Source: an uncultured Verrucomicrobiae bacterium
GTDB taxonomy: Bacteria; Verrucomicrobiota; Verrucomicrobiia; Chthoniobacterales; JAFAMB01
Direction: 5' to 3'
DNA length: 64,000 bases
Assembly (NCBI GenBank): GCA_963762565.1
Contig: CAVXLD010000001.1
Location: 1,120,001 to 1,184,000, forward strand
Made by a program: the position numbers and the translations under genes. Shown piece after piece: positions 1 to 64,000 of this stretch (position 1 is its first letter; every line of letters starts with the position of its first letter). The notes below the pieces were generated by a model. That model searched no databases, was not told the origin of the DNA, and saw nothing but the letters and a program-made list of their open reading frames with translations.

Positions 1-1
1 C

Positions 2-43
2 TTCGAGGGCATCCTCCAAAGTGATGGTTACGGGGCGTACTAG
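2..43 (+). pseudogene. Truncated fragment of an IS66-family transposase (TnpC-like)
   Basis: Frame from nt 2 reads FEGILQSDGYGAY*, resembling the G.LQ.DGY.AY motif of IS66 transposases; it stops immediately afterwards and the rest lies outside the window. Confidence 0.4.
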
Positions 44-262
44 GTTGTTACTCAGCTCCACCACGGGATAGTACAAAACCGCTAGGTGGGTCGCTCTGAC
101 GGATACGATTTAACCACTTCGATACTTGTACTCGAGCGAGCTACCGTCGTACGCCACTGCTAAAATCTGCTCTCGCATTACGCAGCTGCTTTCATCGGGA
201 TCAAGTTCTTAGGTTTCGCGGGCCGGATCTTCCACCACAGCCTAGCTACGGAAGGCGAAGGA

Positions 263-577
263 CAAGACCGATTGGGGACAGGTCAACAAGACCGATTGGG
301 GACAGGTCAATAGTCGACAAAGGGAAACCAGAACGGGGACAGGTCAATATTAAATAGACTTGGCGCCGGATCGCCATGGCTAGGTATCGCACGCCGCTCG
401 CTACGCCGGCTGAAAGGGCCGTGCAGCTCGCGAACTTGGAATGCCAGGAGAGCGGGCACCTCGGATAGGGACAGGTCAACTGTTGACCGTCCTAAGGTTG
501 TCGCTAGAAGTCGAAAAATGGGGACAGGTCAATAGTCGCTAACGAGAACAAGACGAGGCAACACCTGACCTGTCCCT
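263..577. repeat. Cluster of GGGACAGGTCAA motifs (RAYT-associated inverted-repeat units)
   Basis: Forward copies at 274, 298, 335, 468, 520; reverse copy at 566; 24-bp tandem duplication 263-286/287-310. Confidence 0.9.
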
Positions 578-651
578 TACCGATTTCTGTCAGTTACATG
601 AAAAAAGAATTGGGATCTAACCAGTAGTTCTGTCAGTTAGAGAGTCGAAAA

Positions 652-2226
652 ATGGACCTCCAAACTTTCTCACCTCTCTACGGTAGCTGGTGCCCGTCGG
701 TGAACTTGCTGGGATTGATAATGTTGTTCATCGCCGTACCAGCGCTGGGGCAAGGCGGCGGAACGCATACGACACTTGACCAAGTAAATCAGGCGGTGCG
801 GGAGGCCCGAAGACTCTGTGAAGATCAAATTGGAAAAGATGCGGTTCCAGGTCTCGCCATTGCCGTCGTATTTCAGGATCAAGTCACCTATGCAGCGGGC
901 TTTGGGGTGCGAGATGTCAATACCCGGGAACCGGTGAATGTAGATACTGTGTTCCAGTTGGCATCGTTATCCAAAGCGATTGGCTCAACCGTCGTAGCGG
1001 AACTTGTCGGCGAAGGCAAAATCTCCTGGGACTCCAAAATCAGCGATATCGATCCTAATTTTGCGATGTACGATCCCTGGGTGACACGCGAAATCACGAT
1101 TCGTGATTTCTACGAGCATCGCAGTGGCCTACCTGCATACGCAGGCGATTCGCTCGAAGTTCTAGGATTCAACCGAGAGCAAATCTTGCATCGTTTGCGC
1201 TATCAAAAGTCCAACACCAGTTTCCGTTCTCACTTCGCCTATACCAATTTTGGCGTTACCGAGGCCGCCGTGGCAGCAGCCAAGGCGTATAACCTGACCT
1301 GGGAAGACGCCGCAGAGCAAACGCTCTACCAACCACTCGGCATGAGTTCTACCAGTTCGCGTTATGCCGATTTTTCTGCGCGGACGAACAAAGCATCTGG
1401 CCATGTACTGGTCGATGGCAAGTGGGCCCAAAAATATAAGCGCGATCCGGATCCGCAATCCCCGGCTGGCGGAGTCAGCTCATCGGTCAATGACCTTGCC
1501 AAGTGGATGCGTTTGCAGCTCGCGGACGGGCAATTTGAAGGCCGACGGATCGTCGACGAAAAAGCGTTAGCAGAAACCCATTCACCGGAAATTTTAATAG
1601 GATCCAATCCACAGAACGGGTTGCCTATGTTTTATGGGCTTGGTTGGTTCGTCAGTTACGACCAAGCAGGGCGGTCGCTCCTTTGGCATAACGGAATATT
1701 CACATCGGGAGCGGCTACCATCGTAGAGCTAGTTCCGTCCGAACATTTGGGCATTGTTGTCCTCACCAACGCTTTCCCGCCTGGCGTTGGGGAAGGGCTC
1801 GCTTTTACGTTTACCGATGTCGCTTTGTACGGGAAGGCCACTCAGGATTGGCTCGCATTTTTCAAAAAGGTGTATGCCAACGTGGCTGCGCTGGGTGTGG
1901 GAACCGACTACTCCAAACCGCCCGCGGCACCCGCATCGGCATTGGCGACCGGCGCGTACGTCGGGACCTACACCAACAACTTCTATGGAGAGATTCAGAT
2001 CATCGAACAGGGCGACGGACTCGCCATTGTCGAGGGCCCTTCCAAGTTGACTTTCTCCTTAAAGCATTATGACCGCGACCTATTCACTTGTGACAACACC
2101 GAAGGCGAAACGACCGGAGTGACCTTTGCTATTGGTGCGGACGGGAAGGCGACGACAGTGGTGGTTGCGGACCTCAACTTACATGGCGACGGGACTTTTC
2201 AACGCCGGTCCGCTGAGGACAAATGA
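652..2226 (+). CDS. Serine hydrolase, beta-lactamase class C/AmpC family, with C-terminal DUF3471-like domain
   Basis: SxxK (SLSK), YxN (YTN) and HxG (HNG) motifs; N-terminal hydrophobic signal; true start may be downstream. Confidence 0.85.
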   Translation: MDLQTFSPLYGSWCPSVNLLGLIMLFIAVPALGQGGGTHTTLDQVNQAVREARRLCEDQIGKDAVPGLAIAVVFQDQVTYAAGFGVRDVNTREPVNVDTVFQLASLSKAIGSTVVAELVGEGKISWDSKISDIDPNFAMYDPWVTREITIRDFYEHRSGLPAYAGDSLEVLGFNREQILHRLRYQKSNTSFRSHFAYTNFGVTEAAVAAAKAYNLTWEDAAEQTLYQPLGMSSTSSRYADFSARTNKASGHVLVDGKWAQKYKRDPDPQSPAGGVSSSVNDLAKWMRLQLADGQFEGRRIVDEKALAETHSPEILIGSNPQNGLPMFYGLGWFVSYDQAGRSLLWHNGIFTSGAATIVELVPSEHLGIVVLTNAFPPGVGEGLAFTFTDVALYGKATQDWLAFFKKVYANVAALGVGTDYSKPPAAPASALATGAYVGTYTNNFYGEIQIIEQGDGLAIVEGPSKLTFSLKHYDRDLFTCDNTEGETTGVTFAIGADGKATTVVVADLNLHGDGTFQRRSAEDK

Positions 2227-2241
2227 ACTGAAACCGCCCCA

Positions 2242-3234
2242 ATGCGAATACTCCGTCGAGTGATATGGTGGCTCGCGTTCGTGATCCTCTGTTTCGTAAC
2301 CGCTTGGGCAACTGCAGCCATTTTCTTCGATCTTCCGGCACGTAACCTGAGTGTGCCAGCCGCCACTATTTACGTAGCCTTAGTAGTAGCTATTCTGTTC
2401 TTTCTGAGGTTCAGGTGGGTTTCGCTGGGGTTTTGTTTCGTTTTATTTGCCGGCGTTCTTTGTTGGTGGTGGTCAATCCAAGCGACTGGCAAACGCGACT
2501 GGCGGCCGGATGTTGCCGAAACCGCCTGGACAGAAAGAGACGGAGACAAGATCACCATTCACAACCTGCGAAACTTTGATTACGAGCCGGGGCAGCCGGC
2601 CAAGCCCCGGTGGGAGACTAAGGTCTTAGATCTTAGCCAACTGCAAGGAGTGGATCTTTTTATTAACTTTTGGGGATCGACTATGATCTGTCACCCGATA
2701 GTGAGCTTTCAATTCGGGCCGACCGATCACGTAGCCATTTCGGTTGAGACCAGGATGGCCCAAGGCCAGACCTATTCCATGATTCGCGGTTTCTTCAAAC
2801 AGTTCGAGCTGATCTACATTGTCGCCGATGAACGCGACGTGATTAGGGTCCGAACGAATTACCGGCACGAACAACTCTACCTTTATCGAACCAGCATTCG
2901 ACCAGAACGAGCCCGAAGCCTATTCCTCGATTACCTGAAGAGCGTTAATGCCATCCACGTGCGACCGCATTTCTACAACGCGGTAACAGATAACTGCACG
3001 ACTAATGTGCGAACGCATACCGCAGCCACAACGGTAAAACCTGCTCCCTGGGATTGGCGAATGTTGTTGAACGGAACCGTAGACGAATTGGTGTACGAAA
3101 ACGGAGGATTCGCCAGCCACCTCCCCTTTGCTGAGCTCAAACCGATGTCGCTCATCGACGCCAAGGCTCAAGCTGCGGACCAGGCTCCCGATTTTTCTGA
3201 GCGGATCCGAGTCGGTTTGCCAGGATTCGACTAG
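2242..3234 (+). CDS. DUF4105 / Lnb N-terminal-like membrane protein
   Basis: Three N-terminal TM helices; conserved-looking ICHPIVSF and YNAVTDNCTT. Confidence 0.75.
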   Translation: MRILRRVIWWLAFVILCFVTAWATAAIFFDLPARNLSVPAATIYVALVVAILFFLRFRWVSLGFCFVLFAGVLCWWWSIQATGKRDWRPDVAETAWTERDGDKITIHNLRNFDYEPGQPAKPRWETKVLDLSQLQGVDLFINFWGSTMICHPIVSFQFGPTDHVAISVETRMAQGQTYSMIRGFFKQFELIYIVADERDVIRVRTNYRHEQLYLYRTSIRPERARSLFLDYLKSVNAIHVRPHFYNAVTDNCTTNVRTHTAATTVKPAPWDWRMLLNGTVDELVYENGGFASHLPFAELKPMSLIDAKAQAADQAPDFSERIRVGLPGFD

Positions 3235-4976
3235 AAAGGGTTGGGAATAACCGAATGCGCTTTTTTTGAGGCGAGGCTTGAGCCCGAACGCTCGAGAGTC
3301 GCTAAATGCAGACGGAGAATTCGTTTCAATTCGGCAATGGTCTGAGGAAGAGCAAAGGAGCCGTGAGGGCCCGGAACGATCAATTCTGATTGGGCGCCCG
3401 CAAGATGCGAGCTCCAATAGGGAACCACACCGTCCGAACTGTTGGGGGTATCACCGCGACCCCGATCGCCAATGATCGAGTAGTACGGAACAACAATTGG
3501 AAGCTTATCAAGAGCGTGAAGAACAGGGTTTCGCGGAGAAAGACCGTTGATCCCGGTCGGTGGGTGTTTCAAGCCGATATTCTTTAAGACTGAACCGGTG
3601 ATTGCCTCGCCAACATGACTCACGATGGTCCTGGGAATACGAATGAGACCGACGCCGATCGAACCAATCCAGTTAGTCGCGAGATAACTGCCGCGGTGAG
3701 GTACACAGATGAAAACGATCCTTTCGACGTGCGGGGTGGGATCGAAGATCAGCGCTTTTTTGGCTAAATTATCCGGCGGCGTTGTCGCGTAGAGGCGATC
3801 CGCGTCATTCTGGAACACCGCGTTCCATAGAACCCGCTCGGTGCGCACCGCTTGCAGGTGGGCAAGTAATCCACCCATACTATGAGTGATGAGAACCATG
3901 CCCTTGCTGCGAGGATAGAGTTGATAAATGCGCTCTAAGCTTTCCCGAAGCCGGAGAGCGGACACCAGTATGGGGTCGCCCGTCGGATAAGCGAAAAGCC
4001 AGAACTGAAACCGGCCCCGCAACTCCGGATCGGACTGGATTGCGCTGATCGTCGGAACCCACATCTGGGGGATCGACAACAGGCCATGGATGAAAACGAC
4101 CGGGATCTGGTCAGGGTCATAGGGTTCGACCAGATAGAGTCCCGTTTGTTCCCGGTATCTTTCCGGGTCCATCATTGCTTGGAGACCCAAGAACGTCGGA
4201 TTTGGGTAATAAGTGTAGACGGCCGCGAAGTCAGCGCCCAAGGGTCTCTGCGTACCGGCGATCCGAATCGTTTCTTGTTTCGCCGGATCATAGAGGCTGA
4301 AGGTCGCGTCGCGCTTGTCCGACATAGCTTTAGCGACGCCCGAAACACCATCGCTCTTAGAACCGCCCTTGGGAAAGTCGACCGTGGCGGTCACCGGGAC
4401 CGCGAGGCCCAGGCGAGGTAGAAAGAATTGCCTGGGATCAGGCGGTTTATGGACTCCCACTAACAAACCGCCCCAACCACTGGTGCGTCCCGTTTCAACA
4501 GCGAGTTTCCTATGCAACTGTTGCGGGGTACGGAAAAAGTCGAAGTAGCTCGGGTCCCACGTGCCGGCCTCACGCGAACCGGCTGCGAATTCCAACCTGT
4601 AAGTGTGATCGCCCGATTGAATGGTCGTAGTCCGATTCCACAGCTGGTTACTAGACCGCAGTAAGACGGCCATTTCCTGGCAGGCCCGGTTGTAAGTTAG
4701 CCGGGCGTCTGTCGCCTCGTCGCCGGATGTACTGCTCACCAGGGGTAACGCGGTATAGGCTGCATCCAGGTAATGTCCTACGGCGGTCTTTGGATCAGCT
4801 TGTGTTCTGCGTGCTTCATCCAGACTTAGCTGGGCTCCCGAAACTGGCAGGTTGCGGTTCGACGTTTGCTGCGTGACACACCCGCTAGAGATTGCGAGGC
4901 AGCATATAAGCAAGAGAAATCGACTTAGCTGCCGACACGGGCTTCTACCATTCATCGACGTTAGTGCGCAGGCCAT
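3231..4976 (-). CDS. Alpha/beta hydrolase lipoprotein (esterase/lipase family)
   Basis: Lipobox-like SSGC, IHGL oxyanion motif, HSMGG nucleophile elbow, DGVV and late His. Confidence 0.8.
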   Translation of the reverse strand: MACALTSMNGRSPCRQLSRFLLLICCLAISSGCVTQQTSNRNLPVSGAQLSLDEARRTQADPKTAVGHYLDAAYTALPLVSSTSGDEATDARLTYNRACQEMAVLLRSSNQLWNRTTTIQSGDHTYRLEFAAGSREAGTWDPSYFDFFRTPQQLHRKLAVETGRTSGWGGLLVGVHKPPDPRQFFLPRLGLAVPVTATVDFPKGGSKSDGVSGVAKAMSDKRDATFSLYDPAKQETIRIAGTQRPLGADFAAVYTYYPNPTFLGLQAMMDPERYREQTGLYLVEPYDPDQIPVVFIHGLLSIPQMWVPTISAIQSDPELRGRFQFWLFAYPTGDPILVSALRLRESLERIYQLYPRSKGMVLITHSMGGLLAHLQAVRTERVLWNAVFQNDADRLYATTPPDNLAKKALIFDPTPHVERIVFICVPHRGSYLATNWIGSIGVGLIRIPRTIVSHVGEAITGSVLKNIGLKHPPTGINGLSPRNPVLHALDKLPIVVPYYSIIGDRGRGDTPNSSDGVVPYWSSHLAGAQSELIVPGPHGSFALPQTIAELKRILRLHLATLERSGSSLASKKAHSVIPNPF

Positions 4977-5202
4977 TGGTATGAGACGTGCTGGACGGAG
5001 CCGCTAGACCACGTTTAACCATAAGAAGCGACTCGTGCACGAACGCTGCCATCTTTAGTCAATCAGGGGAATTGGACCTTGGTCCAGTGTTTTCGTAAAC
5101 TTTGCTCAAGCTCGGCAAGAATCGAGCGCTGGATTTTGGTCCTATAGTGCGAGATTACCGTTTCGTTAATCTGTTTCCACGAAGGGCCAAGGTGTTGCTG
5201 GA

Positions 5203-5295
5203 TTGAGGGATGGAAAGCTCCGGAAGGGGAATTGGTTTCAGTTGCCAAAAATCATCCTCGAGGTAGAGTTCACCGGCGGAATCGAAGCCGTCCGA
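5203..5295 (+). pseudogene. Degenerate C-terminal remnant of an IS256-family transposase
   Basis: KLRKGNWFQLPKIILEVEFTGGIEAV resembles the QLPK.I.GV.F.DGIE tail of IS256 transposases. Confidence 0.35.
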
Positions 5296-5309
5296 CGAGA
5301 GGATTGGCT

Positions 5310-5981
5310 GTGCAGAAACTCATCGCAGGCATTGTCGATTTTCGAGAGCGGATGTTGCCGCAGTATGCACAACGCTTCAAAGAGCTCGCACTCCGCCAGA
5401 CGCCTGATGCCCTGTTTGTGACCTGTTCAGACAGCCGCGTGGTGCCGGACTTATTGGCCTCGACTCACCCGGGCGATCTTTTCACGATGCGGAACGTTGG
5501 CAATCTCATACCACCTGCGACCGCCGATGGGATTTCGATTGGTGACCTCTCCGAGGCAAGCGCGATCGAGTACTCGGTGCTTGTTCTGAGGGTTCCGAAT
5601 ATTGTCATTTGCGGACACTCCGAGTGTGGGGCGATGAAAGCCGTAATGGCGAACAACCCACGGCCCGAGACCCCAAACCTTATCAAGTGGCTTCACCACG
5701 CGCGCGCTGCGGCGGTCCGCCTAGAGCACGAAGGCGCGCTCGACGGGAAGTTGAAGCCGCACGATCAACTCTCACAGCTCAATGTGTTGGTGCAGCTCGA
5801 ACACCTTATGTCTTACGCGATCGTCCGCGACAAAGTATTAGCCGGAACCCTTCGATTGAGCGGGTGGTGGTTTAACGTCGCATCCGGGAGTATGTGCGCG
5901 TATGACCGCGCAAGTCATTCGTTCGAAGTTATCGACCGGCAGATGGCCGATCGCTTAATCGCGCACCTCATCACGCCTTGA
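5310..5981 (+). CDS. Beta-class carbonic anhydrase
   Basis: CSDSR and GHSECGA zinc ligands; GTG start at 5310 after a GAGAGGA RBS. Confidence 0.92.
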   Translation: MQKLIAGIVDFRERMLPQYAQRFKELALRQTPDALFVTCSDSRVVPDLLASTHPGDLFTMRNVGNLIPPATADGISIGDLSEASAIEYSVLVLRVPNIVICGHSECGAMKAVMANNPRPETPNLIKWLHHARAAAVRLEHEGALDGKLKPHDQLSQLNVLVQLEHLMSYAIVRDKVLAGTLRLSGWWFNVASGSMCAYDRASHSFEVIDRQMADRLIAHLITP

Positions 5982-6034
5982 AGTTTAAAATTCTTGCTGT
6001 GTCCCTGAAAGTTCTGAAAACAATGTCCTTGATA

Positions 6035-6101
6035 GGGACAGGTCAACTGTCGGCCGCCCAAGGATGTCGTTATGCAGCCGCACCACTATTGACCTGTCCC
6101 C
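6035..6101. repeat. Miniature inverted-repeat unit GGGACAGGTCAA...TTGACCTGTCCC
   Basis: Forward motif 6035, reverse motif 6089; spacer related to the 6857-6923 unit. Confidence 0.9.
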
Positions 6102-6278
6102 TCTTGACATTCTCGGCCCGGATGTCGGTTTTATCTGTTTCGAACCACCCGGACGAAGGGTTCGCCTAAAAAGGCGACGGAGGGTCGAGAAATAGGGGTC
6201 GCGTCTTACTGATAGGATCAATGTTGACGTCGTCCACATCGCCTCAGATCCATCCATCCTTTTAACTCCGAGTTTCCC

Positions 6279-6797
6279 ATGATCATCATTCCAAAACGTA
6301 TGACTGCCCGGATGCAGGAACCATTTTGTCTGTTCCTCATCGGTATGCGGATCAATCGACCGCTCAAAATTCAAAAATGGTTGCCGGTTTTCAGCGCGAT
6401 GCCTCGAATGATGCAGGAGTTGTATCGACACCCAGAGCTTGGCTTTATCAGCGGCCATTTTTGGTTCGGCCGAACCACGATCGCCGTTCAATACTGGAAA
6501 TCGTTCGAGGCGCTTACCCGCTATGCAAAACAGCCTGACCTAGCTCATTTGCCTGCCTGGGCGCAATTTCGTCGAAATATCGGCAACAGCGGCGACGTCG
6601 GCATCTGGCACGAAACCTATCTGATCGCGCCAGGCCAAAACGAGAACATCTATCACAACATGCCCACCTTCGGCCTCGGCCAAGCCAGCCAACTGGTCGA
6701 AGCGAGCGGGCGCCTGGAGTCTGCCGAAGGACGTGTGTCGCCAGAGACGGGGCATAGCCGGCCCGATCAGGAATCGCCACCGGTTAAGATCGACTAG
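6279..6797 (+). CDS. DUF4188 family protein
   Basis: FLIGMRIN, VQYWKSFE, H.PAW, VGIWHETY motifs. Confidence 0.85.
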   Translation: MIIIPKRMTARMQEPFCLFLIGMRINRPLKIQKWLPVFSAMPRMMQELYRHPELGFISGHFWFGRTTIAVQYWKSFEALTRYAKQPDLAHLPAWAQFRRNIGNSGDVGIWHETYLIAPGQNENIYHNMPTFGLGQASQLVEASGRLESAEGRVSPETGHSRPDQESPPVKID

Positions 6798-6856
6798 CGT
6801 CCGTCGCGCCCGATGTCCTTTTTGGCCCGTCCCCACCGCAGCGAACGGTTCTGCAT

Positions 6857-6923
6857 GGGGACAGGTCAACTGTTGTCCGTCCCAAAGTTGTCGTTGTGCA
6901 GCAGCCCACTGTTGACCTGTCCC
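6857..6923. repeat. Miniature inverted-repeat unit
   Basis: GGGGACAGGTCAA at 6857 and TTGACCTGTCCC at 6912. Confidence 0.9.
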
Positions 6924-7012
6924 TGATTGGATATTTGGCGTATGATGTAGGGACGAAAGGCCCCGATTCGCATGAGCGCCCTGGCTTCGCTGCTCGAATC
7001 TGCTCGGAAGAT

Positions 7013-7408
7013 ATGAAAACAATCCCCTTTGTTTTCCTGACGCTCTTTTTCATTTTAGCGTTCGACTCCAGGTCCAGCGCCGCTTCTGTCAGCGGCAAGG
7101 TGGTTGAAATTCATTATGGCGCCGGGACAGCGAACCCGGCCAATCAGGTAATCGTTACGCTCTACCGAATGAATACATACCTGGACCGTCCCGACGGCCC
7201 GAAATTAGGAAGTTTTATTACGAAGATCGATGGCCTCTTTCATTTCGAGCATATTCCGAAGGGCGAATACATGCTCCATGTTCAGGGCGCCAAGTCTTGG
7301 GGACCGGAACTGGGGCCGGAACTGGATCGACGCATATCGATTCTCAAAGACGACGAGGCAGTAGAACCTGAGACGATCGTCATAGACTACAAAGACAGTC
7401 CGCCCTGA
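7013..7408 (+). CDS. Secreted protein with carboxypeptidase-regulatory-like (prealbumin) fold
   Basis: Signal peptide MKTIPFVFLTLFFIL; DGLFHFEHIPKGEYMLHV pattern. Confidence 0.6.
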   Translation: MKTIPFVFLTLFFILAFDSRSSAASVSGKVVEIHYGAGTANPANQVIVTLYRMNTYLDRPDGPKLGSFITKIDGLFHFEHIPKGEYMLHVQGAKSWGPELGPELDRRISILKDDEAVEPETIVIDYKDSPP

Positions 7409-7693
7409 GTGAGAGGACCTAATAGATTCGTCTCCTTGCGTCTCTTCCACGCCGAAAAAAGCTCGCATTCTGTCTCAAAAGATATCTAAGGGAATTGAAG
7501 GAGGCTTTAGAAGTAAGGGACGTAGCTTGAGCATTGGACATTTGCCAAAGCAGTTCTCCGTGATTGAAACGTCCAAAGTTAAGATAGGTCGCTTCTATAG
7601 TTCGTCCCTTCTATAGTTCGCATGCGCGATTACCAATTGATATGTTTGTTGGTGGCCGGTTCTAACTACTCCCCCCGAAAGGAAAATTAAGAT

Positions 7694-7891
7694 ATGCCGT
7701 TGAATGAAACCCAAAGATCGCTTGCGATGGCTCAAATCGTCACCGGTCTTCTCTCCCGCAGCGGCGCACGTCGTCTGGATAACGAGACCTTAGCCCACGA
7801 AGCGCGTGAGCTTCTCGTCGCGATCGAGACCGAAGCCGCTCTTCCCAAGCAAAAAATAAGACGTCGTGACATCCCGCGTACCCGACTGTAA
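7694..7891 (+). CDS. Small hypothetical protein (65 aa)
   Basis: ATG preceded by GAAAGGA RBS; helical composition. Confidence 0.5.
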   Translation: MPLNETQRSLAMAQIVTGLLSRSGARRLDNETLAHEARELLVAIETEAALPKQKIRRRDIPRTRL

Positions 7892-7930
7892 CGATTCTCC
7901 ACAAAAAACGCTCTAGAAGGAGGCTAAATT

Positions 7931-8013
7931 GGGGACAGGTCAACAGTCGGCAAGAGTCTGTCGCTATCGACCGTATCATGCCGGCAACCGGCTCAATCAA
8001 TAATTGACCTGTC
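7931..8013. repeat. Miniature inverted-repeat unit
   Basis: GGGGACAGGTCAA at 7931, TTGACCTGTC at 8004; spacer related to the 38018-38097 unit. Confidence 0.85.
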
Positions 8014-8180
8014 ATTCTGCCGCTGGGGCATGCATAGTCGTGCGAGTGGCCGGAACGTAGGGCGCGTGATGAGGGGGGTACTTTTCCCTCGAAGCTGACC
8101 TGGAGAACAAGTCACCTGGGACTAAGGTCCAATAGCGCTACCAAGCCCGGCCGGCGATAACTGCTAGGAGCCCACAGCAA

Positions 8181-9149
8181 ATGAATCATGAAGGCAATTG
8201 GCTGCTCCCCAGTGGTGGCGGAGCGCAGCGGAATATCAGGCGGCGGGTCATCTCTCTTGCTATTTGGATCGCAGGTTGCACTCTGCTATTCAGTCCCTGC
8301 GCTCCGGTTCACGCCGGATGGCTAGAAGCGGACGTCGACTTCTCGAATTACGATGTGCCGTTATTCCAGCAGATCGTCAACCGCATCAAGGCCAAGGTTG
8401 CAGCCCGATTGGGAGAGGGCGTAAATACGCAGGACCGCTATTTTATTGTTCCGTTCGCTTTCCAAAAAAGGTGGAATAATCCGCAGTTTTCGCACTCGTT
8501 CATCTCCGTGATCCGCGTGCTCGGCGACGGCAAACAACCAAACCTCAGTCCGGGACTCCGGCGCGGGCGATTCAAGAACCGAGATTTTGAAGCATTTACC
8601 ATCAGCTGGGTGCCTCACGATTATGGTACTAATCCGGTGTGCGTTTTCGATGGCTTCGGCAGTCGGATTTTTCCAACCTGGAACAAATGTCCTATTGTCG
8701 TCGGGAGAGACTTCAGGCTGGCTGAGACACTGAAGGTCGCGCTGAATGACAAAAGTTCCGTCGGCATGTGGGGACCCTACGAGATCAGGAAAGAAGCGTT
8801 TGAGCTTGGCGTGAAGCGGATGCTTTTGCTCGACGGAGGAACTATCAAATATAAAGCCGATGACCGCCTTACTCGTAAGGATCAAGTCGCGATCAATTGT
8901 TTCCATGCGATGGCGAACTTGGAAGAACTTTATCCTAACGGCGGATTTCTAGGGTCGGGATTTAGGATGTGGGGAATCAATGGCACCGCCCGAGTTCTGA
9001 TCGAATACACCAAGGCGGTTCGTAACAGAGGCCTGCTGCTTGAGCCGGTCGATATCAAAAAAGATCTCTACGGATTTGTGTACGCCCCGGAGAGGAATAG
9101 CGGTGGCCTCTACGATCCTTTTCCGAACGCATCTGCGTACCACCAGTAG
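8181..9149 (+). CDS. Hypothetical exported protein
   Basis: 322-aa ORF, AGGAG RBS, signal peptide ending VHA. Confidence 0.65.
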   Translation: MNHEGNWLLPSGGGAQRNIRRRVISLAIWIAGCTLLFSPCAPVHAGWLEADVDFSNYDVPLFQQIVNRIKAKVAARLGEGVNTQDRYFIVPFAFQKRWNNPQFSHSFISVIRVLGDGKQPNLSPGLRRGRFKNRDFEAFTISWVPHDYGTNPVCVFDGFGSRIFPTWNKCPIVVGRDFRLAETLKVALNDKSSVGMWGPYEIRKEAFELGVKRMLLLDGGTIKYKADDRLTRKDQVAINCFHAMANLEELYPNGGFLGSGFRMWGINGTARVLIEYTKAVRNRGLLLEPVDIKKDLYGFVYAPERNSGGLYDPFPNASAYHQ

Positions 9150-9249
9150 GAATTCGTCCAATCGAAATGCGGCAAGTCTCAAAGACATCCGAGCCGCGGT
9201 TCGCAGCGAAGCGTGTGGCTGCGCTGCTACATTCTCTGATCGGGCGACG

Positions 9250-11919
9250 TCATTCACTTCTCTGCCTCGCAGCATCGGCGATATCACGAGCCACGAGCGC
9301 GGTCCAGCCGGTCTGGTGGCTTGCGCCTAGACCTCGACCGGTCTCGCCGTGGAAATATTCGTGAAAGAGGACAAGTTCGCGCCAATGCGGATCAGCTGCG
9401 AATCGGAGATCGTCTCCGTGACACGGGCGCCGTCCTGCGGCATCCGGCAGAAAAATACTCGCCAACCGCGCACCAAGTTCGTTCACGACTCCTTGAAGAT
9501 TCATCATACGACCCGAACCAGTAGGACATTCCACCTGCAACTTATCGCCGTAAAAATGGTGGTACCGCTCCAGTGCCTCGATCAGCAAATGGTTGACAGG
9601 AAACCAAATCGGTCCGCGCCAATTCGAGTTGCCGCCGAAGAGGTGAGTGCGGGATTCGCCGGGATCATAGTCGACGCGATGCTCTACGCCTTCCGCTATA
9701 AAGACGCACGGACTTTTCTCGTGGAACTTCGATAGGGACCGGATTCCATAAGGCGAGAGAAACTCACTCTCGTCGAGCATATAACTCAGCAGGCGCTGCA
9801 AACGCTCGCGCGCCGGAATCGCCAGTAGAAATCGTTGACTGTCGCCGTGCTCGTAAAAGCTGATATTGTGAGCAAGATCGGGACGGTGGTTTATGAACCA
9901 GGCCGCCCGTTTGTAGAAACCTGGAAGTTTCTTGATTGTTTCCCCCTCCAGGACTTCGGTCGCGATCAATGGCAACAGTCCGACCAGGGAGCGTGTCTTG
10001 AGTGGGATGGCGCTCTGATCGGTCCGCAGCTGGTCGTAGTAAAAGCCGTCCTCTTCGCTCCAAAGCCCGCTGCCGCCGAGTTGGTTCATCGCATCTGCGA
10101 TCTGGACGAAGTGCTCGAGAAACTTCGATGCCATGTCCTCATAGGCCCGATAAATACGCAGTCCTTCGCCAACCGCCAGCTCCAGCGCCATCGAAAGCAT
10201 TGTGGCGCAGTAAAACGCCATCCAGGCGGTGCCATCGGCCTGCCGGAGGACGGCTCCGTTTGGCAAGACCTGAGAGCGATCGAACACGCCGATGTTATCC
10301 AACCCAAGGAAGCCGCCCGAAAACAGGTTCTCACCGTTCGCATCCTTACGGTTCACCCACCATGTGAAATTGAGCAGCAGTTTCTGAAAGACGCTTTCGA
10401 GAAAGTCGCGGTCCCGTGCGCCCCGCTCGCCCGAGATTTTATAGACGCGCCAGGCGGCCCAGGCATGCACTGGTGGGTTCACGTCCCCAAAGGCAAACTC
10501 GTACGCCGGAATCTGGCCGTTCGGATGCATGTACCATTCCCGCAACAGTAGAATCAATTGCTCCTTGGCGAACTCTGGGTCGATATGAGCCAGCGGGATC
10601 ATGTGGAATCCAAGGTCCCATGCGGCGAACCATGGATACTCCCACTTGTCCGGCATCGAAATGATGTCGCGGCTATAAAAATGACTCCAAGCTTTGTTGC
10701 GGCCCTGCAGCCGACCGGTGGGCGGCGCCGGACCGGACGGATCGCCGCTAAGCCAATCCTGAACGATGTAGTGATAGAATTGTTTGCTCCAGAGCAGCCC
10801 TGCGGCGGCTTGGCGTACCACGCCCTGCTCGATACTGTTAAACTTTATCCTGTACAGAGAGCCGTAGTACTCATCAGCCTCACGCATGCGTTCGGCGAAC
10901 ACCGCGTCAGAGTCCGGAGCCTTCGTCGAAGCCTCCTGCTCATTGAAAAGCCGCAAGGAGATGGTTTGCGTGGAATAGGATGGGATGCGCAAAACATAGT
11001 GGAGAGCTGCCTTCGTGCCGGTCTTTGCTGGATTGACGGCGCCGTCCTTACCGTGAATAACGTAGTCGTGAAATGCGTCCTTAAAAAACGCGTGGTCGGG
11101 CCCGAGATTGTACAAGCGGCGCGTGTTCGTGTCATTCTCTGTAAAGAGCGCAAGCGGACGGGGAGAATCCGGGGTCGTCCCGCTATCGAGCAGATAATGG
11201 CCGAGCGATTCATGATGGAGCGAGAGACTGTCGGCGCCTGCCCACGTAATCCTCGGTTTAGTGGCACTGCGTTCATCGATCGCGCCCCATGACCAAGTGT
11301 TGCGAAACCAGACGGTCGGTAGCAGGTGAAGCGTCGCTGCCTCGGCGCCGCGATTGGCCGCAGTGAGGCGGATCAGGATGTCGTTAGGCCCGTTTTTTGC
11401 ATACTCGGCCGTGATATCGAAATAACGACTGTCGTCGAATACGCCGGTATCCAAAATCTCGAATTCAGGATCGTCTTTGCCCCGGCGTCGATTCTCCGCC
11501 ACCAGCTGCGCGTATGGGTACTCGGCCTGCGGATATTTATAAAGCGCCTTCATGTAGGAGTAAGTCGGCGTCGCGTCGAGATAGAAGTATTGCTCCTTCA
11601 CATCCTCTCCATGATTCCCTTCCGGACCCGTCAAGCCGAAGAGGCGCTCTTTCAGAATCGGATCCTTGCCATTCCACAACGCCAATGCGAAGCAAAGCCG
11701 GCATTGACGATCGGCGATGCCGAGCAGTCCGTCTTCCCCCCATCGGTAGGACCGGCTTCGAGCATGATCGTGCGGGAAGTAATCCCAACAACCGCCGTCT
11801 GGGGAGTAGTCTTCGCGCACCGTGGCCCACTGGCGCTCCGATAGATAAGGTCCCCAACGTTTCCAGTTTGCCTCACGCTGCGCATCGGCTGTAAGACGCG
11901 CCTTCTCGGCATTGCTCAT
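9250..11919 (-). CDS. GH63 / MGH1-like glycoside hydrolase (glucosidase)
   Basis: WGPYLSERQWATVREDYS, MPDKWEYPWFAAWD, GASHQTGWT; start taken at MSNAEK after GGGGAG. Confidence 0.9.
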   Translation of the reverse strand: MSNAEKARLTADAQREANWKRWGPYLSERQWATVREDYSPDGGCWDYFPHDHARSRSYRWGEDGLLGIADRQCRLCFALALWNGKDPILKERLFGLTGPEGNHGEDVKEQYFYLDATPTYSYMKALYKYPQAEYPYAQLVAENRRRGKDDPEFEILDTGVFDDSRYFDITAEYAKNGPNDILIRLTAANRGAEAATLHLLPTVWFRNTWSWGAIDERSATKPRITWAGADSLSLHHESLGHYLLDSGTTPDSPRPLALFTENDTNTRRLYNLGPDHAFFKDAFHDYVIHGKDGAVNPAKTGTKAALHYVLRIPSYSTQTISLRLFNEQEASTKAPDSDAVFAERMREADEYYGSLYRIKFNSIEQGVVRQAAAGLLWSKQFYHYIVQDWLSGDPSGPAPPTGRLQGRNKAWSHFYSRDIISMPDKWEYPWFAAWDLGFHMIPLAHIDPEFAKEQLILLLREWYMHPNGQIPAYEFAFGDVNPPVHAWAAWRVYKISGERGARDRDFLESVFQKLLLNFTWWVNRKDANGENLFSGGFLGLDNIGVFDRSQVLPNGAVLRQADGTAWMAFYCATMLSMALELAVGEGLRIYRAYEDMASKFLEHFVQIADAMNQLGGSGLWSEEDGFYYDQLRTDQSAIPLKTRSLVGLLPLIATEVLEGETIKKLPGFYKRAAWFINHRPDLAHNISFYEHGDSQRFLLAIPARERLQRLLSYMLDESEFLSPYGIRSLSKFHEKSPCVFIAEGVEHRVDYDPGESRTHLFGGNSNWRGPIWFPVNHLLIEALERYHHFYGDKLQVECPTGSGRMMNLQGVVNELGARLASIFLPDAAGRRPCHGDDLRFAADPHWRELVLFHEYFHGETGRGLGASHQTGWTALVARDIADAARQRSE

Positions 11920-11977
11920 GCCGGTGTCAAACTCCCCTTCACCGCGAGTGCCCATCATGTAACGCGTGCGATACTGG

Positions 11978-13174
11978 TCACGCCGTTGTCGAGAAACCGC
12001 CTCGTCTTCCAACTTGCCCAGCGGCGGCACCGTTACCAACACCAGCACTCCGCTGCCCCAAGATCTGCTGACCATGCGCTTCGGCCCGCGCGAACACGAC
12101 TTTGTACACCTGGCAATAAGGATCCTTGGCTAACAGCGTTCCCTTCGCGCTGTAAGTTCGCACAGGACATCCGCCGTGGCAGATCGATAGGTAGCGGCAG
12201 GCCAGGCAGTCTTCATGCTCCATTAGATGCTTCGGCCGCTCCACGAAATCCTGCCGCGCTCGACTGGTTTTTAGCATCCGCGTAAGGTCGGGTTCGCGGA
12301 ACATATTACCAAAGAAGTATTCGGGATAGCTGGTAACCCAGCAATCGCACTGAGCAACCGTCCCTCTGGCGTCCACTGAGATAAATTGATTGGAGCAGTT
12401 CTCTTTCCAGATACAGGGTAAACGTGCCGGTCGGCCGACGAAGTGATCAATCAAGGCATCGAACGGACCCAGCGATACACCAGCGTCGTAGCCTTTCTGT
12501 ATCCAGATATCAAAGAGCTCACCGAGAAACCGGGCCAGTTCACCATTATCGAGTTGAAAGCCGCCTTCGACATCTTTCGCCGGGCCACCGGCAAACGGGG
12601 TATTCACCTGGAAATCATCGAGACCAAGGTCCTCGGTGAAGTACCGATAGAACCTCTCCGCGCCGGCTTCCAGACTGGCTTTATGGAGTACGGCAATGAC
12701 CCCGATCTTGATGCCTGCTTCGCGTGCTTCGTGCAGCCTTTTAGTCCAAAGTTTAGTGTAAGCTTCCGCACCGCTCTTGATAAGCTTCCGATGGACATTG
12801 GGATAGTCCATCGACGTTCCGACGGATCCGTTAAACATCCCATGGATTACCCTATTCCACGATGGTGAATAGCTAATAAGATTCGTTTGTAGATAGTGAA
12901 CGAATTTGCGTCCTTTCTCCGCGGCAGCGCGTCCCATAAGATTTCCAGCGTCTGCAAACCAGTCGGGACCCATAATCATCGCTTCTCCGCCCTGCCAATA
13001 GATCTCGCAAACTTCGATATTCTCATGTTCGAGATGGTCAAGCAGTCGCCGAGTTAACAACGGGAGCAACGCCGGTGAAAGTCGATGCGGTTCCTTGTGC
13101 TCAAAGCAGTAATCGCAGGCGACGTTGCACTCTGACGTCGGTAGGAGGATCACGCTGAAGACTCGTCCGTTCAT
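11978..13174 (-). CDS. Radical SAM/SPASM peptide maturase
   Basis: CNVACDYC (CxxxCxxC), WQGGE, SPASM cysteines C..C..C / CLACRYLSICHGGCP / DPYC. Confidence 0.92.
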   Translation of the reverse strand: MNGRVFSVILLPTSECNVACDYCFEHKEPHRLSPALLPLLTRRLLDHLEHENIEVCEIYWQGGEAMIMGPDWFADAGNLMGRAAAEKGRKFVHYLQTNLISYSPSWNRVIHGMFNGSVGTSMDYPNVHRKLIKSGAEAYTKLWTKRLHEAREAGIKIGVIAVLHKASLEAGAERFYRYFTEDLGLDDFQVNTPFAGGPAKDVEGGFQLDNGELARFLGELFDIWIQKGYDAGVSLGPFDALIDHFVGRPARLPCIWKENCSNQFISVDARGTVAQCDCWVTSYPEYFFGNMFREPDLTRMLKTSRARQDFVERPKHLMEHEDCLACRYLSICHGGCPVRTYSAKGTLLAKDPYCQVYKVVFARAEAHGQQILGQRSAGVGNGAAAGQVGRRGGFSTTA

Positions 13175-13189
13175 CAGTAGGGACTCCGG

Positions 13190-14104
13190 TTATTCTACGG
13201 GCGACGCCAGGGGTCCAACCTTCGCCAGCTCCTCTGTTTGATCAGCACGATCTCGGTTGGCAAGCTCGTGACCCATCTCATCGGCAGCAGCCTTTATGGC
13301 GAAGAACAACTGTTTGACTCCTCCGCAATCGTAAGCGGGATCCGGCCACTTGAAGTATCCTTGGCAGATCTCTTGGAAAGGACAAGTCACACACTCGGCG
13401 TCTTGCTCCAGTAGGCGTCTAAACCAAGCCTCCACAAAAGTCGTGGACGAGAGATCCGATGACGGAGAACTGAAGCCGCCGGGTAATTCAAAGCCGACGC
13501 CCACTCCTCGACGCAGAAATAAAGCTGGGTCTTCTTCAAGAATCATCCAGAGCGAACCGTCGCCGGTGCCGCACATGGCAGCCAACACCGAATGGAAGAA
13601 CTCTACCGGCGCTTCCACCATCGGATCACGAAGGTAGAAGGTTACCGCCTCGGTCAATTCAATTAGTACTTCAGGAGATGGTTGCCCCGGCAGTAATCGC
13701 ACCGGCAGTCGCAATGCGATAGCCACCTTGACGGCTCTAAGAAACCCGGGCGAGGCAGGCATACTCACCCTGACGTCACGGACGGCAAAGACGTCGACCA
13801 GTCGATACAAATCGGAAAACTGCGAACCGGGATCCGTAATGAGGACATCCAGAGGAACATTCGATGTGCTTTGCGCCGCCGGGATCCAAGCATCCTGATC
13901 GCTGAGCAACTCCTCTACTTGGATCCATTGTAAGCTAGCCGGGGCATTACTAAGCCATTGGCTAAGTTCAGCCCGGCTCCTGACGATGGCGACAAATGGG
14001 CTCCCACCGTGGCCGGACGCTAAATCGGACCGCAAGAAAAGAATGGGCCAATCGGGTTCTAGCGGCGCGCTATTGTACCCATCATTTACCAGCGGTTGAT
14101 CCAT
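13190..14104 (-). CDS. Hypothetical protein with C-terminal SPASM-like Cys cluster but no radical SAM motif
   Basis: CVTCPFQEICQG...YDC near C-terminus; no CxxxCxxC; overlaps the precursor stop. Confidence 0.7.
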   Translation of the reverse strand: MDQPLVNDGYNSAPLEPDWPILFLRSDLASGHGGSPFVAIVRSRAELSQWLSNAPASLQWIQVEELLSDQDAWIPAAQSTSNVPLDVLITDPGSQFSDLYRLVDVFAVRDVRVSMPASPGFLRAVKVAIALRLPVRLLPGQPSPEVLIELTEAVTFYLRDPMVEAPVEFFHSVLAAMCGTGDGSLWMILEEDPALFLRRGVGVGFELPGGFSSPSSDLSSTTFVEAWFRRLLEQDAECVTCPFQEICQGYFKWPDPAYDCGGVKQLFFAIKAAADEMGHELANRDRADQTEELAKVGPLASPVE

Positions 14105-14433
14105 GAACCTCCGCCGCCATAGTACCGGCGGTTAATCCAGCCGCCACCACCCCCGCCGCGACCATTCAACCAGCCACCACCGCCACCCCAGCCTCCCCGG
14201 CCGTTGATCCAGCCGCCGACGCCCCCGCCAGCTCGCCGATTCACCCAGGCGCCAGCCTGAGCCGCCGGTGGAGATGCCAGCCAAGCGCCGCCGATTATTG
14301 CCGCCGCAATTGCGGCCCCTGACCATTTGCCCAGGCTTTGTAGAAACCACCGGCGTCCGAGCAGTTCCTGATTGTCACCTGAGCCGGTTGTTCCAGCAGA
14401 GTGCTCACTTTTCATAACCGTAAAATCGGCCAT
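14086..14433 (-). CDS. Gly-rich RiPP precursor with five WxN motifs (GrrA/OscA-like) and a Tat-like signal
   Basis: GRRWFL, hydrophobic stretch, AQA; then WVN, WIN, WLN, WIN, WIN in Gly linkers. Confidence 0.85.
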   Translation of the reverse strand: MADFTVMKSEHSAGTTGSGDNQELLGRRWFLQSLGKWSGAAIAAAIIGGAWLASPPAAQAGAWVNRRAGGGVGGWINGRGGWGGGGGWLNGRGGGGGGWINRRYYGGGGSWINRW

Positions 14434-14436
14434 TTG

Positions 14437-14931
14437 TTAGGCGTCTTCCTTGCCCGTTGCCCCTGTCAACGTTGAGAAATGCATGGCAGCGATCCGCCAT
14501 TTGCCGGCCTCTTTTGCGACGGTAAGGGATAGGTTGATGGGGTAGGTGAACTCTTTCCCAGCCTTTTCGCCCGAGATATTTCCGGACGTCATCAGCCAAC
14601 CCATGTCAGTGCCAACCGCCGCTATTTTGAATTGGTATTCGTACTTTTGTTTTCCCTCGTCGAAACCCTGGAAGAAGTGCTGATAAGCAACTTTGATCTC
14701 ATCCGGACCGGACCAGATCTCTCCGGGACCGGTTCCCATGATAGCGGCCTTTTCAGTCAGGCATGCCATAACCCCCTCGAGGTTATGGTTAGTGAAGGCT
14801 TCATCGTGCGCCTTTAATAAAGCGCGAATCGGCTCTATCTCTGGATTTTCGGATGTCTCCGCATTCACTGCGGTAGGCAGCGTGGCAGCAATGCTAACGA
14901 CCCCGGCGATAATTGCTTCTCTTCGGTTCAT
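14437..14931 (-). CDS. NTF2/SnoaL-like protein with Tat-like signal
   Basis: MNRREAIIAG...AVNA; C-terminal GKWRIAAMHFS typical of SnoaL-like folds; 3 nt from precursor start. Confidence 0.8.
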   Translation of the reverse strand: MNRREAIIAGVVSIAATLPTAVNAETSENPEIEPIRALLKAHDEAFTNHNLEGVMACLTEKAAIMGTGPGEIWSGPDEIKVAYQHFFQGFDEGKQKYEYQFKIAAVGTDMGWLMTSGNISGEKAGKEFTYPINLSLTVAKEAGKWRIAAMHFSTLTGATGKEDA

Positions 14932-15424
14932 AACATCATTTTCTGGCGATCCCGAAAGTGTTTCTCGTTCGCAGTGGCCGATTCCTTAATCGAAAACGAC
15001 TGCATCATCCTGTTCTTGAGCCGGCTGGGGACCGCTTTGCAAGATTTCCCCAAGAAGGCGCGCCCTCCAATATCTATTGCAGCGCGTTGTAAGAGCTTTT
15101 GTGTATGGCAAAAGAGGCTCAGATTTTGACAACTTTCTAAACTCGAATACACGCTTATGTCCGTAAGAACATATGTGTGGCACTGAATCGTAGACTCGTT
15201 TTCGATTACAATCGCGTAGCGTACGCCAAAGATGATCGACGCAGAGAATCCGCTCTCTGTTGCAGAATTGGTGAGACTCACCGAACACGCAGGAATCCGC
15301 CGCGGAACTGCGGGATAGGACTAGGGCCTAATATCCGGTACGCAGCCGGAATAGTACGACGCTACCAGTTCGGTTCCGACCGAGGTCGAAGCTATAAAAT
15401 CTTGAAGTTTCAGACATAGTCGCC

Positions 15425-15796
15425 ATGCTGGCGGGAGATTTTGTTGCAACGATGGAACCTCCCGCCTTACCCAACGTAAAGGGACGTTCATCGAAACGGC
15501 GGTGGAAAAGTTTTGCCTGCTATCTTCCTCTGGCAACCATCGGACTGCAGATTGCCTGGGGCGTATTACTTTTCGTGGCGTTGATCTTCGCAGTCGGCGA
15601 TACTCCCTACAGAAACACCCCAAGTAATCAGCATCTATTCGAATTCATCGGGGCATTGCCCGCGATAGCAGGATCGATTTTCGGAGTAATCGCGATGGTC
15701 TGTCGTTGGCCACAAAACCCGGTCGATTGGATAGGTCTCATCGGGGGCACTATCGTTTGTTCTGTTCTTGCTATCTGGCTCGGAGGTTTTTTGTAA
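15425..15796 (+). CDS. Hypothetical membrane protein
   Basis: Three hydrophobic segments. Confidence 0.5.
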   Translation: MLAGDFVATMEPPALPNVKGRSSKRRWKSFACYLPLATIGLQIAWGVLLFVALIFAVGDTPYRNTPSNQHLFEFIGALPAIAGSIFGVIAMVCRWPQNPVDWIGLIGGTIVCSVLAIWLGGFL

Positions 15797-15821
15797 CTTT
15801 AAGTACCAATTGTTGATGACA

Positions 15822-16046
15822 ATGGACAAAGACGTAGAACACTTAAAGCTACTCTCGATTTTCTATTATATCGTGGGCGGGCTGGCCTGCTTTTGTGGAC
15901 TGTTATGGATACTATATATCGTATCCGGCGTCATTCTGGTAGTCGCGTCGGGATCTATGGCAAGTGACGATCGCATGGGAGCATCTATCGGCGGCGTCGC
16001 GGCCGCTATCGTCGGTCGTCTTGCGACTCTAGCGTGCGGTAGTTGA
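15822..16046 (+). CDS. Membrane protein, probably 3'-truncated
   Basis: MDKDVEHLKLLSIFYYIVGG followed by TM helices and an abrupt end. Confidence 0.45.
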   Translation: MDKDVEHLKLLSIFYYIVGGLACFCGLLWILYIVSGVILVVASGSMASDDRMGASIGGVAAAIVGRLATLACGS

Positions 16047-16171
16047 CTACCTGGCATTCTTTGTTCCGGCTGCCGGAACTATTGTCTAGATGGCGTCGCC
16101 GAGCTTCCGCGATCCGACGAACAATGTTGTCGTTCCTCGCACCAGGCATATCAGAACACAACTTCCGGCAC

Positions 16172-17080
16172 TGCGCAGTCACCGATCTAATGGAACCGGA
16201 TCGCATTGTGATTGGATCGAACAGCCAGCGGGCGTTAGCGATTATGGAAAAGGTTTACGCGCCGTTTTCGGCGCCAATTATGGTGACGGATGTCAAGAGC
16301 GCTGAGTTGATAAAGCATGCGGCCAACTCGTTTCTTGCGCTCAAAATTTCTTATATCAACGCGGTGTCCGCAATTTGTGAGACCACTGGAGCAGATATTG
16401 AACAGGTCGCAGAAGGGATTGGGGCGGACAAACGAATCGGAAGGAGCTTTTTCAGCGCCGGTCTGGGATATGGAGGGTCTTGCTTTCCGAAGGACCTTGC
16501 CGCCTTCATTGCCATCAGCGAACAAATTGGCGAACCCTTCCAGCTCCTGCGCGAGGTCCAGAGAATAAACCGCCAGCAGCGCGAACGCTTCGTAAAGAGA
16601 TTACGCGACACTTTGTGGGTGTTAAAAGAGAAGCGAATCGCAGTTTGGGGTCTTACCTTTAAACCACATACCGACGACGTTCGCAGTTCGGTGGCCGTCG
16701 ATCTGGTAAACGATCTTATTCGGGAAGGCGCCCTCGTGACCGCCTACGACCCAAAAGGCAACCAAAAGGTTCAAGAGCTCAATCTTTGTCCAGGAGTTCA
16801 TCTGGCCAAGTCCGCGCTCGAGGCTGTGCAGGATGCTGAAGCATTAGTCTTAGCAACGGAATGGCCCGAGTTCAGTGAAGCGGATCTCACAGAGGTATAT
16901 CAGCGGATGCATATGCCAATCGTTTTCGACGGAAGGAATCTATTCGATCCGGCTACCATGCGAGATCTCGGTTTCCAATACTTCGGCATCGGGCGTCCGT
17001 TGGACGACCCCGGCGACAGTAACCGGAATAGTAACGGCACAAGCACGCGTGGCGACCTCGTTGCCCTCCGCTCTAACTGA
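16172..17080 (+). pseudogene. ugd: 5'-truncated UDP-glucose 6-dehydrogenase
   Basis: PDRIVIG, AELIKHAAN, GYGGSCFPKD, FKPHTDD present; N-terminal NAD-binding GxGxxG domain absent. Confidence 0.8.
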
Positions 17081-17139
17081 CCATCCTCAGCACGCCGCGG
17101 ACTCTCTCGGAAAATTGGTCTAGCCGCGGCGGCGATCAA

Positions 17140-17625
17140 TTACTCTTCGCCATCGAAGTAGTCGACGGCTTTTCCCTTCAGAACCGGCCCATTCAGATTC
17201 GAGGGTAATCCCCATTTGTCGCTGTCCGGATAATAACAGGTTTCACCCACCGGATTGTCAGCGATGATGTAAAACACGAGTTCTTCACTGCCGTCGTTGA
17301 TGATTTGATGAGGCTCGCCGGGAGCGCAAAAGACGGCATCGCCGCTGGTTAGCTCAGTTAAACCCTGGGGCGTTCTGAATTTGCCGGATCCGGACAAGAT
17401 CAAGTAGAGCTCTGATTGGCTAGAATGAGCGTGGTACGGACAAGGGGAAATGCCCGCGGGTACACGACAGAGTTCCAAGTCGAAGGGGTGACTATTCTGC
17501 TTCGAATCCGAATCCTTAATATGCCCAAGAGCCTGTGAAATGTTTTGGCTGAACGATCGGAAACGGCTGGCAGGTGAAGGTGGATTCTCTTCCACCGGCA
17601 CCTGACAGAGATTTACTTTACGCAT
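17140..17625 (-). CDS. Cupin domain protein
   Basis: PYHAHSSQSE and GEPHQIIN cupin motifs. Confidence 0.85.
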   Translation of the reverse strand: MRKVNLCQVPVEENPPSPASRFRSFSQNISQALGHIKDSDSKQNSHPFDLELCRVPAGISPCPYHAHSSQSELYLILSGSGKFRTPQGLTELTSGDAVFCAPGEPHQIINDGSEELVFYIIADNPVGETCYYPDSDKWGLPSNLNGPVLKGKAVDYFDGEE

Positions 17626-17792
17626 TGTGATCTGCTCCTCCAGAACAACGAGCTTTGCAATATGGGTTTTCAGGCTGGGACAAGGTCTCGAAGTGATTGT
17701 GGCGCCGCCTAACTTTCACCAACCGAGTTTCTTTAAACCATTTCCACTGAACGACACTTGATTTGGCGTGCTCAGCCGGGGTTACGTCTATA

Positions 17793-19405
17793 GGGGCTGT
17801 TGCCCAATAGCGCCTAATTAGTATGAGGATTTTGGGTTAGTAATTGGAAGGTTTGGCGAAGGGTTAGCTTGGCAAGAAGGAGGTTGAAATCGGGTGAAGG
17901 AGCCGGGTGAGCCAGCGGAGCAACTGAGTAAGGCGATAGGCTAGCGCAGGGTTGGTTTGGGAGAGATGCCTGAGGAGTTTTCTCAGGTTCTGTACCGTAG
18001 CAATGAGTAAGTCTTGGATAGCTTGCTTCCAAAGTCCACGCCAACGAGAACGCTTGAGCCCATGACGATTGGCGGCGTCGGCAAAGCTCCTTTCCATGAG
18101 ATGTTGGCGGCGTTTAAGGTCGGCTTTAGCAGCCTTGGAGTTAGCAATTTTGCGAGCCTTTTCTAACCAGGCTTGATCCCGATGGCGGTGAATGGTGCGT
18201 CCGGTGCGGGAACGAGTGCACAAGGCGCGCAGCTTGCACACTAAACAGGTCCCCTTGGCGGTGACATATTCCCAGGTCAAGCGCTTGGGGTGTAAGCGCC
18301 TGGCTTTCATGATCTGCTTGGCGGGACAGAGATAGGTATTAGTCTGTGCATCGTATCTAAAATGCTCGTCGGAATAAATGCCCTCGCTTCGTCCCTTACC
18401 TCGGATCGACTCCCCCAGCAGCTTCACATGGGCTTTAATCCCCGCTTTTTGACAGCTAATCAGGTTGCTGACGCTGCCGTAACGCGCATCAGCAATCACA
18501 GTTCGCACTGCTTGATCGGTAGTATCTTCATGAGCTTCAATGAGCCTCAACAGTTGCGAGGCTTCGTCGACCGCACCGGTGGTGGTCTCTACGGCGGTGA
18601 TGATCTCATGGGCATCGTCGACTACTCGATGAGTCTTATAGCGTAAGCGGCTCTTTAGGCCGGCGTGTCGAACTAGAGTCGCATCCGGGTCGGTCGTACT
18701 GCGGAACTGGCGATTGGTTTTGGAGTATTGGCCAATGGCAGAACCGCCGCTGCCGCTGTCCCCTGATGGCGGATCTTGGTCTTGGTCGGGTTCATCGAGC
18801 TTTTGCACTTGCTCTTTGGCAGTTTGCTCGATGGCATTGAGCGTCTCCGCAGACAGGGGCTTAACTGAACCCAGATTGGCATCGGCCTCCACTAGGCTCG
18901 CATCCACGTGGATCTTACGGCCTTCTACCAGACCAGCCTCCACGCACTGCTGCACTACCCGGCTAAATAGCGAGACAAACACTTCTTTACCCCAGCGCTT
19001 GCGCGCCTTGCTCAACACACTGTGGTCGGGAATCTGATCGTCTAGCCCATAGCCAAGAAACCAAAGGTAATCCAGCCGTTCAGGGATGATGCGCATCAGC
19101 TCCCGCTCGCTCTTGATATCATCCAAGAATAACAACAACATCATCCGGACAATCACTTCGGGCGGAACCGACTTGTTGCCTCTTCGCCCATAAGTGTGCG
19201 CTACCTCCTTACGCACAAAACTCAAATCTAACGCCGCCCTGATCCGCCGCAGTGGATGATCGTCCCGCACCCGCTTATCTAAATTGACCCGATAGCTCCA
19301 GATCGGAACCTGCGAGTCTTCTTCGTCCATCATGGGAACAATACACTATCAAATCTGTAACCAGCAAAGCAATACTATAATGGTTATTAATTGGGCAACA
19401 CGCCC
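17793..19405 (-). mobile_element. IS1182-family insertion sequence
   Basis: Imperfect 16-bp terminal inverted repeats GGGGCTGTTGCCCAAT (17793) and ATTGGGCAACACGCCC (19390) around the transposase. Confidence 0.85.
17864..19333 (-). CDS. IS1182-family DDE transposase
   Basis: DHPLR, PDHSVLS, HVDAS, STTDPDA, ADARY, Cys cluster, ERSFA. Confidence 0.92.
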   Translation of the reverse strand: MMDEEDSQVPIWSYRVNLDKRVRDDHPLRRIRAALDLSFVRKEVAHTYGRRGNKSVPPEVIVRMMLLLFLDDIKSERELMRIIPERLDYLWFLGYGLDDQIPDHSVLSKARKRWGKEVFVSLFSRVVQQCVEAGLVEGRKIHVDASLVEADANLGSVKPLSAETLNAIEQTAKEQVQKLDEPDQDQDPPSGDSGSGGSAIGQYSKTNRQFRSTTDPDATLVRHAGLKSRLRYKTHRVVDDAHEIITAVETTTGAVDEASQLLRLIEAHEDTTDQAVRTVIADARYGSVSNLISCQKAGIKAHVKLLGESIRGKGRSEGIYSDEHFRYDAQTNTYLCPAKQIMKARRLHPKRLTWEYVTAKGTCLVCKLRALCTRSRTGRTIHRHRDQAWLEKARKIANSKAAKADLKRRQHLMERSFADAANRHGLKRSRWRGLWKQAIQDLLIATVQNLRKLLRHLSQTNPALAYRLTQLLRWLTRLLHPISTSFLPS

Positions 19406-19461
19406 TTGAGAAAGCATCCGCAAGCCCGCGGACCTAATCTGCCGCCCCAGATACGGGGGCG

Positions 19462-20265
19462 TTAAGTCGTGGGCATCGTGCCACCGTCGACAATGTAATC
19501 AGCCCCGCTGATAAACGCGCCTCGATCTGAGGCGAGGAAGGCTACCAGTTCCGCCACTTCCTCGGGTCGACCGGGACGGCCGACGGGAATGCCCCCAAGC
19601 ATCTCCACAATCCGTTGACGTGCAGCGTCCTTACTGATGCCACTGCATTTGGAAATGTCTTCGATCATCCCCTGCGCGCCGGAGGTCTCGATGAAACCGG
19701 GCGAAATCATCGTTACGCGCACTCCTTTCGGAGCAACACCCTTTGCGAGCCCCTTGCTGTAAGTAGTAAGGGCTCCCTTGGCGGCAGCGTAGGCGAGAGT
19801 CGAATTGGAGAACGGTAGACGATGAGCGACGGAAGAGATATGAATGACGACTCCGGACTGGCGTTCGATCATGCCGGGAAGGAAAGCACGGTCCAGGCGA
19901 ACGGCGGCGAGCAGGTTGACCTCCAGTATTCGTTGCCAGTCCTCGTCGGAGAGCACCTCGCATCCGCCTGGTCTTGTTTCTGTTCCACCGACATTGTTCA
20001 CCAATACGTCTAGCCCACCCCACTCTTGCTGAATGCGATCGACGACGTTTTGGACACCGCGGGCCGTTCCGAGATCCGCCTGTATAAACAGAGCAGGAGC
20101 CACGCCTGGAGCCGGCGCAGAGCGCGCGGTGGTGGCGACCGAGGCACCGCTCAATTCAAAACGACGTACGATCGCTTCTCCTACACCCTTCGTGCCACCG
20201 GTCACGAGAACACGCTTGCCTTTGAACTCATCGCCAAAAACGACAAAAGGATAGCGGTTGATCAT
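19462..20265 (-). CDS. SDR-family oxidoreductase
   Basis: TGGTKGVG, NNVG, YAAAK. Confidence 0.92.
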   Translation of the reverse strand: MINRYPFVVFGDEFKGKRVLVTGGTKGVGEAIVRRFELSGASVATTARSAPAPGVAPALFIQADLGTARGVQNVVDRIQQEWGGLDVLVNNVGGTETRPGGCEVLSDEDWQRILEVNLLAAVRLDRAFLPGMIERQSGVVIHISSVAHRLPFSNSTLAYAAAKGALTTYSKGLAKGVAPKGVRVTMISPGFIETSGAQGMIEDISKCSGISKDAARQRIVEMLGGIPVGRPGRPEEVAELVAFLASDRGAFISGADYIVDGGTMPTT

Positions 20266-20320
20266 ATTCTCCCCAGGAAATTGTGATTCGACAAATGTTT
20301 GAGCCTAGTGGTCGGGTCGG

Positions 20321-21199
20321 TTAGCTGCTGAGTTTTAGATCGGGGCGTTCGACCAGCCGCCGCAGCATTGGCCCGAGGTCTGGCGCCTTATAGAACGGAT
20401 GGCCGCGCAAGATTTCCGCACATTTTCCGTCCAGGATGTTGATGACCTCATGCGCCTTCGGTGCGGCTTCCCGCACCTCGCAGACTCGTTCGCGAACGAA
20501 CAAGAGGTTCTGGGGATCGACGTGGCCTGCTTGTATGAAGCCACGGGTCTTCTTGGCACACCGGCAGGGGTTCGCGTGGTTTACCAGTCCGCACTTGTCG
20601 TTCATGAAGTTGCGCAGGTCTCGACGCGCACGGGCCAGACGTTGGCGAAAGTTGTCGGGAGTGATCTCCAAGAGCTCAGCGGCAACGGTGTCGCTTACAC
20701 CGAAGATGGCACCGAGGATAAAGGTCAAGCGTTGCTCGCGGTCAAGGCAAAGAAGCATTCCGGAAGTACAGGAGATCATTGCCTCGGTCACCGACAGGTC
20801 CGTGTCCGGCGATGCGCTTTTTGGATCGGCCAGCTCTAGGTCTGGCGTGTTGTCGAGCGCCGCGCCGTAAAAGGCGAAATCCAATGACGCATGCTCGACG
20901 CGCCCGCGTTTCATATTGAGCACATGATTGAATACGATGCGGTAGAGCCAGGTGCGGAAGCTGCCGCGGCCCTCAAAGGATGCCAGCCGGGTGAGTACTT
21001 TGATGAGGATCTCTTGCGTGGCGTCCTCCGCATCCTGCGGATGGTGGAGCATGCGGACGGCGATGTTGTAAATCCAAGCTTGATGCCGGTGGACCAGATC
21101 TTCTAGCGCCTGGCGATCTCCCGAGCGGGCGCGCAGCACAAGGCTTTGATCCTCGTGGTCGGGGGAGTTGTCGGCTAGCGGGTTACTGATGACGCTCAT
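20321..21199 (-). CDS. ECF sigma factor with Cys-rich C-terminal extension
   Basis: DAEDATQE and FRTWLYRI (sigma2), sigma4 RQRLARAR, then CGLVNHANPCRC; GGAGGAG RBS. Confidence 0.9.
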   Translation of the reverse strand: MSVISNPLADNSPDHEDQSLVLRARSGDRQALEDLVHRHQAWIYNIAVRMLHHPQDAEDATQEILIKVLTRLASFEGRGSFRTWLYRIVFNHVLNMKRGRVEHASLDFAFYGAALDNTPDLELADPKSASPDTDLSVTEAMISCTSGMLLCLDREQRLTFILGAIFGVSDTVAAELLEITPDNFRQRLARARRDLRNFMNDKCGLVNHANPCRCAKKTRGFIQAGHVDPQNLLFVRERVCEVREAAPKAHEVINILDGKCAEILRGHPFYKAPDLGPMLRRLVERPDLKLSS

Positions 21200-21224
21200 A
21201 TTTGTGTCTCCTCCTATATAGTGA

Positions 21225-21250
21225 GACACGCGCCGCGGCACACTGTGACA
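21225..21250 (-). promoter_or_regulatory. Candidate ECF-type promoter TGTCACA-N15-TGTC
   Basis: Immediately upstream of the ECF gene; resembles the TGTCACA...CGTC promoters known for some ECF groups. Confidence 0.35.
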
Positions 21251-21323
21251 GAACTATACCGCCGAATCTGCTCACCGCCGGCGCACTGGCGAGTGGAGGC
21301 ATCCCATTCCGCTTGGCTATCGG

Positions 21324-21860
21324 CTATTGGCTATCGGTCATGCGCGTAGCGCCCGGGACTAGCGCAGTTCCATGCCCTTTTTCACGGGCCAAATACTCCT
21401 CAACACGCAATAGATTTCCTTCGCCTGCGCGCTGAACCACTCGTAGCAACTGATCCATAGAAGAGACTTCCTCGAGTTGTTCCTTTACGAACCATTGCAA
21501 AAAATTGTCAGTCGTATAATCGGATTCGGCCTTTGCCGTTGAGATAAGTGTATTGACCTGGGTAGTAACGCGTTCTTCCTGTTCGAGTGAAAGTTTTACC
21601 GCCTCCTCTGCGGCAGCAAAATTTGCCTGCGGAGCAGGTACACCCGGGATCTCCACCCGAGCACCGGCGTCGAGCAGAAACTGAATGAACCGGAGGGCAT
21701 GTTGTTTTTCTTCCTCTGCCTGTTTCCGGAAATGAGCGGCTAGTTCGGGTAAAGCTTCAGCGCCGAAATGCGCCGCAATCGCGTAATATTGCAACATGGC
21801 GCTGAATTCGTTACCGATCTGTTGGTTGATCAGGGGAACAATCTTTGGATGGGCGACCAT
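21324..21860 (-). CDS. Ferritin (non-heme)
   Basis: QIGNE, EEKQHA, FLQWFVKEQLEE ferroxidase ligands. Confidence 0.9.
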   Translation of the reverse strand: MVAHPKIVPLINQQIGNEFSAMLQYYAIAAHFGAEALPELAAHFRKQAEEEKQHALRFIQFLLDAGARVEIPGVPAPQANFAAAEEAVKLSLEQEERVTTQVNTLISTAKAESDYTTDNFLQWFVKEQLEEVSSMDQLLRVVQRAGEGNLLRVEEYLAREKGHGTALVPGATRMTDSQ

Positions 21861-21970
21861 GCGAAAAACCTCTTCCCACCGAGCGCGATTGCAATTGATT
21901 TTCTAGGTAGTGGCCGTCATGTCGACGTGCGGACCGACCCCTTTGGCTATCGGTCATGCACGTAGCGCTT

Positions 21971-22014
21971 GGTTTCCTGAACCTTAAATGTGGGTTCGAT
22001 TCCCGCCGAGGACA
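21971..22014 (+). pseudogene. 3' half of a tRNA (Arg-CCT-like), att-site-like remnant
   Basis: GGT-TTCCTGA-ACC anticodon-like loop and T-arm GTGGG-TTCGATT-CCCGC followed by CGAGGACA; no matching 5' acceptor or D-arm seen. Confidence 0.55.
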
Positions 22015-22263
22015 TGTTCAACGCCGGGAACGCCGTGATCGCCGACAACGCCGGGAACGCCGGGAACGAAGCTCGCGCGTGTGGACTGTTTTTGAGAGCG
22101 ATCAAATTCGGAGTCATCTCATCACCCGCAGATTTGGATCGATCTTGCGGGCAACCTCAGCCTCGGGACTCTTTGGCTATTGGTCATCCGCGTAGCGTAG
22201 CCCAGCGTCAATACGCCGTTTTACGTATTGCGAGAAACAGCCGCATTCCGCTTTGTTTATACC

Positions 22264-22953
22264 ATGAAGGTCGCGCTGAAATTGCTCGAATTGTCCGTCC
22301 AGGAAGACGAGCAAAAACCGCAACCAGCCCCAGCAATAACCAAGGAACAATATGACTTCTTTAAAGCGGTGTACGATGAGCACAAGGACCGAGCGAAGGC
22401 CCTCGAGAGCCGCGCTCAACTCTACTTTACAATTCAGAGCCTCTACTTTGGCTTCGTTATTCTAAAGTTTAGCGACCTATTCGGGTCAGGGAAACCGGGC
22501 GTTTCAATACCTGCGTCTTACCAATGGTTTCAAGTGATAGTAGCAACCTTCTTAGCTGTGGCTCTGCTTTTCACTCTTTGGGCCGTCCGCATGCGCGAGT
22601 ACGAGACTACGTGCGATCCAACTGAAGCAGCGGCAGCGCTAGATGATGACAAGTCGAACGAACTGTTTTTTGCTCTCAGAATAGGCGATTTTGCAGTAGC
22701 CGCGAATCGCAACCGGCAACAAAACTTGCATGCCGCAAAGTGCCTGCAGGCGGCCTGTTGGTTTATGGTCGCGGCAGTTGCGACTCATCTACTGTTCTTT
22801 CTGTCTACCGCGGCCCTTTCGAATGGATTCGCAGTGACCAGTTTAACCAGTAAATTACCGTGGTTGCCAACCACCTTGCTTGTCATTCTCTTGGGCGTTG
22901 TCTGGCCCTTTTTGGCGTGGAACGAATCTAAAAGAAAAACTAAAAAATCATGA
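22264..22953 (+). CDS. Hypothetical membrane protein (3-4 TM)
   Basis: Long ORF with amphipathic helix followed by TM segments; start uncertain. Confidence 0.6.
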   Translation: MKVALKLLELSVQEDEQKPQPAPAITKEQYDFFKAVYDEHKDRAKALESRAQLYFTIQSLYFGFVILKFSDLFGSGKPGVSIPASYQWFQVIVATFLAVALLFTLWAVRMREYETTCDPTEAAAALDDDKSNELFFALRIGDFAVAANRNRQQNLHAAKCLQAACWFMVAAVATHLLFFLSTAALSNGFAVTSLTSKLPWLPTTLLVILLGVVWPFLAWNESKRKTKKS

Positions 22954-23111
22954 GCGACCAAGACGATAAATCCTCAAAACCGGAAGCAGAGTCAAAATCC
23001 AGCGATTCCGGACGATCCACTATGAAAGAAATACTCCGTGATCGAGAACAGCAAAAACATAAAGTCATGGAAGTGACGCAGCCAAAGGAAGATGAGCATC
23101 CCGATCTGTGA
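22950..23111 (+). CDS. Small charged protein (53 aa), not in the ORF track
   Basis: ATGA overlap with the upstream stop; MSDQDDKSSKPEAESKSS...EDEHPDL*. Confidence 0.5.
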   Translation: MSDQDDKSSKPEAESKSSDSGRSTMKEILRDREQQKHKVMEVTQPKEDEHPDL

Positions 23112-23135
23112 AAGTCACCATAACTGACAGTGACC

Positions 23136-24254
23136 TTATTCGTATTCACCCAAGTAATGCCGAAGAATCTCGTGCCACTCCGGTTCAGCGAGCCGCGCGA
23201 GCAAGCATCGGTTGATATATTCGCGTAACGGGCTCCCTTCCTTAACCCCAAAGCCATAGAGTTCTTCGTCCAAATGAATCGGCAGGACGATGAGTACGTT
23301 CTGATACTCCGTATGGATGCGATAATAAAGAATCGGGCCATCGTTGATGACCGCATCGATTTTGCCGCTCTTAAGCGCCGGCAAGAGCTGTCCAGCGGGC
23401 ATCGTCTTGAACTTGAGATGATTCATTGCAGCGTACTGCGCAGCAGTCGTGTCCGGCGCCGTTCCGATGCTCAAGTCGCGTAGATCTTCCGGACTCTGGA
23501 TCGCTTTCGGGCCGCCCAATTTCTCGGCCGTCAGCAAAGAAGCCATCGTTGCCGTGAATATGGAGATCATTACTAAACTAATGAACATCCACCCTATCGC
23601 TACGATCCGCCCGATCAATGTCCTCGGGTAAAGATCGCCGTATCCGACCCCTGTCATAGTCACGGCCGACCACCACACGGCCGAACCGATTCCCGGGAAT
23701 CGTTTACCATGCCCTCCAAAGTGAGCGGCGTTCTTACGTCGCTCGCAAAGCCAAATTAACACGGCGGCCGCGAGCAGGATGCCCAGAATGAAAAGGACGA
23801 TTTTTAACACGTGCCCTGAGAGCAATGCTCTTAGCAAAGGGATAACTAAATTCGAATTAGGAGCGGAATCCTTTGCCCGCATCGCGACTCGCAATCCGGA
23901 AGTGAAAAAACGGTGAGTAAAATCAATTTGCTCTTCGCGCTCCGCTGTCACGGTAATCGGGTCTATACAAACGTCGATCCAACCATTCATTAAGGCATTG
24001 AACCGGTCCGCGACCGGGATCTCCTTGAACTCAAAATCGACTTTGAGATCGGAGGCAATCTCTCGCCAAAGATCAACGCTGATGCCGGTCCACGACCCAT
24101 CCGCTTGCCGCATATCGAAGGGCGCCGCGGTATACACCCCAACCGTTAGTCTATGCCAAACGGGCGACGGGTTTCCACTTGGCGACGCTGATTCTGCATG
24201 GACACCGAATAGAAGAAGGCAACAAAATAGAAAGATTAGAACCGCGCTTTTCAT
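23136..24254 (-). CDS. GluR0-like ligand-gated K+ channel (SBP family 3 split by a pore domain)
   Basis: Signal peptide, SBP S1, TM1, WWSAVTMTGVGYGD filter, TM2, S2. Confidence 0.85.
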   Translation of the reverse strand: MKSAVLIFLFCCLLLFGVHAESASPSGNPSPVWHRLTVGVYTAAPFDMRQADGSWTGISVDLWREIASDLKVDFEFKEIPVADRFNALMNGWIDVCIDPITVTAEREEQIDFTHRFFTSGLRVAMRAKDSAPNSNLVIPLLRALLSGHVLKIVLFILGILLAAAVLIWLCERRKNAAHFGGHGKRFPGIGSAVWWSAVTMTGVGYGDLYPRTLIGRIVAIGWMFISLVMISIFTATMASLLTAEKLGGPKAIQSPEDLRDLSIGTAPDTTAAQYAAMNHLKFKTMPAGQLLPALKSGKIDAVINDGPILYYRIHTEYQNVLIVLPIHLDEELYGFGVKEGSPLREYINRCLLARLAEPEWHEILRHYLGEYE

Positions 24255-24385
24255 AGACCGGGGAGACGGCTTCTGTAACATTCTCTCATAATCTGTTTTA
24301 GCGAGGCCGTATTGCGGACAGGTCAATGATCATGGCTAACCGTAAAGGAAATCTATGGAGTGACCCTACCGGAGGCGACGAAGTG

Positions 24386-24940
24386 ATGGAATGGATTGCA
24401 AGAGCTCTGCAGACTCCCAATGCCAGGATAACTGGTGTCGTCTATTTGCTTTATTTTCTCACCGCAATTTCCGGTTCCCTGTTCGCTGGTTGGCCGCGGC
24501 TGAGTCTCACCGTCAACCTGATCTCAACCGCGCTCTATGTCGCATTGACTCTGCTCCTCTACCATCTGTTCAAGCCGGTGAACAAGAGCCTTTCCTTGCT
24601 GGCGGCCTTCTTTAGTCTCGCCGGATGCGCCATTACCGCTCTTGCCTTCGTTGATCGCGCTCCCTCCAACATCAGCCCGCTGGCATTCTTCGGGCCTTTT
24701 TGCCTCCTGGTCGGCTACCTCATTTTCAGATCGACATTCCTGCCGCGAATTCTGGGCGTGTTGATGGCGTTAGCCGGTTTGGGTTGGCTGGCCTTTCTTA
24801 CCGCGCTCGCAAATTACCTGGCTCTCTACTTGAAAGTTCTCGGCTTCGTGGCGGAATTATCGCTGATGTTTTGGCTCATCACAAAAGGCGTAAACGTTCA
24901 GCGATGGAAGGAGCAGGCCGACGCGGCCAACCGTGCGTGA
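24386..24940 (+). CDS. DUF4386-family membrane protein
   Basis: ARITGVVYLL, FKPVNKSLSLLAA, FLPRILGVL, WLITKGV; GGAGG RBS. Confidence 0.75.
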   Translation: MEWIARALQTPNARITGVVYLLYFLTAISGSLFAGWPRLSLTVNLISTALYVALTLLLYHLFKPVNKSLSLLAAFFSLAGCAITALAFVDRAPSNISPLAFFGPFCLLVGYLIFRSTFLPRILGVLMALAGLGWLAFLTALANYLALYLKVLGFVAELSLMFWLITKGVNVQRWKEQADAANRA

Positions 24941-25021
24941 AAGCCGTCGTCTATCGCCGCAGCGGTTCGAGCGCGTGACCATCACGAAGCGATTAAATAC
25001 CACGTTGCCGGCCGTTAATAT

Positions 25022-25261
25022 CTACTCTACAGAAGCGTCACCGCCTACCAAATCAGGAGGGCGCCCTTCTACCAGGTGGCAGTGTTCCTGGAGCCACAAT
25101 CGCACAAGAGGCGCGATCGCTGGCACGGAGCTAGTGAGATGATTCATCGAATTAAGCCACGTCGCTTTTTCCGGGTCGGTGCATGCCCAGCCGTCATGGC
25201 TAAACGTCACAATCGAACCGTCCGTATGCCTCCATATAAACAGAAAGTTCTTGGGTCCCAT
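25022..25261 (-). CDS. Small hypothetical protein
   Basis: 79-aa ORF with protein-like composition; ATG not seen, start uncertain. Confidence 0.35.
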   Translation of the reverse strand: MGPKNFLFIWRHTDGSIVTFSHDGWACTDPEKATWLNSMNHLTSSVPAIAPLVRLWLQEHCHLVEGRPPDLVGGDASVE

Positions 25262-25515
25262 TTCTACGGTCGGAGTATCGATTTAGATGATTACTATCGC
25301 CGAATAATCTCGGAAGATTTCACTAACAGGGCGCCCCCGCCAATATGTATTGCAAAGTGCTGTGAGAGCTTTCGCGTATGGCAAAAGGTGAACCGAAAGT
25401 TGATTGGGACACCCACCGGCTACGAATATCGTGAGTACAAGAACTGGCGCCAGATTCCTAAGCCGACGCCCGTCGGGTTTGCAGTTTGCTGTTAGCGGTT
25501 CACCGTAAGAGGTTT

Positions 25516-26469
25516 ATGCGCGATCGACCGATCCACCGCCTTGTTTCGCTATGTATTCCGCTGCTTTGCTGGCTATGCCTTGCTCTAACCAGCCCTTTTA
25601 TCCCTCATGCGAACGCTCAGAATTGCGGCGAAAAGGGTATCGCGGTTCAGGTGCTCGGATCCGGCGGACCTGAGTTGCAAGATAAGCGGGCTTCCAGCAG
25701 TTATCTGGTCTGGCAGGATGGGCAGGCCCGGGTTTTAATCGATGCTGGTGGCGGTAGCGCTCTGCGGTTCGGTGAAAGCGGCGCGAAAATGTCGCAACTG
25801 GATGCGATGTTGTTTACGCACCTACATGTTGACCATAGCGCCGATTTTCCTTCGCTAATGTTTTCGTCCTGGTTTGAAGAACGTAACCGGCCTTTGCCCA
25901 TATATGGTCCGGACGGAAACAATTATTTTCCGTCCATGGTCGATTTCGTGCGTGCGTTCTTTAACAGTCGGAACGGTATTTACCGTTATCTGAGTGTGCT
26001 TTTGGTTGCACAAGAGAACGGCGGTTACGAGTTGCAACCCCACAATGTTGCCGGCGATCCATCGGCGGTTGCCTTTCGAGGCGAACATTTTTCTGCCTAT
26101 GCCGCACGGGTCATCCATGGCGGGGTGCCGGCTTTAGCGTGGCGTATCGAAATCGGCGGTAAAACCGTTGTTTTTAGCGGTGACACTAACGGCGAGGGCG
26201 ACGATCTGGTTCTTCTAGCTAAAGACGCTGATTTGTTCGTAGCCCATAATGCGGTTCCTGAAGGAGCTACCGGAGTTGAACGGCGTTTGCATATGCCACC
26301 TTCTGTGATCGGGCAGATCGCTCAGCAGGCGCACGTCAAAAAGCTCGTGTTGTCTCACCGAATGCTGCGCACATTGGGCAAGGAAACAGAGACCTTATCC
26401 GAAATCAAAAAGAGTTACCCTGGTCCAGTTACCTTTGCGAATGATCTGGATTGCTTCCCCCTCGAATAG
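25516..26469 (+). CDS. Exported MBL-fold metallo-hydrolase (RNase Z/arylsulfatase-like)
   Basis: LGSGGP, THLHVDH, FSGDT, LVLSH; signal peptide. Confidence 0.88.
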   Translation: MRDRPIHRLVSLCIPLLCWLCLALTSPFIPHANAQNCGEKGIAVQVLGSGGPELQDKRASSSYLVWQDGQARVLIDAGGGSALRFGESGAKMSQLDAMLFTHLHVDHSADFPSLMFSSWFEERNRPLPIYGPDGNNYFPSMVDFVRAFFNSRNGIYRYLSVLLVAQENGGYELQPHNVAGDPSAVAFRGEHFSAYAARVIHGGVPALAWRIEIGGKTVVFSGDTNGEGDDLVLLAKDADLFVAHNAVPEGATGVERRLHMPPSVIGQIAQQAHVKKLVLSHRMLRTLGKETETLSEIKKSYPGPVTFANDLDCFPLE

Positions 26470-26733
26470 TTGCCGGAGCTGTAGCGCCATTCCGGCGGCC
26501 CGGTGATATCGAACTTTACCCGCCGAAGAATAAAAAGCGGACCATTGCCGTCACTCCGGTCACTTCAATTGGTAGCACACACAGCGCCACTTCTGCGACC
26601 GCGACCCAAAACATAATACGCCAAAACATCGTTTCAGGGCTTCCCAATACAACAATATCCTGGAGCGTACAATCAGAAATGATGTGGTAGCGAATTTTTC
26701 TGCTTCCTGAAGCGCTTTTGGGACTGTCAGGTA

Positions 26734-26879
26734 GGGACGGTCAACCGTCCGGTCCCAGCGCAAAGAGGCATCCTCCATCACCAGCTGTAAGCCTGCCTCG
26801 AGAGACTACGGACCCGCCCCACACCCCCTCTTTCTGAAAGCACCTCGGCTAGGTTCCGCAAAATAGCTGACCTGTCCCT
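26734..26879. repeat. Inverted-repeat unit (variant left end)
   Basis: GGGACGGTCAA at 26734, TGACCTGTCCCT at 26868; right flank nearly identical to 39200-39234. Confidence 0.75.
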
Positions 26880-26904
26880 TTCTTCTCTGCTACACTACCA
26901 CTGC

Positions 26905-27441
26905 ATGAAAGCTCATCCCCTGCGGCGCGTGGCTCTTCTGCTAGCGCTGTTCCTTGCCTCATGTGCGTTCGCCGGTTTCAACGCCGTCCCGCGTCAGGTG
27001 GCATTCAACGAAGCCGACTTCGCTACCTATGGCGGACAAGGGACGGCTTCCGTGACCGGTCAATTGATCTGCTCGTACGAGGGGAAAAATCATCCAGGAC
27101 AAGGAACCCCAGTCACGCTGCTGCCAGTGACGGCTTACACCAAGGAGATGATCGACCGGGAACTGGGCGACGGGGTGACACTGATGCCGTCCGATTCGCG
27201 CCTGAAAAAATACATCCGCATCACCAATGCGGATCACCAAGGCAACTTCGCTTTCCGCCACGTTCCCGCTGGGGAGTATTTCGTCGCCGGCGAAGCGGGG
27301 TGGGACAAGGCCGACTACGAACTGCACCAGTGGGCCTGTGAGCGAGTGACCGTTCACAACCGCCAGATGGTCAACATTCGGGTGACGCACAATCCACAGC
27401 ACGGGAATAGCCCGATCAACAATATCTGGACGGTCCAGTAG
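26905..27441 (+). CDS. Exported protein with carboxypeptidase-regulatory-like fold
   Basis: Signal peptide; ADHQGNFAFRHVPAGEYFV. Confidence 0.7.
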   Translation: MKAHPLRRVALLLALFLASCAFAGFNAVPRQVAFNEADFATYGGQGTASVTGQLICSYEGKNHPGQGTPVTLLPVTAYTKEMIDRELGDGVTLMPSDSRLKKYIRITNADHQGNFAFRHVPAGEYFVAGEAGWDKADYELHQWACERVTVHNRQMVNIRVTHNPQHGNSPINNIWTVQ

Positions 27442-27478
27442 CGCGGCCGGCGGGGTCACCTGGGACAAAAACCCACCG

Positions 27479-27853
27479 TTAGGCACCTAAGATGACCGGC
27501 TTGCCATGCGGGGTGCGCCGGTACGCCGCGGCCCACGCCTCCTTTCGCACCAGCAGCGAAGCCCGGTTGGCCAAACCTTTGGCCGTGACCAGGTTTTCGA
27601 GAGCCGCAAGCCAATGATCATAGTAATGCGAACCGTCGTCGGGTTCCCCGCGACTCGCAGCGAGCTCGAGCTCGTTGGCGAGGGCCGCCGCCCATTCCTT
27701 ACATGTGAAATGCCCCTGTTCAGAGAGTTTCACGGCGAGTGCAAATGCCTGGGCCTGCCAAGGCTCGGCAAACACCGGCTCGCCGTTGTCTTGCGGCAGC
27801 CGAGGCAGAGCTTGGAGCCGCTCGGGCTCGAATATAGAATTAGGCGTACTCAA
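27479..27853 (-). CDS. Nitrile hydratase accessory protein (P14K-type)
   Basis: PVFAEPWQAQAFA, YYDHWLAALE, RTPHGKP; TTG start overlapping the nthB end. Confidence 0.88.
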   Translation of the reverse strand: MSTPNSIFEPERLQALPRLPQDNGEPVFAEPWQAQAFALAVKLSEQGHFTCKEWAAALANELELAASRGEPDDGSHYYDHWLAALENLVTAKGLANRASLLVRKEAWAAAYRRTPHGKPVILGA

Positions 27854-28499
27854 GATAGTCGTCCCACATATCGATATAAACGGCGTCGCGTTCAGAGGCT
27901 TGCTCTCCCCACAGCTCGCGTGCGGCAAATCGTACCGAGTACAGGTGTTGCGGCTTCTCGCCCAGGGAATGGGCGTTGGTGTCTGGGTAGACGTATACAC
28001 CATGGTCCCGGTGGATTGTGCCAAGTTTGCCGCGTGCGTACCGCGGCAGTCGCGTGTGCCCAGTCGGGTGGATGTTGCGGGCGCGTACGAGTTGGCCCAC
28101 GGTGAAGCGCGCGTCCACCCGTACATCTCGACTCGCAGGGTTACCCTTCGCGACCACACCTGGAACGGCATTCGCAATGAGCGCAGGAGCGGCTTTGGGC
28201 GAGTCCGGCGCCGGCTTGCCACTCTCAACTTCGGCGCGAGTGACCAGTGCACTTTCGACGATTAGCTCGATGAGCGCGTGTAGCCGTTGCTCATAGTAGC
28301 TCATGCCCAGATATTCCGGGGCGGGAATTAGTTCGACCGCGTGACGCGAGGCGTCGCCGGTCCATTTGGTCCAGGCCCTCACCGCGCGGTTAAGCGCGAA
28401 TACCCGGGCTTCCCAGGGCTCGTGGAATACCGGCTCGTTGCTCTCGTATTGGATGGGACCCATGCCGTGCATACCGCCCATGTCATGGACGCTATTCAT
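27840..28499 (-). CDS. nthB: Nitrile hydratase beta subunit
   Basis: [33 protein letters not shown]. Confidence 0.96.
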
Positions 28500-29131
28500 C
28501 GGTTGGCTCCGGTGTGCGACAGCTCAACTTTGGCGACACCCACCATGGCATCACGAGTGACCAGCGACGCGAGTTCCTCCTCACTCAGTTTTTCAGTGCC
28601 AGCTGGCCGCTCAGGCAGCACCAAGTAGCGCACTTCCGCTGTGCTGTCCCAAACCCGTATTTCGACATCAACCGGCAACTCCAGACCGAATTCCCGTAAT
28701 ACGCCGCGTGGATCGATCACCGCGCGTGAGCGGTAAGGCGCGGACTTGTACCACACCGGCGGTAAACCGAGAACCGGCCAGGGATAGCAGGAGCACAACG
28801 TGCAGACCACTAGGTTGTGCACCCTGGGCCCATTAGCGACCACCATCATATGTTCGCCCTGCCCGCCGGTGTAGCCCAGTTCGCCGATCGCAGCGGTGGC
28901 GTCGGTCAGCAGGCGCTGCTTGTAAGAGGGATCGATCCAGGCCCGCGCTACTACCCGCGCGCCGTTGCGCGGACCAACCTTGTGCTCGTAGGTATCGATC
29001 AACGCATCAAGAGCCGCCGAATCGACCAGCCCCTTTTCGACTAACAACGATTCGAGCGCTTTGACGCGAAGAGTGAGATCCGAAGGAACTGCCTGGTGCC
29101 CGTGATCGTGATCGGCCGCTCTCATCGTCAT
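28496..29131 (-). CDS. nthA: Nitrile hydratase alpha subunit, cobalt type
   Basis: VCTLCSCYP; Thr in CTLCSC indicates the Co type. Confidence 0.97.
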
Positions 29132-29218
29132 GGGGACCTCCTTTTTGGTGTTCTGGACAGTCTAAATCCTACAGCGCTGGATGTAGTCAAACTTTTTGTA
29201 CGAGCCAAACCGCACTTC

Positions 29219-29926
29219 TCACTTCCGTCCTTCCGAAAACCTTTTCAGACCTTGGAGCCAATCGTCATGACTGACGTGAACCAGCTCCGGATAAGCTCCT
29301 CGGGCATACCGCGCCGCCACTCCGGTCGCAACCTCTTCGAAAGTCACAACGCACTTCTTAGCGCCAATCGGTTTAATGTACCAATTGTGGTACGAAGCAA
29401 CCACCGCACCGTGGTGAGTGAAGGCACGGCCGTAACTGCGCCAGCCGAGGCGATTCGGCGGATCGTATTCCATCACCACAGCGTCTACTCGTTCAGGCGG
29501 GGGGTTCTCCCCGATCGGGATATCTTGCGGCAGGTCGGAACTAACCCAGGTGAACCTGCCATTCTTTTGCAGCACCTTCGCCCAACCCAAAATTTGGACT
29601 TTGCCAGAAAACGGGCACCATTGGGACCAGCGCTCCGCTTGGATCAGGTAATCCCATACCGTCTCGCACGAAGCATTTATCTCGATCTGATTGTGCGTAA
29701 ATACTTCCGCGGCTCCATTGAACATCGTGGTGGGCCAATGCATCTCCGGCGACCGCTCGGCCCAATCCCGGCTGACAGTATCGCCCGGAGGTGCGGGTTT
29801 GACCTCTCCCGTGACTGTTACCCCCGGTAACTCAGTTGCCGCCCTGATAGTAGTCGCAGCCATTGCCGCGAATAGACTGCAAACTGCAAACACTAGCTTT
29901 GTGGCTATGACAAAATGCGTTCTCAC
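29219..29926 (-). CDS. Exported SRPBCC/START-like protein
   Basis: Signal peptide; IEINASCETVW..L, W..W, RLGW, W..GLK. Confidence 0.7.
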   Translation of the reverse strand: MRTHFVIATKLVFAVCSLFAAMAATTIRAATELPGVTVTGEVKPAPPGDTVSRDWAERSPEMHWPTTMFNGAAEVFTHNQIEINASCETVWDYLIQAERWSQWCPFSGKVQILGWAKVLQKNGRFTWVSSDLPQDIPIGENPPPERVDAVVMEYDPPNRLGWRSYGRAFTHHGAVVASYHNWYIKPIGAKKCVVTFEEVATGVAARYARGAYPELVHVSHDDWLQGLKRFSEGRK

Positions 29927-30100
29927 CGGCTTCCTCTAGCTGATGCGGTGAACTATTTGGCTTCCTCTGATTGACGTCAATTCTAATGCTCGGGCGGGCA
30001 GGTGGGAACCTCTGATAGGGACAGGTCAACTGTCCGGTACCGTGAGAAGGTCCTTTCTCGAGAGGTCACGTCTAAATAAAAGACGTGACCCATGGTCCTT

Positions 30101-30994
30101 TCATTTGCTGGTCGATGAGGAAACGTTGCCCAAACGTGACATCGTGCGGACGAAGAGGTCCGGGGACTGAAGACGGCGGCAGCAGTCCTCGAAGTCCCTG
30201 CACGGACCCGTCCAGCGGAGCGTGTCGACCGCGTCGAAGGTCGGGACATCCAACCGCAGTGTTGCCAGTGTGCGATACAACAGGACGTCGTTCCGGGCGT
30301 CGAACAGTGTCGCGGCCAGTGTGCGCGCTTTCCGGATTGACGGATGCCACGCCTGCCAGTCCTTGGGGATAGCCTCCAGGTGGGCATACCGCGACAACGT
30401 GAGCGCCGCGGCTTTCGGGCCCCATCCAGACGCGCCTGGAAAACCGTCTGCGCTGTCGCCAACCAAGGCCAGGTAATCCGGAATCGACTCCGGCACGACG
30501 CCGAATTTCTCGACGACGCCGGCCTCATCGCGAACGACGCCGCGGCGGCGATCCAATTGCACGACGCGCGTGCCCACAATGCACTGCCCGAGATCCTTGT
30601 CGGGTGTGCATATCACGACTTGGTCGACCGTGGGTTCACGCGCGGCCTTAGCGGCCGCCGAGGCGAGGGCGTCATCCGCCTCGAATTCGACCATCGGCCA
30701 GACGACCACGCCCAAGGAAACAAGCGCGGTCTCGAGGATCGGAAACTGCGCCAGCAACGTCGGCGGCACGCCTTCGCTCGTTTTGTAGCCGGCATACAGG
30801 TCGTTGCGAAACGATTCCACGACATGATCGGTCGCGACCCCGATGTGGGTCGCGCCGCGCTCGATCATCGATACAACCGTTCCGAGCACGCCGCGCACGG
30901 CGCCAACGTCCTGGCCGTTCGCATCCATTACCGCCGGCACCGCGAAGAAATGGCGAAACAGCTCGTAGGTGCCGTCAACCAGGTGGACCTTCAT
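30101..30994 (-). CDS. Stand-alone 5'-3' exonuclease (flap endonuclease)
   Basis: LVDG, FRN, EADD, DKD, ALVGDSADGFPG H3TH motif. Confidence 0.9.
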   Translation of the reverse strand: MKVHLVDGTYELFRHFFAVPAVMDANGQDVGAVRGVLGTVVSMIERGATHIGVATDHVVESFRNDLYAGYKTSEGVPPTLLAQFPILETALVSLGVVVWPMVEFEADDALASAAAKAAREPTVDQVVICTPDKDLGQCIVGTRVVQLDRRRGVVRDEAGVVEKFGVVPESIPDYLALVGDSADGFPGASGWGPKAAALTLSRYAHLEAIPKDWQAWHPSIRKARTLAATLFDARNDVLLYRTLATLRLDVPTFDAVDTLRWTGPCRDFEDCCRRLQSPDLFVRTMSRLGNVSSSTSK

Positions 30995-31059
30995 CGATCA
31001 GAAAGGTAGCATGCTCGTCACGGCTCACCAGCTCACGACCTCGTATCTCGAGGTCGCGA

Positions 31060-32525
31060 TCACTTCCGGCCAAGCTTGCGGATGAAGGTGTAGAAGGCCG
31101 GTGCGAAAAGAAGCCCGAAGCAGGTCACACCGATCATTCCAAAGAGCACGGCGGTTCCAAGGGATTGCCGCATTTCGGCGCCGGCCCCCGTCGCCACGGC
31201 GAGCGGCGCGACGCCAAGGATGAACGCGAAGGAGGTCATTAAGATAGGAGGCAGCCGCGTCCGGGCGGCATGAACGGCAGCCTCGCCGGCGCCGACACCG
31301 TCTGCTTCTTCGTTCTGGCGCGCGAACTCAACGATCAGGATTACATTCTTGGCAGCCAGGCCCACTAGGACGACAAACCCGATCTGGGCCAGGATGTCGA
31401 TTGGCATACCGCGCGAAAGCAGCCCTGTGACGGAAGCAAGCAGGCACATTGGCAGGATCAAGACGATGGATAAAGGCAACTTCCAGTTCTCATACTGGGC
31501 GACCAGGACAAGGAACACGAACAGGGCAGCGGCTCCGAACACTAGCAGAGTCGGCGTCCCGCGCTCCTCTTGCTGGTAGGCAAGGTCGGTCCATTCAAAG
31601 CTAATGCCCTTTAGGGAGGACTTGGTGTGCCAGTTCCTCCATTCGGTGCAGCGCGGTACAGAGGCGACGCCTGGTGCTGCCACGCCCTGCACCTCGGCTG
31701 CGGGGTACAGATTGTACCGGGGCACTCGGTAAGGGATCGTTGTATCTATCAGTCGCGCCACGGTGCCTATCGGTACCATCTGACCTGACGCGTTGCGCGC
31801 CCTCAGACGTGCGATGTCCTCAGGCTTCTCTCTGAACCGGCCGTCGCCCTGCGCGATCACTTGATAGGTGCGACCGAGATAATTGAAGTCGTTCACATAC
31901 TGAGAGCCCAGATAAACCTCAAGCGTCGAGAAGACGTCAGTGGGTGTCAATCCGACCTCTTCTGTTTTCACCCGGTCGATATCGGCGTAAATCGAAGGGG
32001 ATCTGGCATTGAAGAGCGTGAAGACGCCGGCGAAGTCCGGGTCCTTGTTAGCGGCACTCACAAGCGCTTTGGCTGCCTGGACCAGAGCCTCTGGTTGGAC
32101 GCGACGGTCGACGTGGTGGCGTCGAGTCCGGCGAAAGGTGCGACGTGCTCAACGCCCTTCGTCGTCAGTATAATATCAATACCTCTGCGAACGACTTTCT
32201 CGGTCCGCGCCAGGCTCGCACCCGGCGGAAGCTGAACGAGATTGATTAGATAGCCCTGGTCTTGTTCTGGAATGAATCCGGTGGGCGTTCGGGAAAACTC
32301 AATAACAGCAACGCCGATCAGGCCGACATAGACGACAAGAACGAGGGGCACGGTTCGGACGAGCCGACCCGTGACTATTCCATACCAGGAGGAAAGCTGG
32401 TCGAATCCGAAATTAAACTTCTCGAAGCCAGCGCGAAGAAGGAGCCGAGGCAGACCGTCTCGCGCAACGGCGTGGGCATCGTGTGCCTTGAACAGCACCG
32501 CGCAAAGCGCAGGGCTCAGCGTCAC
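31060..32525 (-). pseudogene. C-terminal half of an HAE1 RND efflux permease, truncated, deleted and frameshifted
   Basis: TLSPALCA, GFIPEQDQG, YVNDF, GLAAKN.ILIVEFA, ILMTSFAF; N-terminal half absent. Confidence 0.85.
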
Positions 32526-32814
32526 GAGATGTCGAGCGTCATCTAAAACGTGCGCTTGCGATCCCTTACGCTAAGCTCAGGAGACGGGAGTTTACCTACG
32601 CTAAGAAGCGCTGTCTCCTCTGGGACCATGTACTGCACTCAAGGTAACCTTTCGATCTGAGACAATAGGTCGGTAAATTGATAGTAGCCACATTGATCGT
32701 CTTCCCAGCGGACTTTTACCCCCAAACCGTCTATTGCAATCACTTCGCCCTTCGACCCATCCGGGGTCCAGACGACAATCTCTTGCAGTCGGAGGGTCTG
32801 AGCTTCTTGGGCGT

Positions 32815-33432
32815 TCATGAGGAGCGATGCTGGCCCGAAGTGGGCTCGTGATCACGATGTGACTCTTCCCCTGCATGCACCACGTCTAAATACTGATCAC
32901 TAAAGAGAACCCAGGTATCGTTCTCATCTTCCAGACTATTGCGGCGGGCGATGTTTAACGTGATCTGGAGTTCCTGTAGCGCCCGCTCGAATCGATTCCG
33001 CTCTGGACGCTGGGTCATGTTAAATTCCTCTCGCAACGAACCGGTCGTCAGAGGATCCAGCTTCAGCCTTTCATAGATTTTCTGCGCTAAGGAGCTGCAT
33101 TCCCTCAGTGGCCGATGATGTTTCGAATAGTGTTCGATACGAAGGTAATCCATACTCATCAATACGGCCCGACCAGCCGGAATCTTTCCATAGAAGATCT
33201 CTGCGGGATAGATAGCCGGTAGTTCATTTTTCCATCGCCAGATGGCAATGATTTTTTGGCCCCAGCCCTTTTCTCCTGGTTGCCTATCAGGCAAATCGAC
33301 CACCTCCCATAGGTTCGGCATACCAACCCCGGCGTCGGAGAAAATGCCGCATATCCCGACTTGTAAGATATAGGCCCTGGCCTGTTTCAAGGTACGGACG
33401 GCAGCTACCTTGCGTTTAATTGAGTGGATCAT
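32815..33432 (-). CDS. Hypothetical protein (possibly AlkZ-related winged-helix)
   Basis: W.WK..LP, YGK, RALQELQ patterns. Confidence 0.55.
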   Translation of the reverse strand: MIHSIKRKVAAVRTLKQARAYILQVGICGIFSDAGVGMPNLWEVVDLPDRQPGEKGWGQKIIAIWRWKNELPAIYPAEIFYGKIPAGRAVLMSMDYLRIEHYSKHHRPLRECSSLAQKIYERLKLDPLTTGSLREEFNMTQRPERNRFERALQELQITLNIARRNSLEDENDTWVLFSDQYLDVVHAGEESHRDHEPTSGQHRSS

Positions 33433-33601
33433 AGCTCGCCGATAAAAATCCCCACAATGGAAAACGGGTGAGGGAACGATGCTGAGATAGGCTATCGAGT
33501 TCGCAGATCATTAACTGAATTATCGCTCTTCGGACCAGGATAGCTAGTGACCGCCGTGTCCTCGCGGCCAGAGACTTCGCCGAATGCAATTCCGACCGGC
33601 T

Positions 33602-33763
33602 TCATTCGCGGCTATTTCTGTCTTCGAGCGAAATGTACGACGAGGTCGGATTTCCGTGTAAGAATAACACGGTTGGTAAATCAGGGCTCCCTGCTTCCCG
33701 GTAGGCCATGGTGGAATACAGAACCGGGACCTGAGTGAGCGTTACGTCAGCAAGTGTAGTCAT
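33602..33763 (-). pseudogene. N-terminal fragment of a haloalkane dehalogenase, not in the ORF track
   Basis: AAGGAG RBS; MTTLADVTLTQVPVLYSTMAYREAGSPDLPTVLFLHGNPTSSYI then homology is lost and a stop follows. Confidence 0.75.
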
Positions 33764-33876
33764 ATCTCCTTCTTCTGCTTGAATGCGGTTTCGAAATTTG
33801 AGGTGGTGGTCTTCATTTGAAGTGTGCGGATAATGATTGGAGTTGTTGTATAACGTTGTGGGGGTTCGCGAAAATA

Positions 33877-33916
33877 AGAGAAATCTAATCTCTAATTAAG
33901 AGAATGTATTTCTCTT
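33877..33916. promoter_or_regulatory. Candidate TetR operator pair
   Basis: Palindrome AAGAGAA-N5-TTCTCTT (33898-33916) with a degenerate copy at 33877, between divergent genes. Confidence 0.5.
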
Positions 33917-33942
33917 GTCAGCCGGATCACAAAATTAAAATT

Positions 33943-34593
33943 ATGCCCCAGTCCAAATTCCCTTCCTTCCAGCGCGCCCGGCAGCCCAAGCAAATCGAGC
34001 AAAGACGAGAAGCGATTTTGGAAGCAGCTTTGGTACTGTTTCAGAAAAAAGGCTTGAAAAATGTCACCTTGGTCGACATCGCGGAAAAGGTCGGCACCGC
34101 TACATCGAATATCTATCGGTATTTCGACAGCAGAGAGCACATCTATCTGAGCGTTTTGCAACGACAGGGTTCCGAGTGGGAGAAAAGAGCAATGCCGGCT
34201 CTTGACGCGCTGAAGAGAAAGGGAACCGCCGCGAAAGTGGCAGAGGTGCTGACGCGCTCCTTTATTCAGTCCGTGGAATATTCCACCTTGATAACGGCCG
34301 CCAATACCGTCCTGGAAAAGGAACTATCGCCCGAGCTCGTGATAGATTTCAGATCGGGTTTGCTTGAACGCAGGAAACGCTTGGCTCAGGCTTTAGCAGC
34401 AGCCTTGCCCGGCACCCGCGTCGAAGAGATATTTCCTTTGACCCTGCACATCTTTACCCATGTCGCCGGCTTGTGGCCTTTCTGCCATCCCTCTTCCGAA
34501 TCGGAGAAATTGTTAAAGGATCCCGAACACGCGCATCTCAACATCAATTTTGAAATTGAGATGAAACAGTTTCTGTTGCGCTTCCTGAAATGA
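33943..34593 (+). CDS. TetR-family regulator
   Basis: FQRAR..R.EAILEAA, HTH, IYRYFDSRE. Confidence 0.92.
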   Translation: MPQSKFPSFQRARQPKQIEQRREAILEAALVLFQKKGLKNVTLVDIAEKVGTATSNIYRYFDSREHIYLSVLQRQGSEWEKRAMPALDALKRKGTAAKVAEVLTRSFIQSVEYSTLITAANTVLEKELSPELVIDFRSGLLERRKRLAQALAAALPGTRVEEIFPLTLHIFTHVAGLWPFCHPSSESEKLLKDPEHAHLNINFEIEMKQFLLRFLK

Positions 34594-34934
34594 ACACCCC
34601 TGCCGGTATTAAAGCCAGAGACAAAGGGGGCCGAAGCGGTAACCGAGTATTCGGCGCTTCTCTTAACCGCCTCAGTGCCGCTGACCAGGCAACCCTCAGC
34701 CGGATCGTCGACCGATCGCAGCCCTTCGGGGACCGAAATCCGTAAGTACGAAATCTCGAACTAACATCCGCTCGAGTCCTTTCTCGCGTAACCCTCTCGT
34801 GGACAGGCATGAAAGAGTCCACTATGATGGGTCGGCACGAAATCTGTTTGTAGAGCACTCCTAACCCCCCGAACCCAGCGCTTGGATGGCCGATAGTGAA
34901 ATCCCGGATTGCGCCGAAACCCTAGTGCCCACTT

Positions 34935-36728
34935 ATGAATCACTCACAGGAACTTCAGTGGATTGATTATTTCGTGATGATCATTTACTTCGGCTTTGTC
35001 CTCGCCATCGGCTTCGTGCTGAAGCGTTTCATGCGGACGAGCTCCGAGTTTCTTACCGCCGGCCGTTCTATCCCTGCCTGGGTTGCGGGACTTGCTTTCT
35101 TGTCGGCGAATCTGGGTGCACAGGAAGTAATCGGGATGGCCGCTTCCGGGGCGAAGTACGGCATTGCCACCAGTCATTTTTATTGGTTGGGCGCCATTCC
35201 CGCGATGGTTTTTGTCGGCATTTTCATGATGCCCTTCTACTACGGTTCTAAAGCCCACTCGGTGCCGGATTACCTTTTGCTGCGGTTCGACAAAAAAACC
35301 CGCAGTCTTAACGCCATGACCTTCGCAGTCATGACGGTGATGTCTTCCGGGATTTCGATGTATGCCATGGCGCTACTGATTCAGACTTTGCACATCTTCG
35401 ACACGCCTTTCCAAATGTTGGGACTGCCGAACTCCTGGGTGTTTCACGTTAGCATCATCGTTTCGGCTGTGATCGTGCTTGGCTACATCTTCCTCGGCGG
35501 GTTGACCAGCGCCATCTACAACGAAGTTTTGCAGTTTTTCCTGATCGTGGCCGGGTTCGCTCCGCTAGTTTTCCTAGGACTCAAAAACGTCGGCGGGTGG
35601 TCCGGCCTAAAAGAAAAGCTTCCTTCTGCCTTTGTCCATACATGGAGTGGAATGGGAAACCCGCATAACAATCCTTTGGGGGTAGAATGGTTCAGTCTCG
35701 TTATGGGGTTAGGGTTCGTGCTTTCCTTTGGTTATTGGTGCACCGATTTTTTGGTGGTGCAGCGAGCCATGGCGGCGGACTCGATGAGCGCTGCTCGTCG
35801 CACACCGCTGATCGCAGCCGTACCGAAGATGCTGTTCCCCTTCCTAGTGATCTTCCCGGGCTTAATCGCGTTAGCGCTTACTCAGCCAGCCCATTCCAGC
35901 TCCGCGACTAAGAGTGCGGAGGTAGCTAATGTCCAACTCATTGCCCCGCAGGTGAATGTGGAGACGGGTCAGGTGGTCAAGGACAAAGAAGGCAATCCAG
36001 TGCTGGACTACAACACGGTTATTCCCCAAATGCTTCTGCACTATTTCCCCAGCGGAATGCTCGGGCTGGGACTAACCGCGCTGCTGGCCAGTTTTATGTC
36101 CGGGATGGCAGGTAATGTGACCGCTTTCAACACGGTGTGCACTTACGATATTTACCGGGCTTACGTCCGGAAAGACGCGGACGATGAACACTACTTCAGG
36201 GTAGCTCATTTCATGACGGTCTTCGGCGTGGCTTTATCAGTGGGTGCTGCCTACTTCGCTGCCGCGTTCAACAATATTATGGATATCCTGCAGTTGGTGT
36301 TCGCTTTCGTTAACGCGCCCTTGTTCGCCACCTTCCTGCTGGGGATGTTCTGGAAACGCACCACGGGCCATGGCGCGTTCTTCGGCTTGCTGAGCGGGAT
36401 CACCGCCGCCGCGCTTCACCAAGGCTTGACCATTCCAGAGGGCAGTGTCCCCGGGATCAAAGGCGGTTGGATCGCCATCGTGAACACCTATTCAAGTGAG
36501 ATGGCCCAGAATTTTTGGACGGCCATCTTTGCCTGGACGACTTGTTTTGTAGTGACCATCATTATCAGCCTGGCCACCAAGCCGCGACCGGACAACGAGC
36601 TGAAGGGGCTCGTCTATTCTCTCACTGAAAAAGAACGCGAAGTGTCGCTCGCCTGGTACCAGCGCCCGGTCCTGTTGGGGGTTGTGGTTTTGGCCCTGAC
36701 GCTTGTGCTTAACATCATCTTCTTTTAA
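34935..36728 (+). CDS. Sodium:solute symporter (SSS family)
   Basis: AGRS, SANLGA.E, YWCTDF..VQR, about 13 TM segments. Confidence 0.93.
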   Translation: MNHSQELQWIDYFVMIIYFGFVLAIGFVLKRFMRTSSEFLTAGRSIPAWVAGLAFLSANLGAQEVIGMAASGAKYGIATSHFYWLGAIPAMVFVGIFMMPFYYGSKAHSVPDYLLLRFDKKTRSLNAMTFAVMTVMSSGISMYAMALLIQTLHIFDTPFQMLGLPNSWVFHVSIIVSAVIVLGYIFLGGLTSAIYNEVLQFFLIVAGFAPLVFLGLKNVGGWSGLKEKLPSAFVHTWSGMGNPHNNPLGVEWFSLVMGLGFVLSFGYWCTDFLVVQRAMAADSMSAARRTPLIAAVPKMLFPFLVIFPGLIALALTQPAHSSSATKSAEVANVQLIAPQVNVETGQVVKDKEGNPVLDYNTVIPQMLLHYFPSGMLGLGLTALLASFMSGMAGNVTAFNTVCTYDIYRAYVRKDADDEHYFRVAHFMTVFGVALSVGAAYFAAAFNNIMDILQLVFAFVNAPLFATFLLGMFWKRTTGHGAFFGLLSGITAAALHQGLTIPEGSVPGIKGGWIAIVNTYSSEMAQNFWTAIFAWTTCFVVTIIISLATKPRPDNELKGLVYSLTEKEREVSLAWYQRPVLLGVVVLALTLVLNIIFF

Positions 36729-36758
36729 ATCCTTTAATAACCTGAAATTACGAGTCTT

Positions 36759-36998
36759 ATGGGTTTCGATATTCGGCTGCCGATCGGCTACTTGTTCACA
36801 ATTTTTGGGGCTTTGCTGGTGCTCTTTGGCCTTTTCACTGCTAATGCGGACATGTATCAACGTTCGCTCGGGATCAATATTGATCTCTGGTGGGGAGGAG
36901 TTTTGTTGATCTTTGGACTACTTATGGCTTTTGCTGCGCGAAAGGCTAAATCGCGGAATCGCACTGGTCAGCCGCAGCGCCCGCCGCCGTCAAAATAG
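36759..36998 (+). CDS. Small 2-TM protein downstream of the SSS gene
   Basis: FDIRLPIG, GINIDLW. Confidence 0.75.
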   Translation: MGFDIRLPIGYLFTIFGALLVLFGLFTANADMYQRSLGINIDLWWGGVLLIFGLLMAFAARKAKSRNRTGQPQRPPPSK

Positions 36999-37273
36999 CC
37001 GGAATCAACCTGATTGAGAATGCGCCGGACCCGAACGATCGCGATAGCAATCGCTTGGGCCCACGATTGAGCGGAGCGGATAACTAGCTCCGTAGGAGCG
37101 CAATCTTTATAGATAAACGGCAGAAAAGAAGGAGTTAGAGGAGTCCAAGGAGTTGCAGGAGGTCAAGGAGGCGGAGCCGTGGAGCGCTGCCTCGCCTCCG
37201 CCTTCGCCATGCCACGGCGCGATCCGACAGCCGCCCATGCGTGTTAACATAAGCAGTCGCGGAACCCCTGATG

Positions 37274-37394
37274 GGGAGGGCGCGCGTCCCCGCGCCCGCG
37301 AAGACGTTCCCGAAGCCAACGGTGCATTTTCGTCCTTGATCAGGGAAGGCTATGGGCTTCGGGAACGGCGGATCGCGAGGACGCGATCCCTCCC
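37274..37394. repeat. GGAG-type REP-like inverted pair
   Basis: GGGAGGGCGCGCGTCCCCGCG ... CGCGAGGACGCGATCCCTCCC. Confidence 0.6.
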
Positions 37395-37537
37395 AGCGCT
37401 GGGTCCGGCAGCTGCTGGCCTAAGCCGCTCGGGCAGCTTGTGGAGCTTGGCTCCGGTCTCCGGCCTGGTTCGTTACCGATGCTCGAGAGTGATAAAACGG
37501 AAGACGCCGGCTGCGGCGGCAGCCGCCAATAGCTCAC

Positions 37538-37890
<353 letters not shown>

Positions 37891-38136
37891 GAAAACGGAA
37901 GTGGGAAAAACGGAAGTGCGAAAACGGAAGTGGGGACAGGTCAATAGTCAGCAAAAAGTCTAGCTGTCCAGCACCACCGCGACTTGCTCAACGAACGAAA
38001 ACGGCGAAAACGGAAGTGGGGACAGGTCAATAGTCAGCAAAAAGTCTAGCTGTCCAGCACCACCGCGACTTGCTCAACGAATAACTGACCTGTCCCTAAG
38101 CCGACTGACCTCTTCGGAAATAGCTGACCTGTCCCT
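37891..38136. repeat. GGGACAGGTCAA cluster with a 78-bp duplication
   Basis: Forward 37932, 38018; reverse 38086, 38125; 37918-37995 repeated at 38004-38081; short AAAACGGAAGTG repeats. Confidence 0.9.
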
Positions 38137-38143
38137 TTCTTTT

Positions 38144-38907
38144 CTATCCTTGGGACGGGTTGAGCACCCAAGTAACTTCCTTTGCGGCACTAACAAAACC
38201 GAGATTCCGTAGAATCGGTTTACTGGTCTCGCGTGCTTCGGTGCTCAGGTGCTGAAGACCGCGGCGTCTAGCCTCTCTGGCGCGTTCTGCCACGAGCGCT
38301 CGATAAATACCCATGCGCCGATAAGACGGCGCCACCCTCCTCCGAAAAGCAGGCCAAAAGAACTCGGTAACCCAATTTCCAGGCGGGCCGAAGCGGCGAT
38401 CTCGGCAGAAACATAAGCAACGTAGAGCGCCAGGTCCGGATCGCTGAGCCGATCCGAATAGGCTGTACGCTGCCAAGTGTCCAGTCCGCCGAACGCTTGC
38501 TCCGATGCCTTCAAAAAGTCTTCAAGTTGTTCCTCTGTCGTGACCCTGCGGATATCGACATTGCCCGCGGTCGACGCCTGCACCTCATTCGCCAAATCAA
38601 AGATCATCAATGTTCCCGCAGCGTCCGGCTCGAATCCTTCCTCGGCGAGGCAACCGGAAATCTCGGCTGGAGAATCATGCTCGTAGACTCTCCACATTAA
38701 CTTCTCACCTCGTGATCTAAAGTGGGCAGCCTGGCTAGCCACGGCTTGGCGCACCGTACTTGGAGTTAGCTCCCAACAAGAAATGAAGTTGAAATAACCC
38801 GTTAAACAGACAACGCCGTCCGCTCGCTCAACCACCAGCCCCGGTGGCGCTTTGGGGTTGGCGCGCACTTCCGCGTCATATTGGGCCAGCACACGCGCGA
38901 GATCCAC
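38144..38907 (-). pseudogene. GNAT acetyltransferase, frameshifted
   Basis: Frame 1 runs to LFGGG; frame 2 continues VAPSYRRMGIYRALV..SKPILRNLGF. Confidence 0.8.
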
Positions 38908-39056
38908 AGTATCAGTTTACCCGACGTCAAGCTCTAGAGGAAGGGGCGCTTCACCGGGGTCGCGTCTATACCAAACCTGACTGGCTTCGCTTGTCAGGGC
39001 CAGCTTGCGGCGCCCCTGTTGCTCGTTCCCATAAGGGACCGTTCACTCGTAGACCA

Positions 39057-39222
39057 CGGTCGTGAATTGGGGACAGGTCAACGGTCGTGAATTGGGGACA
39101 GGTCAATAGTCTGCAAGGACAGAGATCTGAGTAGGGACAGGTCAACTGTGTTGGTTGCCGCGTAAGCCATTACGCGTGAGCACGTGCCGTCAATTGGTTC
39201 GCAAAATGGCTGACCCGTCCCC
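39057..39222. repeat. GGGACAGGTCAA cluster
   Basis: Forward 39069, 39094, 39134; variant reverse 39211; 25-bp tandem duplication 39057-39081/39082-39106. Confidence 0.9.
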
Positions 39223-39604
39223 TTTCTTCTCTGCAAAACACATTTAAACAATACGCGCTCTCACTCGAGTCCGGACGTCCGTAAAATCCGTTCGCTAATT
39301 AATTACCGGCCACGCCGGGCGCCGGCCTAATGACTCACCTATCGCCGGCGCTTCCGAGATCCGCGAGAGCCTTTTGCGATGGCCCGAAATGCCAAGATTG
39401 ACGCAAGTAACGCCACCACGATCAGGGCACACAACAAGAGTGCCGATGACGCTTGGTCTCCGAGCATCTGCGCGAAGTTTGATTCCATAGAGTGACACTC
39501 AGTAAAGCGGTTTTCCAGGGACCGTAAGAAAGGGACAGGTCAACTGTGCCCGTTATCGTGCAGGCAAGTACAGTAGGGTGCCTGTCGCAATAGAGGCTGA
39601 ATTA

Positions 39605-40916
39605 GGGACAGGTCAATAATCATGACTAACCGCAAAGGAAACCAAACAAGGTGCGGATCAATAGAAGATAACAGGCAGCGCTTTTGCCGGGGACCCTTCG
39701 GAAAGCTTTAAAACGGGGGAAAGCGTTCGAGGCCGTGCCCGCGGACGTGGCTCGACCTGCGCGAAGGCTAAAATGCTAGGCTAGCTGACCGGCCGGAGAC
39801 GGAGATTGCGGAGCACCCAGATCTGGTCATCGGCTATGACGGGCAGCCGGTAGCCACGACCGGATTGGGTAGGAGCGACGATTTGTCTGCAACGGGCGAA
39901 TTGTTCTTGCACAAATCCCCGGCTACCGAGGATTCCGCCATCGGTAAAATAGCGTATGCGGCAGCGCAGAAGGTCCGCCAGTGGGATCTCGCCTTGCTGC
40001 TGCTGGAGTACTTTCTGGGCAAGGTCCCCTTCAATGGTCGCACCCACTTTGGAAGCAGCCGTTCCGGTTCGAAAAAGCAGCTTGCGATATTCCCGGCGCG
40101 CATCCTTCCAATTGCTCTCTGTGCCTAGGCCTAATGTCTCCTGAATCCCCAGTTTGGCGTGGGCCGAGTCCTTAGCGATCGCCTCGGCGTAGCCACAATA
40201 GCGGTAGTCTTTCGGATCTTCGCATAGCCCAGCCCTAAGCGGATTTAAATCGATATAGGCAGCTACCGCACTTAAAGCTTGGCCCTCCTCGATTAATACA
40301 CTCTTAAAGCGCTCCGCCCACAGAACCCCGTATCGGTGATGGCGTCGATTGTACCACTGTGCAAAGCGGCCCTTGAGCTCCTTCATGTAAATCGATACGT
40401 CAAAGAGCCTGCTCAAGTGATGCTCCCTGAGCTGTTGCGCCTGATCGCTCAAGCTTGCTTCTTTGGCGTAGGCGGCTAGTTGCTGAGCCACTTGAGTGCG
40501 CCGCTCTGGCCCGTAGCCAAGCTCGATACAATCCAGCAACTCCTGGTCGGAAAGTGTTCGTCGTTCCGGCACCTTGCACAAGATATGAAAATGGTTGGCC
40601 ATCAAAGCATAGGTTAGCACTTGCACGCAGCAGGCCTCCTCCAGCCGCCGCATCAGGTGAACGAAGTGCTCGGCTTCAATCGAACCAGGGCTTTGGGTCC
40701 GAAACAGAAATCGCCCATCGACCACTCGTGACATGCAGTGGTAGAAGGTCTGTCCTTGTCCTTTGATTCGTGGCTGTCGCATTGGTGCTCAGCCCACATT
40801 CATAACACAAATCATTGCTGTATCAATATTTTCTCTTTGATAACCGAGTGGGCGACCCCCGGGGTAGCCCTCATATCCTTCGGTCCGCCCCCCGTCTTGA
40901 ATAATTGACCTGTCCC
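39605..40916 (-). mobile_element. Y1 (RAYT-like) transposase element bounded by inverted GGGACAGGTCAA ends
   Basis: GGGACAGGTCAATAAT at 39605 (another copy at 39532) and ATAATTGACCTGTCCC at 40901 flank the transposase. Confidence 0.75.
39781..40782 (-). CDS. HUH/Y1 REP-associated tyrosine transposase (RAYT-like)
   Basis: YHCMSR, MANHFHIL (HUH), YNRRH..G.LW.ERFKS, YIDLNPLRAG, DYRYCGY; long C-terminal extension. Confidence 0.92.
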   Translation of the reverse strand: MRQPRIKGQGQTFYHCMSRVVDGRFLFRTQSPGSIEAEHFVHLMRRLEEACCVQVLTYALMANHFHILCKVPERRTLSDQELLDCIELGYGPERRTQVAQQLAAYAKEASLSDQAQQLREHHLSRLFDVSIYMKELKGRFAQWYNRRHHRYGVLWAERFKSVLIEEGQALSAVAAYIDLNPLRAGLCEDPKDYRYCGYAEAIAKDSAHAKLGIQETLGLGTESNWKDARREYRKLLFRTGTAASKVGATIEGDLAQKVLQQQQGEIPLADLLRCRIRYFTDGGILGSRGFVQEQFARCRQIVAPTQSGRGYRLPVIADDQIWVLRNLRLRPVS

Positions 40917-42665
40917 TGTCTTGGTCTTGGTACTTCCGCGAGATTTAGCCGCGTAACGAGCGTGTTAGGATGCTCGGAACCGAGCACTTTTTCTTCTAAC
41001 TCCAACACCGATCGATACTCCGTTTCGTTTCGGCGTCCGCATATTTGCCTTGATGCAAAAGCGCGTTCCCCAGGTCGCTGCGGCTCCCTAACGTGTCCGG
41101 ATTTTCCGGGCCCTTAACCTTTCCTTTCAACCTGACCACGGTGCGGTACTCCGTCTCGGCTTCGACATACTTGCCTTCACTATCGAGAGTGTCAGCCAGG
41201 CCGCTGCGCGTTGTCAGCGTGCTCGGATCCTCCGGGCCAAGCACCTTTTCTTTGAGCCGCAGCAGCTCACGATACTCGGGTTCGGCATCGGCATACTTAG
41301 CTTGGTAGTCAAGGGCAAGCGCTAGATTGTTGCGCGTCTTCAATGTGTCCGGATGTTCGGGGCCAAGGATTTTCTCTCTGAGCTGAAGCACCGCCCGATA
41401 CTCCGTCTCGGCTTGGTCATACTTCCCTTGAAAGAAAAGCGCGGCTGCCAAGTAGTGTCGCGTTGTCATGGTGTCAGGGTGCTCTGGGCCGAGGATGCGT
41501 TCCTGTTCGGCTAATACATCGCGCAAAACCCGCTCGGCGTCGTTGTACCGGCCTTGATCGTGGAGAACCCAGGCGATAGCGAACTGGACCCGCGCCCACT
41601 GGGCCGGATCCCGGGTTTGGTCGGTGAGTTTCTCAGCATCACCGAGTCGCTTCAGAGCATCGGCGTATTCGACGCGTTTCTCGGCCGACCAGGCAGCCAG
41701 CTCAAACGCTTTGACCGCCTCGACGTTCTTTGGCGGCCCGGCGCGCTGCGCTTCGTCGGCGGCAGCGAGTGCTAGGCGCTCCGCTTCATTGTAATCCTTC
41801 GCCACATAAGCCGCGTTCGCCCTCTCGTAGGCTGTGGCATTTGGAGCCTTCTTCAGTTCTTCAGCGAACCGGGGGAGCTGTTCCTTTAAGGTCGCGGCGT
41901 CAATCCCGAGGTTTTTGGCGAGTGCCGCGTAGGTGCGCTCATCAATCTCTGCCGGTTTCTGGCCCGGCCTCTCCTGGCGCACTTTGTCCTGCACCTCGGC
42001 ATATGAATTGACACCCTGCAGCAGTTTTTCGACAGTTTCCTTGAGCGCTTGAAGCTGCTGATTAGTTTGGCGCTGCTGTTCGCTTGAGTGCTGCTGACCC
42101 TGCAATAGCCAAATACACAGGGTTACAGTCAAGATCATCAGCGCAGCAACCGACACGGCCCAACGCTTTACTCCTCGTCGGAGTTGGATGAGATCAGCCC
42201 GAAGCTTCAGCACGCTGGCTTCCAGCCCCTCGTTGCTGCTCAAGGGATGGTAAACGTGGCTATCCGCTTTAACGCGGGCGCGATAAGCGGCCTGAAGTTC
42301 ACATTTTTCCGGGTCTTCGCCCTCGTGTGGATCAGCAGGAAAAGTCTCGTCCAGGAAGAGGTACCAGACCTTTTTCCCCTTAATCTTAGCATAGAGCGCT
42401 TCGTATTGAGTGTAACTGGCGCGGCCGAAAGTCTCATCCGGTGCGGGCGGTTCTGCTCCGTAGCAGTTACCGACCAGTTGCACCCTCCATTGCTGGCCTC
42501 GACCCTTCGTCGCAGCATCGCGCGAAGGTCCCCTTCTTCGATGCCGAAGATATCCTGCCAATCCGGCTCGTACCCAAGGAATATCAGTGTGTTGGCTACG
42601 AGCTGGCGCGCGCTCTTGAGTTCGCGGCTGACAGCCGAGATGAAGATGGCGGGACGCGGAGACAT
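40917..42665 (-). pseudogene. DUF4062 + TPR protein, frameshifted twice and 3'-truncated at a repeat
   Basis: IFISAVSREL N-terminus; LGPEHPDT TPR repeats; last repeat LGSEHPNTLVTRLNLAEV runs into the motif at 40905. Confidence 0.8.
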
Positions 42666-43004
42666 CAGAGTTTCAATGGGGGATGGCAAGGCTAACACCG
42701 AGGCCGGGTGAGGCGCCATCTAATTCCCCCCAGGGGTCACGATTATAGAGCGTGTTGCCCAAATCGATTCGCACAATAAGGAAAGATCACAAGACCACAA
42801 AGGTAACCCTGTCGCACCTCGCTGCGGGCAAGTTAGTAAAAGTTGTACAGTCGCTTCGAGAGTGCCTGCTACACTCGCCTCCTCTAAGTCAGTAGAACAC
42901 CAACCTCTTCTGTCTTTGTGACCTTTTCGTATTGTGATTTGAGGTTCTAAAAGCGGGAAGAGTCACGTTTCTAACAGCCACGATAGCGGCAAAACAGGTA
43001 TTTC

Positions 43005-43151
43005 ACAGAAGATCACAAAGAACAGATACTTTGAACAGGAGGTAAGGGAGGAAACAGAGATAGAAGGTCGAGCTTAGCGCCAAGTAACCCTCCGTTGCCT
43101 CTGTTATCTCCTGTTTAAAATCCGTCTTTGTGGCCTTCGTGACCTTCTGTG
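43005..43151. repeat. Nested palindromic intergenic element (CACAGAAG...CTTCTGTG family)
   Basis: Outer CACAGAAGATCACAAAG/CTTCGTGACCTTCTGTG and inner AACAGGAG/CTCCTGTT; similar elements near 58536-58693 and 63497-63916. Confidence 0.7.
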
Positions 43152-43269
43152 GATGATTTCTTTTTTGCGGTCGTTGGTCACTCTTCTCATTCTCTGTCTT
43201 ACCCTTGCGACTCTGCGAGATTTTTTTCTTCTTGGTTGCAGCTTACCCATACTAGGATCCGCCGCGGCT

Positions 43270-43761
43270 ATGAAGACATTGTTCAGGATTGCTTTGTTGG
43301 TTCAACTGGTCAGCGGTGTCGGCACCACGTGCAAAGCGGCGGATAACGCCGACGCTGAATTGATGCGGGCTGCAACCGAATTGGCTCGACAATATGACGC
43401 TCGTTACGCTGCCCGGGATTCCGCCGGCATGGCGGCACTTTACGCCGCGGACGGGAGGTTAGTGTCACCTGAGGGTCCGACCCTGCACGGCCGAGTAGCG
43501 CTCACCGCTTACTAGAGCAAACGTTTCGCTACCGGATTCAGAGGCTACGTCACCAAAGTCGTGGAAGTCCATGCGCAAGGAAACAGCGGCTACGGCATCT
43601 CCGAATTCGCTGTCAGCACTCCCATTGTAAATCGCCAAACGCACCAACTGCATGGAACCATGGTCTCGGTCTACCAACATGATGCCGACGGTTGGCACTT
43701 TAGCTTGGTGGTTCACAGCGTCCCGGGAAGTAGGAGGGGAGACTTGGTCGGTCAAATGTGA
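43270..43761 (+). pseudogene. NTF2/DUF4440-like exported protein with an in-frame TAG
   Basis: Stop at 43513-43515; the same frame continues SKRFATG...DADGWHF. Confidence 0.7.
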
Positions 43762-44020
43762 AGGCGAAAAGGGGTGAACCCCCTCGCCTTAGGCTCGGAA
43801 TGACAAATCACAAATGACAAATGACAAACGAAGGCACTCCGCGGATGACGCCCGTCGTGAATTTCGTGAATCTGTCATCTCGTTCGTCCATCTGCGGTTG
43901 GGTTTTGCGCCTTTAGTACGTAATTCTACGCATTGTCCCGAACCCGTTCTGTGCCAGGTTGGCTGAAAACAAGCTTCGGAAACCTCGCTTCCGTTGTAAC
44001 CAGTAATTCAAGCCATATAT

Positions 44021-44525
44021 ATGCCTGCTACAATTAGCCCTTGGTTCAACAGGGGACGATGTTAAGCGTCTCCAGCGGGTTCTCGCGCGACATTTGCTCT
44101 GGAATCCATTCGGTCCTATAACGGGAGTGTTCGATGCGAGCCTCGAGACCTCTGTAAAGTCTTTTCAACAGGCAAATGGATTGGTAGCCGATGGGGTTGT
44201 TGGTCCGACAACCTGGGCGAAATTGCCCAGCTATCGCGAAGCATCACCAGAGTTGAAAGAAGGATGGAAGGGACCGGCTGTAGCTTGGCTGCAAAAGGTG
44301 TTGGCCGGGCAGGATTTTGTGATCAATTTTACCCCGTATAACGGTGCCATCGACGGCATCTTCGGTCCGAAAACTGACGCCGCCGTACGCGCATTACAAA
44401 CCTGGGCCGGCCTGCCTCCAAACGGCGTTTTGGACGACAACACCTGGTTCACCTGGATGGAACCCGGCTCCGCTTCGCAATTAACCCTCGAAGCAGCCTC
44501 CAATCTCACCGATGGCTTGTTGTAA
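44021..44525 (+). CDS. Tandem peptidoglycan-binding domain protein, apparent +1 frameshift near 44038
   Basis: GSTGDDVKRLQ, FQQANGLVADGVVGPTTW, IDGIFGPKT. Confidence 0.8.
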
Positions 44526-44665
44526 TCCCAACCCGCTGGTTACAACTCTCGGTTTGGGAATCTAAAATAGGAACAGGTCACAGCTCCTGCATCGCGGTGG
44601 CCGGTGCACGCGGAAAGATTTGCAAAAATCAGAAGTCTTTTGCGTCAGGTTGATAGAGACGCCAG

Positions 44666-44983
44666 ATGATCTTCTACCATAGGACGAACGCTGCAAAAAC
44701 CATCTTGCGCTACGGATTTAGAGACGCAGAACGATTTCGCGGTTTCGAAAGCCCAGTTCTCCGGGGAGTCTTCATTTCTGACGTTCCGCTCGCGTGCATG
44801 GAAGAAGAAAAAGGGAGCCAAGTTCTGAAAATCACGCTCCCTGACGATTTTGACATCTCCGATTACGAATTGATCGAGAAGAGCAAACATTACCGAGAGT
44901 GGTGCATACCGTCGGAACTGATTAACCTACTCGGCCAGGTCGAACTCCCGGAAGGAGAAGCTGAATTGGGGACAGGTCAATAA
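44666..44983 (+). CDS. Small protein, possible ADP-ribosyltransferase-like fold
   Basis: FYHRT..I...GF, GVFISD, EWCIP; last codons ELGTGQ* encoded by the repeat. Confidence 0.55.
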   Translation: MIFYHRTNAAKTILRYGFRDAERFRGFESPVLRGVFISDVPLACMEEEKGSQVLKITLPDDFDISDYELIEKSKHYREWCIPSELINLLGQVELPEGEAELGTGQ

Positions 44984-45076
44984 TCGCCAACTGTCTGGCT
45001 ACCGGTCGTATTTCCAATGAAACAATTGACCTGTCCCTCGCCCTGGATTCAATTGACCTGTCCCTCGCCCTGGATT
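44968..45076. repeat. Inverted-repeat unit with a 27-bp tandem duplication
   Basis: Forward 44968; reverse 45026, 45053; duplication 45023-45049/45050-45076. Confidence 0.9.
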
Positions 45077-45205
45077 CAGACCTGGACCGGCCTGCCTCCA
45101 AACGGCGTTTTGGACGACAACACCTGGTTCACCTGGATGGAACCCGGCTCCGCTTCGCAATTGACCCTCGAAGCGGCATCCAATCTCACCGATGGCTTGT
45201 TGTAA
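45077..45205 (+). repeat. 129-bp direct repeat of 44397-44525 (3' end of the PG-binding gene)
   Basis: Five mismatches by eye, ending at the same TAA. Confidence 0.95.
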
Positions 45206-45514
45206 GCTCAATCCGTTCGGCGTTCGGCGTTTGGCGTTTGGCGTTGGTCGGCGGTCGGCGGTCGGCGGTCGTTGCTTAGGACCGTCAGTTAGGGATAGGT
45301 GGACTGGGGCTTTTAATCGTGCTCGTGCTCGGGATTTGGAAGGCGAGGCGTGGGCGTATGGGCGTATGGGCGTATGGGCGATGCGGCGAATTGCTCAGCG
45401 TTTCGCCAATTTGCTATCTGCTATTTGCTATTTGTAGTCGCGAACGAGCCTCGGGCGAGTTCGTGCTACCGGCCTCACTTGCGCCTTCAAGAGAACCCGT
45501 TTAGGAAGGGAGCC

Positions 45515-46504
45515 ATGGATACCAGAACTGGCGTGACTCGGCGAGAGTTCCTGCGGAGTTCTTTGATCACTGCGGCGGGTCTGGCGACGGGCGTCTCCGG
45601 CGCTACCCTCTCTTCACCGCCGACTTTATCGGAATCACTGCGCCTCGTCTTCGCTACTGATACCCATCTGATGCAGAACAATGGCTTACGTTCGGCAGAA
45701 GGACTGGCTGCAGCGGTAGAGGCAATCAAAGAGTTGCGACCACGACCAGATCTGATCGTTTGCGGCGGCGATCTCACTCATCCCTGGCCAAACCTCGATT
45801 ATCCCGCCGCGAACAAACTGCTGGATCGTTTCCTTGGCATTTGGGCACCGCTGCATTCGATCGAGACCCATTACGTTTTCGGAAATCACGACTTCGTTGG
45901 CACGCTGAACCCGCGTGTTTCTCGACACGATCCGCGCTTCGGTAAGGGGCTGTTTGAGAAGCGCCTCGATCTCCCCAGGCTGTATTACTCATTCGAAAAA
46001 CGAGGCTGGCGTTTCATAATCCTCGACGATGTCTGGCCGAATCTGGACGGCAGCTACTACGGACAGTACAAGGCGGACCAGCTCGACTTCGTCCAAAGCG
46101 AATTAAAAGCCCACAAGGAAAAACCAACCGTCATCGCCAGCCATATCCCAGCGGTTTCCAATTTCGGGACATTGCTCGGATTCGCCAGATCTATTCAGAC
46201 CAATTTCAAGCATCGGCCTTCGCTGATTTCGAGAAACGGCAAGACGCTAGTCAATATCATTCGCCAGTCCGGAGCTAACGTAAAGCTGGTGCTTGCCGGG
46301 CATCTTCACCATCAAGAGAGGATGGAGGCCGATGGCGTTAGCTACCTCAACGGGGGCGCGATTTGTGGTAACTGGTGGAAAGGATCGATGATGGGCTGTC
46401 CGGAAGGATTCAATGTGATCGATCTGCACCCAGATGGTTCATTCGCGATCGCTTATAAGACGTTTGGTTGGGCTTGGGACAGGTCAACTGTTTCGGTTCA
46501 CTGA
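45515..46504 (+). CDS. Tat-exported metallophosphoesterase
   Basis: TRREFL signal; DTH, GGD, GNHD, GHLH. Confidence 0.9.
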   Translation: MDTRTGVTRREFLRSSLITAAGLATGVSGATLSSPPTLSESLRLVFATDTHLMQNNGLRSAEGLAAAVEAIKELRPRPDLIVCGGDLTHPWPNLDYPAANKLLDRFLGIWAPLHSIETHYVFGNHDFVGTLNPRVSRHDPRFGKGLFEKRLDLPRLYYSFEKRGWRFIILDDVWPNLDGSYYGQYKADQLDFVQSELKAHKEKPTVIASHIPAVSNFGTLLGFARSIQTNFKHRPSLISRNGKTLVNIIRQSGANVKLVLAGHLHHQERMEADGVSYLNGGAICGNWWKGSMMGCPEGFNVIDLHPDGSFAIAYKTFGWAWDRSTVSVH

Positions 46505-46524
46505 TTAGCAGCCGATCCTCAGCG

Positions 46525-47427
46525 ATGGATTCTCGACCACCAATTCTATTGGCCGTTTTCGGAGCCCTGCTTCTGACTCAGATAGCGGCCTCTGCATCTG
46601 ATCTGGCTTTTCTGGGTCCAAAAGGAAGTTATAGCGATGAAGCGGCAACTATATGGGCGTCTCGTGACCATATCACTGGCACTCTCCCTTTAAGCACGAT
46701 CAGCTCGATCGCAGAATCTGCCCGGGACGGACGGGTAGAATTTGGTTTGCTGCCATTCGAGAATAGTATCGGCGGATTCGTCGGGGAAACGCAGAAGCTC
46801 CTGCTGGCGGCGGACCTCGGATGGCGCATCATCGGAGACATTACTATTCCGATCAGTAACAATCTTTTGGTAAAGCCCGGGGCGAAGGCATCGGATCTGA
46901 AGAAAGTAATATCGCATCCGGAGGCTCTTAAAGAATGCGCGAAATGGCTAAAGACGAACTTCCCTGAACTGGCTCAAGAGGAAGTCAGCTCCACCGCGGC
47001 GGCTGCAGAAGCAGTTTCCAAAGGGGATGGGACTATCGCAGCGATCGCCTCGCCGGCGGCTGCGAGTGTTTATCAGCTGCAGATATTGTTCTCAAATATT
47101 GAGGACGATCGATCTAATGCCACGAACTTCGTGGTAATCGAAGGCGCCGGAGGCAATTTCTCAGAGCAAAATCCGACTCGCCTGGTTGTCCGAATCGAGG
47201 CAGCAAGCGGGACGGACATTTTTGCCCGGTTGCTAGACGCTCTGAATCGTCTTTCATTTAGTTTGACCAGCGCAGCCAGCGTAGCCACGGGCAGTCTAGG
47301 TTCACATCGATTCGCTCTCATATTGGACTCAAAAAAGGGAACAGATCTCGGCCAAATTCAAGATCTGCTTCGGCCTACCGGTGCTGTACTAGTCGGAGCG
47401 TACCGTCCCTCCGGCCTCGGACAGTAA
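46525..47427 (+). CDS. Prephenate dehydratase-like protein with signal peptide and degenerate ACT domain
   Basis: AFLGPKGSYS, LPFENS, SHPEAL.EC, STAAAA, NATNF. Confidence 0.82.
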   Translation: MDSRPPILLAVFGALLLTQIAASASDLAFLGPKGSYSDEAATIWASRDHITGTLPLSTISSIAESARDGRVEFGLLPFENSIGGFVGETQKLLLAADLGWRIIGDITIPISNNLLVKPGAKASDLKKVISHPEALKECAKWLKTNFPELAQEEVSSTAAAAEAVSKGDGTIAAIASPAAASVYQLQILFSNIEDDRSNATNFVVIEGAGGNFSEQNPTRLVVRIEAASGTDIFARLLDALNRLSFSLTSAASVATGSLGSHRFALILDSKKGTDLGQIQDLLRPTGAVLVGAYRPSGLGQ

Positions 47428-47748
47428 AAGATCGCAACGCGGCCGATCCTTCTAAAACCTTGAAACCGGACGCCTCGGTTTGCGGTAGAAAGCTAATACC
47501 TATGGATTTTTTGTTTTTGGCCGCGGCGCACCAGCTATCAGCCAGCATGCCTCAAGCGTATCCGACATGGACGACTAGTAGCGGGGTCGAGATTATGGCG
47601 GACATAATTAGTGGCTTCCTCACGCTTGGTTTCGGCATCTTTATTTACCGGCTGCCCCCGGAAAAGTGAAACCAAGACCTTTCGTTTTCGCCCGTGAGAA
47701 ATCCTCGCGTCCTTGTCCTTTGTGGCCTTCTGTGCTGATGGTGACTCC

Positions 47749-48561
47749 ATGATCTTCAAAGGTCTGTTCGGGCCAATGGCTGCTCTGATTGGCCTGGGGT
47801 TCTCTTTCCCGGCGGTCGCTGAAGCCGGTGGACCGGTTCGGCTTTACAGTGCGGACCGTACCCATAACGATTTTTGGGAAAACAGGGGAAGTCATCGCGA
47901 TCGAACAGGAGAACGGAGCGATGGGCCTCCAGGTTAAGGAATCGGACGGATTCAATGTCGAGGTGGTTAATCAGTTGAAGGAACCAACCAGTATCCATTG
48001 GCACGGCTTGATCCTACCCGCGTTGATGGACGGAGTTCCGTTTGTGAGCCAGGATCCAATTCCTCCCGGTGAGACTTATCATTATCAGTTTGCGTTGAAG
48101 CAAAGTGGAACTTACTGGCTCCATTCTCACTATGGTCTACAGGAACAATTGTTAGCCGCCGCGCCGTTAATCCTGGAAAGCGAAGCGCAAAACGCCAAGG
48201 CCGATGAACAATACACAGTGCTCTTGAGCGATTACTCGTTTACGTCGTCTGCAAAAATCCTCGAACGATTGAAGGGCGGTATGCCGGTTCAGCGGCAACC
48301 AACTTCTTCGTGAACACCGGAGCGTTGACCAGCCAGTTAACGGCGGTTGATGGAAAAGATATCGAGCCGGTATCGGGAAATTATTTTCAGTTAGGGATCG
48401 CGCAACGGATCGATCTGCTGATGAAAATCCCGGATAAAGGGGACGCTTTTCCTATTCTGGCCCAGCGTGCCACATCCTCTATCACGCGGCGGTGGGCATG
48501 TTCACGGTTCTCAAATACGACGGCGCCGATACCAAGTTTTGGCAACCCGAGAAAACGCTGA
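47749..48561 (+). pseudogene. Multicopper oxidase, frameshifted and internally deleted
   Basis: IHWHG, MDGVP, WLHSH; later QRIDL and a CHILYH-like remnant out of frame. Confidence 0.8.
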
Positions 48562-48590
48562 CCGAGCTTAGGGGAGAGCGTTGAGTTTCC

Positions 48591-49193
48591 TCAATCGATT
48601 AACCGATCATCTGCGTGCGCTCTGAGTCGCTCCGAAAGAGCATCCGTGATATGTCGCATTAGATCAGGAGTCTCACGAGAAAACCCATATACCCATTCTG
48701 GAAAGTTGAGAGGCTTCTGTACTGCCCAGATCTCGTCGTGGCGATCGGGAGGCAGAATTTGAGCCGGATCGCCGACTGCGATCCATCCGATGGGAACAAA
48801 CACTTCGGGCGGAATGACCGTGCGCAAATGCACCGTCGCATGAGGTCGTACTTCCGCGCCCCGTCCTAATTTCGCTCCGTGAAAGATCGCCGCTGATGTT
48901 GCCACGAACACTTCATGCTCAAGAGAGGCACCGACGACATGAGCGTTGGGCCCAACGAGGCAGTGATCCCCAATGGTACACGCATGTTTTGCAGTCGCTC
49001 GAATGACAGCGTTTTCCATCACGATGCATTCGCGTCCGATCTGGATGAGGCCACCAGACTCACCCACTATTCGCGCACCGTAGAGAACGCGGGAGCCCGG
49101 ACCGACGTACACGTTGCCGCATATCGTCGCATCGGGTGCAATCCAAGCGGTCGAATCAATTTGCGGCCGATGCCCTGCGTGTTCAAATAACAT
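48591..49193 (-). CDS. Gamma carbonic anhydrase-like hexapeptide repeat protein
   Basis: PQIDSTAWIAP, hexapeptide repeats, GDPA. Confidence 0.85.
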   Translation of the reverse strand: MLFEHAGHRPQIDSTAWIAPDATICGNVYVGPGSRVLYGARIVGESGGLIQIGRECIVMENAVIRATAKHACTIGDHCLVGPNAHVVGASLEHEVFVATSAAIFHGAKLGRGAEVRPHATVHLRTVIPPEVFVPIGWIAVGDPAQILPPDRHDEIWAVQKPLNFPEWVYGFSRETPDLMRHITDALSERLRAHADDRLID

Positions 49194-49480
49194 AGGTAGA
49201 TCCTCCGATTTCAGCGGTCTCCTCGGATGGGATTGAGTTTACCATAAGCAACCGGTCACCGTTAAACCATTGTTACACTTCGAGTCGCCGTTCTTGCACG
49301 CCCGCAGATTAACGCAGAGCCTCGCGCAGAGGACGCAAAGGACGGAGAGGTCCAATCGTCTTCTTGTTTGCGTCCGCTGCGAACTTTGCGCGAGGTTCTG
49401 CGTTAAGCGATGCGGCCGGCTTTTCGCGGCTATTCTATTTTGTTCCCCTGAAATCGGGCCCGATTAGGCATCGGCCTCGA

Positions 49481-51002
49481 CTACTGTGACGCCGCATCGG
49501 CGGCGGTACGGAAACCGATTTCAGACGACCGGTCCAGGGTGGGCGCCATGAGCAGATACTTGTTGTGATGATTCAGTTGGTACGCAGTCGGCGTCGAAGG
49601 AAAGTAGAAGTTGATAGGAAAGTTTGACTGCGGTTGGTACGCTGAACCGCCCCGAACTACGGCGGCGATCGTGTGTTCATCCGTAAACGTGTTTGTCCAT
49701 TGCCACACGTTACCGACCATATCGAGGACACCGAAAGGACTGGCGCCGCTCGGATGCGCGGTGACATCATCCGGAGGAGTCGTGTCGCGGCCGGTATTTA
49801 CCGTGGGAACGTTCGTTGCCGAGAAGGTACTACCCCAAGGATACAATCGGCCGTCAGTCCCTTGAGCTGCATACTGCCATTCCCATTCGTTTGGCAGGCG
49901 GCGTCCAGCCCATCGGACGTACGCTGCCGCGTCTTGCCAGGATACCCAAGTCACAGGTTTGTTGTCCCATCCCGCCTGGTAATGAGGATGAGCTGGGTTT
50001 GACCAGTCCCAATCGAGCAGGAAGTTATGAGTGTCCGCCGGACGATAGTTGGTCGCGTCCATGAAACCTTGATACTGCAGGTTCGTCACCTCGGTCTTAT
50101 CCAGGTAGAACGTATTGATCGTCATTTGATGACTGTGAGTGTAACTGGGTTGCGATTCCCACGGATATTGAACATCGGCGCCAGGTTCACCGTCTCCTTC
50201 GATCTCCGTGCCTTCCACGGTGAATTCGTAGGTACCTCCTGAAATGGTGACCATTCCGTTAGGTGGTTCCGAATACGGCTTGGTTGTCTCGGTTGGATTA
50301 ATGGCCTGGGTCAGTACGGTGTTAGCGGCGGAATAAGAGCTGAGCGGTTTAGCAGTCAATTGGCGCATCGTGGCCAGGAATTCCTTCAGCTTAGCTGGCA
50401 GATCGGCGGGCTTGGCGCCAAGGATTGCTCCGTAACCGCTGTCTTCAATAGAGAAAGCCAGGACGGCCGTCCCATTGCTAACAACCGGTTTCAGCTCAAC
50501 CCCATGCCAGAGATCGTAGTACACCTGCTTGGGGAAATCCGGGCATATCACGGATCAGTTGGTCCTGGTTTCGGCTATCGACGCCCATGTTGGGGTAGGT
50601 CGGCCAAAGCAAAACTGAATCGATCCCGCCGTACCGTTTATCCAAATCAGAGAGGTAGGTAGAGACAATATACTTACCGCTACTCACATCGTAAAAGTAC
50701 CGATCATGGGTCATCTCTTGGGGCTGAATCGGGTTGTGTTGGGTCCAGTTTAGCGGGGCGAATTGATAGATAGAATCATCGTAGTTAATGCTGGCCCGTT
50801 GCTGAGCCCGCCAGCTTTGCATAGCGGCTAACCAGGCGGCGGTATCACCAGGAGTATCAGGGCCGTTAATTTGAATATAATCAGGAAACACCAGCGTATA
50901 ACCGGCGGCATCGGCGTGTCCGGGGAGGGAAACGCCGATCAAGGCGAGAGCCAAACAGGGAAGAATATTGAATTTCATATTCAGGAGGAAACGGGGGAAC
51001 AT
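49481..51002 (-). pseudogene. Exported FGE-sulfatase (SUMF1)-domain protein, split or internally deleted
   Basis: RLPNEWEWQYAA, DMVGNVWQW, IGFR in the 3' ORF; signal peptide and YGGIDSVL.WPTYPN in the 5' ORF. Confidence 0.75.
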
Positions 51003-51040
51003 CGATTAGACGGCTAGCGCTTAAACAGCGACGTTGCGGC

Positions 51041-51169
51041 TGAGCAAACGATTGCGCAATCGATTAGCCGAACTTTTAGGCCCACTTTTTCAGGTTGTCA
51101 AGAATGACCATTGACACTCGCCCAAAAAGGCCTAAAGCTGGCCGCAATCGATTGCGCAACTGTTTGCGC
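51041..51169. promoter_or_regulatory. LacI-family operators and promoter
   Basis: TGAGCAAACGATTGCGC (51041), perfect CGCAATCGATTGCG (51143), TTGACA at 51111. Confidence 0.75.
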
Positions 51170-51225
51170 TGTCCCTTGTGTAACCTGATTAACCCCCAAA
51201 CTGTTTAGCCCACCCCATCTCTTAT

Positions 51226-52179
51226 ATGCGTCTTACCCCCCATCAGAACCGGCCAGTTATCAGCACCTTGCTGACTCTGGCGCTTTGCGGTGTTACTCTA
51301 GCGGCTCAAGCCGCCGATAAACCCAGAGTCGCTCTGGTTATGAAATCGTTGGCCAATGAGTTTTTCCAGACCATGGAAAAAGGGGCCCGCGATTATCAAG
51401 CCCAACACTCCAGCGAATTCGATCTGATCTCGAATGGGATCAAAAATGAAACCGATGTCGGCGCCCAAATCAATCTGGTGAACCAGATGATCGCCCAACG
51501 GGTGGACGCCATTGTCCTAGCGCCGGCTGATTCGAAAGCGTTGATCGCTGTCGCCAAAAAAGCGCAGAAGGCCGGTATTCTGGTCATCAATATTGATAAC
51601 AAATTCGACGCCCCCACCCTGGCCCAGGAGAATGTTAAAATTCCATTCGTCGGACCGGATAATCGGAAGGGAGCGAAAAAGGTCGGAGACTATTTGGCGA
51701 AACAACTTTCACCGGGGAGCAAGGTGGCGGTCTTGGAAGGAGTTCCCGGTGCTTTCAACGGGATCCAACGAAGACTCGGCTTCGACGACGCTATGAAAGA
51801 CGCCAAGATCGATGTGGTGAGCTCCCAAGCTGCAGACTGGGAAACCGCCAAAGCGAACCAGGTAGCATCGGCGATCATCACGCAATACCCGAATCTCAAC
51901 GCAATTCTCGCGTGCAACGATAGCATGGCTTTGGGAGCAGTCGCTGCGCTTAAGGCCGCCGGCAAAGAGGACAGTGTCAAAGTGGTCGGCTTCGACAATA
52001 TCACGGCCGTCCAACAGTTGATCAAAGACGGCAAAATGCTGGCCACCGCCGACCAACACGGCGACCAGCTCGCGGTCTACGGGATTCAATACGCTTTGGA
52101 ATCGCTGGCTAACAAGGGAGCATCGCTGCCAGATCGTGAAACTAAGGTGGATTTGATCACCAAGGACGACTTGAAATAG
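51226..52179 (+). CDS. Sugar ABC transporter substrate-binding protein (RbsB-like)
   Basis: SLANEFF, GPDN, ACNDSMALGA, VVGFD. Confidence 0.93.
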   Translation: MRLTPHQNRPVISTLLTLALCGVTLAAQAADKPRVALVMKSLANEFFQTMEKGARDYQAQHSSEFDLISNGIKNETDVGAQINLVNQMIAQRVDAIVLAPADSKALIAVAKKAQKAGILVINIDNKFDAPTLAQENVKIPFVGPDNRKGAKKVGDYLAKQLSPGSKVAVLEGVPGAFNGIQRRLGFDDAMKDAKIDVVSSQAADWETAKANQVASAIITQYPNLNAILACNDSMALGAVAALKAAGKEDSVKVVGFDNITAVQQLIKDGKMLATADQHGDQLAVYGIQYALESLANKGASLPDRETKVDLITKDDLK

Positions 52180-52388
52180 CGACGACCTGCGGCCAAAACG
52201 AACCCGTGAAAGGTGAAAGGTGAGAAAGCCTCGAGTGTTGACAAGACTTTCACCCGTAGCAGGACGAAGATAACGAAGGGTGCTTTAGCCCGGATTGTTA
52301 TATAGAATCGTTGCCCTTCGTTTGCTTCGTTAGCTTCTGTAAGATCTCTTCACTAGCTACTGTAAGATTTCAGCCTCCCGCCCATCGG

Positions 52389-53897
52389 ATGACCGCACTT
52401 CTCCAAACTAGGGGACTCAGTAAGGCGTATGCCAGCCCGGTCCTGCAGGATGTTAATTTCGATCTGCGGGCCGGAGAGATCCACGCGTTGGTTGGAGAGA
52501 ACGGAGCAGGCAAAAGTACTCTTTGCCACATTATTGCTGGATTGCGTGAAGCGGATTCAGGCGAAATGTTCCTGGAAGAGAGCCCCTATCGGCCAACCAG
52601 CAAAAGGGTCGCTGAACATAAAGGGGTACGAATCGTTCTCCAGGAGCTTAGTCTAATCGACAATTTGTCTGTGGGGGAAAATCTATTTCTCCCCCGCTTA
52701 CCGAATCGAATGGGCTGGATCCGGGACAGCCGACTGGCACAAGCCGCTCGGACTGCCTTGGACCGGGTCGGCTTGATCGACCTGGAACCGAGTGTTCCGG
52801 TCCGTCAGCTTGGGATCGGACAGAAGCAATTAATCGAGATTGCCGCCGGAATTTCGCAAGAGTGTAAGGTCCTGATTCTTGATGAACCCACGGCCGCGCT
52901 GACTAGCGCCGACGCCGAGCGGTTGTTCGCGCAGGTTAGAAACCTGCGGGAAGCAGGCGTCGGTATCATTTTCATTTCCCATCACCTCGAAGAGGTTCAG
53001 GAAATCGCGGATCGTGTGTCGGTCCTACGCGATGGCAGTCTAGTTACGGTTAAGGACCGGGGATCCTATTCAATTGATGAAATCATCCGTTCGATGGTGG
53101 GTCGGGACCTTGGCGAATCGGGGGAACGAACTGCTAGAACGGGTTCGGGCGACGTGTTGCTTCGCGTCGAGAATTTGAAAGCGCCTCCCGTTGTGCGGGA
53201 CGTCAGCTTTGAAGCTCAAGCAGGTGAGATTTTAGGGATCGCTGGTCTCATGGGTTCTGGTCGGACCGAAACCATGCGTGCACTCTTCGGAGCCGATCCC
53301 CGAACTGCCGGCAGAATTTTTGTTAAAGGTAAAGAGGTTCAAATCCGCCGGCCAGCAGACGCAGTAAAATTGGGAATCGGGTTCTTAACTGAAGATCGTA
53401 AAGGCCAAGGGCTGCTTTTGCCTAAACCAATCAGGATAAATATCAGCCTGGCCCGAATGCTCGGCGAAATTGCCCGTTTCGGTTGGATCGACCGAGCGCG
53501 AGAAAATCGGGTTGCCGATAGCTGGGTCCATCGGTTGAGTGTGCGTTGTTCTTCCACGGAACAGGCGGTAGTTAACCTTAGCGGTGGTAATCAACAGAAG
53601 GTTTTACTTGCGCGCTGGCTCTACCGAAACTGCGATATCCTGATTTGTGATGAACCTACCCGAGGTATCGACGTGGGTGCAAAGTTTGAGATCTATCAGC
53701 TGCTCGGTGAACTAGCCGCCGGAGGAAAAGCGATTGTAGTGATTTCTTCGGATCTCAAAGAGCTGCTGACGCTCTGCGACCGGATTGCCGTGATGTCGGC
53801 CGGCAAATTGGTCACAGAATTCCGGCGAGGCGAATGGACTGAGGATGGAATCATGGCGGCGGCGTTTATTGAGCTGACCCGGCCGACGCCTAACTAG
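52389..53897 (+). CDS. Sugar ABC transporter ATPase (RbsA-like)
   Basis: GENGAGKST, DEPT, LSGGNQQK. Confidence 0.95.
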   Translation: MTALLQTRGLSKAYASPVLQDVNFDLRAGEIHALVGENGAGKSTLCHIIAGLREADSGEMFLEESPYRPTSKRVAEHKGVRIVLQELSLIDNLSVGENLFLPRLPNRMGWIRDSRLAQAARTALDRVGLIDLEPSVPVRQLGIGQKQLIEIAAGISQECKVLILDEPTAALTSADAERLFAQVRNLREAGVGIIFISHHLEEVQEIADRVSVLRDGSLVTVKDRGSYSIDEIIRSMVGRDLGESGERTARTGSGDVLLRVENLKAPPVVRDVSFEAQAGEILGIAGLMGSGRTETMRALFGADPRTAGRIFVKGKEVQIRRPADAVKLGIGFLTEDRKGQGLLLPKPIRINISLARMLGEIARFGWIDRARENRVADSWVHRLSVRCSSTEQAVVNLSGGNQQKVLLARWLYRNCDILICDEPTRGIDVGAKFEIYQLLGELAAGGKAIVVISSDLKELLTLCDRIAVMSAGKLVTEFRRGEWTEDGIMAAAFIELTRPTPN

Positions 53898-54027
53898 TCG
53901 ATTTCAGCGTTGGAAGAAAAAGAGCTACGAGAAACAACCCCGAAACGGCGAATCGGCGAATGGGCGAATGGGCGACACCGCCAGCGCCACCGGCGAACGA
54001 ACCGAGCAATTAACTGATCCAGTTTTT

Positions 54028-55068
54028 ATGAGACCGAACCCTTATCCCACTTCGACTGATGCATCGCCCGGGGCCGGCATCAAGTCGAACCTCGGGGGGC
54101 CGAGCCGGCGAGCCGGTCAGCTCCGCGAAATCATCGAGAACAGTTTGGGATTGGTGGTCGTTCTGGTCTTGCTGATCGTCCTATTTAGTTTTCAAACCGC
54201 CCATTTCTTCTCGGCAACGACCTTCGAAGCGATCGCCAACGAGATTCCGACGGCCATTTTCATCGCCATTGGTATGACCTTTGTTTTGATCATCGGCGGG
54301 ATAGACCTGTCGGTTGGATCAGTCCTGGCATTGGGGTCCGGCTTGTTAGGTGTTGCTATTGTGCACTGGCATTGGCCGCTCTGGGCCGCGATTGGGTTGT
54401 GCGTATTGTCCGGTGCTCTTTGCGGACTGCTGAATGGGTTTCTAACCATCCGCTTTCGCCTACCTTCCTTTATCGTAACGCTCGGCCTGATGGAAGCGGC
54501 TCGGGGAGCGACCTATCTGGTCACAAATTCCCAGACCATGTATATCGGTTCCACGATTGAAGCGGTGGACAACGCAACTTTATTTGGGCTTTCGTTGCCC
54601 TTCTTGGTTGCGATCGGTTTTGCCATCATCGCTCAATTTATTCTCACTGGAACCGTCTTCGGTCGCTATGCCATCGCTCTCGGAACCAGCGAAGAAGCGG
54701 TCCGCCTTTCCGGAATTGACACTCGACCAATAAAACTAGCGGTATTTACCTTAAGCGGTGCTTTAGCCGCTGTGGCCGGAATTTCTTATTGTGCGCAACT
54801 TTCCGCGGCCGATCCCAACGCGGGCAATGGGTTTGAGCTCGCGGCTATCGCGGCGGTGGTGATCGGTGGGACCAGTCTGATGGGAGGCCGTGGTTCGGTC
54901 ATTAATTCATTGTTTGGAGTTCTGGTAATTGCGGTACTGGAAACCGGGCTAGCTCAAATCGGAGCCCAAGAATCGGTGAAACGGATGGTAACCGGAGCCG
55001 TGATCATCATCGCCGTTATCGTCGATTTTTATCGGACGCGCCGGGCGGAAGCGAAGGCGAGGAAGTAA
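54028..55068 (+). CDS. Sugar ABC transporter permease (RbsC-like)
   Basis: GIDLSVGS, AIAAVVIGGTSL. Confidence 0.95.
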   Translation: MRPNPYPTSTDASPGAGIKSNLGGPSRRAGQLREIIENSLGLVVVLVLLIVLFSFQTAHFFSATTFEAIANEIPTAIFIAIGMTFVLIIGGIDLSVGSVLALGSGLLGVAIVHWHWPLWAAIGLCVLSGALCGLLNGFLTIRFRLPSFIVTLGLMEAARGATYLVTNSQTMYIGSTIEAVDNATLFGLSLPFLVAIGFAIIAQFILTGTVFGRYAIALGTSEEAVRLSGIDTRPIKLAVFTLSGALAAVAGISYCAQLSAADPNAGNGFELAAIAAVVIGGTSLMGGRGSVINSLFGVLVIAVLETGLAQIGAQESVKRMVTGAVIIIAVIVDFYRTRRAEAKARK

Positions 55069-55187
55069 GCAGTAAGCAGTAAGCGGTAAGCGGTAAGCAC
55101 TAAGCAGTTCAGGAGCCAGGAGCGAGAATCCAGGTCAGGAGATCTGGCTCCTAATACTGATTACTGATTACTGATTACTGATTACTT
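55066..55187. repeat. Inverted arrays of heptamer tandem repeats
   Basis: (TAAGCAG/TAAGCGG)n facing (TACTGAT)n. Confidence 0.8.
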
Positions 55188-55281
55188 CTCCCAGGCGTCA
55201 AGGTGCGCACGGACAGTTAGTCTGCCAAATGCAAAGAATGATTGACCTAATTAACTCCACGCGTTATCCAAGAGAACGCTT

Positions 55282-55298
55282 GCGCAATCGTTTGCTCA
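55282..55298. promoter_or_regulatory. LacI operator (autoregulatory)
   Basis: GCGCAATCGTTTGCTCA is the exact reverse complement of 51041-51057. Confidence 0.8.
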
Positions 55299-55323
55299 GG
55301 CTTTTTCGCTGATTATAAGCTAA

Positions 55324-56388
55324 GTGCCACCTACCCGTATTAAGTCCTCCGGAGCGCCGACCATGAAAGATGTTGCTGAGTTGGCCGGCGTGTCGGTAAC
55401 CACCGTTTCCCATGTGCTGAACAAGACCCGGTATGTAGACCGGAGTTTGGTTCGGCGAGTTGAGGCCGCGGTTAAGACCCTTGGGTACCAGCCGAATGCG
55501 TTAGCGCGAGGATTGCGCCGAAAAGAAACCCGAATGCTTGGCGTGGTGGTACCGGATAATTCCAATCCATACTTTGCTGAGCTCGCTCGGAGCATCGAAG
55601 ATGCGTGTTTCGAAAGCGACTATAACGTCATCCTCTGCAATTCCGACGAAGACCCGACTAAAGAACGCGCTTACTTATCTCTGTTAGCGGAGAAGCGCGT
55701 CGATGGAATTGTTTTTGTCGCTTCAGGCGATGATCGCGCCGGAGTACAGGCCGTTCTGCAACAGAAAATTCCACTGGTGCTTTTGGATAGAGAGCTCAAA
55801 GGCACCAAGTGCGATGCGATTCTAGTAGACAATCGTTCTGGCGCGCGTCGGGCGACCCAACATTTGATCCAGGGAAACCACCAGCGGATTGGTTGCGTCT
55901 GTGGTCCCAAGAATCTGGCTTCAGCTAAAGAACGGCTTCAAGGTTACCAAGACGCTTTCACGGAGGCGCGCCTGCGCATGGATCCCAAATTGATTCAGCC
56001 CGGAGACTTTCACATCGAAGGCGGATTTACCGCCATACAATCGCTGCTGGATCTGCCAACTCGAATCACTGCGGTCTTCGTAGCAAACGATTTGATGGCG
56101 ATAGGCGTCTTAAGAGGAATCGCAGCCCGCGGTCTACGCGTGCCAGAAGACATCGCAGTCGTGGGATTCGACGGCATTTCCCTGGGAAGATACACGCAAC
56201 CGCCACTAACAACGGTGGCGCAACCAATTCGTAAAATTGGAAAGTTGGCGACCGAGCTAGTGTTATCGCGAGTAAACGGCGAGCGAGAGGAACCGCGAAT
56301 TCATCGCTTAGAGACGAACCTGGTTGTTCGCGGGTCTTGCGGGATTACACAGAAGGGCACGAAGACAAATCTTTTGAACAAGAGCTAA
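55324..56388 (+). CDS. LacI-family regulator (RbsR/PurR-like)
   Basis: TMKDVAELAGVSVTTVSHVLN, YQPNALARGL, VVGFD. Confidence 0.95.
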   Translation: MPPTRIKSSGAPTMKDVAELAGVSVTTVSHVLNKTRYVDRSLVRRVEAAVKTLGYQPNALARGLRRKETRMLGVVVPDNSNPYFAELARSIEDACFESDYNVILCNSDEDPTKERAYLSLLAEKRVDGIVFVASGDDRAGVQAVLQQKIPLVLLDRELKGTKCDAILVDNRSGARRATQHLIQGNHQRIGCVCGPKNLASAKERLQGYQDAFTEARLRMDPKLIQPGDFHIEGGFTAIQSLLDLPTRITAVFVANDLMAIGVLRGIAARGLRVPEDIAVVGFDGISLGRYTQPPLTTVAQPIRKIGKLATELVLSRVNGEREEPRIHRLETNLVVRGSCGITQKGTKTNLLNKS

Positions 56389-56624
56389 CAGCCAGCCTGA
56401 GAACAGCTTCGTGGGTTTGCAACCACCTCTTGGTGTCGATCCAAATCAGACGTTGTGTTAGTGCCGGTAAAAATGCTTTAGGCAGGAATAGAGCATCTGA
56501 ACTCGACCATCTGCTCTATTACATCTAGCTTACATTCGCATTACAAATACATAATAATATCATGTTGCTTTTGCCATTGATATCGGATCGATGTTTGTTA
56601 AGTTTGCAGGGTAATGAGCAGAGA

Positions 56625-56840
56625 ATGAAGAAGCGGCCCAGCAAATCTGAAGTCAAGATTATCGCTATAATCGGTTTATCTGAGAATCTTCTAATTCAAG
56701 CGGACCTGGTCGAAATCGCGGAAGAGTTGCGCAAAAGCCGGTCAAAATGGATCAAGGAAGATATGGCGGATTGGGTGCTCGAGGTTAAGGAGAGGGTGAA
56801 AAATCTCCACTGGCAAGAGCCGAAACATCCGTGGAACTAA
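56625..56840 (+). CDS. Small hypothetical protein, possibly ribbon-helix-helix
   Basis: Basic N-terminus; AEELRKSRSKWI. Confidence 0.3.
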   Translation: MKKRPSKSEVKIIAIIGLSENLLIQADLVEIAEELRKSRSKWIKEDMADWVLEVKERVKNLHWQEPKHPWN

Positions 56841-56935
56841 AGCTTGCACAAGCGCCTGACGAAGCCTCGCACAGAGGGCGGAAGGGACACAACGATTGTT
56901 TCTCCGTAAAGAAACGCATCGGGAACCGGTGGTTG

Positions 56936-57595
56936 CTACGACTGAGCCCGCCAGTCGGCCTTTCTCATACGGTATAAGACATGCCGCCGAAGGAGGTGGT
57001 CCTCGGGCACGATTGGGTGGTTAAAATCTTCAGCAGGGCAATATTGCATACCGAGTTTCTCCATCACGCGCCGGGATTTTACGTTGGTCAAGGTCGTGAA
57101 AGCGACGATCTCCTGAAGTCCGGCCCGTTCGAACCCGTCTCGCAGCGCTTCGTTGGCAGCTTCGGGCGCATATCCCTTACCCCATTCCTCCGCACAGATC
57201 CGCCAGGCAACTTCAGCGCAGGGGCTGAACGGTAAAGTGTATGGTGGAATGCTAATGCCCACGAAACCAATGAATTTCTCTGAATCAGCAATCTCAACCG
57301 CCCAGCGTCCGAATCCGTGAGCGTCGAAATGTTTCTTGATGCTCTTGACGCTCTGACGTGTCTCCTCTTCCGTCATTTTCCCTAACATGAATTCCATGAC
57401 TCGCTGATCGGCATTCATGCTTGCGAAAGGTAAGAGATCGGATTCCTTCCAGCGGCGCAAAATCAGACGCCGGGTTCGAAGGATAGTCGGACAGTCGCCG
57501 CTCGCCGATGCGTTTTCCATTCTGTAACTCCTAATGATGATCGCGATCTTATGCGTCAGGTTCCACAGCCTTTTTTTGGTAGCGTTGGCATTCAT
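56936..57595 (-). CDS. GNAT acetyltransferase (RimJ/RimL-like)
   Basis: LRTRRLILR, WGKGYA, N.KSRRVMEKLG; alternative start 57520. Confidence 0.9.
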   Translation of the reverse strand: MNANATKKRLWNLTHKIAIIIRSYRMENASASGDCPTILRTRRLILRRWKESDLLPFASMNADQRVMEFMLGKMTEEETRQSVKSIKKHFDAHGFGRWAVEIADSEKFIGFVGISIPPYTLPFSPCAEVAWRICAEEWGKGYAPEAANEALRDGFERAGLQEIVAFTTLTNVKSRRVMEKLGMQYCPAEDFNHPIVPEDHLLRRHVLYRMRKADWRAQS

Positions 57596-58446
57596 TCGTC
57601 TCCCCCTATACGAACAACCAATAGAGTTTCTGCCCAGTTCTGCACGCGCGACAATACAGAACCCGCAATCGGTGCAACATGACCGGCGTGTGCCACGGAA
57701 ATAACTTGTTTCTGCCCAGCGTAGGCTTGAGTCACAAGTTTCTGATACTTCGGCAAGACGAGCTTATCGCGTTCATCTACGATAAAAATCGCGGGTACAT
57801 GAGCGGCTTTCGCGTTAGCGATACTATCTAGAGCGGCCGGCACTTTTAGGGCAAGGGGACCCGCCAACAGCCAAAGATTCCACCAGCCATACTCGCCAAC
57901 GATCATCTGGCGCAGAGCCGGTGGATCCTGGAGAATCACACCGACGACCGGGCGATGCGCGGCCACATAAAGCGCGGCGGCTGTGCCTAGGCTATAACCC
58001 ACCAGCAGGATCGGCCGGTCTCCCGCGATTCGCGTTAACGCGTCAAAAGCCGCGAGGGCGGCTGGCCCAACCTTGGCCAGGCGCGCGGGGCCGGTGCTGC
58101 CGCCGTATCCCGGATAGTTAACACCCCAGACCTCCAATGACTTATTAGGAAATAGATCGATTTGAATACCGTTTTCCGCACGAGTCCCATTGCCATAGAA
58201 ACAAAGGAGATATAAATCGGGCCGGCTGGAAGCGACGGCTTCGGTTGACCGCATCCATATCTCTAAGTCGCCTTTTTCGAATGCAATCGTTCGGCGGACC
58301 GCCTTCCCCACGGATAACGGCTCAGTTGTCGGATAGAGCACGAAGGAATCCAGCACCGGAATGACAGTTACCAGACCGACGTATAAGAGCAATGCACCAA
58401 TAACGATAGACCGGAGGTAGTGCATACGTCGCGAGACAGTGATCAT
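57592..58446 (-). CDS. Alpha/beta hydrolase
   Basis: NYPGYG, GYSLG, AGH. Confidence 0.85.
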   Translation of the reverse strand: MITVSRRMHYLRSIVIGALLLYVGLVTVIPVLDSFVLYPTTEPLSVGKAVRRTIAFEKGDLEIWMRSTEAVASSRPDLYLLCFYGNGTRAENGIQIDLFPNKSLEVWGVNYPGYGGSTGPARLAKVGPAALAAFDALTRIAGDRPILLVGYSLGTAAALYVAAHRPVVGVILQDPPALRQMIVGEYGWWNLWLLAGPLALKVPAALDSIANAKAAHVPAIFIVDERDKLVLPKYQKLVTQAYAGQKQVISVAHAGHVAPIAGSVLSRVQNWAETLLVVRIGGDE

Positions 58447-58780
58447 TTATTATCCCACCGAACTCTCGTTGCGCCTATCTCTGCGCAACAATCGAAAAAA
58501 GTTAAATCCAAGAAAGAAAAAGCGATCGATCCTTCCACAGAAGATCACGAAGGACCCAAAGACAGACGGCTTGAACAGGAGGAAGCAGGGGCAACAGAGG
58601 TAAAAGACCGGCCCCCGAAAGAACCTTGTGGGGGAACCCTCCGTTTCCTCTGTTAGCTCCTGTTCAAAAGATTTGTCTTTGTGGTCTTCTGTGGACCCGC
58701 CTGCGGATTAAGCGATCGGACCGCTCCGAGCGCATTTTAGGTGACTAAGCCTTTATCTGTAAATCTGTGTCCATCTGTGG

Positions 58781-59311
58781 TTAAATTCTTTTCCAACTTC
58801 GAAAGAAAATGACCGTAGGTTGTCCCTTGTAAACGCTCCTGACTGCTTCCCGGTATCCCATCTTCGCAGCCAGGCGAAGAGACGGTTGGTTTCCGGAATC
58901 GATCAGGCACGAGGAATTAGGCGTTTGAAAATGGTTCGCTCCCCAAATGTGAATCGCCTGCACGGCTTCTACGGCAAACCCCTTACCGTGTGCCGAGCTG
59001 GCAAAGACCCATCCGGCTTCGGGAGAGTTCCCAAGTGGCGGCTCGATGGCGCGTTTCAAGTCGGCAAATCCCACTTCGCCGAGGAAGTTTCCAGTCACTT
59101 TTTCTTCGACGACCCAATATCCGAATCCAAGTAGCAACCAATGGCCGGCATATTGGAGCAAGCGTTTCCAAACATCTTCTGGCGTTAATGGAATGCCGCC
59201 GATATAGCGAATGACAACGGGGTCAGACCAGAGTGCGGCACAGTGAGGGAAATCTTCGACACGATGGGCGCGAAGTACCAGTCGCTCAGTCTCCAATCTA
59301 GGAACCTTCAT
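58781..59311 (-). CDS. GNAT acetyltransferase (RimJ/RimL-like)
   Basis: LETERLVLR, HGKGFA, N.PSLRLA.KMG. Confidence 0.9.
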   Translation of the reverse strand: MKVPRLETERLVLRAHRVEDFPHCAALWSDPVVIRYIGGIPLTPEDVWKRLLQYAGHWLLLGFGYWVVEEKVTGNFLGEVGFADLKRAIEPPLGNSPEAGWVFASSAHGKGFAVEAVQAIHIWGANHFQTPNSSCLIDSGNQPSLRLAAKMGYREAVRSVYKGQPTVIFFRSWKRI

Positions 59312-59386
59312 AGGAAAATGACAGATGACAAATACACGGTTTCCGGGAGGGCCGGCGCCCGCTAATCTGTCATCTAGTCATTTGTC

Positions 59387-60621
59387 ATGCAGGATCTAGT
59401 ATTGCCTCTCCAAAGTTGGAGACCTGGTTTTTCGATTAGCTGGCTACAGCTTCATCAGTCAAACCTCGACGCCGCCGGAGTGACGGATCTGCGGCCGGAT
59501 GCCTTCATTCCGCGCTTGGTGTTTGGCGACTATATCCAGGACTTGCTGCGCGAAGCATGTGAGACGTCAAAGTGTCTAGACCTTATCCATGACGAAATTG
59601 TCGACATAACCCGCCTGAACGACGAAACATTCCAGCTATTCGACCCGAGGAAGGCAAAAGTCTGAGAGGAGCGCAAGTCGTCCTTGCGCTTGGCAATTTT
59701 CCGCCCGGCAGACACCTCGGTGCGGACAAAGCCCCGGAGCAGTATTGGTTCAGCAACAATCCTTACTCAGCCGGGACTCGCGCCGAGCTAGCTGAACCGG
59801 GCGATATACTCATTATCGGGACCGGATTGACTAGCCTTGATGTGTTGCTGACGCTGGCTCCAACAAAGCAGGAGGGCAAGATTCACATACTATCCCGGCG
59901 AGGTCTTTTTCCTCAGGCGCATGGCAACGTCGCGAAGTATTCTCCGTTTTTCGATTCTGATCATTTGCCGAAGACCGCCTGCGAGCTCTTGCGCCAGGTG
60001 CGCCGTCAGGTTCGAATTGCACTTGCTGAGGGAATCGACTGGCGACCAGTGGTAGACTCGATTCGCCCGTTTAACCAGGCCATCTGGCAGAATCTCAATT
60101 ATGTCGAGCAGAAACGATTTTTGAGACACCTGCGCGGCTTCTGGGACATCCATCGTCACCGCTGTGCTCCGCAAGTAATGGCCGTAAAAGAGCAGCTTGA
60201 AGTTGAGAAACGACTGATTTCTCACCGTGGACATATTCTGGATCTCCGTCCGGTAGAAAACCACGTCGAGGTCACCTACCGGCCCCGAGGAACCCAAGTA
60301 AAAAGGACCATTGTAGTTAGGCGAGTTCTCAGCTGCACCGGCCCTCAGTCAGACTATCGTAAGCTGGACGATCCTTTGGTCCGCCGGCTGTTGGAACGCG
60401 ACCTTCTCGCACCTGATCCCCTGCGAATCGGCGCTTATACCGACCAAGACGGACGAGTACTCAATCAAGCTGGTGAGCCGATCCATCGCCTCTACACGCT
60501 AGGTAGCCCGCGAATGGGATTTCTTTACGAATCGATTGCCGTGCCGGAACTGCGCGTTCAAGCAAACGACTTAGCCAAGCGCATTCTAGCATCTCATCGT
60601 GGCGCGCCAAACCGGCGCTGA
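59387..60621 (+). pseudogene. FAD/NAD(P)-binding protein, 5'-truncated and frameshifted
   Basis: FIPRLVFGDY, IGTGLTSLD, WDIHRHR, ESIAVPELR spread across frames. Confidence 0.75.
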
Positions 60622-60770
60622 ACTTCCATAGAAGAGTAGCCTTTATTTTTGGCGATCGAGGTTACGGCTTGGTTCCGCGTTCGGAATAATGTTTGTTTAA
60701 GTAGATCCGCAGAATTGCATTGCAACGTATGCAGAATTGGATCGATGAAGAATCGTCGTACATTCGACTC

Positions 60771-61234
60771 ATGACCACAGCCGATATCAAGACGCCACGT
60801 CCGTATCCCGGGATCAGGCAGGCCAAGATATCGGTGGCAAAGACGGAAACCCCACGAGAAAGCCTTCTGCCGATATCGCTTCTATCCGCAAAGGGATTCC
60901 GCCAAAGGATTTCGTACTGCTAGCCAGGCATATCGGTTTACCGCAGGCAGAACTAGCCAGGAAATTGGGGCTCTCCCCGAGAACGATAGCAGTGCGTATT
61001 GCCGGGGGCCAAAAGAAACTCAATCCTGAAGAAAGCGAAAAGGTCCTCCGGATCCAGCACATCTTTGAACAGGCCATTCGCGTTTTTGGCTCGTTAAAGG
61101 AGGCGCGAGAATGGCTGTTAAGTCCGGCAATTGGACTCGAAGGTCAAGGACCCATTGATCTGCTCGATACTGAGCCGGGCGGTGCTCAAGTCCGTGATTA
61201 CCTTGGCGCGATCGAATACGGAAACTACTGGTGA
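60771..61234 (+). CDS. Xre/MbcA/ParS-type antitoxin, apparent frameshift near the N-terminus
   Basis: IRKGIP..HTH..ESEKVLR..AREWL..PIDLLDT..IEYG; that frame has no start until 60965. Confidence 0.75.
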
Positions 61235-61701
61235 AGCTCTACCGGTTCGGTTCCGGGTCCGCGCGGCCTGCAGCCGAAGAGTTTAACGGACAAGGTGGCG
61301 TTCTAGCTGCTGGCAGGTGGCACATTAAAGGTACACCGGTCGTTTATACGTCTACCTCAGAGCCCCTCGCACTTTTGGAAAAGCTGGTGCACCGACGATC
61401 AGCTACGGTCGTCTATCCGCTTTATATCGCCGATGTGCCCGATCATTTAATTGAAGAGCTTCCCGCCACTAGTCTGCCGGCAGATTGGAGATCCATTTTC
61501 CCAAGTCGTTCCACTCAACGATTGGGTAACAATTGGCTTATAGGTAGATCCGGAGTGGGACTTCTAGTGCCGAGTATTCTCCTCACTGGCGCCGCTCCGG
61601 AGGTTAAAAACTGTCTAGTGAACCCTGAACATCCGGAATTCAAAAAAGTCGCGCTGAGCGGACCAATACTGCTAGCGTTGGACAGCAGGTTCAATCAGTA
61701 G
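61231..61701 (+). CDS. RES-domain toxin (NAD+ phosphorylase family)
   Basis: GRWH, YTS, ALLE, VPS, NP.HP; GTGA overlap with the antitoxin. Confidence 0.9.
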   Translation: MKLYRFGSGSARPAAEEFNGQGGVLAAGRWHIKGTPVVYTSTSEPLALLEKLVHRRSATVVYPLYIADVPDHLIEELPATSLPADWRSIFPSRSTQRLGNNWLIGRSGVGLLVPSILLTGAAPEVKNCLVNPEHPEFKKVALSGPILLALDSRFNQ

Positions 61702-61858
61702 GGTTCAAAGTTATACCCGAATCCTTTCGCACAGAAAACGAAGGCAACGAAGGATATTATTGATTGTCCTAGCGGCGTTTCGGAGCCGACGGCCCTTCGT
61801 TAGCTTCGTTAACGTTCAGCTGAGCTCACGTCGAAGCCTTCTGTAAAATTGGCTTTGC

Positions 61859-62644
61859 TCAACGCTTCGCGTACTCGTCGTGCCGGCGCCACCACATGCC
61901 CTCGGTCTCGTAGAGGTCATCCTCGTTCCGACCTTTCGGGGCGCGGTCGAGCCATTGGTACATCCCCCAGAGGCCATCCAGCCCACGGGCATAAGTGGAA
62001 TAGGTGTGATAGATGTGCCCGTCCTGGAGCACGAATGCGCTCATGCCTGGCCGGTCGCGCGTGTAGGTGAGCGCGTCCGTTCCGCACATGGCCGCATTTT
62101 CTATCACGATATCCGGGAGCTGGGTTGTCTCGTCCATGGCATGGCCTCCGCACTTATAGTTATACTCGATGCTTCCCTCGCGCTGTTGCTGCTCGGAGAA
62201 CGAAACGTTGAAGTCGGCGTTAAAGTCGTTGTTGAACGAGGACGCCCAGGGAAACGTCCACCCCATTCGCCCCCTATAGGCCTTTATCTTTGCCAGTGGC
62301 GCGCGTGACACTACCGATAGCGTTACATCGTGGTTCGCCAGGTGGACAACGAAGCCGTTGAACCCGTCCGCGATGGTAGAGCAGGTCGCACACCCCGCCG
62401 AGTAGTCGGGACCGAACATGTAATGGTAGATAAGGAGCTGCGACCGGCCCCTGAATAGGTCTGCCAGCGATGCACTCCCTTCATCGGTGTCGAATCGGTA
62501 TTCTTTTTCGACCCGAACCCAAGGCAGTTCCTGGCGTTGGCGCGCCAACTCGTCGCTGTGCCGGGTTAGCTCCTTCTCTGCCTCAAGCAGCTTGAGCCGC
62601 GCTTTCAACCATTCTTCACGTGTTCCGGTTAGGTGCGTTGCCAT
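61859..62644 (-). CDS. DUF899 thioredoxin-like protein
   Basis: LPWV, LF.GRSQL, CATC, HTYSTYARG, LDRAPKGR. Confidence 0.92.
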   Translation of the reverse strand: MATHLTGTREEWLKARLKLLEAEKELTRHSDELARQRQELPWVRVEKEYRFDTDEGSASLADLFRGRSQLLIYHYMFGPDYSAGCATCSTIADGFNGFVVHLANHDVTLSVVSRAPLAKIKAYRGRMGWTFPWASSFNNDFNADFNVSFSEQQQREGSIEYNYKCGGHAMDETTQLPDIVIENAAMCGTDALTYTRDRPGMSAFVLQDGHIYHTYSTYARGLDGLWGMYQWLDRAPKGRNEDDLYETEGMWWRRHDEYAKR

Positions 62645-63037
62645 ATCGATGTGTTCTCTTTCTTGGGGTTCTGTTTGTTCTCGCGGTACAATTCGGTAGT
62701 CGTTTGTCGTGCGATAAACTTAGCGTCGGATTCCGAACCCATGGAGTTACAAATGTGTCGGGATTCCGAAAACCTAACCGCAGCCCCGAAATTCTCCGGG
62801 GTAAAATGGACGCAGATTTACGCAGATTTCGGTCTGGGCTTCGACTATGCCACCGACTATACGGCGATTAGATTGGCTTGGAACAAGGCTTTAAGATCAC
62901 TCAGCTTTGCGTTCGTTGTGCTCTTTTGCGGCTATTCTCAATCTTCAGATAGGGAGAGGTCAACTGTACCGGCAGTCGAAGACGCGGAGTAACTTGACTT
63001 TGCCTAGCGATTTCGGTGTCCTCTAGTGATCGCCCTT

Positions 63038-63457
63038 ATGCGTAGCCTGTTCCTATTCTTGATTTTATTGCCTCAGCTAGCAGCAGCAGATCCATTTCAA
63101 AAATTACGTCAGGAATGGACTCGAGATCTTCACGAAAAACGGGTTGCGGCATCAACTGCTCTCTACTCTCCGGATGGGGTGTTTATTCAGCCTGATGGCA
63201 CAAGAGTGAAAGGCTCGACCGCAATCTACAACCTTTACCAAAAAATAACGTCGACCTTCGATAGCGATCTGAATTTCTCATCTGAGCGGGTCGAGACATC
63301 CAAGGACCTTGCGTACGATTCCGGTACCTACACCGAGACACTAGTGACGCGGGCAACAGGCAAGTCGATGCTGACGAAGGGTAGTCACCTAACCGTTTAC
63401 CGAAGGGGTAAAAACGGAAACTGGAAAATCGTTGAGCAAGCTTGGACCGGGCACTAG
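63038..63457 (+). CDS. Exported NTF2/DUF4440 (YybH-like) protein
   Basis: Signal peptide; LAYDSGTY, GNWKIV. Confidence 0.8.
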   Translation: MRSLFLFLILLPQLAAADPFQKLRQEWTRDLHEKRVAASTALYSPDGVFIQPDGTRVKGSTAIYNLYQKITSTFDSDLNFSSERVETSKDLAYDSGTYTETLVTRATGKSMLTKGSHLTVYRRGKNGNWKIVEQAWTGH

Positions 63458-63496
63458 CCAAACGCCGGCCAGGTCAGCATGGCAAACTATCTTTTA

Positions 63497-63916
63497 CACA
63501 GAAGATCACAAAGGACACGAAGAGGTGACCGATCTTTTACAGAAGCAAACGACGGTTTTCATGGGCCTGCAAATATCTAGCCGAGGGTTTGCCAAGTCGA
63601 ACGAGGGTCGAACGCCAGGGACAATTCCTCATACCGTACCCTACGGGACGGTTTCGCTTTTCTGCATATCCCAGGCATTTCATGCCAGGTCGCCTTCGCA
63701 GACTATGGCGCACCCTAAGTCTACCTTTTTGCACAACCAACCGCTACGATCGCGACGTAGGCCTTGCGGAGTCGGGCTACTATCATCTAGTCCCTCCGGG
63801 ACACAGCATTGGCCAGCTCAATCGTTTTTCAACAACCTGGACCCCTTCGTTACCTTCGTTGCCTTCTGTAAAATTCCGATTCCTTCTGACTTTGTGTCCT
63901 TTGTGACCTTCTGTGA
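63497..63916. repeat. Nested multi-family palindromic element
   Basis: Outer CACAGAAGATCACAAAGG/CCTTTGTGACCTTCTGTG, inner TTTTACAGAAG/CTTCTGTAAAA, and hairpins CCGTACCCTACGGGACGG and GTCCCTCCGGGAC inside. Confidence 0.7.
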
Positions 63917-64000
63917 GAGTTGATTCGGTCGTAAGCCCTTACGACGGGGCTTGAGCAGTCCTCGAAACCGCTCCACATCCTTCGGTGTCGCCGGATTGCA

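What the first reader, a model, noticed from the sequence alone, without database searches (positions are those of the whole stretch)
263..62963. HUH/Y1 transposase with about 33 dispersed GGGACAGGTCAA ends: a candidate gene-shuffling system
Seen: forward motif at 274, 298, 335, 468, 520, 6035, 6857, 7931, 24316, 26734(variant), 30018, 37932, 38018, 39069, 39094, 39134, 39532, 39605, 44570(variant), 44968, 46476 and 62952(variant). Reverse motif at 566, 6089, 6912, 8004, 26868, 38086, 38125, 39211(variant), 40905, 45026 and 45053. Density is high beside the RAYT-like gene (39781-40782), which is itself enclosed by an inverted pair. Copies lie between genes or at gene ends, none seen mid-gene in an intact CDS. 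Known: RAYT HUH nucleases act on ssDNA hairpin repeats, and from memory some relatives are flanked by GGGG[AT]CAG-type inverted repeats rather than GTAG hairpins. Inference: this enzyme mobilises the miniature units and may join unrelated genes at them, building the mosaic.
Basis: partly seen in the sequence, partly recalled or inferred. Interest (0 to 1): 0.88.

Follow-up and report, generated by a model that had tools for sequence, protein, structure and literature searches.

The report
Tyrosine transposase with inverted-repeat satellites
A soil bacterium carries one intact HUH/tyrosine transposase gene of the little-studied "TIRYT" kind, surrounded by about thirty copies of its 12-base end sequence; this is a real mobile-element family of a kind already described, and nothing shows that it is a dedicated gene-shuffling machine.

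Summary
GGGACAGGTCAA occurs 31 times in the window at up to 1 mismatch, against 0.24 expected. 23 of the genome's 38 exact copies lie in this 64 kb.

The 333-aa gene at 39781-40782(-) is an intact Y1 HUH enzyme: HFH at 64-66, YIDLNP at 176-181, dN/dS about 0.14. Its best fold match is E. coli TnpA-REP. An inverted motif pair flanks it.

The motif follows this enzyme clade. It flanks 40 of 44 homologous loci at 47% identity or more, and 1 of 15 below that. In 43 family genomes the median copy number is 18 where the gene was found and 2 where it was not.

In some related genomes the gene is multi-copy, at 84-99% identity, and the shared DNA starts at the motif. Short motif-bounded doublets of 56-120 nt form dispersed families.

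This matches the published TIRtron/TIRYT class (Di Nocera 2013), whose inverted repeats share GGGGWSAS; here the match is GGGGACAG. I file it as a new member of a known kind.

The gene-shuffling idea is only partly supported. A few gene ends are cut at a motif copy, and one relative has duplicated a motif-bounded passenger gene. However, the mosaic continues through motif-free DNA. Two of three related contigs that hold the same modules in another order have no motif; the third has two.

The parts
39781..40782 (-). TIRYT-type Y1 HUH transposase gene, 333 aa, intact
   Evidence: Pfam Y1_Tnp scores 32 bits against a cut-off of 23. H64/H66 and Y176 are invariant in 45 sequences. The best Foldseek match is 4er8_A at E 5.4e-5. 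dN/dS is 0.13-0.16.
40905..40916 (-). Upstream terminal repeat of the gene, 123 nt before the start codon
   Evidence: Homology to loci L001 and L002 begins at about -135 to -128, that is at this motif. 35 of 44 related loci have the same arrangement.
39605..39616 (+). Downstream terminal repeat, inverted relative to 40905
   Evidence: 27 of 44 related loci have an inverted copy within 800 nt downstream.
39070..39221 (+). Array beside the gene: a 25-nt tandem of [flank+motif] at 39070/39095, then a doublet from 39134 to a degenerate arm at 39210-39221
39532..39543 (+). Solo copy
37918..38135 (.). Cluster: an 86-nt tandem duplication carrying motifs 37933(+) and 38019(+), a doublet at 38019-38096, and an extra arm at 38124(-). 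It abuts a 5'-truncated, frameshifted aquaporin pseudogene.
   Evidence: (repeat family D9)
275..576 (.). Cluster: a 24-nt tandem at 275/299, then 336 and 468 (the left half of doublet family A), and a doublet at 521-576
6035..6100 (.). 66-nt doublet, family A
   Evidence: clusters with 6858-6923 and C12:546329-546396. The ssDNA fold is -16.0 kcal/mol, z -3.5.
6858..6923 (.). 66-nt doublet, family A
7932..8015 (.). 84-nt doublet, family B, with 2 mismatches in the right arm
   Evidence: clusters with C7:115232-115315 and a copy in a same-genus genome, L096:4443-4535
24315..24326 (+). Solo copy. Its surroundings are 86% identical over 49 nt to the gene's downstream end (39593-39641), so it is a likely relic of another element end.
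   Evidence: repeat family D20
26734..26878 (.). Decayed wide doublet: the left arm has a 1-nt deletion, and the right arm at 26867-26878 has 1 mismatch
29799..30029 (.). A 1-mismatch copy at 29799(-), lying 6-17 nt past where homology to relatives ends (29782-29793), and an exact solo copy at 30018(+)
44570..44581 (+). 2-mismatch copy
44969..45064 (.). 69-nt doublet plus a 27-nt tandem repeat of its right arm
   Evidence: (repeat family D19)
46476..46487 (+). Solo copy at a junction. It replaces the last 4 codons of the phosphoesterase gene; homology to three relatives stops at 46471.
62952..62963 (+). 1-mismatch copy with an extended match (GATAGGGAGAGGTCAACTGT)
   Evidence: repeat family D2

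Best explanation
The window holds a TIRtron. This is one intact TIRYT gene (a RAYT-like Y1 HUH single-strand DNA nuclease/ligase) together with the family of short sequences that carry its terminal inverted repeat, (G/A)GGGACAGGTCAA(Y/W)WGT. Shown: the gene and the motif travel together across a Chthoniobacterales family. In some relatives the gene with its ends is a multi-copy, recently copied unit. Motif-bounded doublets with conserved interiors occur at unrelated loci. Copies pile up within a few kb to tens of kb of the gene. Inferred: by analogy with TnpA-REP and the IS200/IS605 transposases, the enzyme recognises the repeat, nicks one DNA strand through Tyr176 with the His64/His66 metal site, and rejoins it elsewhere. 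In this way it copies itself, or, in this genome where only one full gene remains, the gene-less doublets and solo ends. Insertions go mostly into nearby non-essential intergenic DNA and next to existing copies. Side products of this activity are tandem [flank+motif] duplications, truncated neighbouring genes and occasional co-copied passenger genes. The surrounding gene mosaic is an accessory island that also carries other repeat families. The element lives in the island and scars it but is not shown to build it.
For: Enzyme. Pfam Y1_Tnp scores above its cut-off. HFH and Y---NP are invariant. The AF2 model has pLDDT 79 and pTM 0.83. Its best fold match is TnpA-REP 4er8_A (E 5.4e-5, TM 0.68 on the target), followed by the ISDra2 and IS608 transposases. 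dN/dS is 0.13-0.16 against three close homologues.

Linkage. Among 44 related loci at 47% protein identity or more, 35 have a forward motif within 400 nt upstream, 27 have an inverted one within 800 nt downstream, 22 have both and 40 have either. Among 15 loci below 47%, 1 has either. Motif density is 18 times higher within 1.5 kb of the gene than in the rest of those loci. In 43 genomes of the family, the 24 where the gene was found have a median of 18 exact copies and 15 of them have 10 or more. The 19 where it was not found have a median of 2 and 2 of them have 10 or more. None of 12 genomes from other families of the order has the motif.

Mobility. Six paralogues in one MAG (loci L027-L031 and L034) are 97.6-98.7% identical over DNA that starts within a few nt of the motif in 14 of 15 pairs. 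Paralogues in another MAG (L011, L015, L016, L017, L051) share DNA from the motif at -83 to the inverted motif at about +1300 to +1336. L007 and L008 are 95.6% identical from repeat to repeat. Doublet families have conserved interiors at unrelated contigs, and one family is shared with another species.

Local clustering. 23 of 38 genome copies lie in this window, and 6 more lie within 11 kb of a gene remnant at C12:551587-552018.

Literature. TIRYT genes are flanked by inverted repeats that share GGGGWSAS, and these repeats occur singly, as dimers or in clusters (passages read).
Against: No biochemistry exists for any TIRYT, so cleavage, strand choice and target are inferred. The motif is not a hairpin, unlike the substrates of the solved relatives. 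I found no empty site for any doublet, because relatives are not syntenic here. I saw no excision joint at a motif pair in four metagenome runs, though these hold contigs only. In one MAG the recently copied unit ends 12-47 nt after the stop codon, not at the inverted repeat, so the right end is not fixed. One genome (G008) has 28 motif copies with no gene found, and three genomes (G044, G054, G011) have the gene or a fragment with 0-1 copies. The protein scores below the NCBIfam RAYT cut-off, 59 against 80.
Confidence: 0.8

Rival explanations
1. Gene-shuffling or cassette system. The repeats are joining sites at which the enzyme excises and re-inserts motif-bounded segments that carry ordinary genes, assembling the mosaic much as an integron assembles cassettes.
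For: The phosphoesterase gene's 3' end is replaced at 46476. An aquaporin pseudogene is cut at about 37933-37944. A truncated homologue of 59906- begins 16 nt after a motif in L094. L007 and L008 share a 2.9-kb unit (96.9% identity) that starts 10 nt before one forward motif and ends 85 nt after another. This unit carries the transposase and a 469-aa FAD/NAD-binding oxidoreductase gene, and in L008 it is flanked by direct copies of a 94-nt motif-bearing piece. Doublets sit in successive gaps around single genes at 6035/6858/7932, at C12:546-548k and in L095. Solo copies are mostly in one orientation: 13 forward against 3 reverse by my own sorting of the list. By my hand tally, none of 13 motif-bearing gaps is syntenic in five same-genus genomes, against about 7 of about 27 gaps without the motif.
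Against: Related contigs hold 4-6 of the window's modules in another order, yet L084 and L086 have no motif and L085 has 2. Their module ends carry a different repeat. Window 46.5-64 kb is equally mosaic with one degenerate copy. Homologues of the gene between the two family-A doublets are not flanked by doublets in relatives. I found no segment other than the transposase unit that is bounded by motifs at two loci (the output was cut, so the listing is incomplete). The synteny contrast is weak, with roughly p 0.05-0.1 estimated by hand, and related genomes are not independent.
Confidence: 0.1
2. No mobilisation in trans. The doublets and solo copies are only remains of repeated insertions of the whole element, followed by internal deletion and decay.
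For: 24315 resembles the gene's own downstream end (repeat family D20). A gene remnant lies in the C12 cluster. Partial and tandem element copies lie beside full ones in relatives.
Against: Doublet families A, B and C have interiors that are conserved among themselves and do not visibly resemble the gene's printed flanks. This is a comparison by eye of the sequences; I ran no alignment. They occur on different contigs, and one family also occurs in another species.
Confidence: 0.1
3. Domesticated function. In this genome the single-copy, well-conserved gene no longer transposes, and the repeats serve the host as protein-binding, structural or RNA-level elements.
For: G000 has one full copy, under purifying selection. 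RAYTs are argued to be domesticated (PMC5581495, abstract and passages).
Against: Copies are confined to a few accessory islands rather than spread through the genome. The same clade is multi-copy with near-identical copies in relatives. Copies decay freely, with 1-2 mismatch and indel variants.
Confidence: 0.07

Closest known systems
TIRtrons / TIRYT genes (Di Nocera et al. 2013, PMC3733652; passages read)
   Same: A RAYT-like Y1 gene flanked by terminal inverted repeats instead of REP hairpins. The repeat head fits GGGGWSAS: GGGGACAG in 12 of 23 exact copies, AGGGACAG in 10 and TGGGACAG in 1, counted by hand. The repeats form a moderately sized family of solo, dimer and clustered copies.
   Different: This Verrucomicrobiota clade and its 12-16 nt repeat are not in the papers I searched. 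Features I did not see in the passages read: near-identical multi-copy elements in relatives, strong local clustering, and a passenger gene.
TnpAY1 subclasses 2.3 and 2.1 (Quentin et al. 2018, PMC6006769; sections 20 and 22 and passages read)
   Same: Class 2 signature Y---NP. Architecture as in subclass 2.3: 333 aa against a median of 325; HuH-to-Tyr distance of 110 against a median of 110; a helical insertion of about 55 aa after the HuH strand; a long C-terminal tail; multi-copy in some genomes.
   Different: The motifs are NHFH/YIDLNP against NHYH/YVDLNP. The host phylum differs. That paper found no flanking repeats for subclasses 2.1 and 2.3. I did not test phylogenetic placement.
REPtrons: RAYT/TnpA-REP with REP/REPIN (E. 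coli, Pseudomonas; PDB 4ER8)
   Same: Best structural match. The gene is bracketed by inverted copies of a short repeat, and the doublets resemble REPINs.
   Different: The repeat has no GTAG head and is not itself a palindrome. There are 38 copies in a few islands rather than hundreds genome-wide. The gene is multi-copy in relatives. The protein scores below the NCBIfam RAYT cut-off.
IS200/IS605 (IS608, ISDra2)
   Same: Y1 HUH chemistry, and multi-copy autonomous units in some hosts. That passenger genes are known in this family is my recollection, not from a call.
   Different: Those elements have asymmetric subterminal hairpins and no inverted repeats. Their TnpA is 130-150 aa, often with tnpB. 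No tnpB-like gene turned up in my Pfam scan of 77 ORFs.
Integron cassette arrays
   Same: Local arrays of single genes separated by an imperfect inverted-repeat site.
   Different: No integrase family turned up in my Pfam scan of 77 ORFs. Genes lie in both orientations. The repeat is tied to a Y1 HUH gene.

Membership tests
Y1 HUH transposase superfamily (PF01797) | HUH metal-binding motif | tested here: met
   H64-F-H66, invariant in 14 and in 45 aligned sequences
Y1 HUH transposase superfamily (PF01797) | Single catalytic tyrosine on a C-terminal helix; class 2 signature Y---NP | tested here: met
   Y176-IDL-N180-P181. Y176 and N180 are invariant and P181 nearly so. The signature is taken from PMC6006769.
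Y1 HUH transposase superfamily (PF01797) | Profile and fold match | tested here: met
   Pfam 32 bits against a cut-off of 23. Foldseek gives 4er8_A at E 5.4e-5, then the ISDra2 and IS608 transposases. A sequence-only PDB search is weak, E 0.22.
RAYT / REPtron | Scores as NCBIfam REP_Tyr_transpos (equivalog) | tested here: not met
   59.1 bits against a cut-off of 80
RAYT / REPtron | Flanked by REP hairpins with a GT[AG]G head | tested here: not met
   The flanking repeat is GGGACAGGTCAA. It has no GTAG and is not self-complementary on its own. Only pairs of copies form a stem.
RAYT / REPtron | Single copy per genome, with repeats dispersed genome-wide in high number | tested here: not met
   G000 has one full copy, but relatives have up to 9 matches. 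There are 38 repeats, 61% of them in one 64-kb window.
TIRYT / TIRtron | RAYT-like gene bracketed by terminal inverted repeats | tested here: met
   39605(+) and 40905(-). 22 of 44 related loci have both sides and 40 of 44 have at least one.
TIRYT / TIRtron | Repeat head fits GGGGWSAS | tested here: met
   GGGGACAG in 12 of 23 exact window copies, AGGGACAG in 10 and TGGGACAG in 1 (hand count). The gene's own two ends read AGGGACAG.
TIRYT / TIRtron | Repeats also occur away from the gene as single, dimeric or grouped copies | tested here: met
TnpAY1 subclass 2.3 | About 325 aa, HuH-Tyr distance about 110, about 55-aa insertion between beta3 and alphaC, long C-terminal tail | tested here: met
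   333 aa. The distance from 66 to 176 is 110. Helices 79-123 lie between strand 65-71 and helix 129-147 in the model.
TnpAY1 subclass 2.3 | Placement inside the subclass in a tree with reference members; motifs NHYH / YVDLNP | not tested
   I held no reference sequences. The motifs here are NHFH / YIDLNP, which is close but not identical.
IS200/IS605 | Asymmetric ends with subterminal hairpins, no inverted repeats; short TnpA, often with tnpB | tested here: not met
   The ends are inverted repeats. The protein is 333 aa. No TnpB family turned up in the Pfam scan of 77 ORFs.
Integron | IntI tyrosine recombinase next to an attC-separated cassette array | tested here: not met
   No integrase family among the 77 ORFs scanned

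The most novel reading that the evidence does not exclude
The repeat is not only an element end. It is also a re-usable joining site, so that any DNA lying between two copies can be cut out and pasted beside another copy. On this reading, TIRYT enzymes run a Y1-HUH, single-strand-DNA counterpart of the integron, trading single genes among accessory islands of soil Verrucomicrobiota. The 2.9-kb unit with a passenger oxidoreductase flanked by 94-nt direct repeats (L007/L008), the gene ends cut at a copy, and the runs of gene-doublet-gene would be its traces.
Probability: 0.1. Interest if true: 0.75.

Novelty: new member of a known kind. Interest (0 to 1): 0.35.

Why it matters
TIRYT enzymes are common, but I found no biochemical study of them among the papers my searches returned. 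This clade offers a defined 12-16 nt end, natural mini-substrates of 56-120 nt, and relatives that hold both fresh multi-copy elements and single conserved genes. That makes binding, cleavage site, strand choice and target directly testable. It would also allow a clean test of whether a Y1 enzyme can carry passenger genes. For annotating this genome, it explains about thirty intergenic repeats, several spurious short ORFs and at least two truncated genes.

Tried and rejected
1. Empty sites. I searched five same-genus genomes with the whole window and with two other motif clusters. No contig bridges a doublet site, because flanking genes sit on different contigs. The best case (L116, 93% identity) diverges 166 nt before the unit.

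2. Reads. All 20 listed runs are contigs, and no RNA holder is listed. Laying X1, X5, X6 and X7 on 37001-47000 showed no joint that removes a doublet. The 25-nt and 27-nt tandem units are single in X1's contigs, but a k-mer assembler could collapse them, so I draw nothing from this.

3. Cleavage site from tandem duplications. Seven cases in four genomes repeat [11-15 nt flank + motif] with the junction right after GGTCAA. Other tandems include interior or outer DNA, so I do not claim a cut site.

4. Strand bias against replication direction. GC skew of contig C1 is mostly negative but flat across the window, so this is inconclusive.

5. Inverted repeats around 24 more distant homologues, found by exact seeds. 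Only L076 (AGGGGACGGACATA) and L044 (GGGACAGACCCT) look related; the rest are at chance length.

6. Literature search for the motif gave primers only.

7. tRNA and Rfam scans of the window found nothing.

8. The protein atlas added only that neighbouring clusters are Verrucomicrobiota and Planctomycetota.

9. An attC-like reading of GGTCAAC...GTTGACC was considered. I dropped it because there is no integrase, and because it has one mismatch to each core site as I recall them.


Full report
OBSERVATION. A scan for GGGACAGGTCAA at up to one mismatch finds 31 sites in the window: 20 forward, 11 reverse, 23 exact. Shuffles give a mean of 0.24 and never more than 3. 29 are found within 1 nt at up to one mismatch. 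Three (44570, 8004, 39211) have two mismatches. The copy at 26734 has a one-base deletion. My scan adds 29799(-) and 49999(-). The latter lies in the middle of an FGE-sulfatase ORF and is probably chance. The conserved stretch is wider than 12 nt, roughly (A/T)T(T/A)(G/A)GGGACAGGTCAA(C/T)(T/A)GT.

The genome (6.12 Mb, 15 contigs; the window is C1:1120001-1184000) has only 38 exact copies, and 23 of them are here. The rest lie in a few small clusters on C12, C8, C7 and C5.

THE GENE. The ORF at 39781-40782(-) encodes 333 aa. It matches Pfam Y1_Tnp above the cut-off, 32 bits against 23. It scores below the NCBIfam RAYT equivalog cut-off, 59 against 80.

In alignments of 14 and 45 homologues, the HUH histidines (H64, H66) and the tyrosine of YIDLNP (Y176) never vary. 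An AlphaFold model built from the 45-sequence alignment has pLDDT 79 and pTM 0.83, with low confidence after residue 244. Its best PDB match is the E. coli REP-associated transposase 4er8_A (E 5.4e-5, TM 0.68 on the target), followed by the ISDra2 and IS608 transposases.

Against three homologues at 83-85% identity, dN/dS is 0.13-0.16, so the gene is kept by selection. The genome holds this one full copy. It also holds a C-terminal remnant at C12:551587-552018 inside another motif cluster, and three distant paralogues at about 24% identity.

LINKAGE OF MOTIF AND ENZYME. A scan of one genome per species returned 77 loci that encode relatives. I examined 59 of these, those with a near full-length match.

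- Of the 44 loci at 47% identity or more, 35 have a forward motif within 400 nt upstream of the start. 27 have an inverted one within 800 nt downstream. 22 have both and 40 have at least one. The four with neither are L005, L025, L042 and L043.
- Of the 15 loci below 47%, one has a flanking motif.
- Motif density is 18 times higher within 1.5 kb of the gene than in the rest of those 20-kb loci.

In the 43 genomes held for the window's family, the gene was found at E 1e-40 or better in 24.

- Those 24 have a median of 18 exact motif copies, and 15 of them have ten or more.
- The 19 where it was not found have a median of 2, and two of them (G008 with 28, G041 with 11) have ten or more.
- Both of those two are fragmented assemblies. 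In G008 several of the motif hits lie within about 200 nt of a contig start; G041's hits were not checked.
- The backwards-read control word occurs 0-2 times per genome.
- None of 12 genomes from other families of the order has the motif, although two of them (G019, G023) carry homologues at about 43% identity.
- Exceptions in the other direction: G044 and G054 have the gene or a fragment with no copy, and G011 has it with one copy.

Related genomes are not independent, so I give these figures as counts, not as a test.

IS IT MOBILE? In several relatives the gene is multi-copy.

- Six copies in one MAG (L027-L031, L034) are 97.6-98.7% identical. In 14 of 15 pairs the shared DNA starts within a few nt of the motif. 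It ends only 12-47 nt after the stop codon, or in one pair 165 nt after it.
- Copies in another MAG (L011, L013, L015-L018, L051) are 84-96% identical. Many pairs share DNA from the motif at about -83 to +1300 to +1336, where the inverted copy lies (CTGACCTGTCCC at +1294 to +1315). Other pairs stop at +1172 to +1191. There the unit is about 1.4 kb with inverted ends, and I see no target duplication.
- One right end is followed 12 nt later by the left end of a further partial copy, so elements land beside each other.
- The window's gene shares DNA with L001 and L002 from the motif (about -135 to -128) to about +1040.

The left end is therefore fixed at the motif, and the right end varies.

THE SMALL UNITS. 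Convergent pairs of the motif, 56-120 nt long, are common; I collected 50 in the sequences held. As single strands they fold through the 11-13 bp terminal stem, with z from -3.0 to -4.7 for five window units. They fall into families with conserved interiors.

- Family A: 6035-6100, 6858-6923 and C12:546329-546396, with a decayed copy at C5:488.8k and a left half at 468.
- Family B: 7932-8015, C7:115232-115315, and a copy in another species of the genus (L096).
- Family C: C5:603431 and C8:92373.
- Further families occur in other genomes.

These are gene-less, multi-copy, dispersed elements. This is what one expects of units moved in trans.

They tend to occupy successive intergenic gaps in a local run: 6035/6858/7932 here, C12:546-548k, and three gaps in L095. 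Tandem duplications of [flank + motif] are frequent, with 60 close same-strand neighbour pairs listed. In seven cases from four genomes the whole spacer is a copy of the outer flank and the junction falls right after GGTCAA. Other tandems are built differently, so I do not infer a cut site.

WHAT IS KNOWN.

Di Nocera et al. 2013 (PMC3733652; passages read) named RAYT-like genes flanked by terminal inverted repeats TIRYTs, and their loci TIRtrons. They noted that many of the repeats share GGGGWSAS. They also found moderately abundant repeat families arranged singly, as dimers or in clusters.

Quentin et al. 2018 (PMC6006769; sections 20 and 22 and passages read) place most TIRYTs in subclass 2.1. 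They describe the embedded subclass 2.3 as follows: median 325 aa, HuH-Tyr distance 110, a 55-aa insertion after beta3, a long tail, multi-copy, and no flanking repeats found.

The present protein has that architecture: 333 aa, a distance of 110, and helices 79-123 inserted. Its motifs are slightly different, NHFH and YIDLNP. I could not place it in a tree with reference members.

The repeat head reads GGGGACAG in 12 of 23 exact copies, AGGGACAG in 10 and TGGGACAG in 1 (hand count).

Neither the motif (primers only) nor further work on TIRYTs turned up in the library. One search found three records that use the word, two of them being versions of one paper.

THE GENE-SHUFFLING CLAIM. The window is indeed a mosaic. 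It holds unrelated accessory genes, an IS, a toxin-antitoxin pair and several gene fragments: AcrB pieces, an aquaporin piece, a UDP-glucose dehydrogenase lacking its N-terminal domain, and a multicopper oxidase piece. In five same-genus genomes nearly every gene hits a different contig.

Some related contigs hold several of the window's modules in another order and orientation: six in L084, four in L085 and six in L086.

Points in favour of the claim:
- Homology of the phosphoesterase gene to three relatives stops at 46471. The last four codons and the downstream DNA are replaced, starting with the motif at 46476.
- The aquaporin pseudogene is cut at about 37933-37944. Pfam MIP positions 129-198 match one frame, and positions 86-110 match weakly (E 0.014) in the ORF that starts in the motif.
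- Homology blocks end 6-22 nt from a copy at 6932, 24293, 29793 and 40933.
- In L094 a homologue of 59906- begins 16 nt after a motif.
- L007 and L008 share a 2.9-kb unit at 96.9% identity that carries the transposase and a 469-aa FAD/NAD-binding oxidoreductase gene. It begins 10 nt before one forward motif and ends 85 nt after another. In L008 a 94-nt motif-bearing piece stands on both sides.

Points against the claim:
- L084 and L086 have no motif at all, and L085 has two.
- The ends of the phosphoesterase module in relatives carry a different repeat.
- The order of two neighbouring genes at 2463-4310 differs from relatives with no motif nearby.
- Window 46.5-64 kb has one degenerate copy and is just as mosaic.
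- The contrast of 0 of 13 motif-bearing gaps syntenic, against about 7 of about 27 other gaps, is my hand tally and is weak.

A gene end cut beside a transposon end is an ordinary by-product of transposition. I therefore read the element as a resident of the island that sometimes rearranges it, not as the island's builder.

MECHANISM, AND HOW SURE. Four things are shown: co-inheritance of gene and repeat, recent copying of the gene unit in relatives, multi-copy doublet families, and local clustering. The rest is inferred from TnpA-REP and IS608/ISDra2: single-strand nicking through Tyr176 with the HUH site, rejoining at a new place, and preference for nearby DNA and for existing copies. Three things remain open: which strand is used, where the cut falls, and whether the repeat is bound as duplex (perhaps by the C-terminal tail, which is poorly modelled) or as a snap-back of two arms.

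EARLIER NOTES OF THIS SCAN. Earlier notes describe other hairpin repeat families crowding this genome and name RAYT systems as the closest known. I saw at least one other family in the window and at module ends in relatives. The present motif family was not among the notes shown.

VERDICT. I file it as a new member of a known kind (TIRtron/TIRYT), with moderate interest as a tractable example of an enzyme class that has not been studied at the bench.

Noticed in passing
window 39122-39492: Two soil metagenome runs from different studies (X5, X6) each hold a 400-nt contig that is a circular permutation of this 371-nt stretch, with 39492 joined to 39122. This means a tandem repeat or a circle in related strains. 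The joint lies 12 nt before the motif at 39134 and is not motif-to-motif.
   Followed up: partly
window 42988-43151, 56348-56391, 58533-58693, 63481-63915: A second repeat family (core CACAGAAGATCACAAAGG, with inverted partners) marks the motif-poor right part of the window. It also follows the phosphoesterase module in three relatives. The word GATCACAAAGG occurs 50 times in the genome.
   Followed up: partly
window 37274-37410 and 45214-45245; also 44397-44535 / 45077-45215: Stretches with summed contig depth in the hundreds in all four runs laid, with many short joints: another widespread repeat. A 139-nt direct repeat (94% identity) lies beside it.
   Followed up: no
window 29243-29793 and 60769-61705: The Xre/RES toxin-antitoxin module and the 29243-29793 gene are neighbours (0.3-1.7 kb apart) in three same-genus genomes (L086, L098, L099). 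Here they are 31 kb apart and in the opposite order.
   Followed up: partly
window 31060-32525, 37538-37944, 16043-17080, 47789-48561: Gene fragments: two AcrB pieces (profile positions 479-609 and 694-1020), a frameshifted aquaporin lacking its start, a UDP-glucose dehydrogenase without its N-terminal domain, and a multicopper oxidase domain alone. The island is rich in pseudogenes.
   Followed up: partly
L007:1016-3936 and L008:112-3033: A 2.9-kb duplicated unit in a related MAG carries the transposase and an FAD/NAD-binding oxidoreductase gene. In L008 it is flanked by direct copies of a 94-nt motif-bearing piece.
   Followed up: partly
G000 C1:531701-532042, C12:565095-565436, C5:482681-483196: Three distant Y1 paralogues (about 24% identity). 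Two of them lie within 2.5-5.6 kb of a GGGACAGGTCAA cluster. Their own repeats were not examined.
   Followed up: no
window 15041-15114 and 25314-25387: A 74-nt direct repeat (81% identity) 10 kb apart, unrelated to the motif.
   Followed up: no
window 17864-19333: A DDE transposase gene (DDE_Tnp_1_6, DUF772), that is an ordinary insertion sequence. Same-genus genomes hold copies at 77-82% identity.
   Followed up: no

Follow-up and report, generated by a model that had tools for sequence, protein, structure and literature searches.

The TIRtrons, elements built around TIR-associated tyrosine transposases (TIRYTs), are a little-studied class of bacterial repeats that was described in 2013 by Di Nocera, De Gregorio & Rocco (PMC3733652), and the TIRYTs were treated under subclass 2.1 by Quentin et al. 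in 2018 (PMC6006769). According to the available parts of the first paper, the motif GGGGWSAS is found in the terminal inverted repeats (TIRs) of many, not all, of the published TIRtrons, and the available parts of the two papers report no biochemical test of a TIRYT. The TIRtron arrangement is a sister of the REP/RAYT systems and of the REPINs (Bertels & Rainey 2011, PMC3116915, PMC3337134; Bertels, Gallie & Rainey 2017, PMC5581495). Two other groups of tyrosine transposases matter for comparison, both as they appear in the available parts of PMC6006769. The proteins of subclass 2.3, found in Chromatiales and Alteromonadales, have a median length of ~325 aa, an insertion of ~55 aa between beta3 and alphaC, a long two-part C-terminal tail and the motifs NHYH and YVDLNP, and occur in several copies per genome; no flanking repeats are reported for them there. 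The IS200/IS605 family is characterized in the same source by a short TnpA with a Y---Q motif, by subterminal hairpins and by the lack of TIRs.

The DNA considered here, to which we refer as the window, is the whole stretch of 64 kb that was analysed, from an uncultured soil Verrucomicrobiota. In our reading, to which we give a probability of roughly 0.75, three hairpin units near its start are non-autonomous TIR dimers of a small Y1 element, i.e., a TIRtron, and their array is a set of neighbouring insertions (Table 1). The locus is an example of the TIRtron/TIRYT arrangement that has already been published and not a new integron-like cassette system. As in TIRtrons, a RAYT-like Y1 gene lies between terminal inverted repeats and not between GTAG REPs, the starts of the repeats (here called arms) fit GGGGWSAS, and a moderate number of arms lie elsewhere than beside the gene, singly, in dimers or in groups. 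The differences from the published TIRtrons are the long form of the protein, the host, and the strong clustering of the arms around the element. Within 64 kb the locus provides a compact test case that holds an intact long-form Y1 gene with its two ends, two gene-less dimer families, solo arms and strain-level rearrangements.

Table 1. Repeat units, Y1 element and genes located in the window (positions are those of the window)
Feature	Position	Strand	Remarks
Six-arm group (+++++-)	275..576		Includes 24-nt junction duplication
Unit 1 (TIR dimer, spacer type A)	6033..6101		Arms 6035-6050(+)/6085-6100(-)
PF13826 Monooxy_af470-like gene, 172 aa	6279-6797	+	E 1.4e-41; resident, not element part
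Unit 2 (TIR dimer, spacer type A)	6849..6931		Arms 6858-6873(+)/6908-6923(-)
Portable ~0.5-kb module	6932..7451	+	Contains 131-aa secreted-protein gene
131-aa secreted-protein gene	7013-7408	+	Signal-peptide-like N-terminus
Strain-specific segment	7426..7930	+	Contains 65-aa ORF 7694-7891
Unit 3 (TIR dimer, spacer type B)	7931..8015		Arms 7932-7947(+)/8000-8015(-)
322-aa gene, multi-copy family	8181-9149	+	Not element part
Solo arm, 1 mismatch	26863..26878	-
Solo arm	30018..30033	+
Four-arm group (++--)	37933..38135		86-nt duplication, arm plus flank
Two arm groups (+++ and ++)	39070..39620		Beside Y1 gene
Intact TIRtron	39605..40916	-	Arms 39605-39620(+) and 40901-40916(-) enclose Y1 gene
333-aa Y1 (HUH/tyrosine) putative transposase gene	39781-40782	-
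Dimer + one extra arm (+--)	44969..45064
Solo arm	46476..46491	+

Hairpin units and the arm family

Units 1-3 each consist of an inverted pair of one arm of ~18 nt, with the consensus T-R-GGGACAGGTCAA-Y-W-R-T, and the places at which an earlier note on this DNA had put three inverted-repeat units are borne out by the arm positions, by the stems and by folding of the single strand. The terminal stems are 13-14 nt long and perfect or near-perfect (the right arm of unit 3, at 8000-8015, has two mismatches to the 16-mer), and ~8 nt on each side of unit 2, which we have included in its limits, are semi-conserved. Folding of the units as ssDNA gives -15.3 to -20 kcal/mol, with z values of -2.7 to -4.8 relative to shuffles on both strands. 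The spacer string that had been read as common to the first two units is also real, in that their spacers can be aligned with small indels (alignment A2); the spacer of unit 3 is of a second type (alignment A3). Dimers of types A and B show whole-length homology between loci and in the sister species G002 and G005 (alignments A2 and A3), and a full-length copy of unit 3, 89% identical, lies at C7:115234-115317. Since whole dimers with homologous spacers recur at the unlinked loci C7, C12 and C5 as well as in G002 and G005, the unit must have been copied as such, spacer included. The REPINs are likewise hairpin-forming pairs of inverted short repeats that are copied together with their spacer. 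Covariation in the type A dimers was seen at 1 of 23 spacer pairs, a count from four sequences only. Target-site duplications were found at none of 10 dimers, and their flanks are complementary over no more than 2 nt. No pair of filled and empty sites was found for any unit in the relatives searched, which are too diverged, and a search with the C7 copy and its flanks gave no syntenic relative.

In the genome as a whole there are 56 arms at 29 sites, which comprise 13 single arms, 7 clean dimers and 9 other groups, and the units are intergenic, mostly just 3' of genes. The distribution is far from even: 13 of the 29 sites fall within the 64-kb window, where an even spread would predict 0.3, and C12 has 8 more inside 17 kb, alongside two decayed remnants of the element. 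The core GGACAGGTCAA, with up to one mismatch, occurs 32 times in the window as compared to 0.96 expected, a number that was reached in 0 of 100 shuffles. Arms begin with GGGGACAG in 29 of the 56 cases and with AGGGACAG in another 24, starts that fit GGGGWSAS; both arms of the intact element have AGGGACAG, which agrees with the motif at 7 of its 8 positions. Unlike in REPIN/RAYT systems, no GT[AG]G tetranucleotide is found at the foot of the hairpin, where positions -2 and -1 are T and R and are followed by GGG, and a single arm is not a palindrome: it has no consistent self-pairing, its positions 13-16 varying as Y-W-R-T. Arm copy number is low (tens, not hundreds) and the copies are clustered, which differs from classical REPIN populations.

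The Y1 element and its relatives

The arms form the two ends of a Y1 element, of which the genome has one copy with an intact gene, 32 kb from the three units and in the same stretch of DNA, and two decayed copies. The earlier note had named a Y1 enzyme as the candidate recombinase, and this was the right candidate because the same arms flank the Y1 HUH gene of the window, again a likeness to REPIN/RAYT systems, in which the cognate gene is flanked by its repeats. The spacers of the dimers are unlike the subterminal DNA of the intact element, which argues that the dimers are not its recent deletion derivatives.

The 333-aa protein matches Y1_Tnp in Pfam (E 1.5e-7) and REP_Tyr_transpos in NCBIfam (E 4.2e-16, 59 bits, under the model cut-off of 80). 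It carries NHFH at residues 63-66 and YIDLNP at 176-181, and H64, H66, Y176, N180 and P181 are the same in all of 27 sequences with identities down to 52%. A sequence search of the PDB gave nothing at E<=1, and it was only through a search by fold that relatives came to light. The best PDB match of the predicted model (mean pLDDT 74.8) is 4er8_A, i.e., E. coli TnpA-REP bound to a REP hairpin, with a Foldseek probability of 1.00 and an E of 2.6e-3 (>0.001); the VIA Z is 15.3 over 156 of 165 residues, with an rmsd of 2.7, as compared to 11.2 for IS608 TnpA. As modelled, then, the protein combines HUH and tyrosine motifs with a TnpA-REP-like fold, closest to the transposase of a REP/RAYT system. 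It is a long form, with an insertion of ~55 residues after the HUH strand and before the next core helix (in the model, helices 79-123 between strand 64-71 and helix 129-147) and a C-terminal extension. In length, in the place of the insertion and in its Y motif it is similar to subclass 2.3 as that subclass is described in the available parts of PMC6006769, of which it may be a member. With IS200/IS605 members such as IS608 and ISDra2 it shares the HUH/Y1 core and an expected single-strand mechanism without target duplication; unlike them, the element here has TIRs, a Y---NP motif and a protein of 333 aa.

The link between arms and gene recurs in related genomes. G016 has eight copies of a homologous Y1 gene that could be compared and share a block of ~1.41 kb, and in four of these (L063, L064, L067 and L068) both limits of the block are arms, GGGAC[A/G]GGTCAA at the left limit (L068 differs at one position) and CTGACCTGTCCC at the right; in L065 only the left arm is present, and the other three copies have variant arms outside the block. 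G032, which belongs to a different genus, has an arm, a 333-aa gene and an inverted arm within ~1.28 kb, and dimers and solo arms that cluster within ~15 kb of this element. Among 40 relatives, whose kinship means that the counts are not independent, at least nine arms occur in 7, of which 6 have a Y1 homolog at E<=1e-20 (G002, G005, G016, G032 and G034, with fragments only in G038), while 33 have eight arms or fewer and 10 of these a Y1 homolog. G008 has 12 variant arms, and a Y1 homolog was not found with the query used in its 95% complete genome. The Y1 gene is multi-copy and IS-like in some relatives, with 9 matches in G016, 5 in G034 and 4-6 in G019, G023 and G040, unlike the single-copy, vertically inherited RAYT genes with their large dispersed repeat populations. 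In G017 and G009, whose Y1 homologs are 63% identical, no convincing inverted repeats were found around the gene. Identical 12-nt arms also adjoin distant Y1 genes, on both sides in a Bacteroidaceae MAG (L098) and on one side in a Firmicutes MAG (L096). As the Y1 genes with this 12-nt core in Firmicutes and Bacteroidales share only 24-31% identity where they can be aligned, the sequences point to very conserved recognition of the arm by the enzyme, which could be studied in any of the Firmicutes, Bacteroidales or present systems.

By analogy with E. coli TnpA-REP and IS608 TnpA, from which catalysis, substrate and cut site of the 333-aa protein are here extrapolated, the two arms of a unit would pair into a hairpin on ssDNA, be it the lagging-strand template or repair intermediates, and the Y1 enzyme would bind the arm hairpin, cut one strand near its foot and rejoin it via a phosphotyrosine link. 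Dimers and solo arms could thereby be copied or moved without target-site duplication. New arm copies may land mostly near the element, next to existing arms, and would thereby build up dense clusters within an accessory, plastic region of the chromosome; the array would be three such insertions in neighbouring intergenic gaps, and the arms might also serve as breakpoints of rearrangement.

Genes between the units and strain-level rearrangement

All of the genes between the units are on the + strand, as the earlier note had it, and a dedicated cassette array had been proposed for them. In such a system, an HUH single-strand counterpart of attC x attC, the dimers would be working sites for the excision, insertion or inversion of gene-sized modules by the Y1 enzyme. 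Most of what we found speaks against this proposal and leaves it unlikely. Only 7 of the 29 arm sites are clean dimers, the solo and irregular sites clustering with them around the element, and on our reading each gene between the units is either a resident or part of a module that is portable by itself, the histories of these genes being unrelated, and none is a cassette of a dedicated system. The PF13826 gene, of a family that we take to be the former DUF4188, has 69%-identical orthologs in G017 and G009, ~12 kb from a Y1 homolog, and no units beside them. The 322-aa gene, which has no Pfam or NCBIfam match, has paralogs of 85, 80 and 73% in its own genome and homologs of 86% in G012 and G014, and the homology upstream of it ends at 8111 and not at the unit. 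The module with the secreted-protein gene is found at 23 metagenome loci, 91-97% identical and in several upstream and downstream contexts, and at 21 of these the contig, in many cases a short one, has neither arms nor a Y1 fragment; G002 has a copy with 92% identity next to a fragment of a Y1 gene. The segment 7426-7930 has no match in 42 other genomes of the family. The gene order of the window was absent from 30 relatives searched with 5232-12075 and from five genomes of the same genus searched with 1-20000, synteny with relatives being restricted to small blocks (~2.2-5.0 kb and 12.1-14.9 kb), a result that weighs neither for nor against cassettes. In no case did a module have dimers on both sides in more than one genome.

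There are three observations in favour of cassettes. The upstream breakpoint of the secreted-protein module (6931/6932), which is specific to the window, is flush with the outer edge of unit 2. A second array of three dimers, likewise ~1 kb apart with short co-oriented ORFs between them, lies at C12 546329-548356, and both arrays sit in islands that carry the Y1 gene or Y1 remnants. (That the C12 island might be a segmental duplicate of the window was considered and rejected; only a dimer and the two remnants of the Y1 element match.) The third observation comes from soil metagenome run X5, an independent study whose contigs are ~95-98% identical to the window. In one X5 contig 7425 is followed directly by 8000, where the right arm of unit 3 begins, and the segment with the 65-aa ORF is skipped; in a second, 7620-7911 of that segment is flanked by unit 2 and by another left arm and is oriented opposite to the secreted-protein gene. 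The breakpoints are at unit edges, i.e., at 6849 (the outer edge of unit 2) and at 8000 (exactly the inner edge of the arm). Each part of this rearrangement is seen in one contig of one run, and repeats of any kind attract rearrangement breakpoints. Gaps in X5 or X6 contig cover do not count as absence, and joints in the X5 analysis with extra letters, together with several loose ends, were set aside as cross-mapping from copies of the family (e.g., the group at 39095-39149) and not rearrangements. Through the reordering in X5 a weak form of the cassette idea survives. If the arms do direct the shuffling of modules, this would be a second, unrelated route to integron-like cassette dynamics; as matters stand, we are dealing with an ordinary, well-explained repeat family.

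Other possible origins of the repeats

An explanation that we consider about as improbable as the cassette system is that the arms are decayed, immobile relics of old element copies, with a local pattern due solely to recombination by the host, slippage of replication at the hairpins and shuffling of segments in an unstable island. One gene copy is intact and two are decayed, the junction duplications, in which 23-86 nt of arm plus flank are repeated, look slippage-like, filled and empty sites were not seen, and the island is full of broken genes and has an active DDE insertion sequence. Against this stand the dimers with homologous spacers at C7, C12 and C5 and in G002/G005, which need copying of the unit, the intact gene with catalytic residues invariant in its homologs, and the multiple copies of the gene in G016, G034, G023 and G040.

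Much less probable still is movement as MITEs by a DDE transposase, such as that of the active insertion sequence at 17786-19406, which has identical copies elsewhere. MITEs and mobile insertion cassettes of DDE insertion sequences are transposase-less pairs of element ends that may enclose passenger genes, and the units resemble them in this as well as in their MITE-like size and terminal inverted repeats. The ends of the insertion sequence are unrelated to the arms, however, which have no DDE partner and belong instead to the Y1 element, and target-site duplications are lacking. Nor is it at all likely that the units are in the first place immobile operators, terminators or RNA stabilisers, as might be suggested by their intergenic position, mostly just downstream of genes. 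A search of the window against Rfam at gathering thresholds gave zero matches, and a promoter and terminator scan of 5900-8300 gave nothing above chance, with no promoter-like site and four terminator-like sites (2.5 +/- 1.6 in shuffles) that do not include the unit hairpins; furthermore, a transposase element has this sequence at its ends. The units may still influence the transcripts of adjacent genes as a secondary effect.

The least probable origin, one that we regard as negligible, is that of integron attC sites without an integrase (a CALIN-type array). The length of the units, 67-83 bp, lies inside the attC range, attC sites have consensus boxes (R'' and R') with an invariant AAC...GTT, and the units are also short imperfect inverted repeats that separate short co-oriented ORFs and whose folded single strand is the likely substrate. 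The absence of RYYYAAC/GTTRRRY ends that had been claimed for the units is too strong for unit 2, where GGTCAAC...GTTGACC is one mismatch from each consensus box, and holds in that neither units 1 and 3 (where the 3' GTT is ATT, in the box ATTGACC) nor the family conserve AAC/GTT, with C at arm position 13 in only 24 of the 56 arms. The claim that IntI is lacking stood up as well, the best match to TIGR02249 in this 93.7%-complete genome scoring 78 bits vs a cut-off of 265, and the arms, of which many stand alone or in irregular groups, are instead found on either side of a Y1 gene.

Repeat units and the arms that compose them

Each of the three units that the earlier note had described was confirmed at its position and consists of two inverted arms, sequences of about 18 nt, with a spacer of 34-52 nt between them (such a pair is called a dimer below, and a single arm a solo arm). 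When folded as single-stranded DNA, all three units form hairpins on either strand, closed by a 12-14-bp stem of paired arms, with z-scores of -2.7 to -4.8 relative to shuffled sequences for both strands. The core GGACAGGTCAA is matched 32 times in the window, allowing one mismatch at most, as compared to 0.96 matches expected. Units 1 and 2 have a spacer of type A in common and unit 3 has one of type B; further copies of type A exist on contigs C12 and C5 of the source genome and in one relative (G005), and further copies of type B on C7, at window position 38019 and in another relative (G002). The spacers are homologous in both sets; dimers have been copied whole, as units.

The draft genome comprises 6.12 Mb in 15 contigs, the window being C1:1120001-1184000. 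Genome-wide, the 16-mer GGGACAGGTCAAYWRT is matched exactly 30 times and with one mismatch 23 times, and its reversed control 0 times and once, respectively. Three two-mismatch partners bring the total to 56 arms, which are found at 29 sites as 13 solo arms, 7 clean dimers and 9 irregular groups, and for which a position profile yields the consensus T(-2) R(-1) GGGACAGGTCAA Y W R T. The window holds 13 of these sites (29 arms) versus 0.3 sites expected under an even spread, 8 sites lie within 17 kb on C12, and the remaining ones are on C1 (11 kb upstream), C3, C5, C7, C8 and C10. All are intergenic except for four that lie inside short ORFs, judged unlikely to be genes. None of 10 dimers in the source genome exhibits a target-site duplication or complementary outer flanks. 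Tandem duplications of an outer flank together with its arm, with periods of 17-86 nt overall and 23-86 nt for the six pairs of the source genome, recur at the boundaries of elements and arms both here and in the relative G016, and may be the footprint of a cutting and rejoining step or of slippage at the foot of the hairpin.

Coordinates of the Y1 gene, the units, their ORFs and related features (window positions unless a contig or locus is named)
Feature	Position	Strand	Basis
Y1 transposase gene, 333 aa	39781-40782	-	ORF and profile matches
Unit 1	6035-6050(+) and 6085-6100(-)		arm search
Unit 2	6858-6873(+) and 6908-6923(-)		arm search
Unit 3	7932-7947(+) and 8000-8015(-)		arm search
ORFs of the unit array: PF13826 (Monooxy_af470-like); 131-aa secreted-type; 65-aa; 322-aa		+	
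Paralogs of the 322-aa gene	C5:280770-281701; C7:301967-302935; C3:141008-141854		
Flank-plus-arm duplications, window	275/299; 39070/39095; 45022/45049; 37933/38019		
Flank-plus-arm duplications, elsewhere	C12 546381/546404; C8 93468/93518; left ends of L064 and L065		

Two further repeats deserve mention. At 24315-24340, where two divergent genes meet, a two-mismatch arm is followed by …AATGATCATGGCTAAC, which resembles the right end of the intact Y1 element (…AATAATCATGACTAAC); a lost copy of the element may have left this solo end behind. Another repeat, YTATTTATGGGACAGGACACTAGT, is dispersed through the genome in ~15 copies (e.g., C1:226796, C1:395398, C3:23669 and C12:275310); it has GGGACAGG in common with the arms and a conserved flank of its own, and may be the end of another element.

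A Y1 element bounded by the arms

The suggestion that a Y1 enzyme is the candidate recombinase found its counterpart within the window itself, where the gene for a 333-aa Y1 transposase is bracketed by the same inverted arms, 39605(+) and 40901(-), with more groups of arms adjoining. The protein matches Pfam Y1_Tnp (E 1.5e-7) and, at 59 bits (E 4.2e-16), the NCBIfam model for REP-associated tyrosine transposases, whose cut-off of 80 it does not reach. It carries NHFH and YIDLNP motifs and has conserved catalytic residues, with H64, H66, Y176, N180 and P181 invariant in a 27-sequence alignment extending down to 52% identity. A word-indexed search detected 4121 relatives at E<=1e-5, the named ones being annotated as 'putative transposase' or 'REP element-mobilizing transposase RayT' and some originating from Verrucomicrobiota/Chthoniobacterales MAGs. 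The fold predicted by AlphaFold (mean pLDDT 74.8, with a poor C-terminal third) is TnpA-REP-like: it is a Y1 core into which three additional helices (79-123) are inserted past the HUH strand, its top Foldseek match is the E. coli REP-associated tyrosine transposase on a REP hairpin (4er8_A; probability 1.00, E 2.6e-3), and VIA-align yields Z 15.3 with this structure (rmsd 2.7, 156/165 residues) and Z 9-11 with the IS608, ISDra2 and IS200 transposases. This is the one intact copy of the gene in the source genome, and C12 has an 80%-identical fragment and a second small remnant. A gene for a 521-aa TPR protein (40996-42561) adjoins the intact element.

Homologs of the Y1 gene were found in 16 of 40 relatives (E<=1e-20), with nine matches in G016 and five in G034. 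Among eight G016 copies aligned with their flanks, four share a ~1.41-kb block that starts with GGGAC[A/G]GGTCAA (one mismatch in locus L068) and ends with CTGACCTGTCCC, one has only the left arm, and three have variant arms further out. G032, a good assembly from a different genus, has an arm, a 333-aa gene and an inverted arm within 1.28 kb, and within about 15 kb there are two dimers, separated by 1.2 kb, together with several solo arms. The limits of the G016 block and the layout in G032 establish that the arms are the terminal inverted repeats (TIRs) of a small Y1 element, and units 1-3 are therefore gene-less pairs of the ends of this element. Arms co-occur with the Y1 gene, and in two genera they are clustered near the element. 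A homolog is present in 6 of 7 relatives with at least nine arms and in 10 of 33 with fewer, the latter 10 presumably carrying other arm variants; this tracking of the gene by arm counts is only indicative, as the genomes share kinship and are not independent.

The arm core extends to other phyla. When named genome records were searched for exact occurrences of the dimer pattern, 30 loci were obtained (L092-L121): 5 belong to Verrucomicrobiota and the other 25 to Firmicutes and Bacteroidales, Hespellia stercorisuis alone accounting for 8. These 25 gut loci are mostly near-perfect palindromes of 55-80 bp with identical 12-nt arms, and in 17 of them the 4-11 nt outside the arms are mutually complementary and differ from copy to copy, as if an element had inserted into palindrome centres or a solo arm and its flank had been copied by folding back; such flanks occur in none of the 5 Verrucomicrobial loci. 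Since a 265-aa Y1 gene adjoins arms in two loci (L098, on both sides, and L096), the core is common to Y1 elements of three phyla.

In Di Nocera et al. 2013 (PMC3733652), TIRtrons are described as Y1 genes between long terminal inverted repeats, with enzymes termed TIRYTs (TIR-associated tyrosine transposases), a shared GGGGWSAS motif, and TIR families that are moderately abundant as singles, dimers or groups. Our element fits this definition, that of a known but little-studied kind. Quentin et al. 2018 (PMC6006769) equate TIRYTs roughly with subclass 2.1 and portray subclass 2.3 as long (median 325 aa), with a 55-aa insertion, YVDLNP and several copies per genome, no flanking repeats having been found for it by these authors. 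By architecture, i.e., its long form and an insertion at the same place, the 333-aa protein is reminiscent of subclass 2.3. Classical REP/RAYT systems have a GT[AG]G foot and combine a large dispersed repeat population with a single-copy gene, whereas the arms here are without GT[AG]G and the element is without that combination. By analogy with TnpA-REP and IS608 TnpA (partly after PMC6006769), the Y1 enzyme would bind the arm hairpin on single-stranded DNA and would cut and rejoin near its foot. New copies would land near the element and beside existing arms, which fits the groups of arms, the solo right ends beside complete G016 copies and the recurrent flank-plus-arm duplications.

Genes between the units

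The earlier note had likened the units to integron attC arrays without IntI or attC-type ends. A genome search likewise detected no IntI, with a best match of 78 bits versus a cut-off of 265, a level typical of Xer-type recombinases and reached by matches in 14 of 14 control genomes as well. As for the ends, unit 2 (GGTCAAC...GTTGACC) is in fact one mismatch off the attC boxes, but the AAC/GTT core is not conserved. GTT is invariant in attC boxes; units 1 and 3 have ATT at that position, and C occupies the attC-relevant arm position in only 24 of 56 arms.

The genes are co-oriented, as had been noticed, all four ORFs between or after the units lying on one strand, and PF13826 corresponds to the former DUF4188. 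Their interpretation as a cassette array is improbable; the genes have separate histories. The gene order of the window was found in no relative genome searched. Orthologs of the DUF4188 gene, 69% identical, lie some 12 kb away from a Y1 homolog in G017 and G009 and have no adjoining units; the gene looks like an old neighbour of the Y1 element and not a traveller. The 322-aa gene (8181-9149) belongs to a multi-copy family with three more copies in the source genome and members in the majority of the relatives searched, at 73-86% DNA identity between genera (86% in two other genera), and its conserved upstream DNA ends at 8111, short of unit 3; the protein has an N-terminal hydrophobic stretch and matched no Pfam or NCBIfam family. 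The segment with the 65-aa ORF was not found in 42 family genomes.

The secreted-protein gene is a sharply bounded, portable module of ~0.5 kb (6932-7451), found at 23 metagenome loci (L122-L144) with 91-97% DNA identity; its surroundings take at least four forms on the upstream side and at least five on the downstream side. Arms are close by in a single locus, and another, like G002, carries a Y1 fragment immediately before the module; neither feature is present in the contig stretches compared for the remaining 21. Elsewhere the module is preceded by 14-20 T-rich nt, which unit 2 and 8 nt replace in the window, so the breakpoint at 6931/6932 is flush with unit 2. The module adjoins a truncated Y1 gene in L137 and L037, and in L136 and L138 an apparent 3' fragment of a tRNA gene.

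Strain variation bears on an integron-like cassette system, which would shuffle modules at dimers. Two further samples, from what is probably the source study, gave contigs that match the reference across all three units. X5, a metagenome run from an independent soil study, holds pieces with an identity of about 95-98%. In one contig, position 7425 is followed immediately by 8000, where the right arm of unit 3 begins; the 574 nt left out contain the 65-aa ORF together with unit 3's left arm and spacer. Another contig carries 6849-7096 in reverse complement, a stretch with unit 2 and the beginning of the secreted-protein gene; 125 unaligned bases come next, then 7620-7911 and, after five more bases, a further left arm. 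The two share a 30-base overlap and probably lie next to each other, and from their layout it follows that in that strain the 65-aa ORF segment is inverted and lies on the other side of unit 2. This is direct but thin evidence, one contig each from one run, that modules are reordered at unit edges, and we regard a cassette system as improbable relative to gene-less pairs of Y1 element ends.

Other contents of the window and of the C12 island

A DDE insertion sequence at 17786-19406 (DDE_Tnp_1_6 / DUF772, 489-aa transposase) has copies at C1:1112280-1113900 and C8:90454-91785; the copies are 99.9% identical, one of them, accompanied by partial copies, is found upstream of the window at a distance of 6 kb, and the element is probably active. 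The window abounds in gene debris: two adjacent ORFs at 31060-32525 align to successive segments of the AcrB profile (479-609 and 694-1020) and thus represent a broken RND pump gene, and there are also a UDP-glucose dehydrogenase fragment without the N-terminal domain (16043-17080), a multicopper oxidase domain standing alone (47789-48313) and a 92-aa NAD_binding_9 piece (59387-59665). An Xre-family antitoxin and a RES-domain toxin form a pair at 60965-61701. On C12, the gene for a 956-aa protein that combines trypsin-like protease, STAND NTPase and TPR domains (C12:543351-546221; L043 352-3222) sits directly upstream of the second dimer array.

Follow-up and report, generated by a model that had tools for sequence, protein, structure and literature searches.

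What does a bacterium make from a small Gly- and Trp-rich protein that is encoded in one tight gene cluster with a radical SAM enzyme? The question is raised by four ORFs found in the window (the whole 64,000-nucleotide stretch of DNA analysed here, from an uncultured Verrucomicrobiae bacterium). They lie on the minus strand, tightly packed between 14931 and 11978, and encode proteins of 164, 115, 304 and 398 aa. The ORF listing places them at exactly the coordinates given in the original prediction of a four-gene operon. The first gene, encoding an NTF2/SnoaL-like protein (14437..14931), stops 3 nt ahead of the ATG of the second, the peptide precursor (14086..14433). The precursor gene shares 19 nt with the gene for the 304-aa protein (13190..14104), whose ATG sits within the codons of the precursor's last S-W-I-N-R-W, and a gap of 15 nt separates the 304-aa gene from the radical SAM gene (11978..13174). 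The start of the 304-aa gene also falls within the last WINR codons in 19 of 28 aligned homologues (with an M[DG][QK/G]x start there), and its stop overlaps the start of the radical SAM gene as ATGA or GTGA at 28 of 55 loci. We found no published description of this cassette in the literature. It is likely to represent a new branch within a class of modified peptides that is already known, and the comparisons below incline us, with some reserve, to the view that the cassette is self-contained and that its product would be a ribosomally made, enzymatically modified and exported peptide.

The precursor ORF of 115 aa may in fact encode 109 aa, with the true start at the second Met (14415) rather than at 14433, because close relatives are mostly 104-110 aa long. 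Its homologues form 702 clusters at E<=1e-5, nearly all annotated as 'hypothetical protein', and searches of Pfam and NCBIfam gave no match to it even at E<=10. The C-terminal part, or core (residues 61-115; 14089..14253), is Gly-rich and cationic, ends in WINRW, and is letter for letter the string that the original prediction quoted after AQA. Its 55 residues include 25 Gly, 7 Trp, 7 Arg and 5 Asn; there is no Cys, and the sole Ser stands before a Trp. All five Asn lie within W-x-N motifs of the form W-[VIL]-N: W-V-N at residues 63-65 (14239..14247), W-I-N at 75-77 (14203..14211), W-L-N at 88-90 (14164..14172), W-I-N at 99-101 (14131..14139) and W-I-N at 111-113 (14095..14103), the last having its Ser-Trp codons overlapped by the start codon of the 304-aa gene (14104..14102). 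Five such motifs had indeed been predicted, and composition-preserving shuffles of the core reached this number once in 200,000. The only other ORF of the window with at least three W-x-N motifs encodes an unrelated 357-aa FGE-sulfatase-like protein (three motifs).

The W-x-N motif is also the conserved feature of the peptide in its relatives. In an alignment of 37 precursor homologues (A3), W63, N65, W75, N77, W99, N101 and R102 are invariant, and the third motif falls in the variable middle. In the set of 63 collected precursors, used for motif counts, 374 of 448 core Trp residues are within W-x-N. The cores of the family are Gly/Arg-rich and carry 4-15 W-[I/V]-N-[R/G] repeats. The middle residue of the 374 motifs is Ile in 214, Val in 99, Ala in 20, Leu in 18, Tyr in 12, Phe in 6, Gly in 4 and Asn in 1, and the Asn is followed by Arg in 278 and by Gly in 80. 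An aromatic-X-X core motif adjoining a radical SAM/SPASM enzyme, as in triceptides, is thus present, the enzyme gene being adjacent in 60 of 79 loci. W-x-N fits the i/i+2 aromatic-to-Cβ spacing described as the triceptide motif in a passage of PMC11002830, where the reported links run from Trp C6 to Asn Cβ for XncB and from Trp C7 to the Cβ of Asn or Asp for OscB.

The 398-aa protein probably cross-links these motifs. A CxxxCxxC motif of the radical SAM [4Fe-4S] type, CNVACDYC (residues 16-23, with C16, C20 and C23; 13106..13129), is invariant in 12 of 12 aligned homologues (A1). The protein matches the SPASM model TIGR04085 at 54.2 bits (cut-off 27). In its SPASM region (residues 254-354; 12113..12415), C254, C260, C276, C278, C323, C326, C332, C336 and C354 are invariant, and C254, C260, C276, C323, C326, C332, C336 and C354 align with the anaerobic sulfatase maturase anSME, in the pattern of two auxiliary clusters. 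The alignment with anSME runs along the SPASM length and includes C276-D277, the Asp beside C276 being invariant. Homologues of the enzyme form 977 clusters, and identity to it is 72% or higher in the top 120.

The enzyme remains under every curated NCBIfam cut-off, those of the cyclophane families included. Its best full-length NCBIfam score is with anSME (TIGR03942; 141.2 bits, cut-off 349.45), followed by DynA (NF041298; 137.9 bits), DarW (NF041300; 130.2 bits) and DarE (NF038005; 115.9 bits), whose cut-offs are 450-650. It scores 74 bits with GrrM/OscB (TIGR04261; cut-off 310) and 67.2, 61.6, 59.8 and 56 bits with YhhB, AmcB, XyeB and FxsB, respectively (cut-offs 370-450). Among PDB sequences, anSME (4K36-4K39) again matches best (86-94 bits) and ChlB (9GM3/9GMC) reaches 45-47 bits. 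The enzyme had been predicted to be of the GrrM/OscB type, an assignment that does not survive: it falls far under the GrrM/OscB, XyeB and FxsB cut-offs alike, and anSME, DynA, DarW and DarE all score higher than GrrM/OscB.

Comparison with known systems may provide some clues regarding the product. The cyanobacterial GrrA/GrrM system (OscA/OscB; TIGR04260/TIGR04261) has a precursor of ~110-125 aa whose C-terminal half is Gly-rich, repetitive and furnished with aromatic-x-Asn motifs, and an adjoining radical SAM/SPASM enzyme with no RRE domain, much as here. The Verrucomicrobiota cassette, however, belongs to a different phylum, has a twin-arginine-type signal instead of a plain leader, adds a pseudo-rSAM partner and an NTF2-like protein, and has Ile/Val fixed as the middle residue. 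The predicted likeness of the precursor itself to GrrA/OscA likewise found no backing, since the GrrA/OscA1 model TIGR04260 (cut-off 31 bits) gave no match to the window's precursor at E<=10 and scored only 22.4, 11.1 and 8.8 bits with three of its relatives. DynA, DarW and DarE, the best-scoring RiPP enzyme models, also have Trp as their target and bond it to a Cβ. The dynobactin enzyme is reported to make its Trp C6 to Asn Cβ link at i/i+3 (PMC11002830), unlike the i/i+2 of W-x-N. Moreover, dynobactin and darobactin derive from short cores present in a single copy, are exported by ABC transporters and target BamA, whereas the Verrucomicrobiota core carries 4-15 repeats and belongs to a long, Gly-rich peptide that has a signal peptide. 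According to a passage of PMC10288494, DarE is nearest to anSME in full-length sequence among known enzymes, yet it forms cyclophanes, and a common origin of 3-CyFEs and daropeptide maturases has been reported (PMC12912966). Here again, resemblance to anSME is no guide to sulfatase maturation.

Modification of W-[I/V]-N by some chemistry other than a Trp-Asn C-C cyclophane is less probable, but it has to be taken seriously. It could be an anSME-like Cβ oxidation, a C-O or C-N cross-link of the kind found in darobactin and dynobactin, an epimerisation of Ile/Val, or a link from Trp to an aliphatic residue. The best score of the enzyme is with anSME, and the conserved Asp beside C276 corresponds to what we take to be the proposed base of anSME, which counts against a cyclophane; the nearest RiPP models, DynA, DarW and DarE, represent enzymes whose products include ether and C-N links as well. 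The middle position is Ile or Val in 313 of the 374 motifs; this is not obviously required by a Trp-Asn link and therefore could point to other chemistry. A link from Trp C7 to Ile Cδ is indeed known for ItfD, but the Ile concerned is at i+2, not i+1, as given in a passage of PMC11002830. No epimerase-family model appears among the best 25 of 40 NCBIfam matches of the enzyme. The invariant Trp and Asn at i and i+2 have both the spacing and the residues of documented Trp-Asn Cβ cyclophanes.

Formation of Trp-to-Asn Cβ cyclophanes in the cytoplasm, followed by Tat export and signal peptidase cleavage, is most likely, as far as these comparisons go. The radical SAM/SPASM enzyme would abstract a hydrogen at each W-x-N, and the Trp indole would most likely be joined to the Cβ of Asn at i+2, giving a three-residue cyclophane and a loss of 2 Da per motif, as in triceptides.

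The export part of this proposal comes from the first 60 residues of the precursor (14254..14433), which consist of an acidic N-region, the motif RRWFLQSLGKWS, an Ala/Gly-rich hydrophobic stretch and AQA just before the core. The motif (residues 27-38; 14320..14355) combines twin arginines, in the form RRWFLQS in the window, with a conserved leader element. [RK]RxFLxxxGKWS is present in 37 of 37 aligned precursors, with R28, F30, L31, G35, K36, W37, S38 and A40 invariant; [RK]RxFL is found in 63 of 63 collected precursors, and GKWS is likewise kept. On average, the n-regions of the 37 aligned precursors contain 5.2 acidic and 0.8 basic residues, the h-region has a Kyte-Doolittle value of ~1.0, and a basic c-region residue occurs in 22 of the 37. 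The precursor thus has what is expected of a Tat signal, namely twin arginines, an h-region of moderate hydrophobicity and an AxA site, and to this extent the predicted 'Tat-like' nature of the precursor stands. It does not extend to the curated Tat-signal models PF10518 and TIGR01409, which give no match to the window's precursor at E<=10 and 10.5 bits against a cut-off of 22.7 in one relative (L048). Because these models fail to match, the Tat call rests on motif inspection, and the precursor is predicted to carry a cleavable twin-arginine-type signal.

Such a signal would also explain the gene content. Neither a peptidase nor an ABC exporter is conserved near the cassette, in agreement with what had been predicted for the window. 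The original prediction took this absence as a hint of an undescribed triceptide subfamily, but it is no puzzle, because the precursor has a signal peptide with an AxA site: with export via Tat and cleavage by signal peptidase I, no dedicated protease or ABC exporter would be needed. The conserved signal region may double as the recognition (leader) sequence of the enzyme. The stiff, multiply cyclised peptide would exit by Tat, not Sec, and signal peptidase I would release it as a cationic peptide of ~55 aa. A precedent for signal-peptide RiPPs is given by the bufferins, described in a passage of PMC11626156 as long precursors with a Sec signal that are modified in the cytoplasm with the help of a partner protein and released in the periplasm; they are presented there as widespread, with a physiological role and no dedicated protease or exporter. 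The same source describes macrocycles as poor Sec substrates. Bufferins differ from the Verrucomicrobiota cassette in relying on MNIO and DUF2063 proteins, in carrying Cys thiooxazoles and in having a Sec signal, not a twin-arginine-type one.

It is unlikely that no peptide is released at all, the precursor being retained by an uncleaved signal anchor or ending as an envelope-attached product. Its modified Gly/Trp/Arg-rich tail would then be a tethered structural or binding element in the periplasm or at the cell surface, working with the NTF2-like protein. Such a role would suit the GKWSGAAI stretch, which is invariant far past the needs of a signal peptide, the absence of immunity and export genes, and the conservation of the cassette across the phylum with the enzyme 65-86% identical; nevertheless, the moderate hydrophobicity (~1.0) and Gly/Ala-rich composition are typical of a cleavable signal rather than of an anchor, and inspection by eye of the 37 aligned precursors showed that most of them have a small-x-small site just ahead of repeat 1.

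The neighbourhoods of related genes are consistent with a self-contained cassette. Of 79 related genome loci, mostly from Verrucomicrobiota, 60 carry the NTF2-like, precursor, 304-aa and radical SAM genes in identical order and on the same strand, so that the proposed cassette of a peptide and a radical SAM enzyme proves to be conserved as a set of four genes. None of the flanking gene families is present in more than 19 of the 79 loci. In Competibacteraceae, 4 of 10 loci have the order radical SAM, NTF2-like, precursor, without the 304-aa gene; therefore, the genes for the enzyme, the NTF2-like protein and the precursor have remained linked in spite of a rearrangement. Three of the 10 Competibacteraceae loci have the radical SAM gene alone, and two other loci (L017 and L043) have the 304-aa and radical SAM genes with no precursor or NTF2-like gene within the fetched flank; both observations count against the explanation preferred here. 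Sulfatase genes are absent from the cassette and from the 13 annotated families among the 25 recurrent neighbour families listed, a check confined to the neighbourhoods of the loci as opposed to the rest of these genomes.

The substrates of anSME also bear an export signal and are modified before export, and Cys/Ser-x-Pro/Ala-x-Arg is the sulfatase motif on which such enzymes act. Even so, it is hardly credible that the enzyme is just another protein maturase, of the anaerobic sulfatase type or otherwise, next to an unrelated gene for a secreted Gly-rich protein: anSME heads both the NCBIfam and the PDB matches and shares the SPASM Cys layout, but 141 bits is far under its cut-off of 349, 60 of 79 loci have the peptide gene alongside that of the enzyme, the linkage outlasts a rearrangement, no sulfatase is encoded among the annotated neighbour families, and the core lacks Cys/Ser-x-Pro/Ala-x-Arg, having no Cys and only a Ser that precedes a Trp.

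The breadth of the cassette and its strong conservation in Verrucomicrobiota suggest a physiological role of the peptide in the envelope or periplasm and not that of a strain-specific antibiotic; at the least, they fit such a role as well as they fit an antibiotic. If the chemistry is confirmed, the cassette would add a large branch to the cyclophane-type RiPPs, with ~700 precursor and ~1000 enzyme clusters (90% identity), in a phylum under-explored for natural products. A general-secretion signal, apparently of the Tat type, would stand in for leader, protease and exporter. The system is open to experiment, since one of its carriers, Chthoniobacter flavus Ellin428 (locus L042), is in culture.

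The first cassette gene is, as originally predicted, NTF2-like. Its product matches Pfam SnoaL_3 (PF13474) at 52.1 bits (cut-off 22) as well as DUF4440 and SnoaL_2. The AF2 model (pLDDT 84, residues 1-25 disordered) has the NTF2 cone fold, with ketosteroid-isomerase-like NTF2 proteins as top Foldseek matches (E 9e-10), and an alignment of 60 homologues contains conserved GTGPGExWxG and HFS. The protein begins with MNRR and a hydrophobic signal of its own, and its gene is always directly upstream of the precursor. It may therefore be periplasmic, obligatorily linked to the peptide, and could meet it there as a binder or tailoring enzyme.

The 304-aa protein had been labelled as SPASM-only, but the SPASM models PF13186 and TIGR04085 do not match it at E<=10, and its predicted fold spans whole radical SAM/SPASM enzymes. 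No other Pfam or NCBIfam model matches it at E<=10 either, and PDB sequences gave no match. In Foldseek searches with its AF2 model (pLDDT 80, pTM 0.76), the top matches are ChlB structures (9gmc/9gm3; E 2e-4, TM 0.47-0.49, ~329 columns, 14% identity), followed by anSME. ChlB is a radical SAM enzyme reported to make several cyclophanes on one peptide (PMC12912966), and its PDB titles state that it was solved with a precursor leader. Unlike ChlB, the 304-aa protein has no SAM-cluster cysteines and shares the fold only. Its alignment (A2) has four invariant Cys and no CxxxCxxC; the Cys form the motif C238-x2-C241-x5-C247-GYFKWPDP-x-C260 (13325..13393), whose CxxCx5C part aligns weakly with the SPASM CxxCx5C of the enzyme (hhalign probability 29%, E 6e-4). 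In one neighbouring Atlas cluster, 17% of members have PF13186. On the evidence of the model, the protein has a degenerate radical SAM/SPASM fold. Its family is not covered by a curated model and occurs elsewhere as fusions with other radical SAM enzymes. It may be a paralogue of such enzymes that lost the SAM cluster and kept one four-Cys site, with a non-catalytic, accessory role in peptide handling or scaffolding that would be dispensable in the Competibacteraceae version.

A bolder picture, doubtful as a whole, would make the product a phylum-wide, Tat-exported poly-cyclophane with a housekeeping role in the envelope or periplasm instead of antibiotic activity. Its signal would be the leader, read by a dead radical SAM/SPASM paralogue that would be a novel type of recognition module in place of an RRE. 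Among natural RiPP families, this one would be the first to need Tat because its rings cannot pass Sec. Homologues of the 304-aa protein form 796 clusters (420 at 50% identity), some of them fused to radical SAM or methyltransferase domains. The fusion partners include HemN-like and HxsC4/NirJ-like radical SAM domains and an ApyS-like RiPP methyltransferase, and this pseudo-enzyme family, for which no curated model exists, seems to go along with radical SAM enzymes of many kinds.

The original prediction placed a four-gene minus-strand operon here, and all four ORFs were found at its coordinates: a 164-aa NTF2/SnoaL-like protein (gene 1, 14931..14437), a 115-aa precursor (14433..14086), a 304-aa accessory protein (14104..13190) and a 398-aa radical SAM/SPASM enzyme (rSAM, 13174..11978). 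Read directly from the DNA, gene 1 and the precursor gene are 3 nt apart, the precursor and 304-aa genes overlap by 19 nt, and 15 nt lie between the 304-aa gene and the rSAM gene. The 304-aa gene has its start codon within the last S-W-I-N-R-W codons of the precursor. This start falls inside the last precursor repeat in 19 of 28 homologues, and in 28 of 55 loci the stop of the 304-aa gene and the start of the rSAM gene overlap. The 304-aa gene is translationally coupled on both sides within the cassette. In the related locus L026 a single continuous ORF (4999..7197) covers both the 304-aa protein and the rSAM, either a natural fusion or a frameshift in the MAG assembly. Scans for regulatory sites returned no promoter-like site (2.5 expected) and two terminator-like sites (4.2 expected), neither at the operon end, and Rfam had no match in the window.

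Conservation of the four-gene neighbourhood had been proposed as a check. When one genome per species was scanned, 127 places were confirmed, from which 79 loci were kept; the neighbourhood is intact in 60 of them, in the same order and on the same strand. Among the other 19, seven run into a contig end or have a partial enzyme (L018, L023, L032, L050, L055, L058 and L059). Two more (L017 and L043) carry the 304-aa and rSAM genes with neither a precursor nor an NTF2 gene in their flanks, and runs of N are absent there. The remaining ten are Competibacteraceae loci, whose enzyme is about 52% identical; four have rSAM-NTF2-precursor, three rSAM and precursor, and three rSAM alone. No 304-aa gene was found in these ten loci, by profile search or otherwise.

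Neighbouring genes were considered as further parts of the system. Immediately after the rSAM gene, in the same orientation, comes a GH63/MGH1-like glycoside hydrolase gene (9250..12075, minus strand). Its 941-aa ORF is probably over-extended, as it would reach 98 nt into the rSAM gene; a later start, at about 11951 or at the MSNAEK Met, is more likely. As a fifth cassette member, this gene (9250..about 11951) was rejected, since none of the 79 loci holds a homologue of it. No other neighbour family exceeds 19 of the 79 loci; the recurrent ones are RND/HlyD, MFS, GH1, MgtC-like and Lnb_N, and on that count RND/HlyD, MFS and Lnb_N were likewise set aside. The window itself encodes an Lnb_N-domain periplasmic protein (2242..3234, plus strand) at a distance of about 9 kb from the cassette, and such proteins stand directly upstream of the cassette in some loci (L001, 2424..3560; L071, 3586..5490). 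The Lnb_N neighbour clusters cover 5 and 7 of the 79 loci, and the link to the cassette may be coincidental.

The precursor has no Pfam or NCBIfam match, even at E<=10, and practically all of its 702 homologue clusters are labelled 'hypothetical'. The core in the original prediction is the exact translation after AQA, with its five W-x-N motifs present. Its 55 residues include 25 Gly, 7 Trp, 7 Arg and 5 Asn, each Asn within a W-x-N, and five such motifs were reached by one of 200,000 composition-preserving shuffles. Motif statistics were taken from 63 precursors, with seven truncated or frameshifted ones omitted (L019, L032, L037, L062, L068, L075 and L077). The cores hold 4 to 15 repeats each, and 374 of 448 core Trp belong to a W-x-N. 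Within the repeat, Trp (i) and Asn (i+2) are invariant; between them stands I (214 motifs), V (99), A (20), L (18), Y (12), F (6), G (4) or N (1), and Asn is followed mainly by R (278) or G (80). Nearly all precursors end in W-[IV]-N-R-[WRFY]. Since spacers are poly-Gly or GPRRGG-like, it is the W-[IV]-N-[RG] unit that is constrained, not the spacer. The Competibacteraceae loci show variants: L078 carries a tandem array of three precursor genes (7991..9452), and in L071, L072 and L074 the precursors, encoded downstream of the rSAM gene, have 15 repeats each, with WYN/WFN alternating with WAN/WGN. All four of these loci lack the 304-aa gene.

The N-terminal part of the precursor begins with an acidic stretch of about 20 aa, followed by the invariant residues R28, F30, L31, G35, K36, W37, S38 and A40 and then by a moderately hydrophobic segment (about 1.0) rich in Ala and Gly. 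An RRxFL-type motif is present in all 63 precursors, a basic c-region residue in 22 of 37 aligned precursors, and a small-x-small site lies ahead of the first repeat. These features are those expected of a twin-arginine signal. The curated Tat models gave no match to the precursor, and the term 'Tat-like' is therefore an inference from the motif. We consider export by Tat rather than Sec probable. The GKWS residues are conserved beyond the needs of export, and they are kept in the Competibacteraceae precursors, whose loci are devoid of the 304-aa gene. Both observations suggest a second function of the conserved signal region as a recognition sequence, in whose reading the enzyme itself takes part. 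A three-chain complex prediction with the enzyme, the 304-aa protein and precursor residues 18-70 gave a precursor score within the margin of an enzyme-replaced control, a result that is neutral as to any binding.

Bufferins are described as RiPP precursors in which a general-secretion signal replaces leader, protease and exporter, and their authors remark that macrocycles in general are poor Sec substrates (PMC11626156). Several rigid rings would likewise make the present peptide a poor Sec substrate. This expectation and the bufferin precedent would fit both the twin-arginine-type signal and the missing export and protease genes. The product of gene 1 is a SnoaL_3/NTF2-like protein (52.1 bits against a cut-off of 22), with an AF2 pLDDT of 84 and Foldseek matches to ketosteroid-isomerase-like proteins. 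The model leaves its residues 1-25 (MNRREAIIAG…VNA) disordered, and they resemble a signal; the 60 aligned homologues all share the same kind of beginning. The NTF2-like gene is always directly upstream of the precursor gene, even in rearranged loci. With an RR signal of its own, the NTF2-like protein should encounter the peptide outside the cytoplasm.

The enzyme has the CNVACDYC motif and a full SPASM cysteine set, and SPASM model TIGR04085 scores 54.2 bits (cut-off 27). Against the family models of NCBIfam it scores 141 bits for anSME, the anaerobic sulfatase-maturating enzyme (cut-off 349), 138 for DynA (450), 130 for DarW (650), 116 for DarE (650), 74 for GrrM/OscB (310), 67 for YhhB (445), 62 for AmcB (425), 60 for XyeB (450) and 56 for FxsB (370). 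All of these scores are under the cut-off, and the enzyme therefore falls in no curated family. The original assignment to the GrrM/OscB type does not hold, since anSME, DynA, DarW and DarE all score higher, and the comparison with XyeB and FxsB that had been proposed alongside it also ended under the cut-offs. In PDB sequence searches the enzyme matched anSME at 86-94 bits over full length and the triceptide synthase ChlB at 45-47 bits. These comparisons place it, as a sequence, nearer to the anSME/daropeptide-maturase side than to the GrrM/OscB side.

Homologues of the enzyme form 977 clusters, the top 120 at least 72% identical, and the few that are named come from Chthoniobacterales, Terrimicrobiaceae and other Verrucomicrobiota. 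A plasmid collection gave only matches of about 27% identity to the enzyme and no match to the 304-aa protein. In a tree of 69 rows, from which 11 partial sequences were excluded, two deep clades separate Competibacteraceae from a Verrucomicrobiota-dominated group. The latter also holds two Vulcanimicrobiota MAGs, one 'Burkholderiales' MAG and one 'Pyrinomonadaceae' MAG, which indicates either gene transfer or mis-binning.

The 304-aa protein has no Pfam or NCBIfam match, even at E<=10, and its 796 homologue clusters are practically all labelled 'hypothetical'. In 28 aligned homologues the CxxxCxxC motif is absent, and four Cys are invariant (C238-x2-C241-x5-C247…C260, within ECxxCxxxxxCxGYFKWPDP). 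The AF2 model (pLDDT 80, pTM 0.76) finds ChlB as its best structural match (E 2e-4, TM 0.47-0.49, about 329 columns, 14% identity), with anSME next. In a profile comparison with the enzyme, the Cys motif alone aligns, with the SPASM CxxCx5C, at a probability of 29%. Because this alignment is limited to the C-terminal Cys motif, the case for paralogy comes from the predicted fold. We read the protein as a putative radical SAM/SPASM paralogue that has lost its SAM cluster. The earlier label 'SPASM-only' pointed in the right direction, but no domain match backs it.

A profile search with this family against 1.84 billion representatives gave 420 clusters at E<=1e-3 (302 at the stricter E<=1e-10), most of them about 275 aa long. 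Five of six long relatives examined are fusions: P0293 joins a HemN-like rSAM to a following 304-aa-type domain; in P0333, P0347 and P0385 this domain precedes an HxsC4/NirJ-like rSAM; and in P0326 it precedes an ApyS-like RiPP methyltransferase. The sixth, P0315, had no family match. The recurrent fusions argue that the 304-aa-type domain may be a general accessory beside peptide-modifying enzymes.

That the enzyme modifies the adjacent peptide we regard as likely. Radical SAM/SPASM enzymes of the XncB/OscB type are reported to form bonds from Trp C6/C7 to Asn Cβ at i/i+2 spacing, and the dynobactin enzyme a bond from Trp C6 to Asn Cβ (PMC11002830). DarE forms cyclophanes although its full-length sequence is described as closest to anSME (PMC10288494), and a common origin has been reported for three-residue cyclophane-forming enzymes and daropeptide maturases (PMC12912966). 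Given the Trp and Asn at i/i+2 and the XncB/OscB, dynobactin and DarE precedents, one three-residue cyclophane per W-x-N would be the most likely reaction. The specific Trp-Asn Cβ link, proposed by analogy, we hold to have about an even chance. The near-fixed Ile/Val at the middle position, which a Trp-Asn link does not explain, leaves room for other chemistry on W-[I/V]-N, for example oxidation, epimerisation or a bond to the aliphatic side chain; the invariant Trp and Asn have the exact spacing of the XncB/OscB bonds. Besides this near-fixed position, points counting against the cyclophane and Tat reading are that anSME is the best single match of the enzyme, whose invariant Asp aligns with anSME D277, that the Tat models are silent, and that a few loci lack a peptide gene.

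In core motif and enzyme superfamily the cassette is like the triceptide systems. It is set apart from them by enzyme clade, by a signal used as leader, by a pseudo-rSAM partner family and by an obligatory NTF2-like protein of predicted periplasmic location. Chthoniobacter flavus Ellin428 is among the carriers of the cassette (L042). At NCBI the Chthoniobacter flavus enzyme (WP_006983535.1) is named just 'SPASM domain-containing protein' and a Verrucomicrobium precursor (WP_050025248.1) 'hypothetical protein'. A literature search on radical SAM/SPASM RiPPs of Verrucomicrobia and on triceptides gave no description of the cassette, which may be mentioned in a sequence similarity network figure or a supplement. 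A search on twin-arginine signals and RiPP precursors gave, by title and abstract, no natural Tat-exported RiPP.

Elsewhere in the window, several genes appear incomplete. A UDP-glucose/GDP-mannose dehydrogenase ORF (16043..17080, plus strand) has the central and C-terminal domains only. An IS5-type DDE transposase gene (DUF772 and DDE_Tnp_1_6; 17864..19333, minus strand) follows the 3′ end of this ORF after about 800 nt and is about 1.8 kb away from the end without the N-terminal domain, at about 16043; the dehydrogenase gene may be truncated. Two adjacent ORFs at 31060..32525 (minus strand) match only positions 694-1020 and 479-609 of the AcrB model, which suggests a disrupted RND transporter gene, and a multicopper-oxidase fragment (47789..48313, plus strand) has the N-terminal domain only. 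An FGE-sulfatase-domain protein (49481..50551, minus strand) is of the aerobic formylglycine-generating type and is unrelated to the rSAM cassette. A nitrile hydratase alpha gene (301.9 bits) adjoins a beta-like subunit gene at 27479..29131 (minus strand). Finally, an ORF at 23136..24326 (minus strand) joins a solute-binding SBP_bac_3 domain to a ligand-gated channel domain and to the Ion_trans_2 pore of a K+ channel, the architecture of a prokaryotic glutamate-receptor-like channel.
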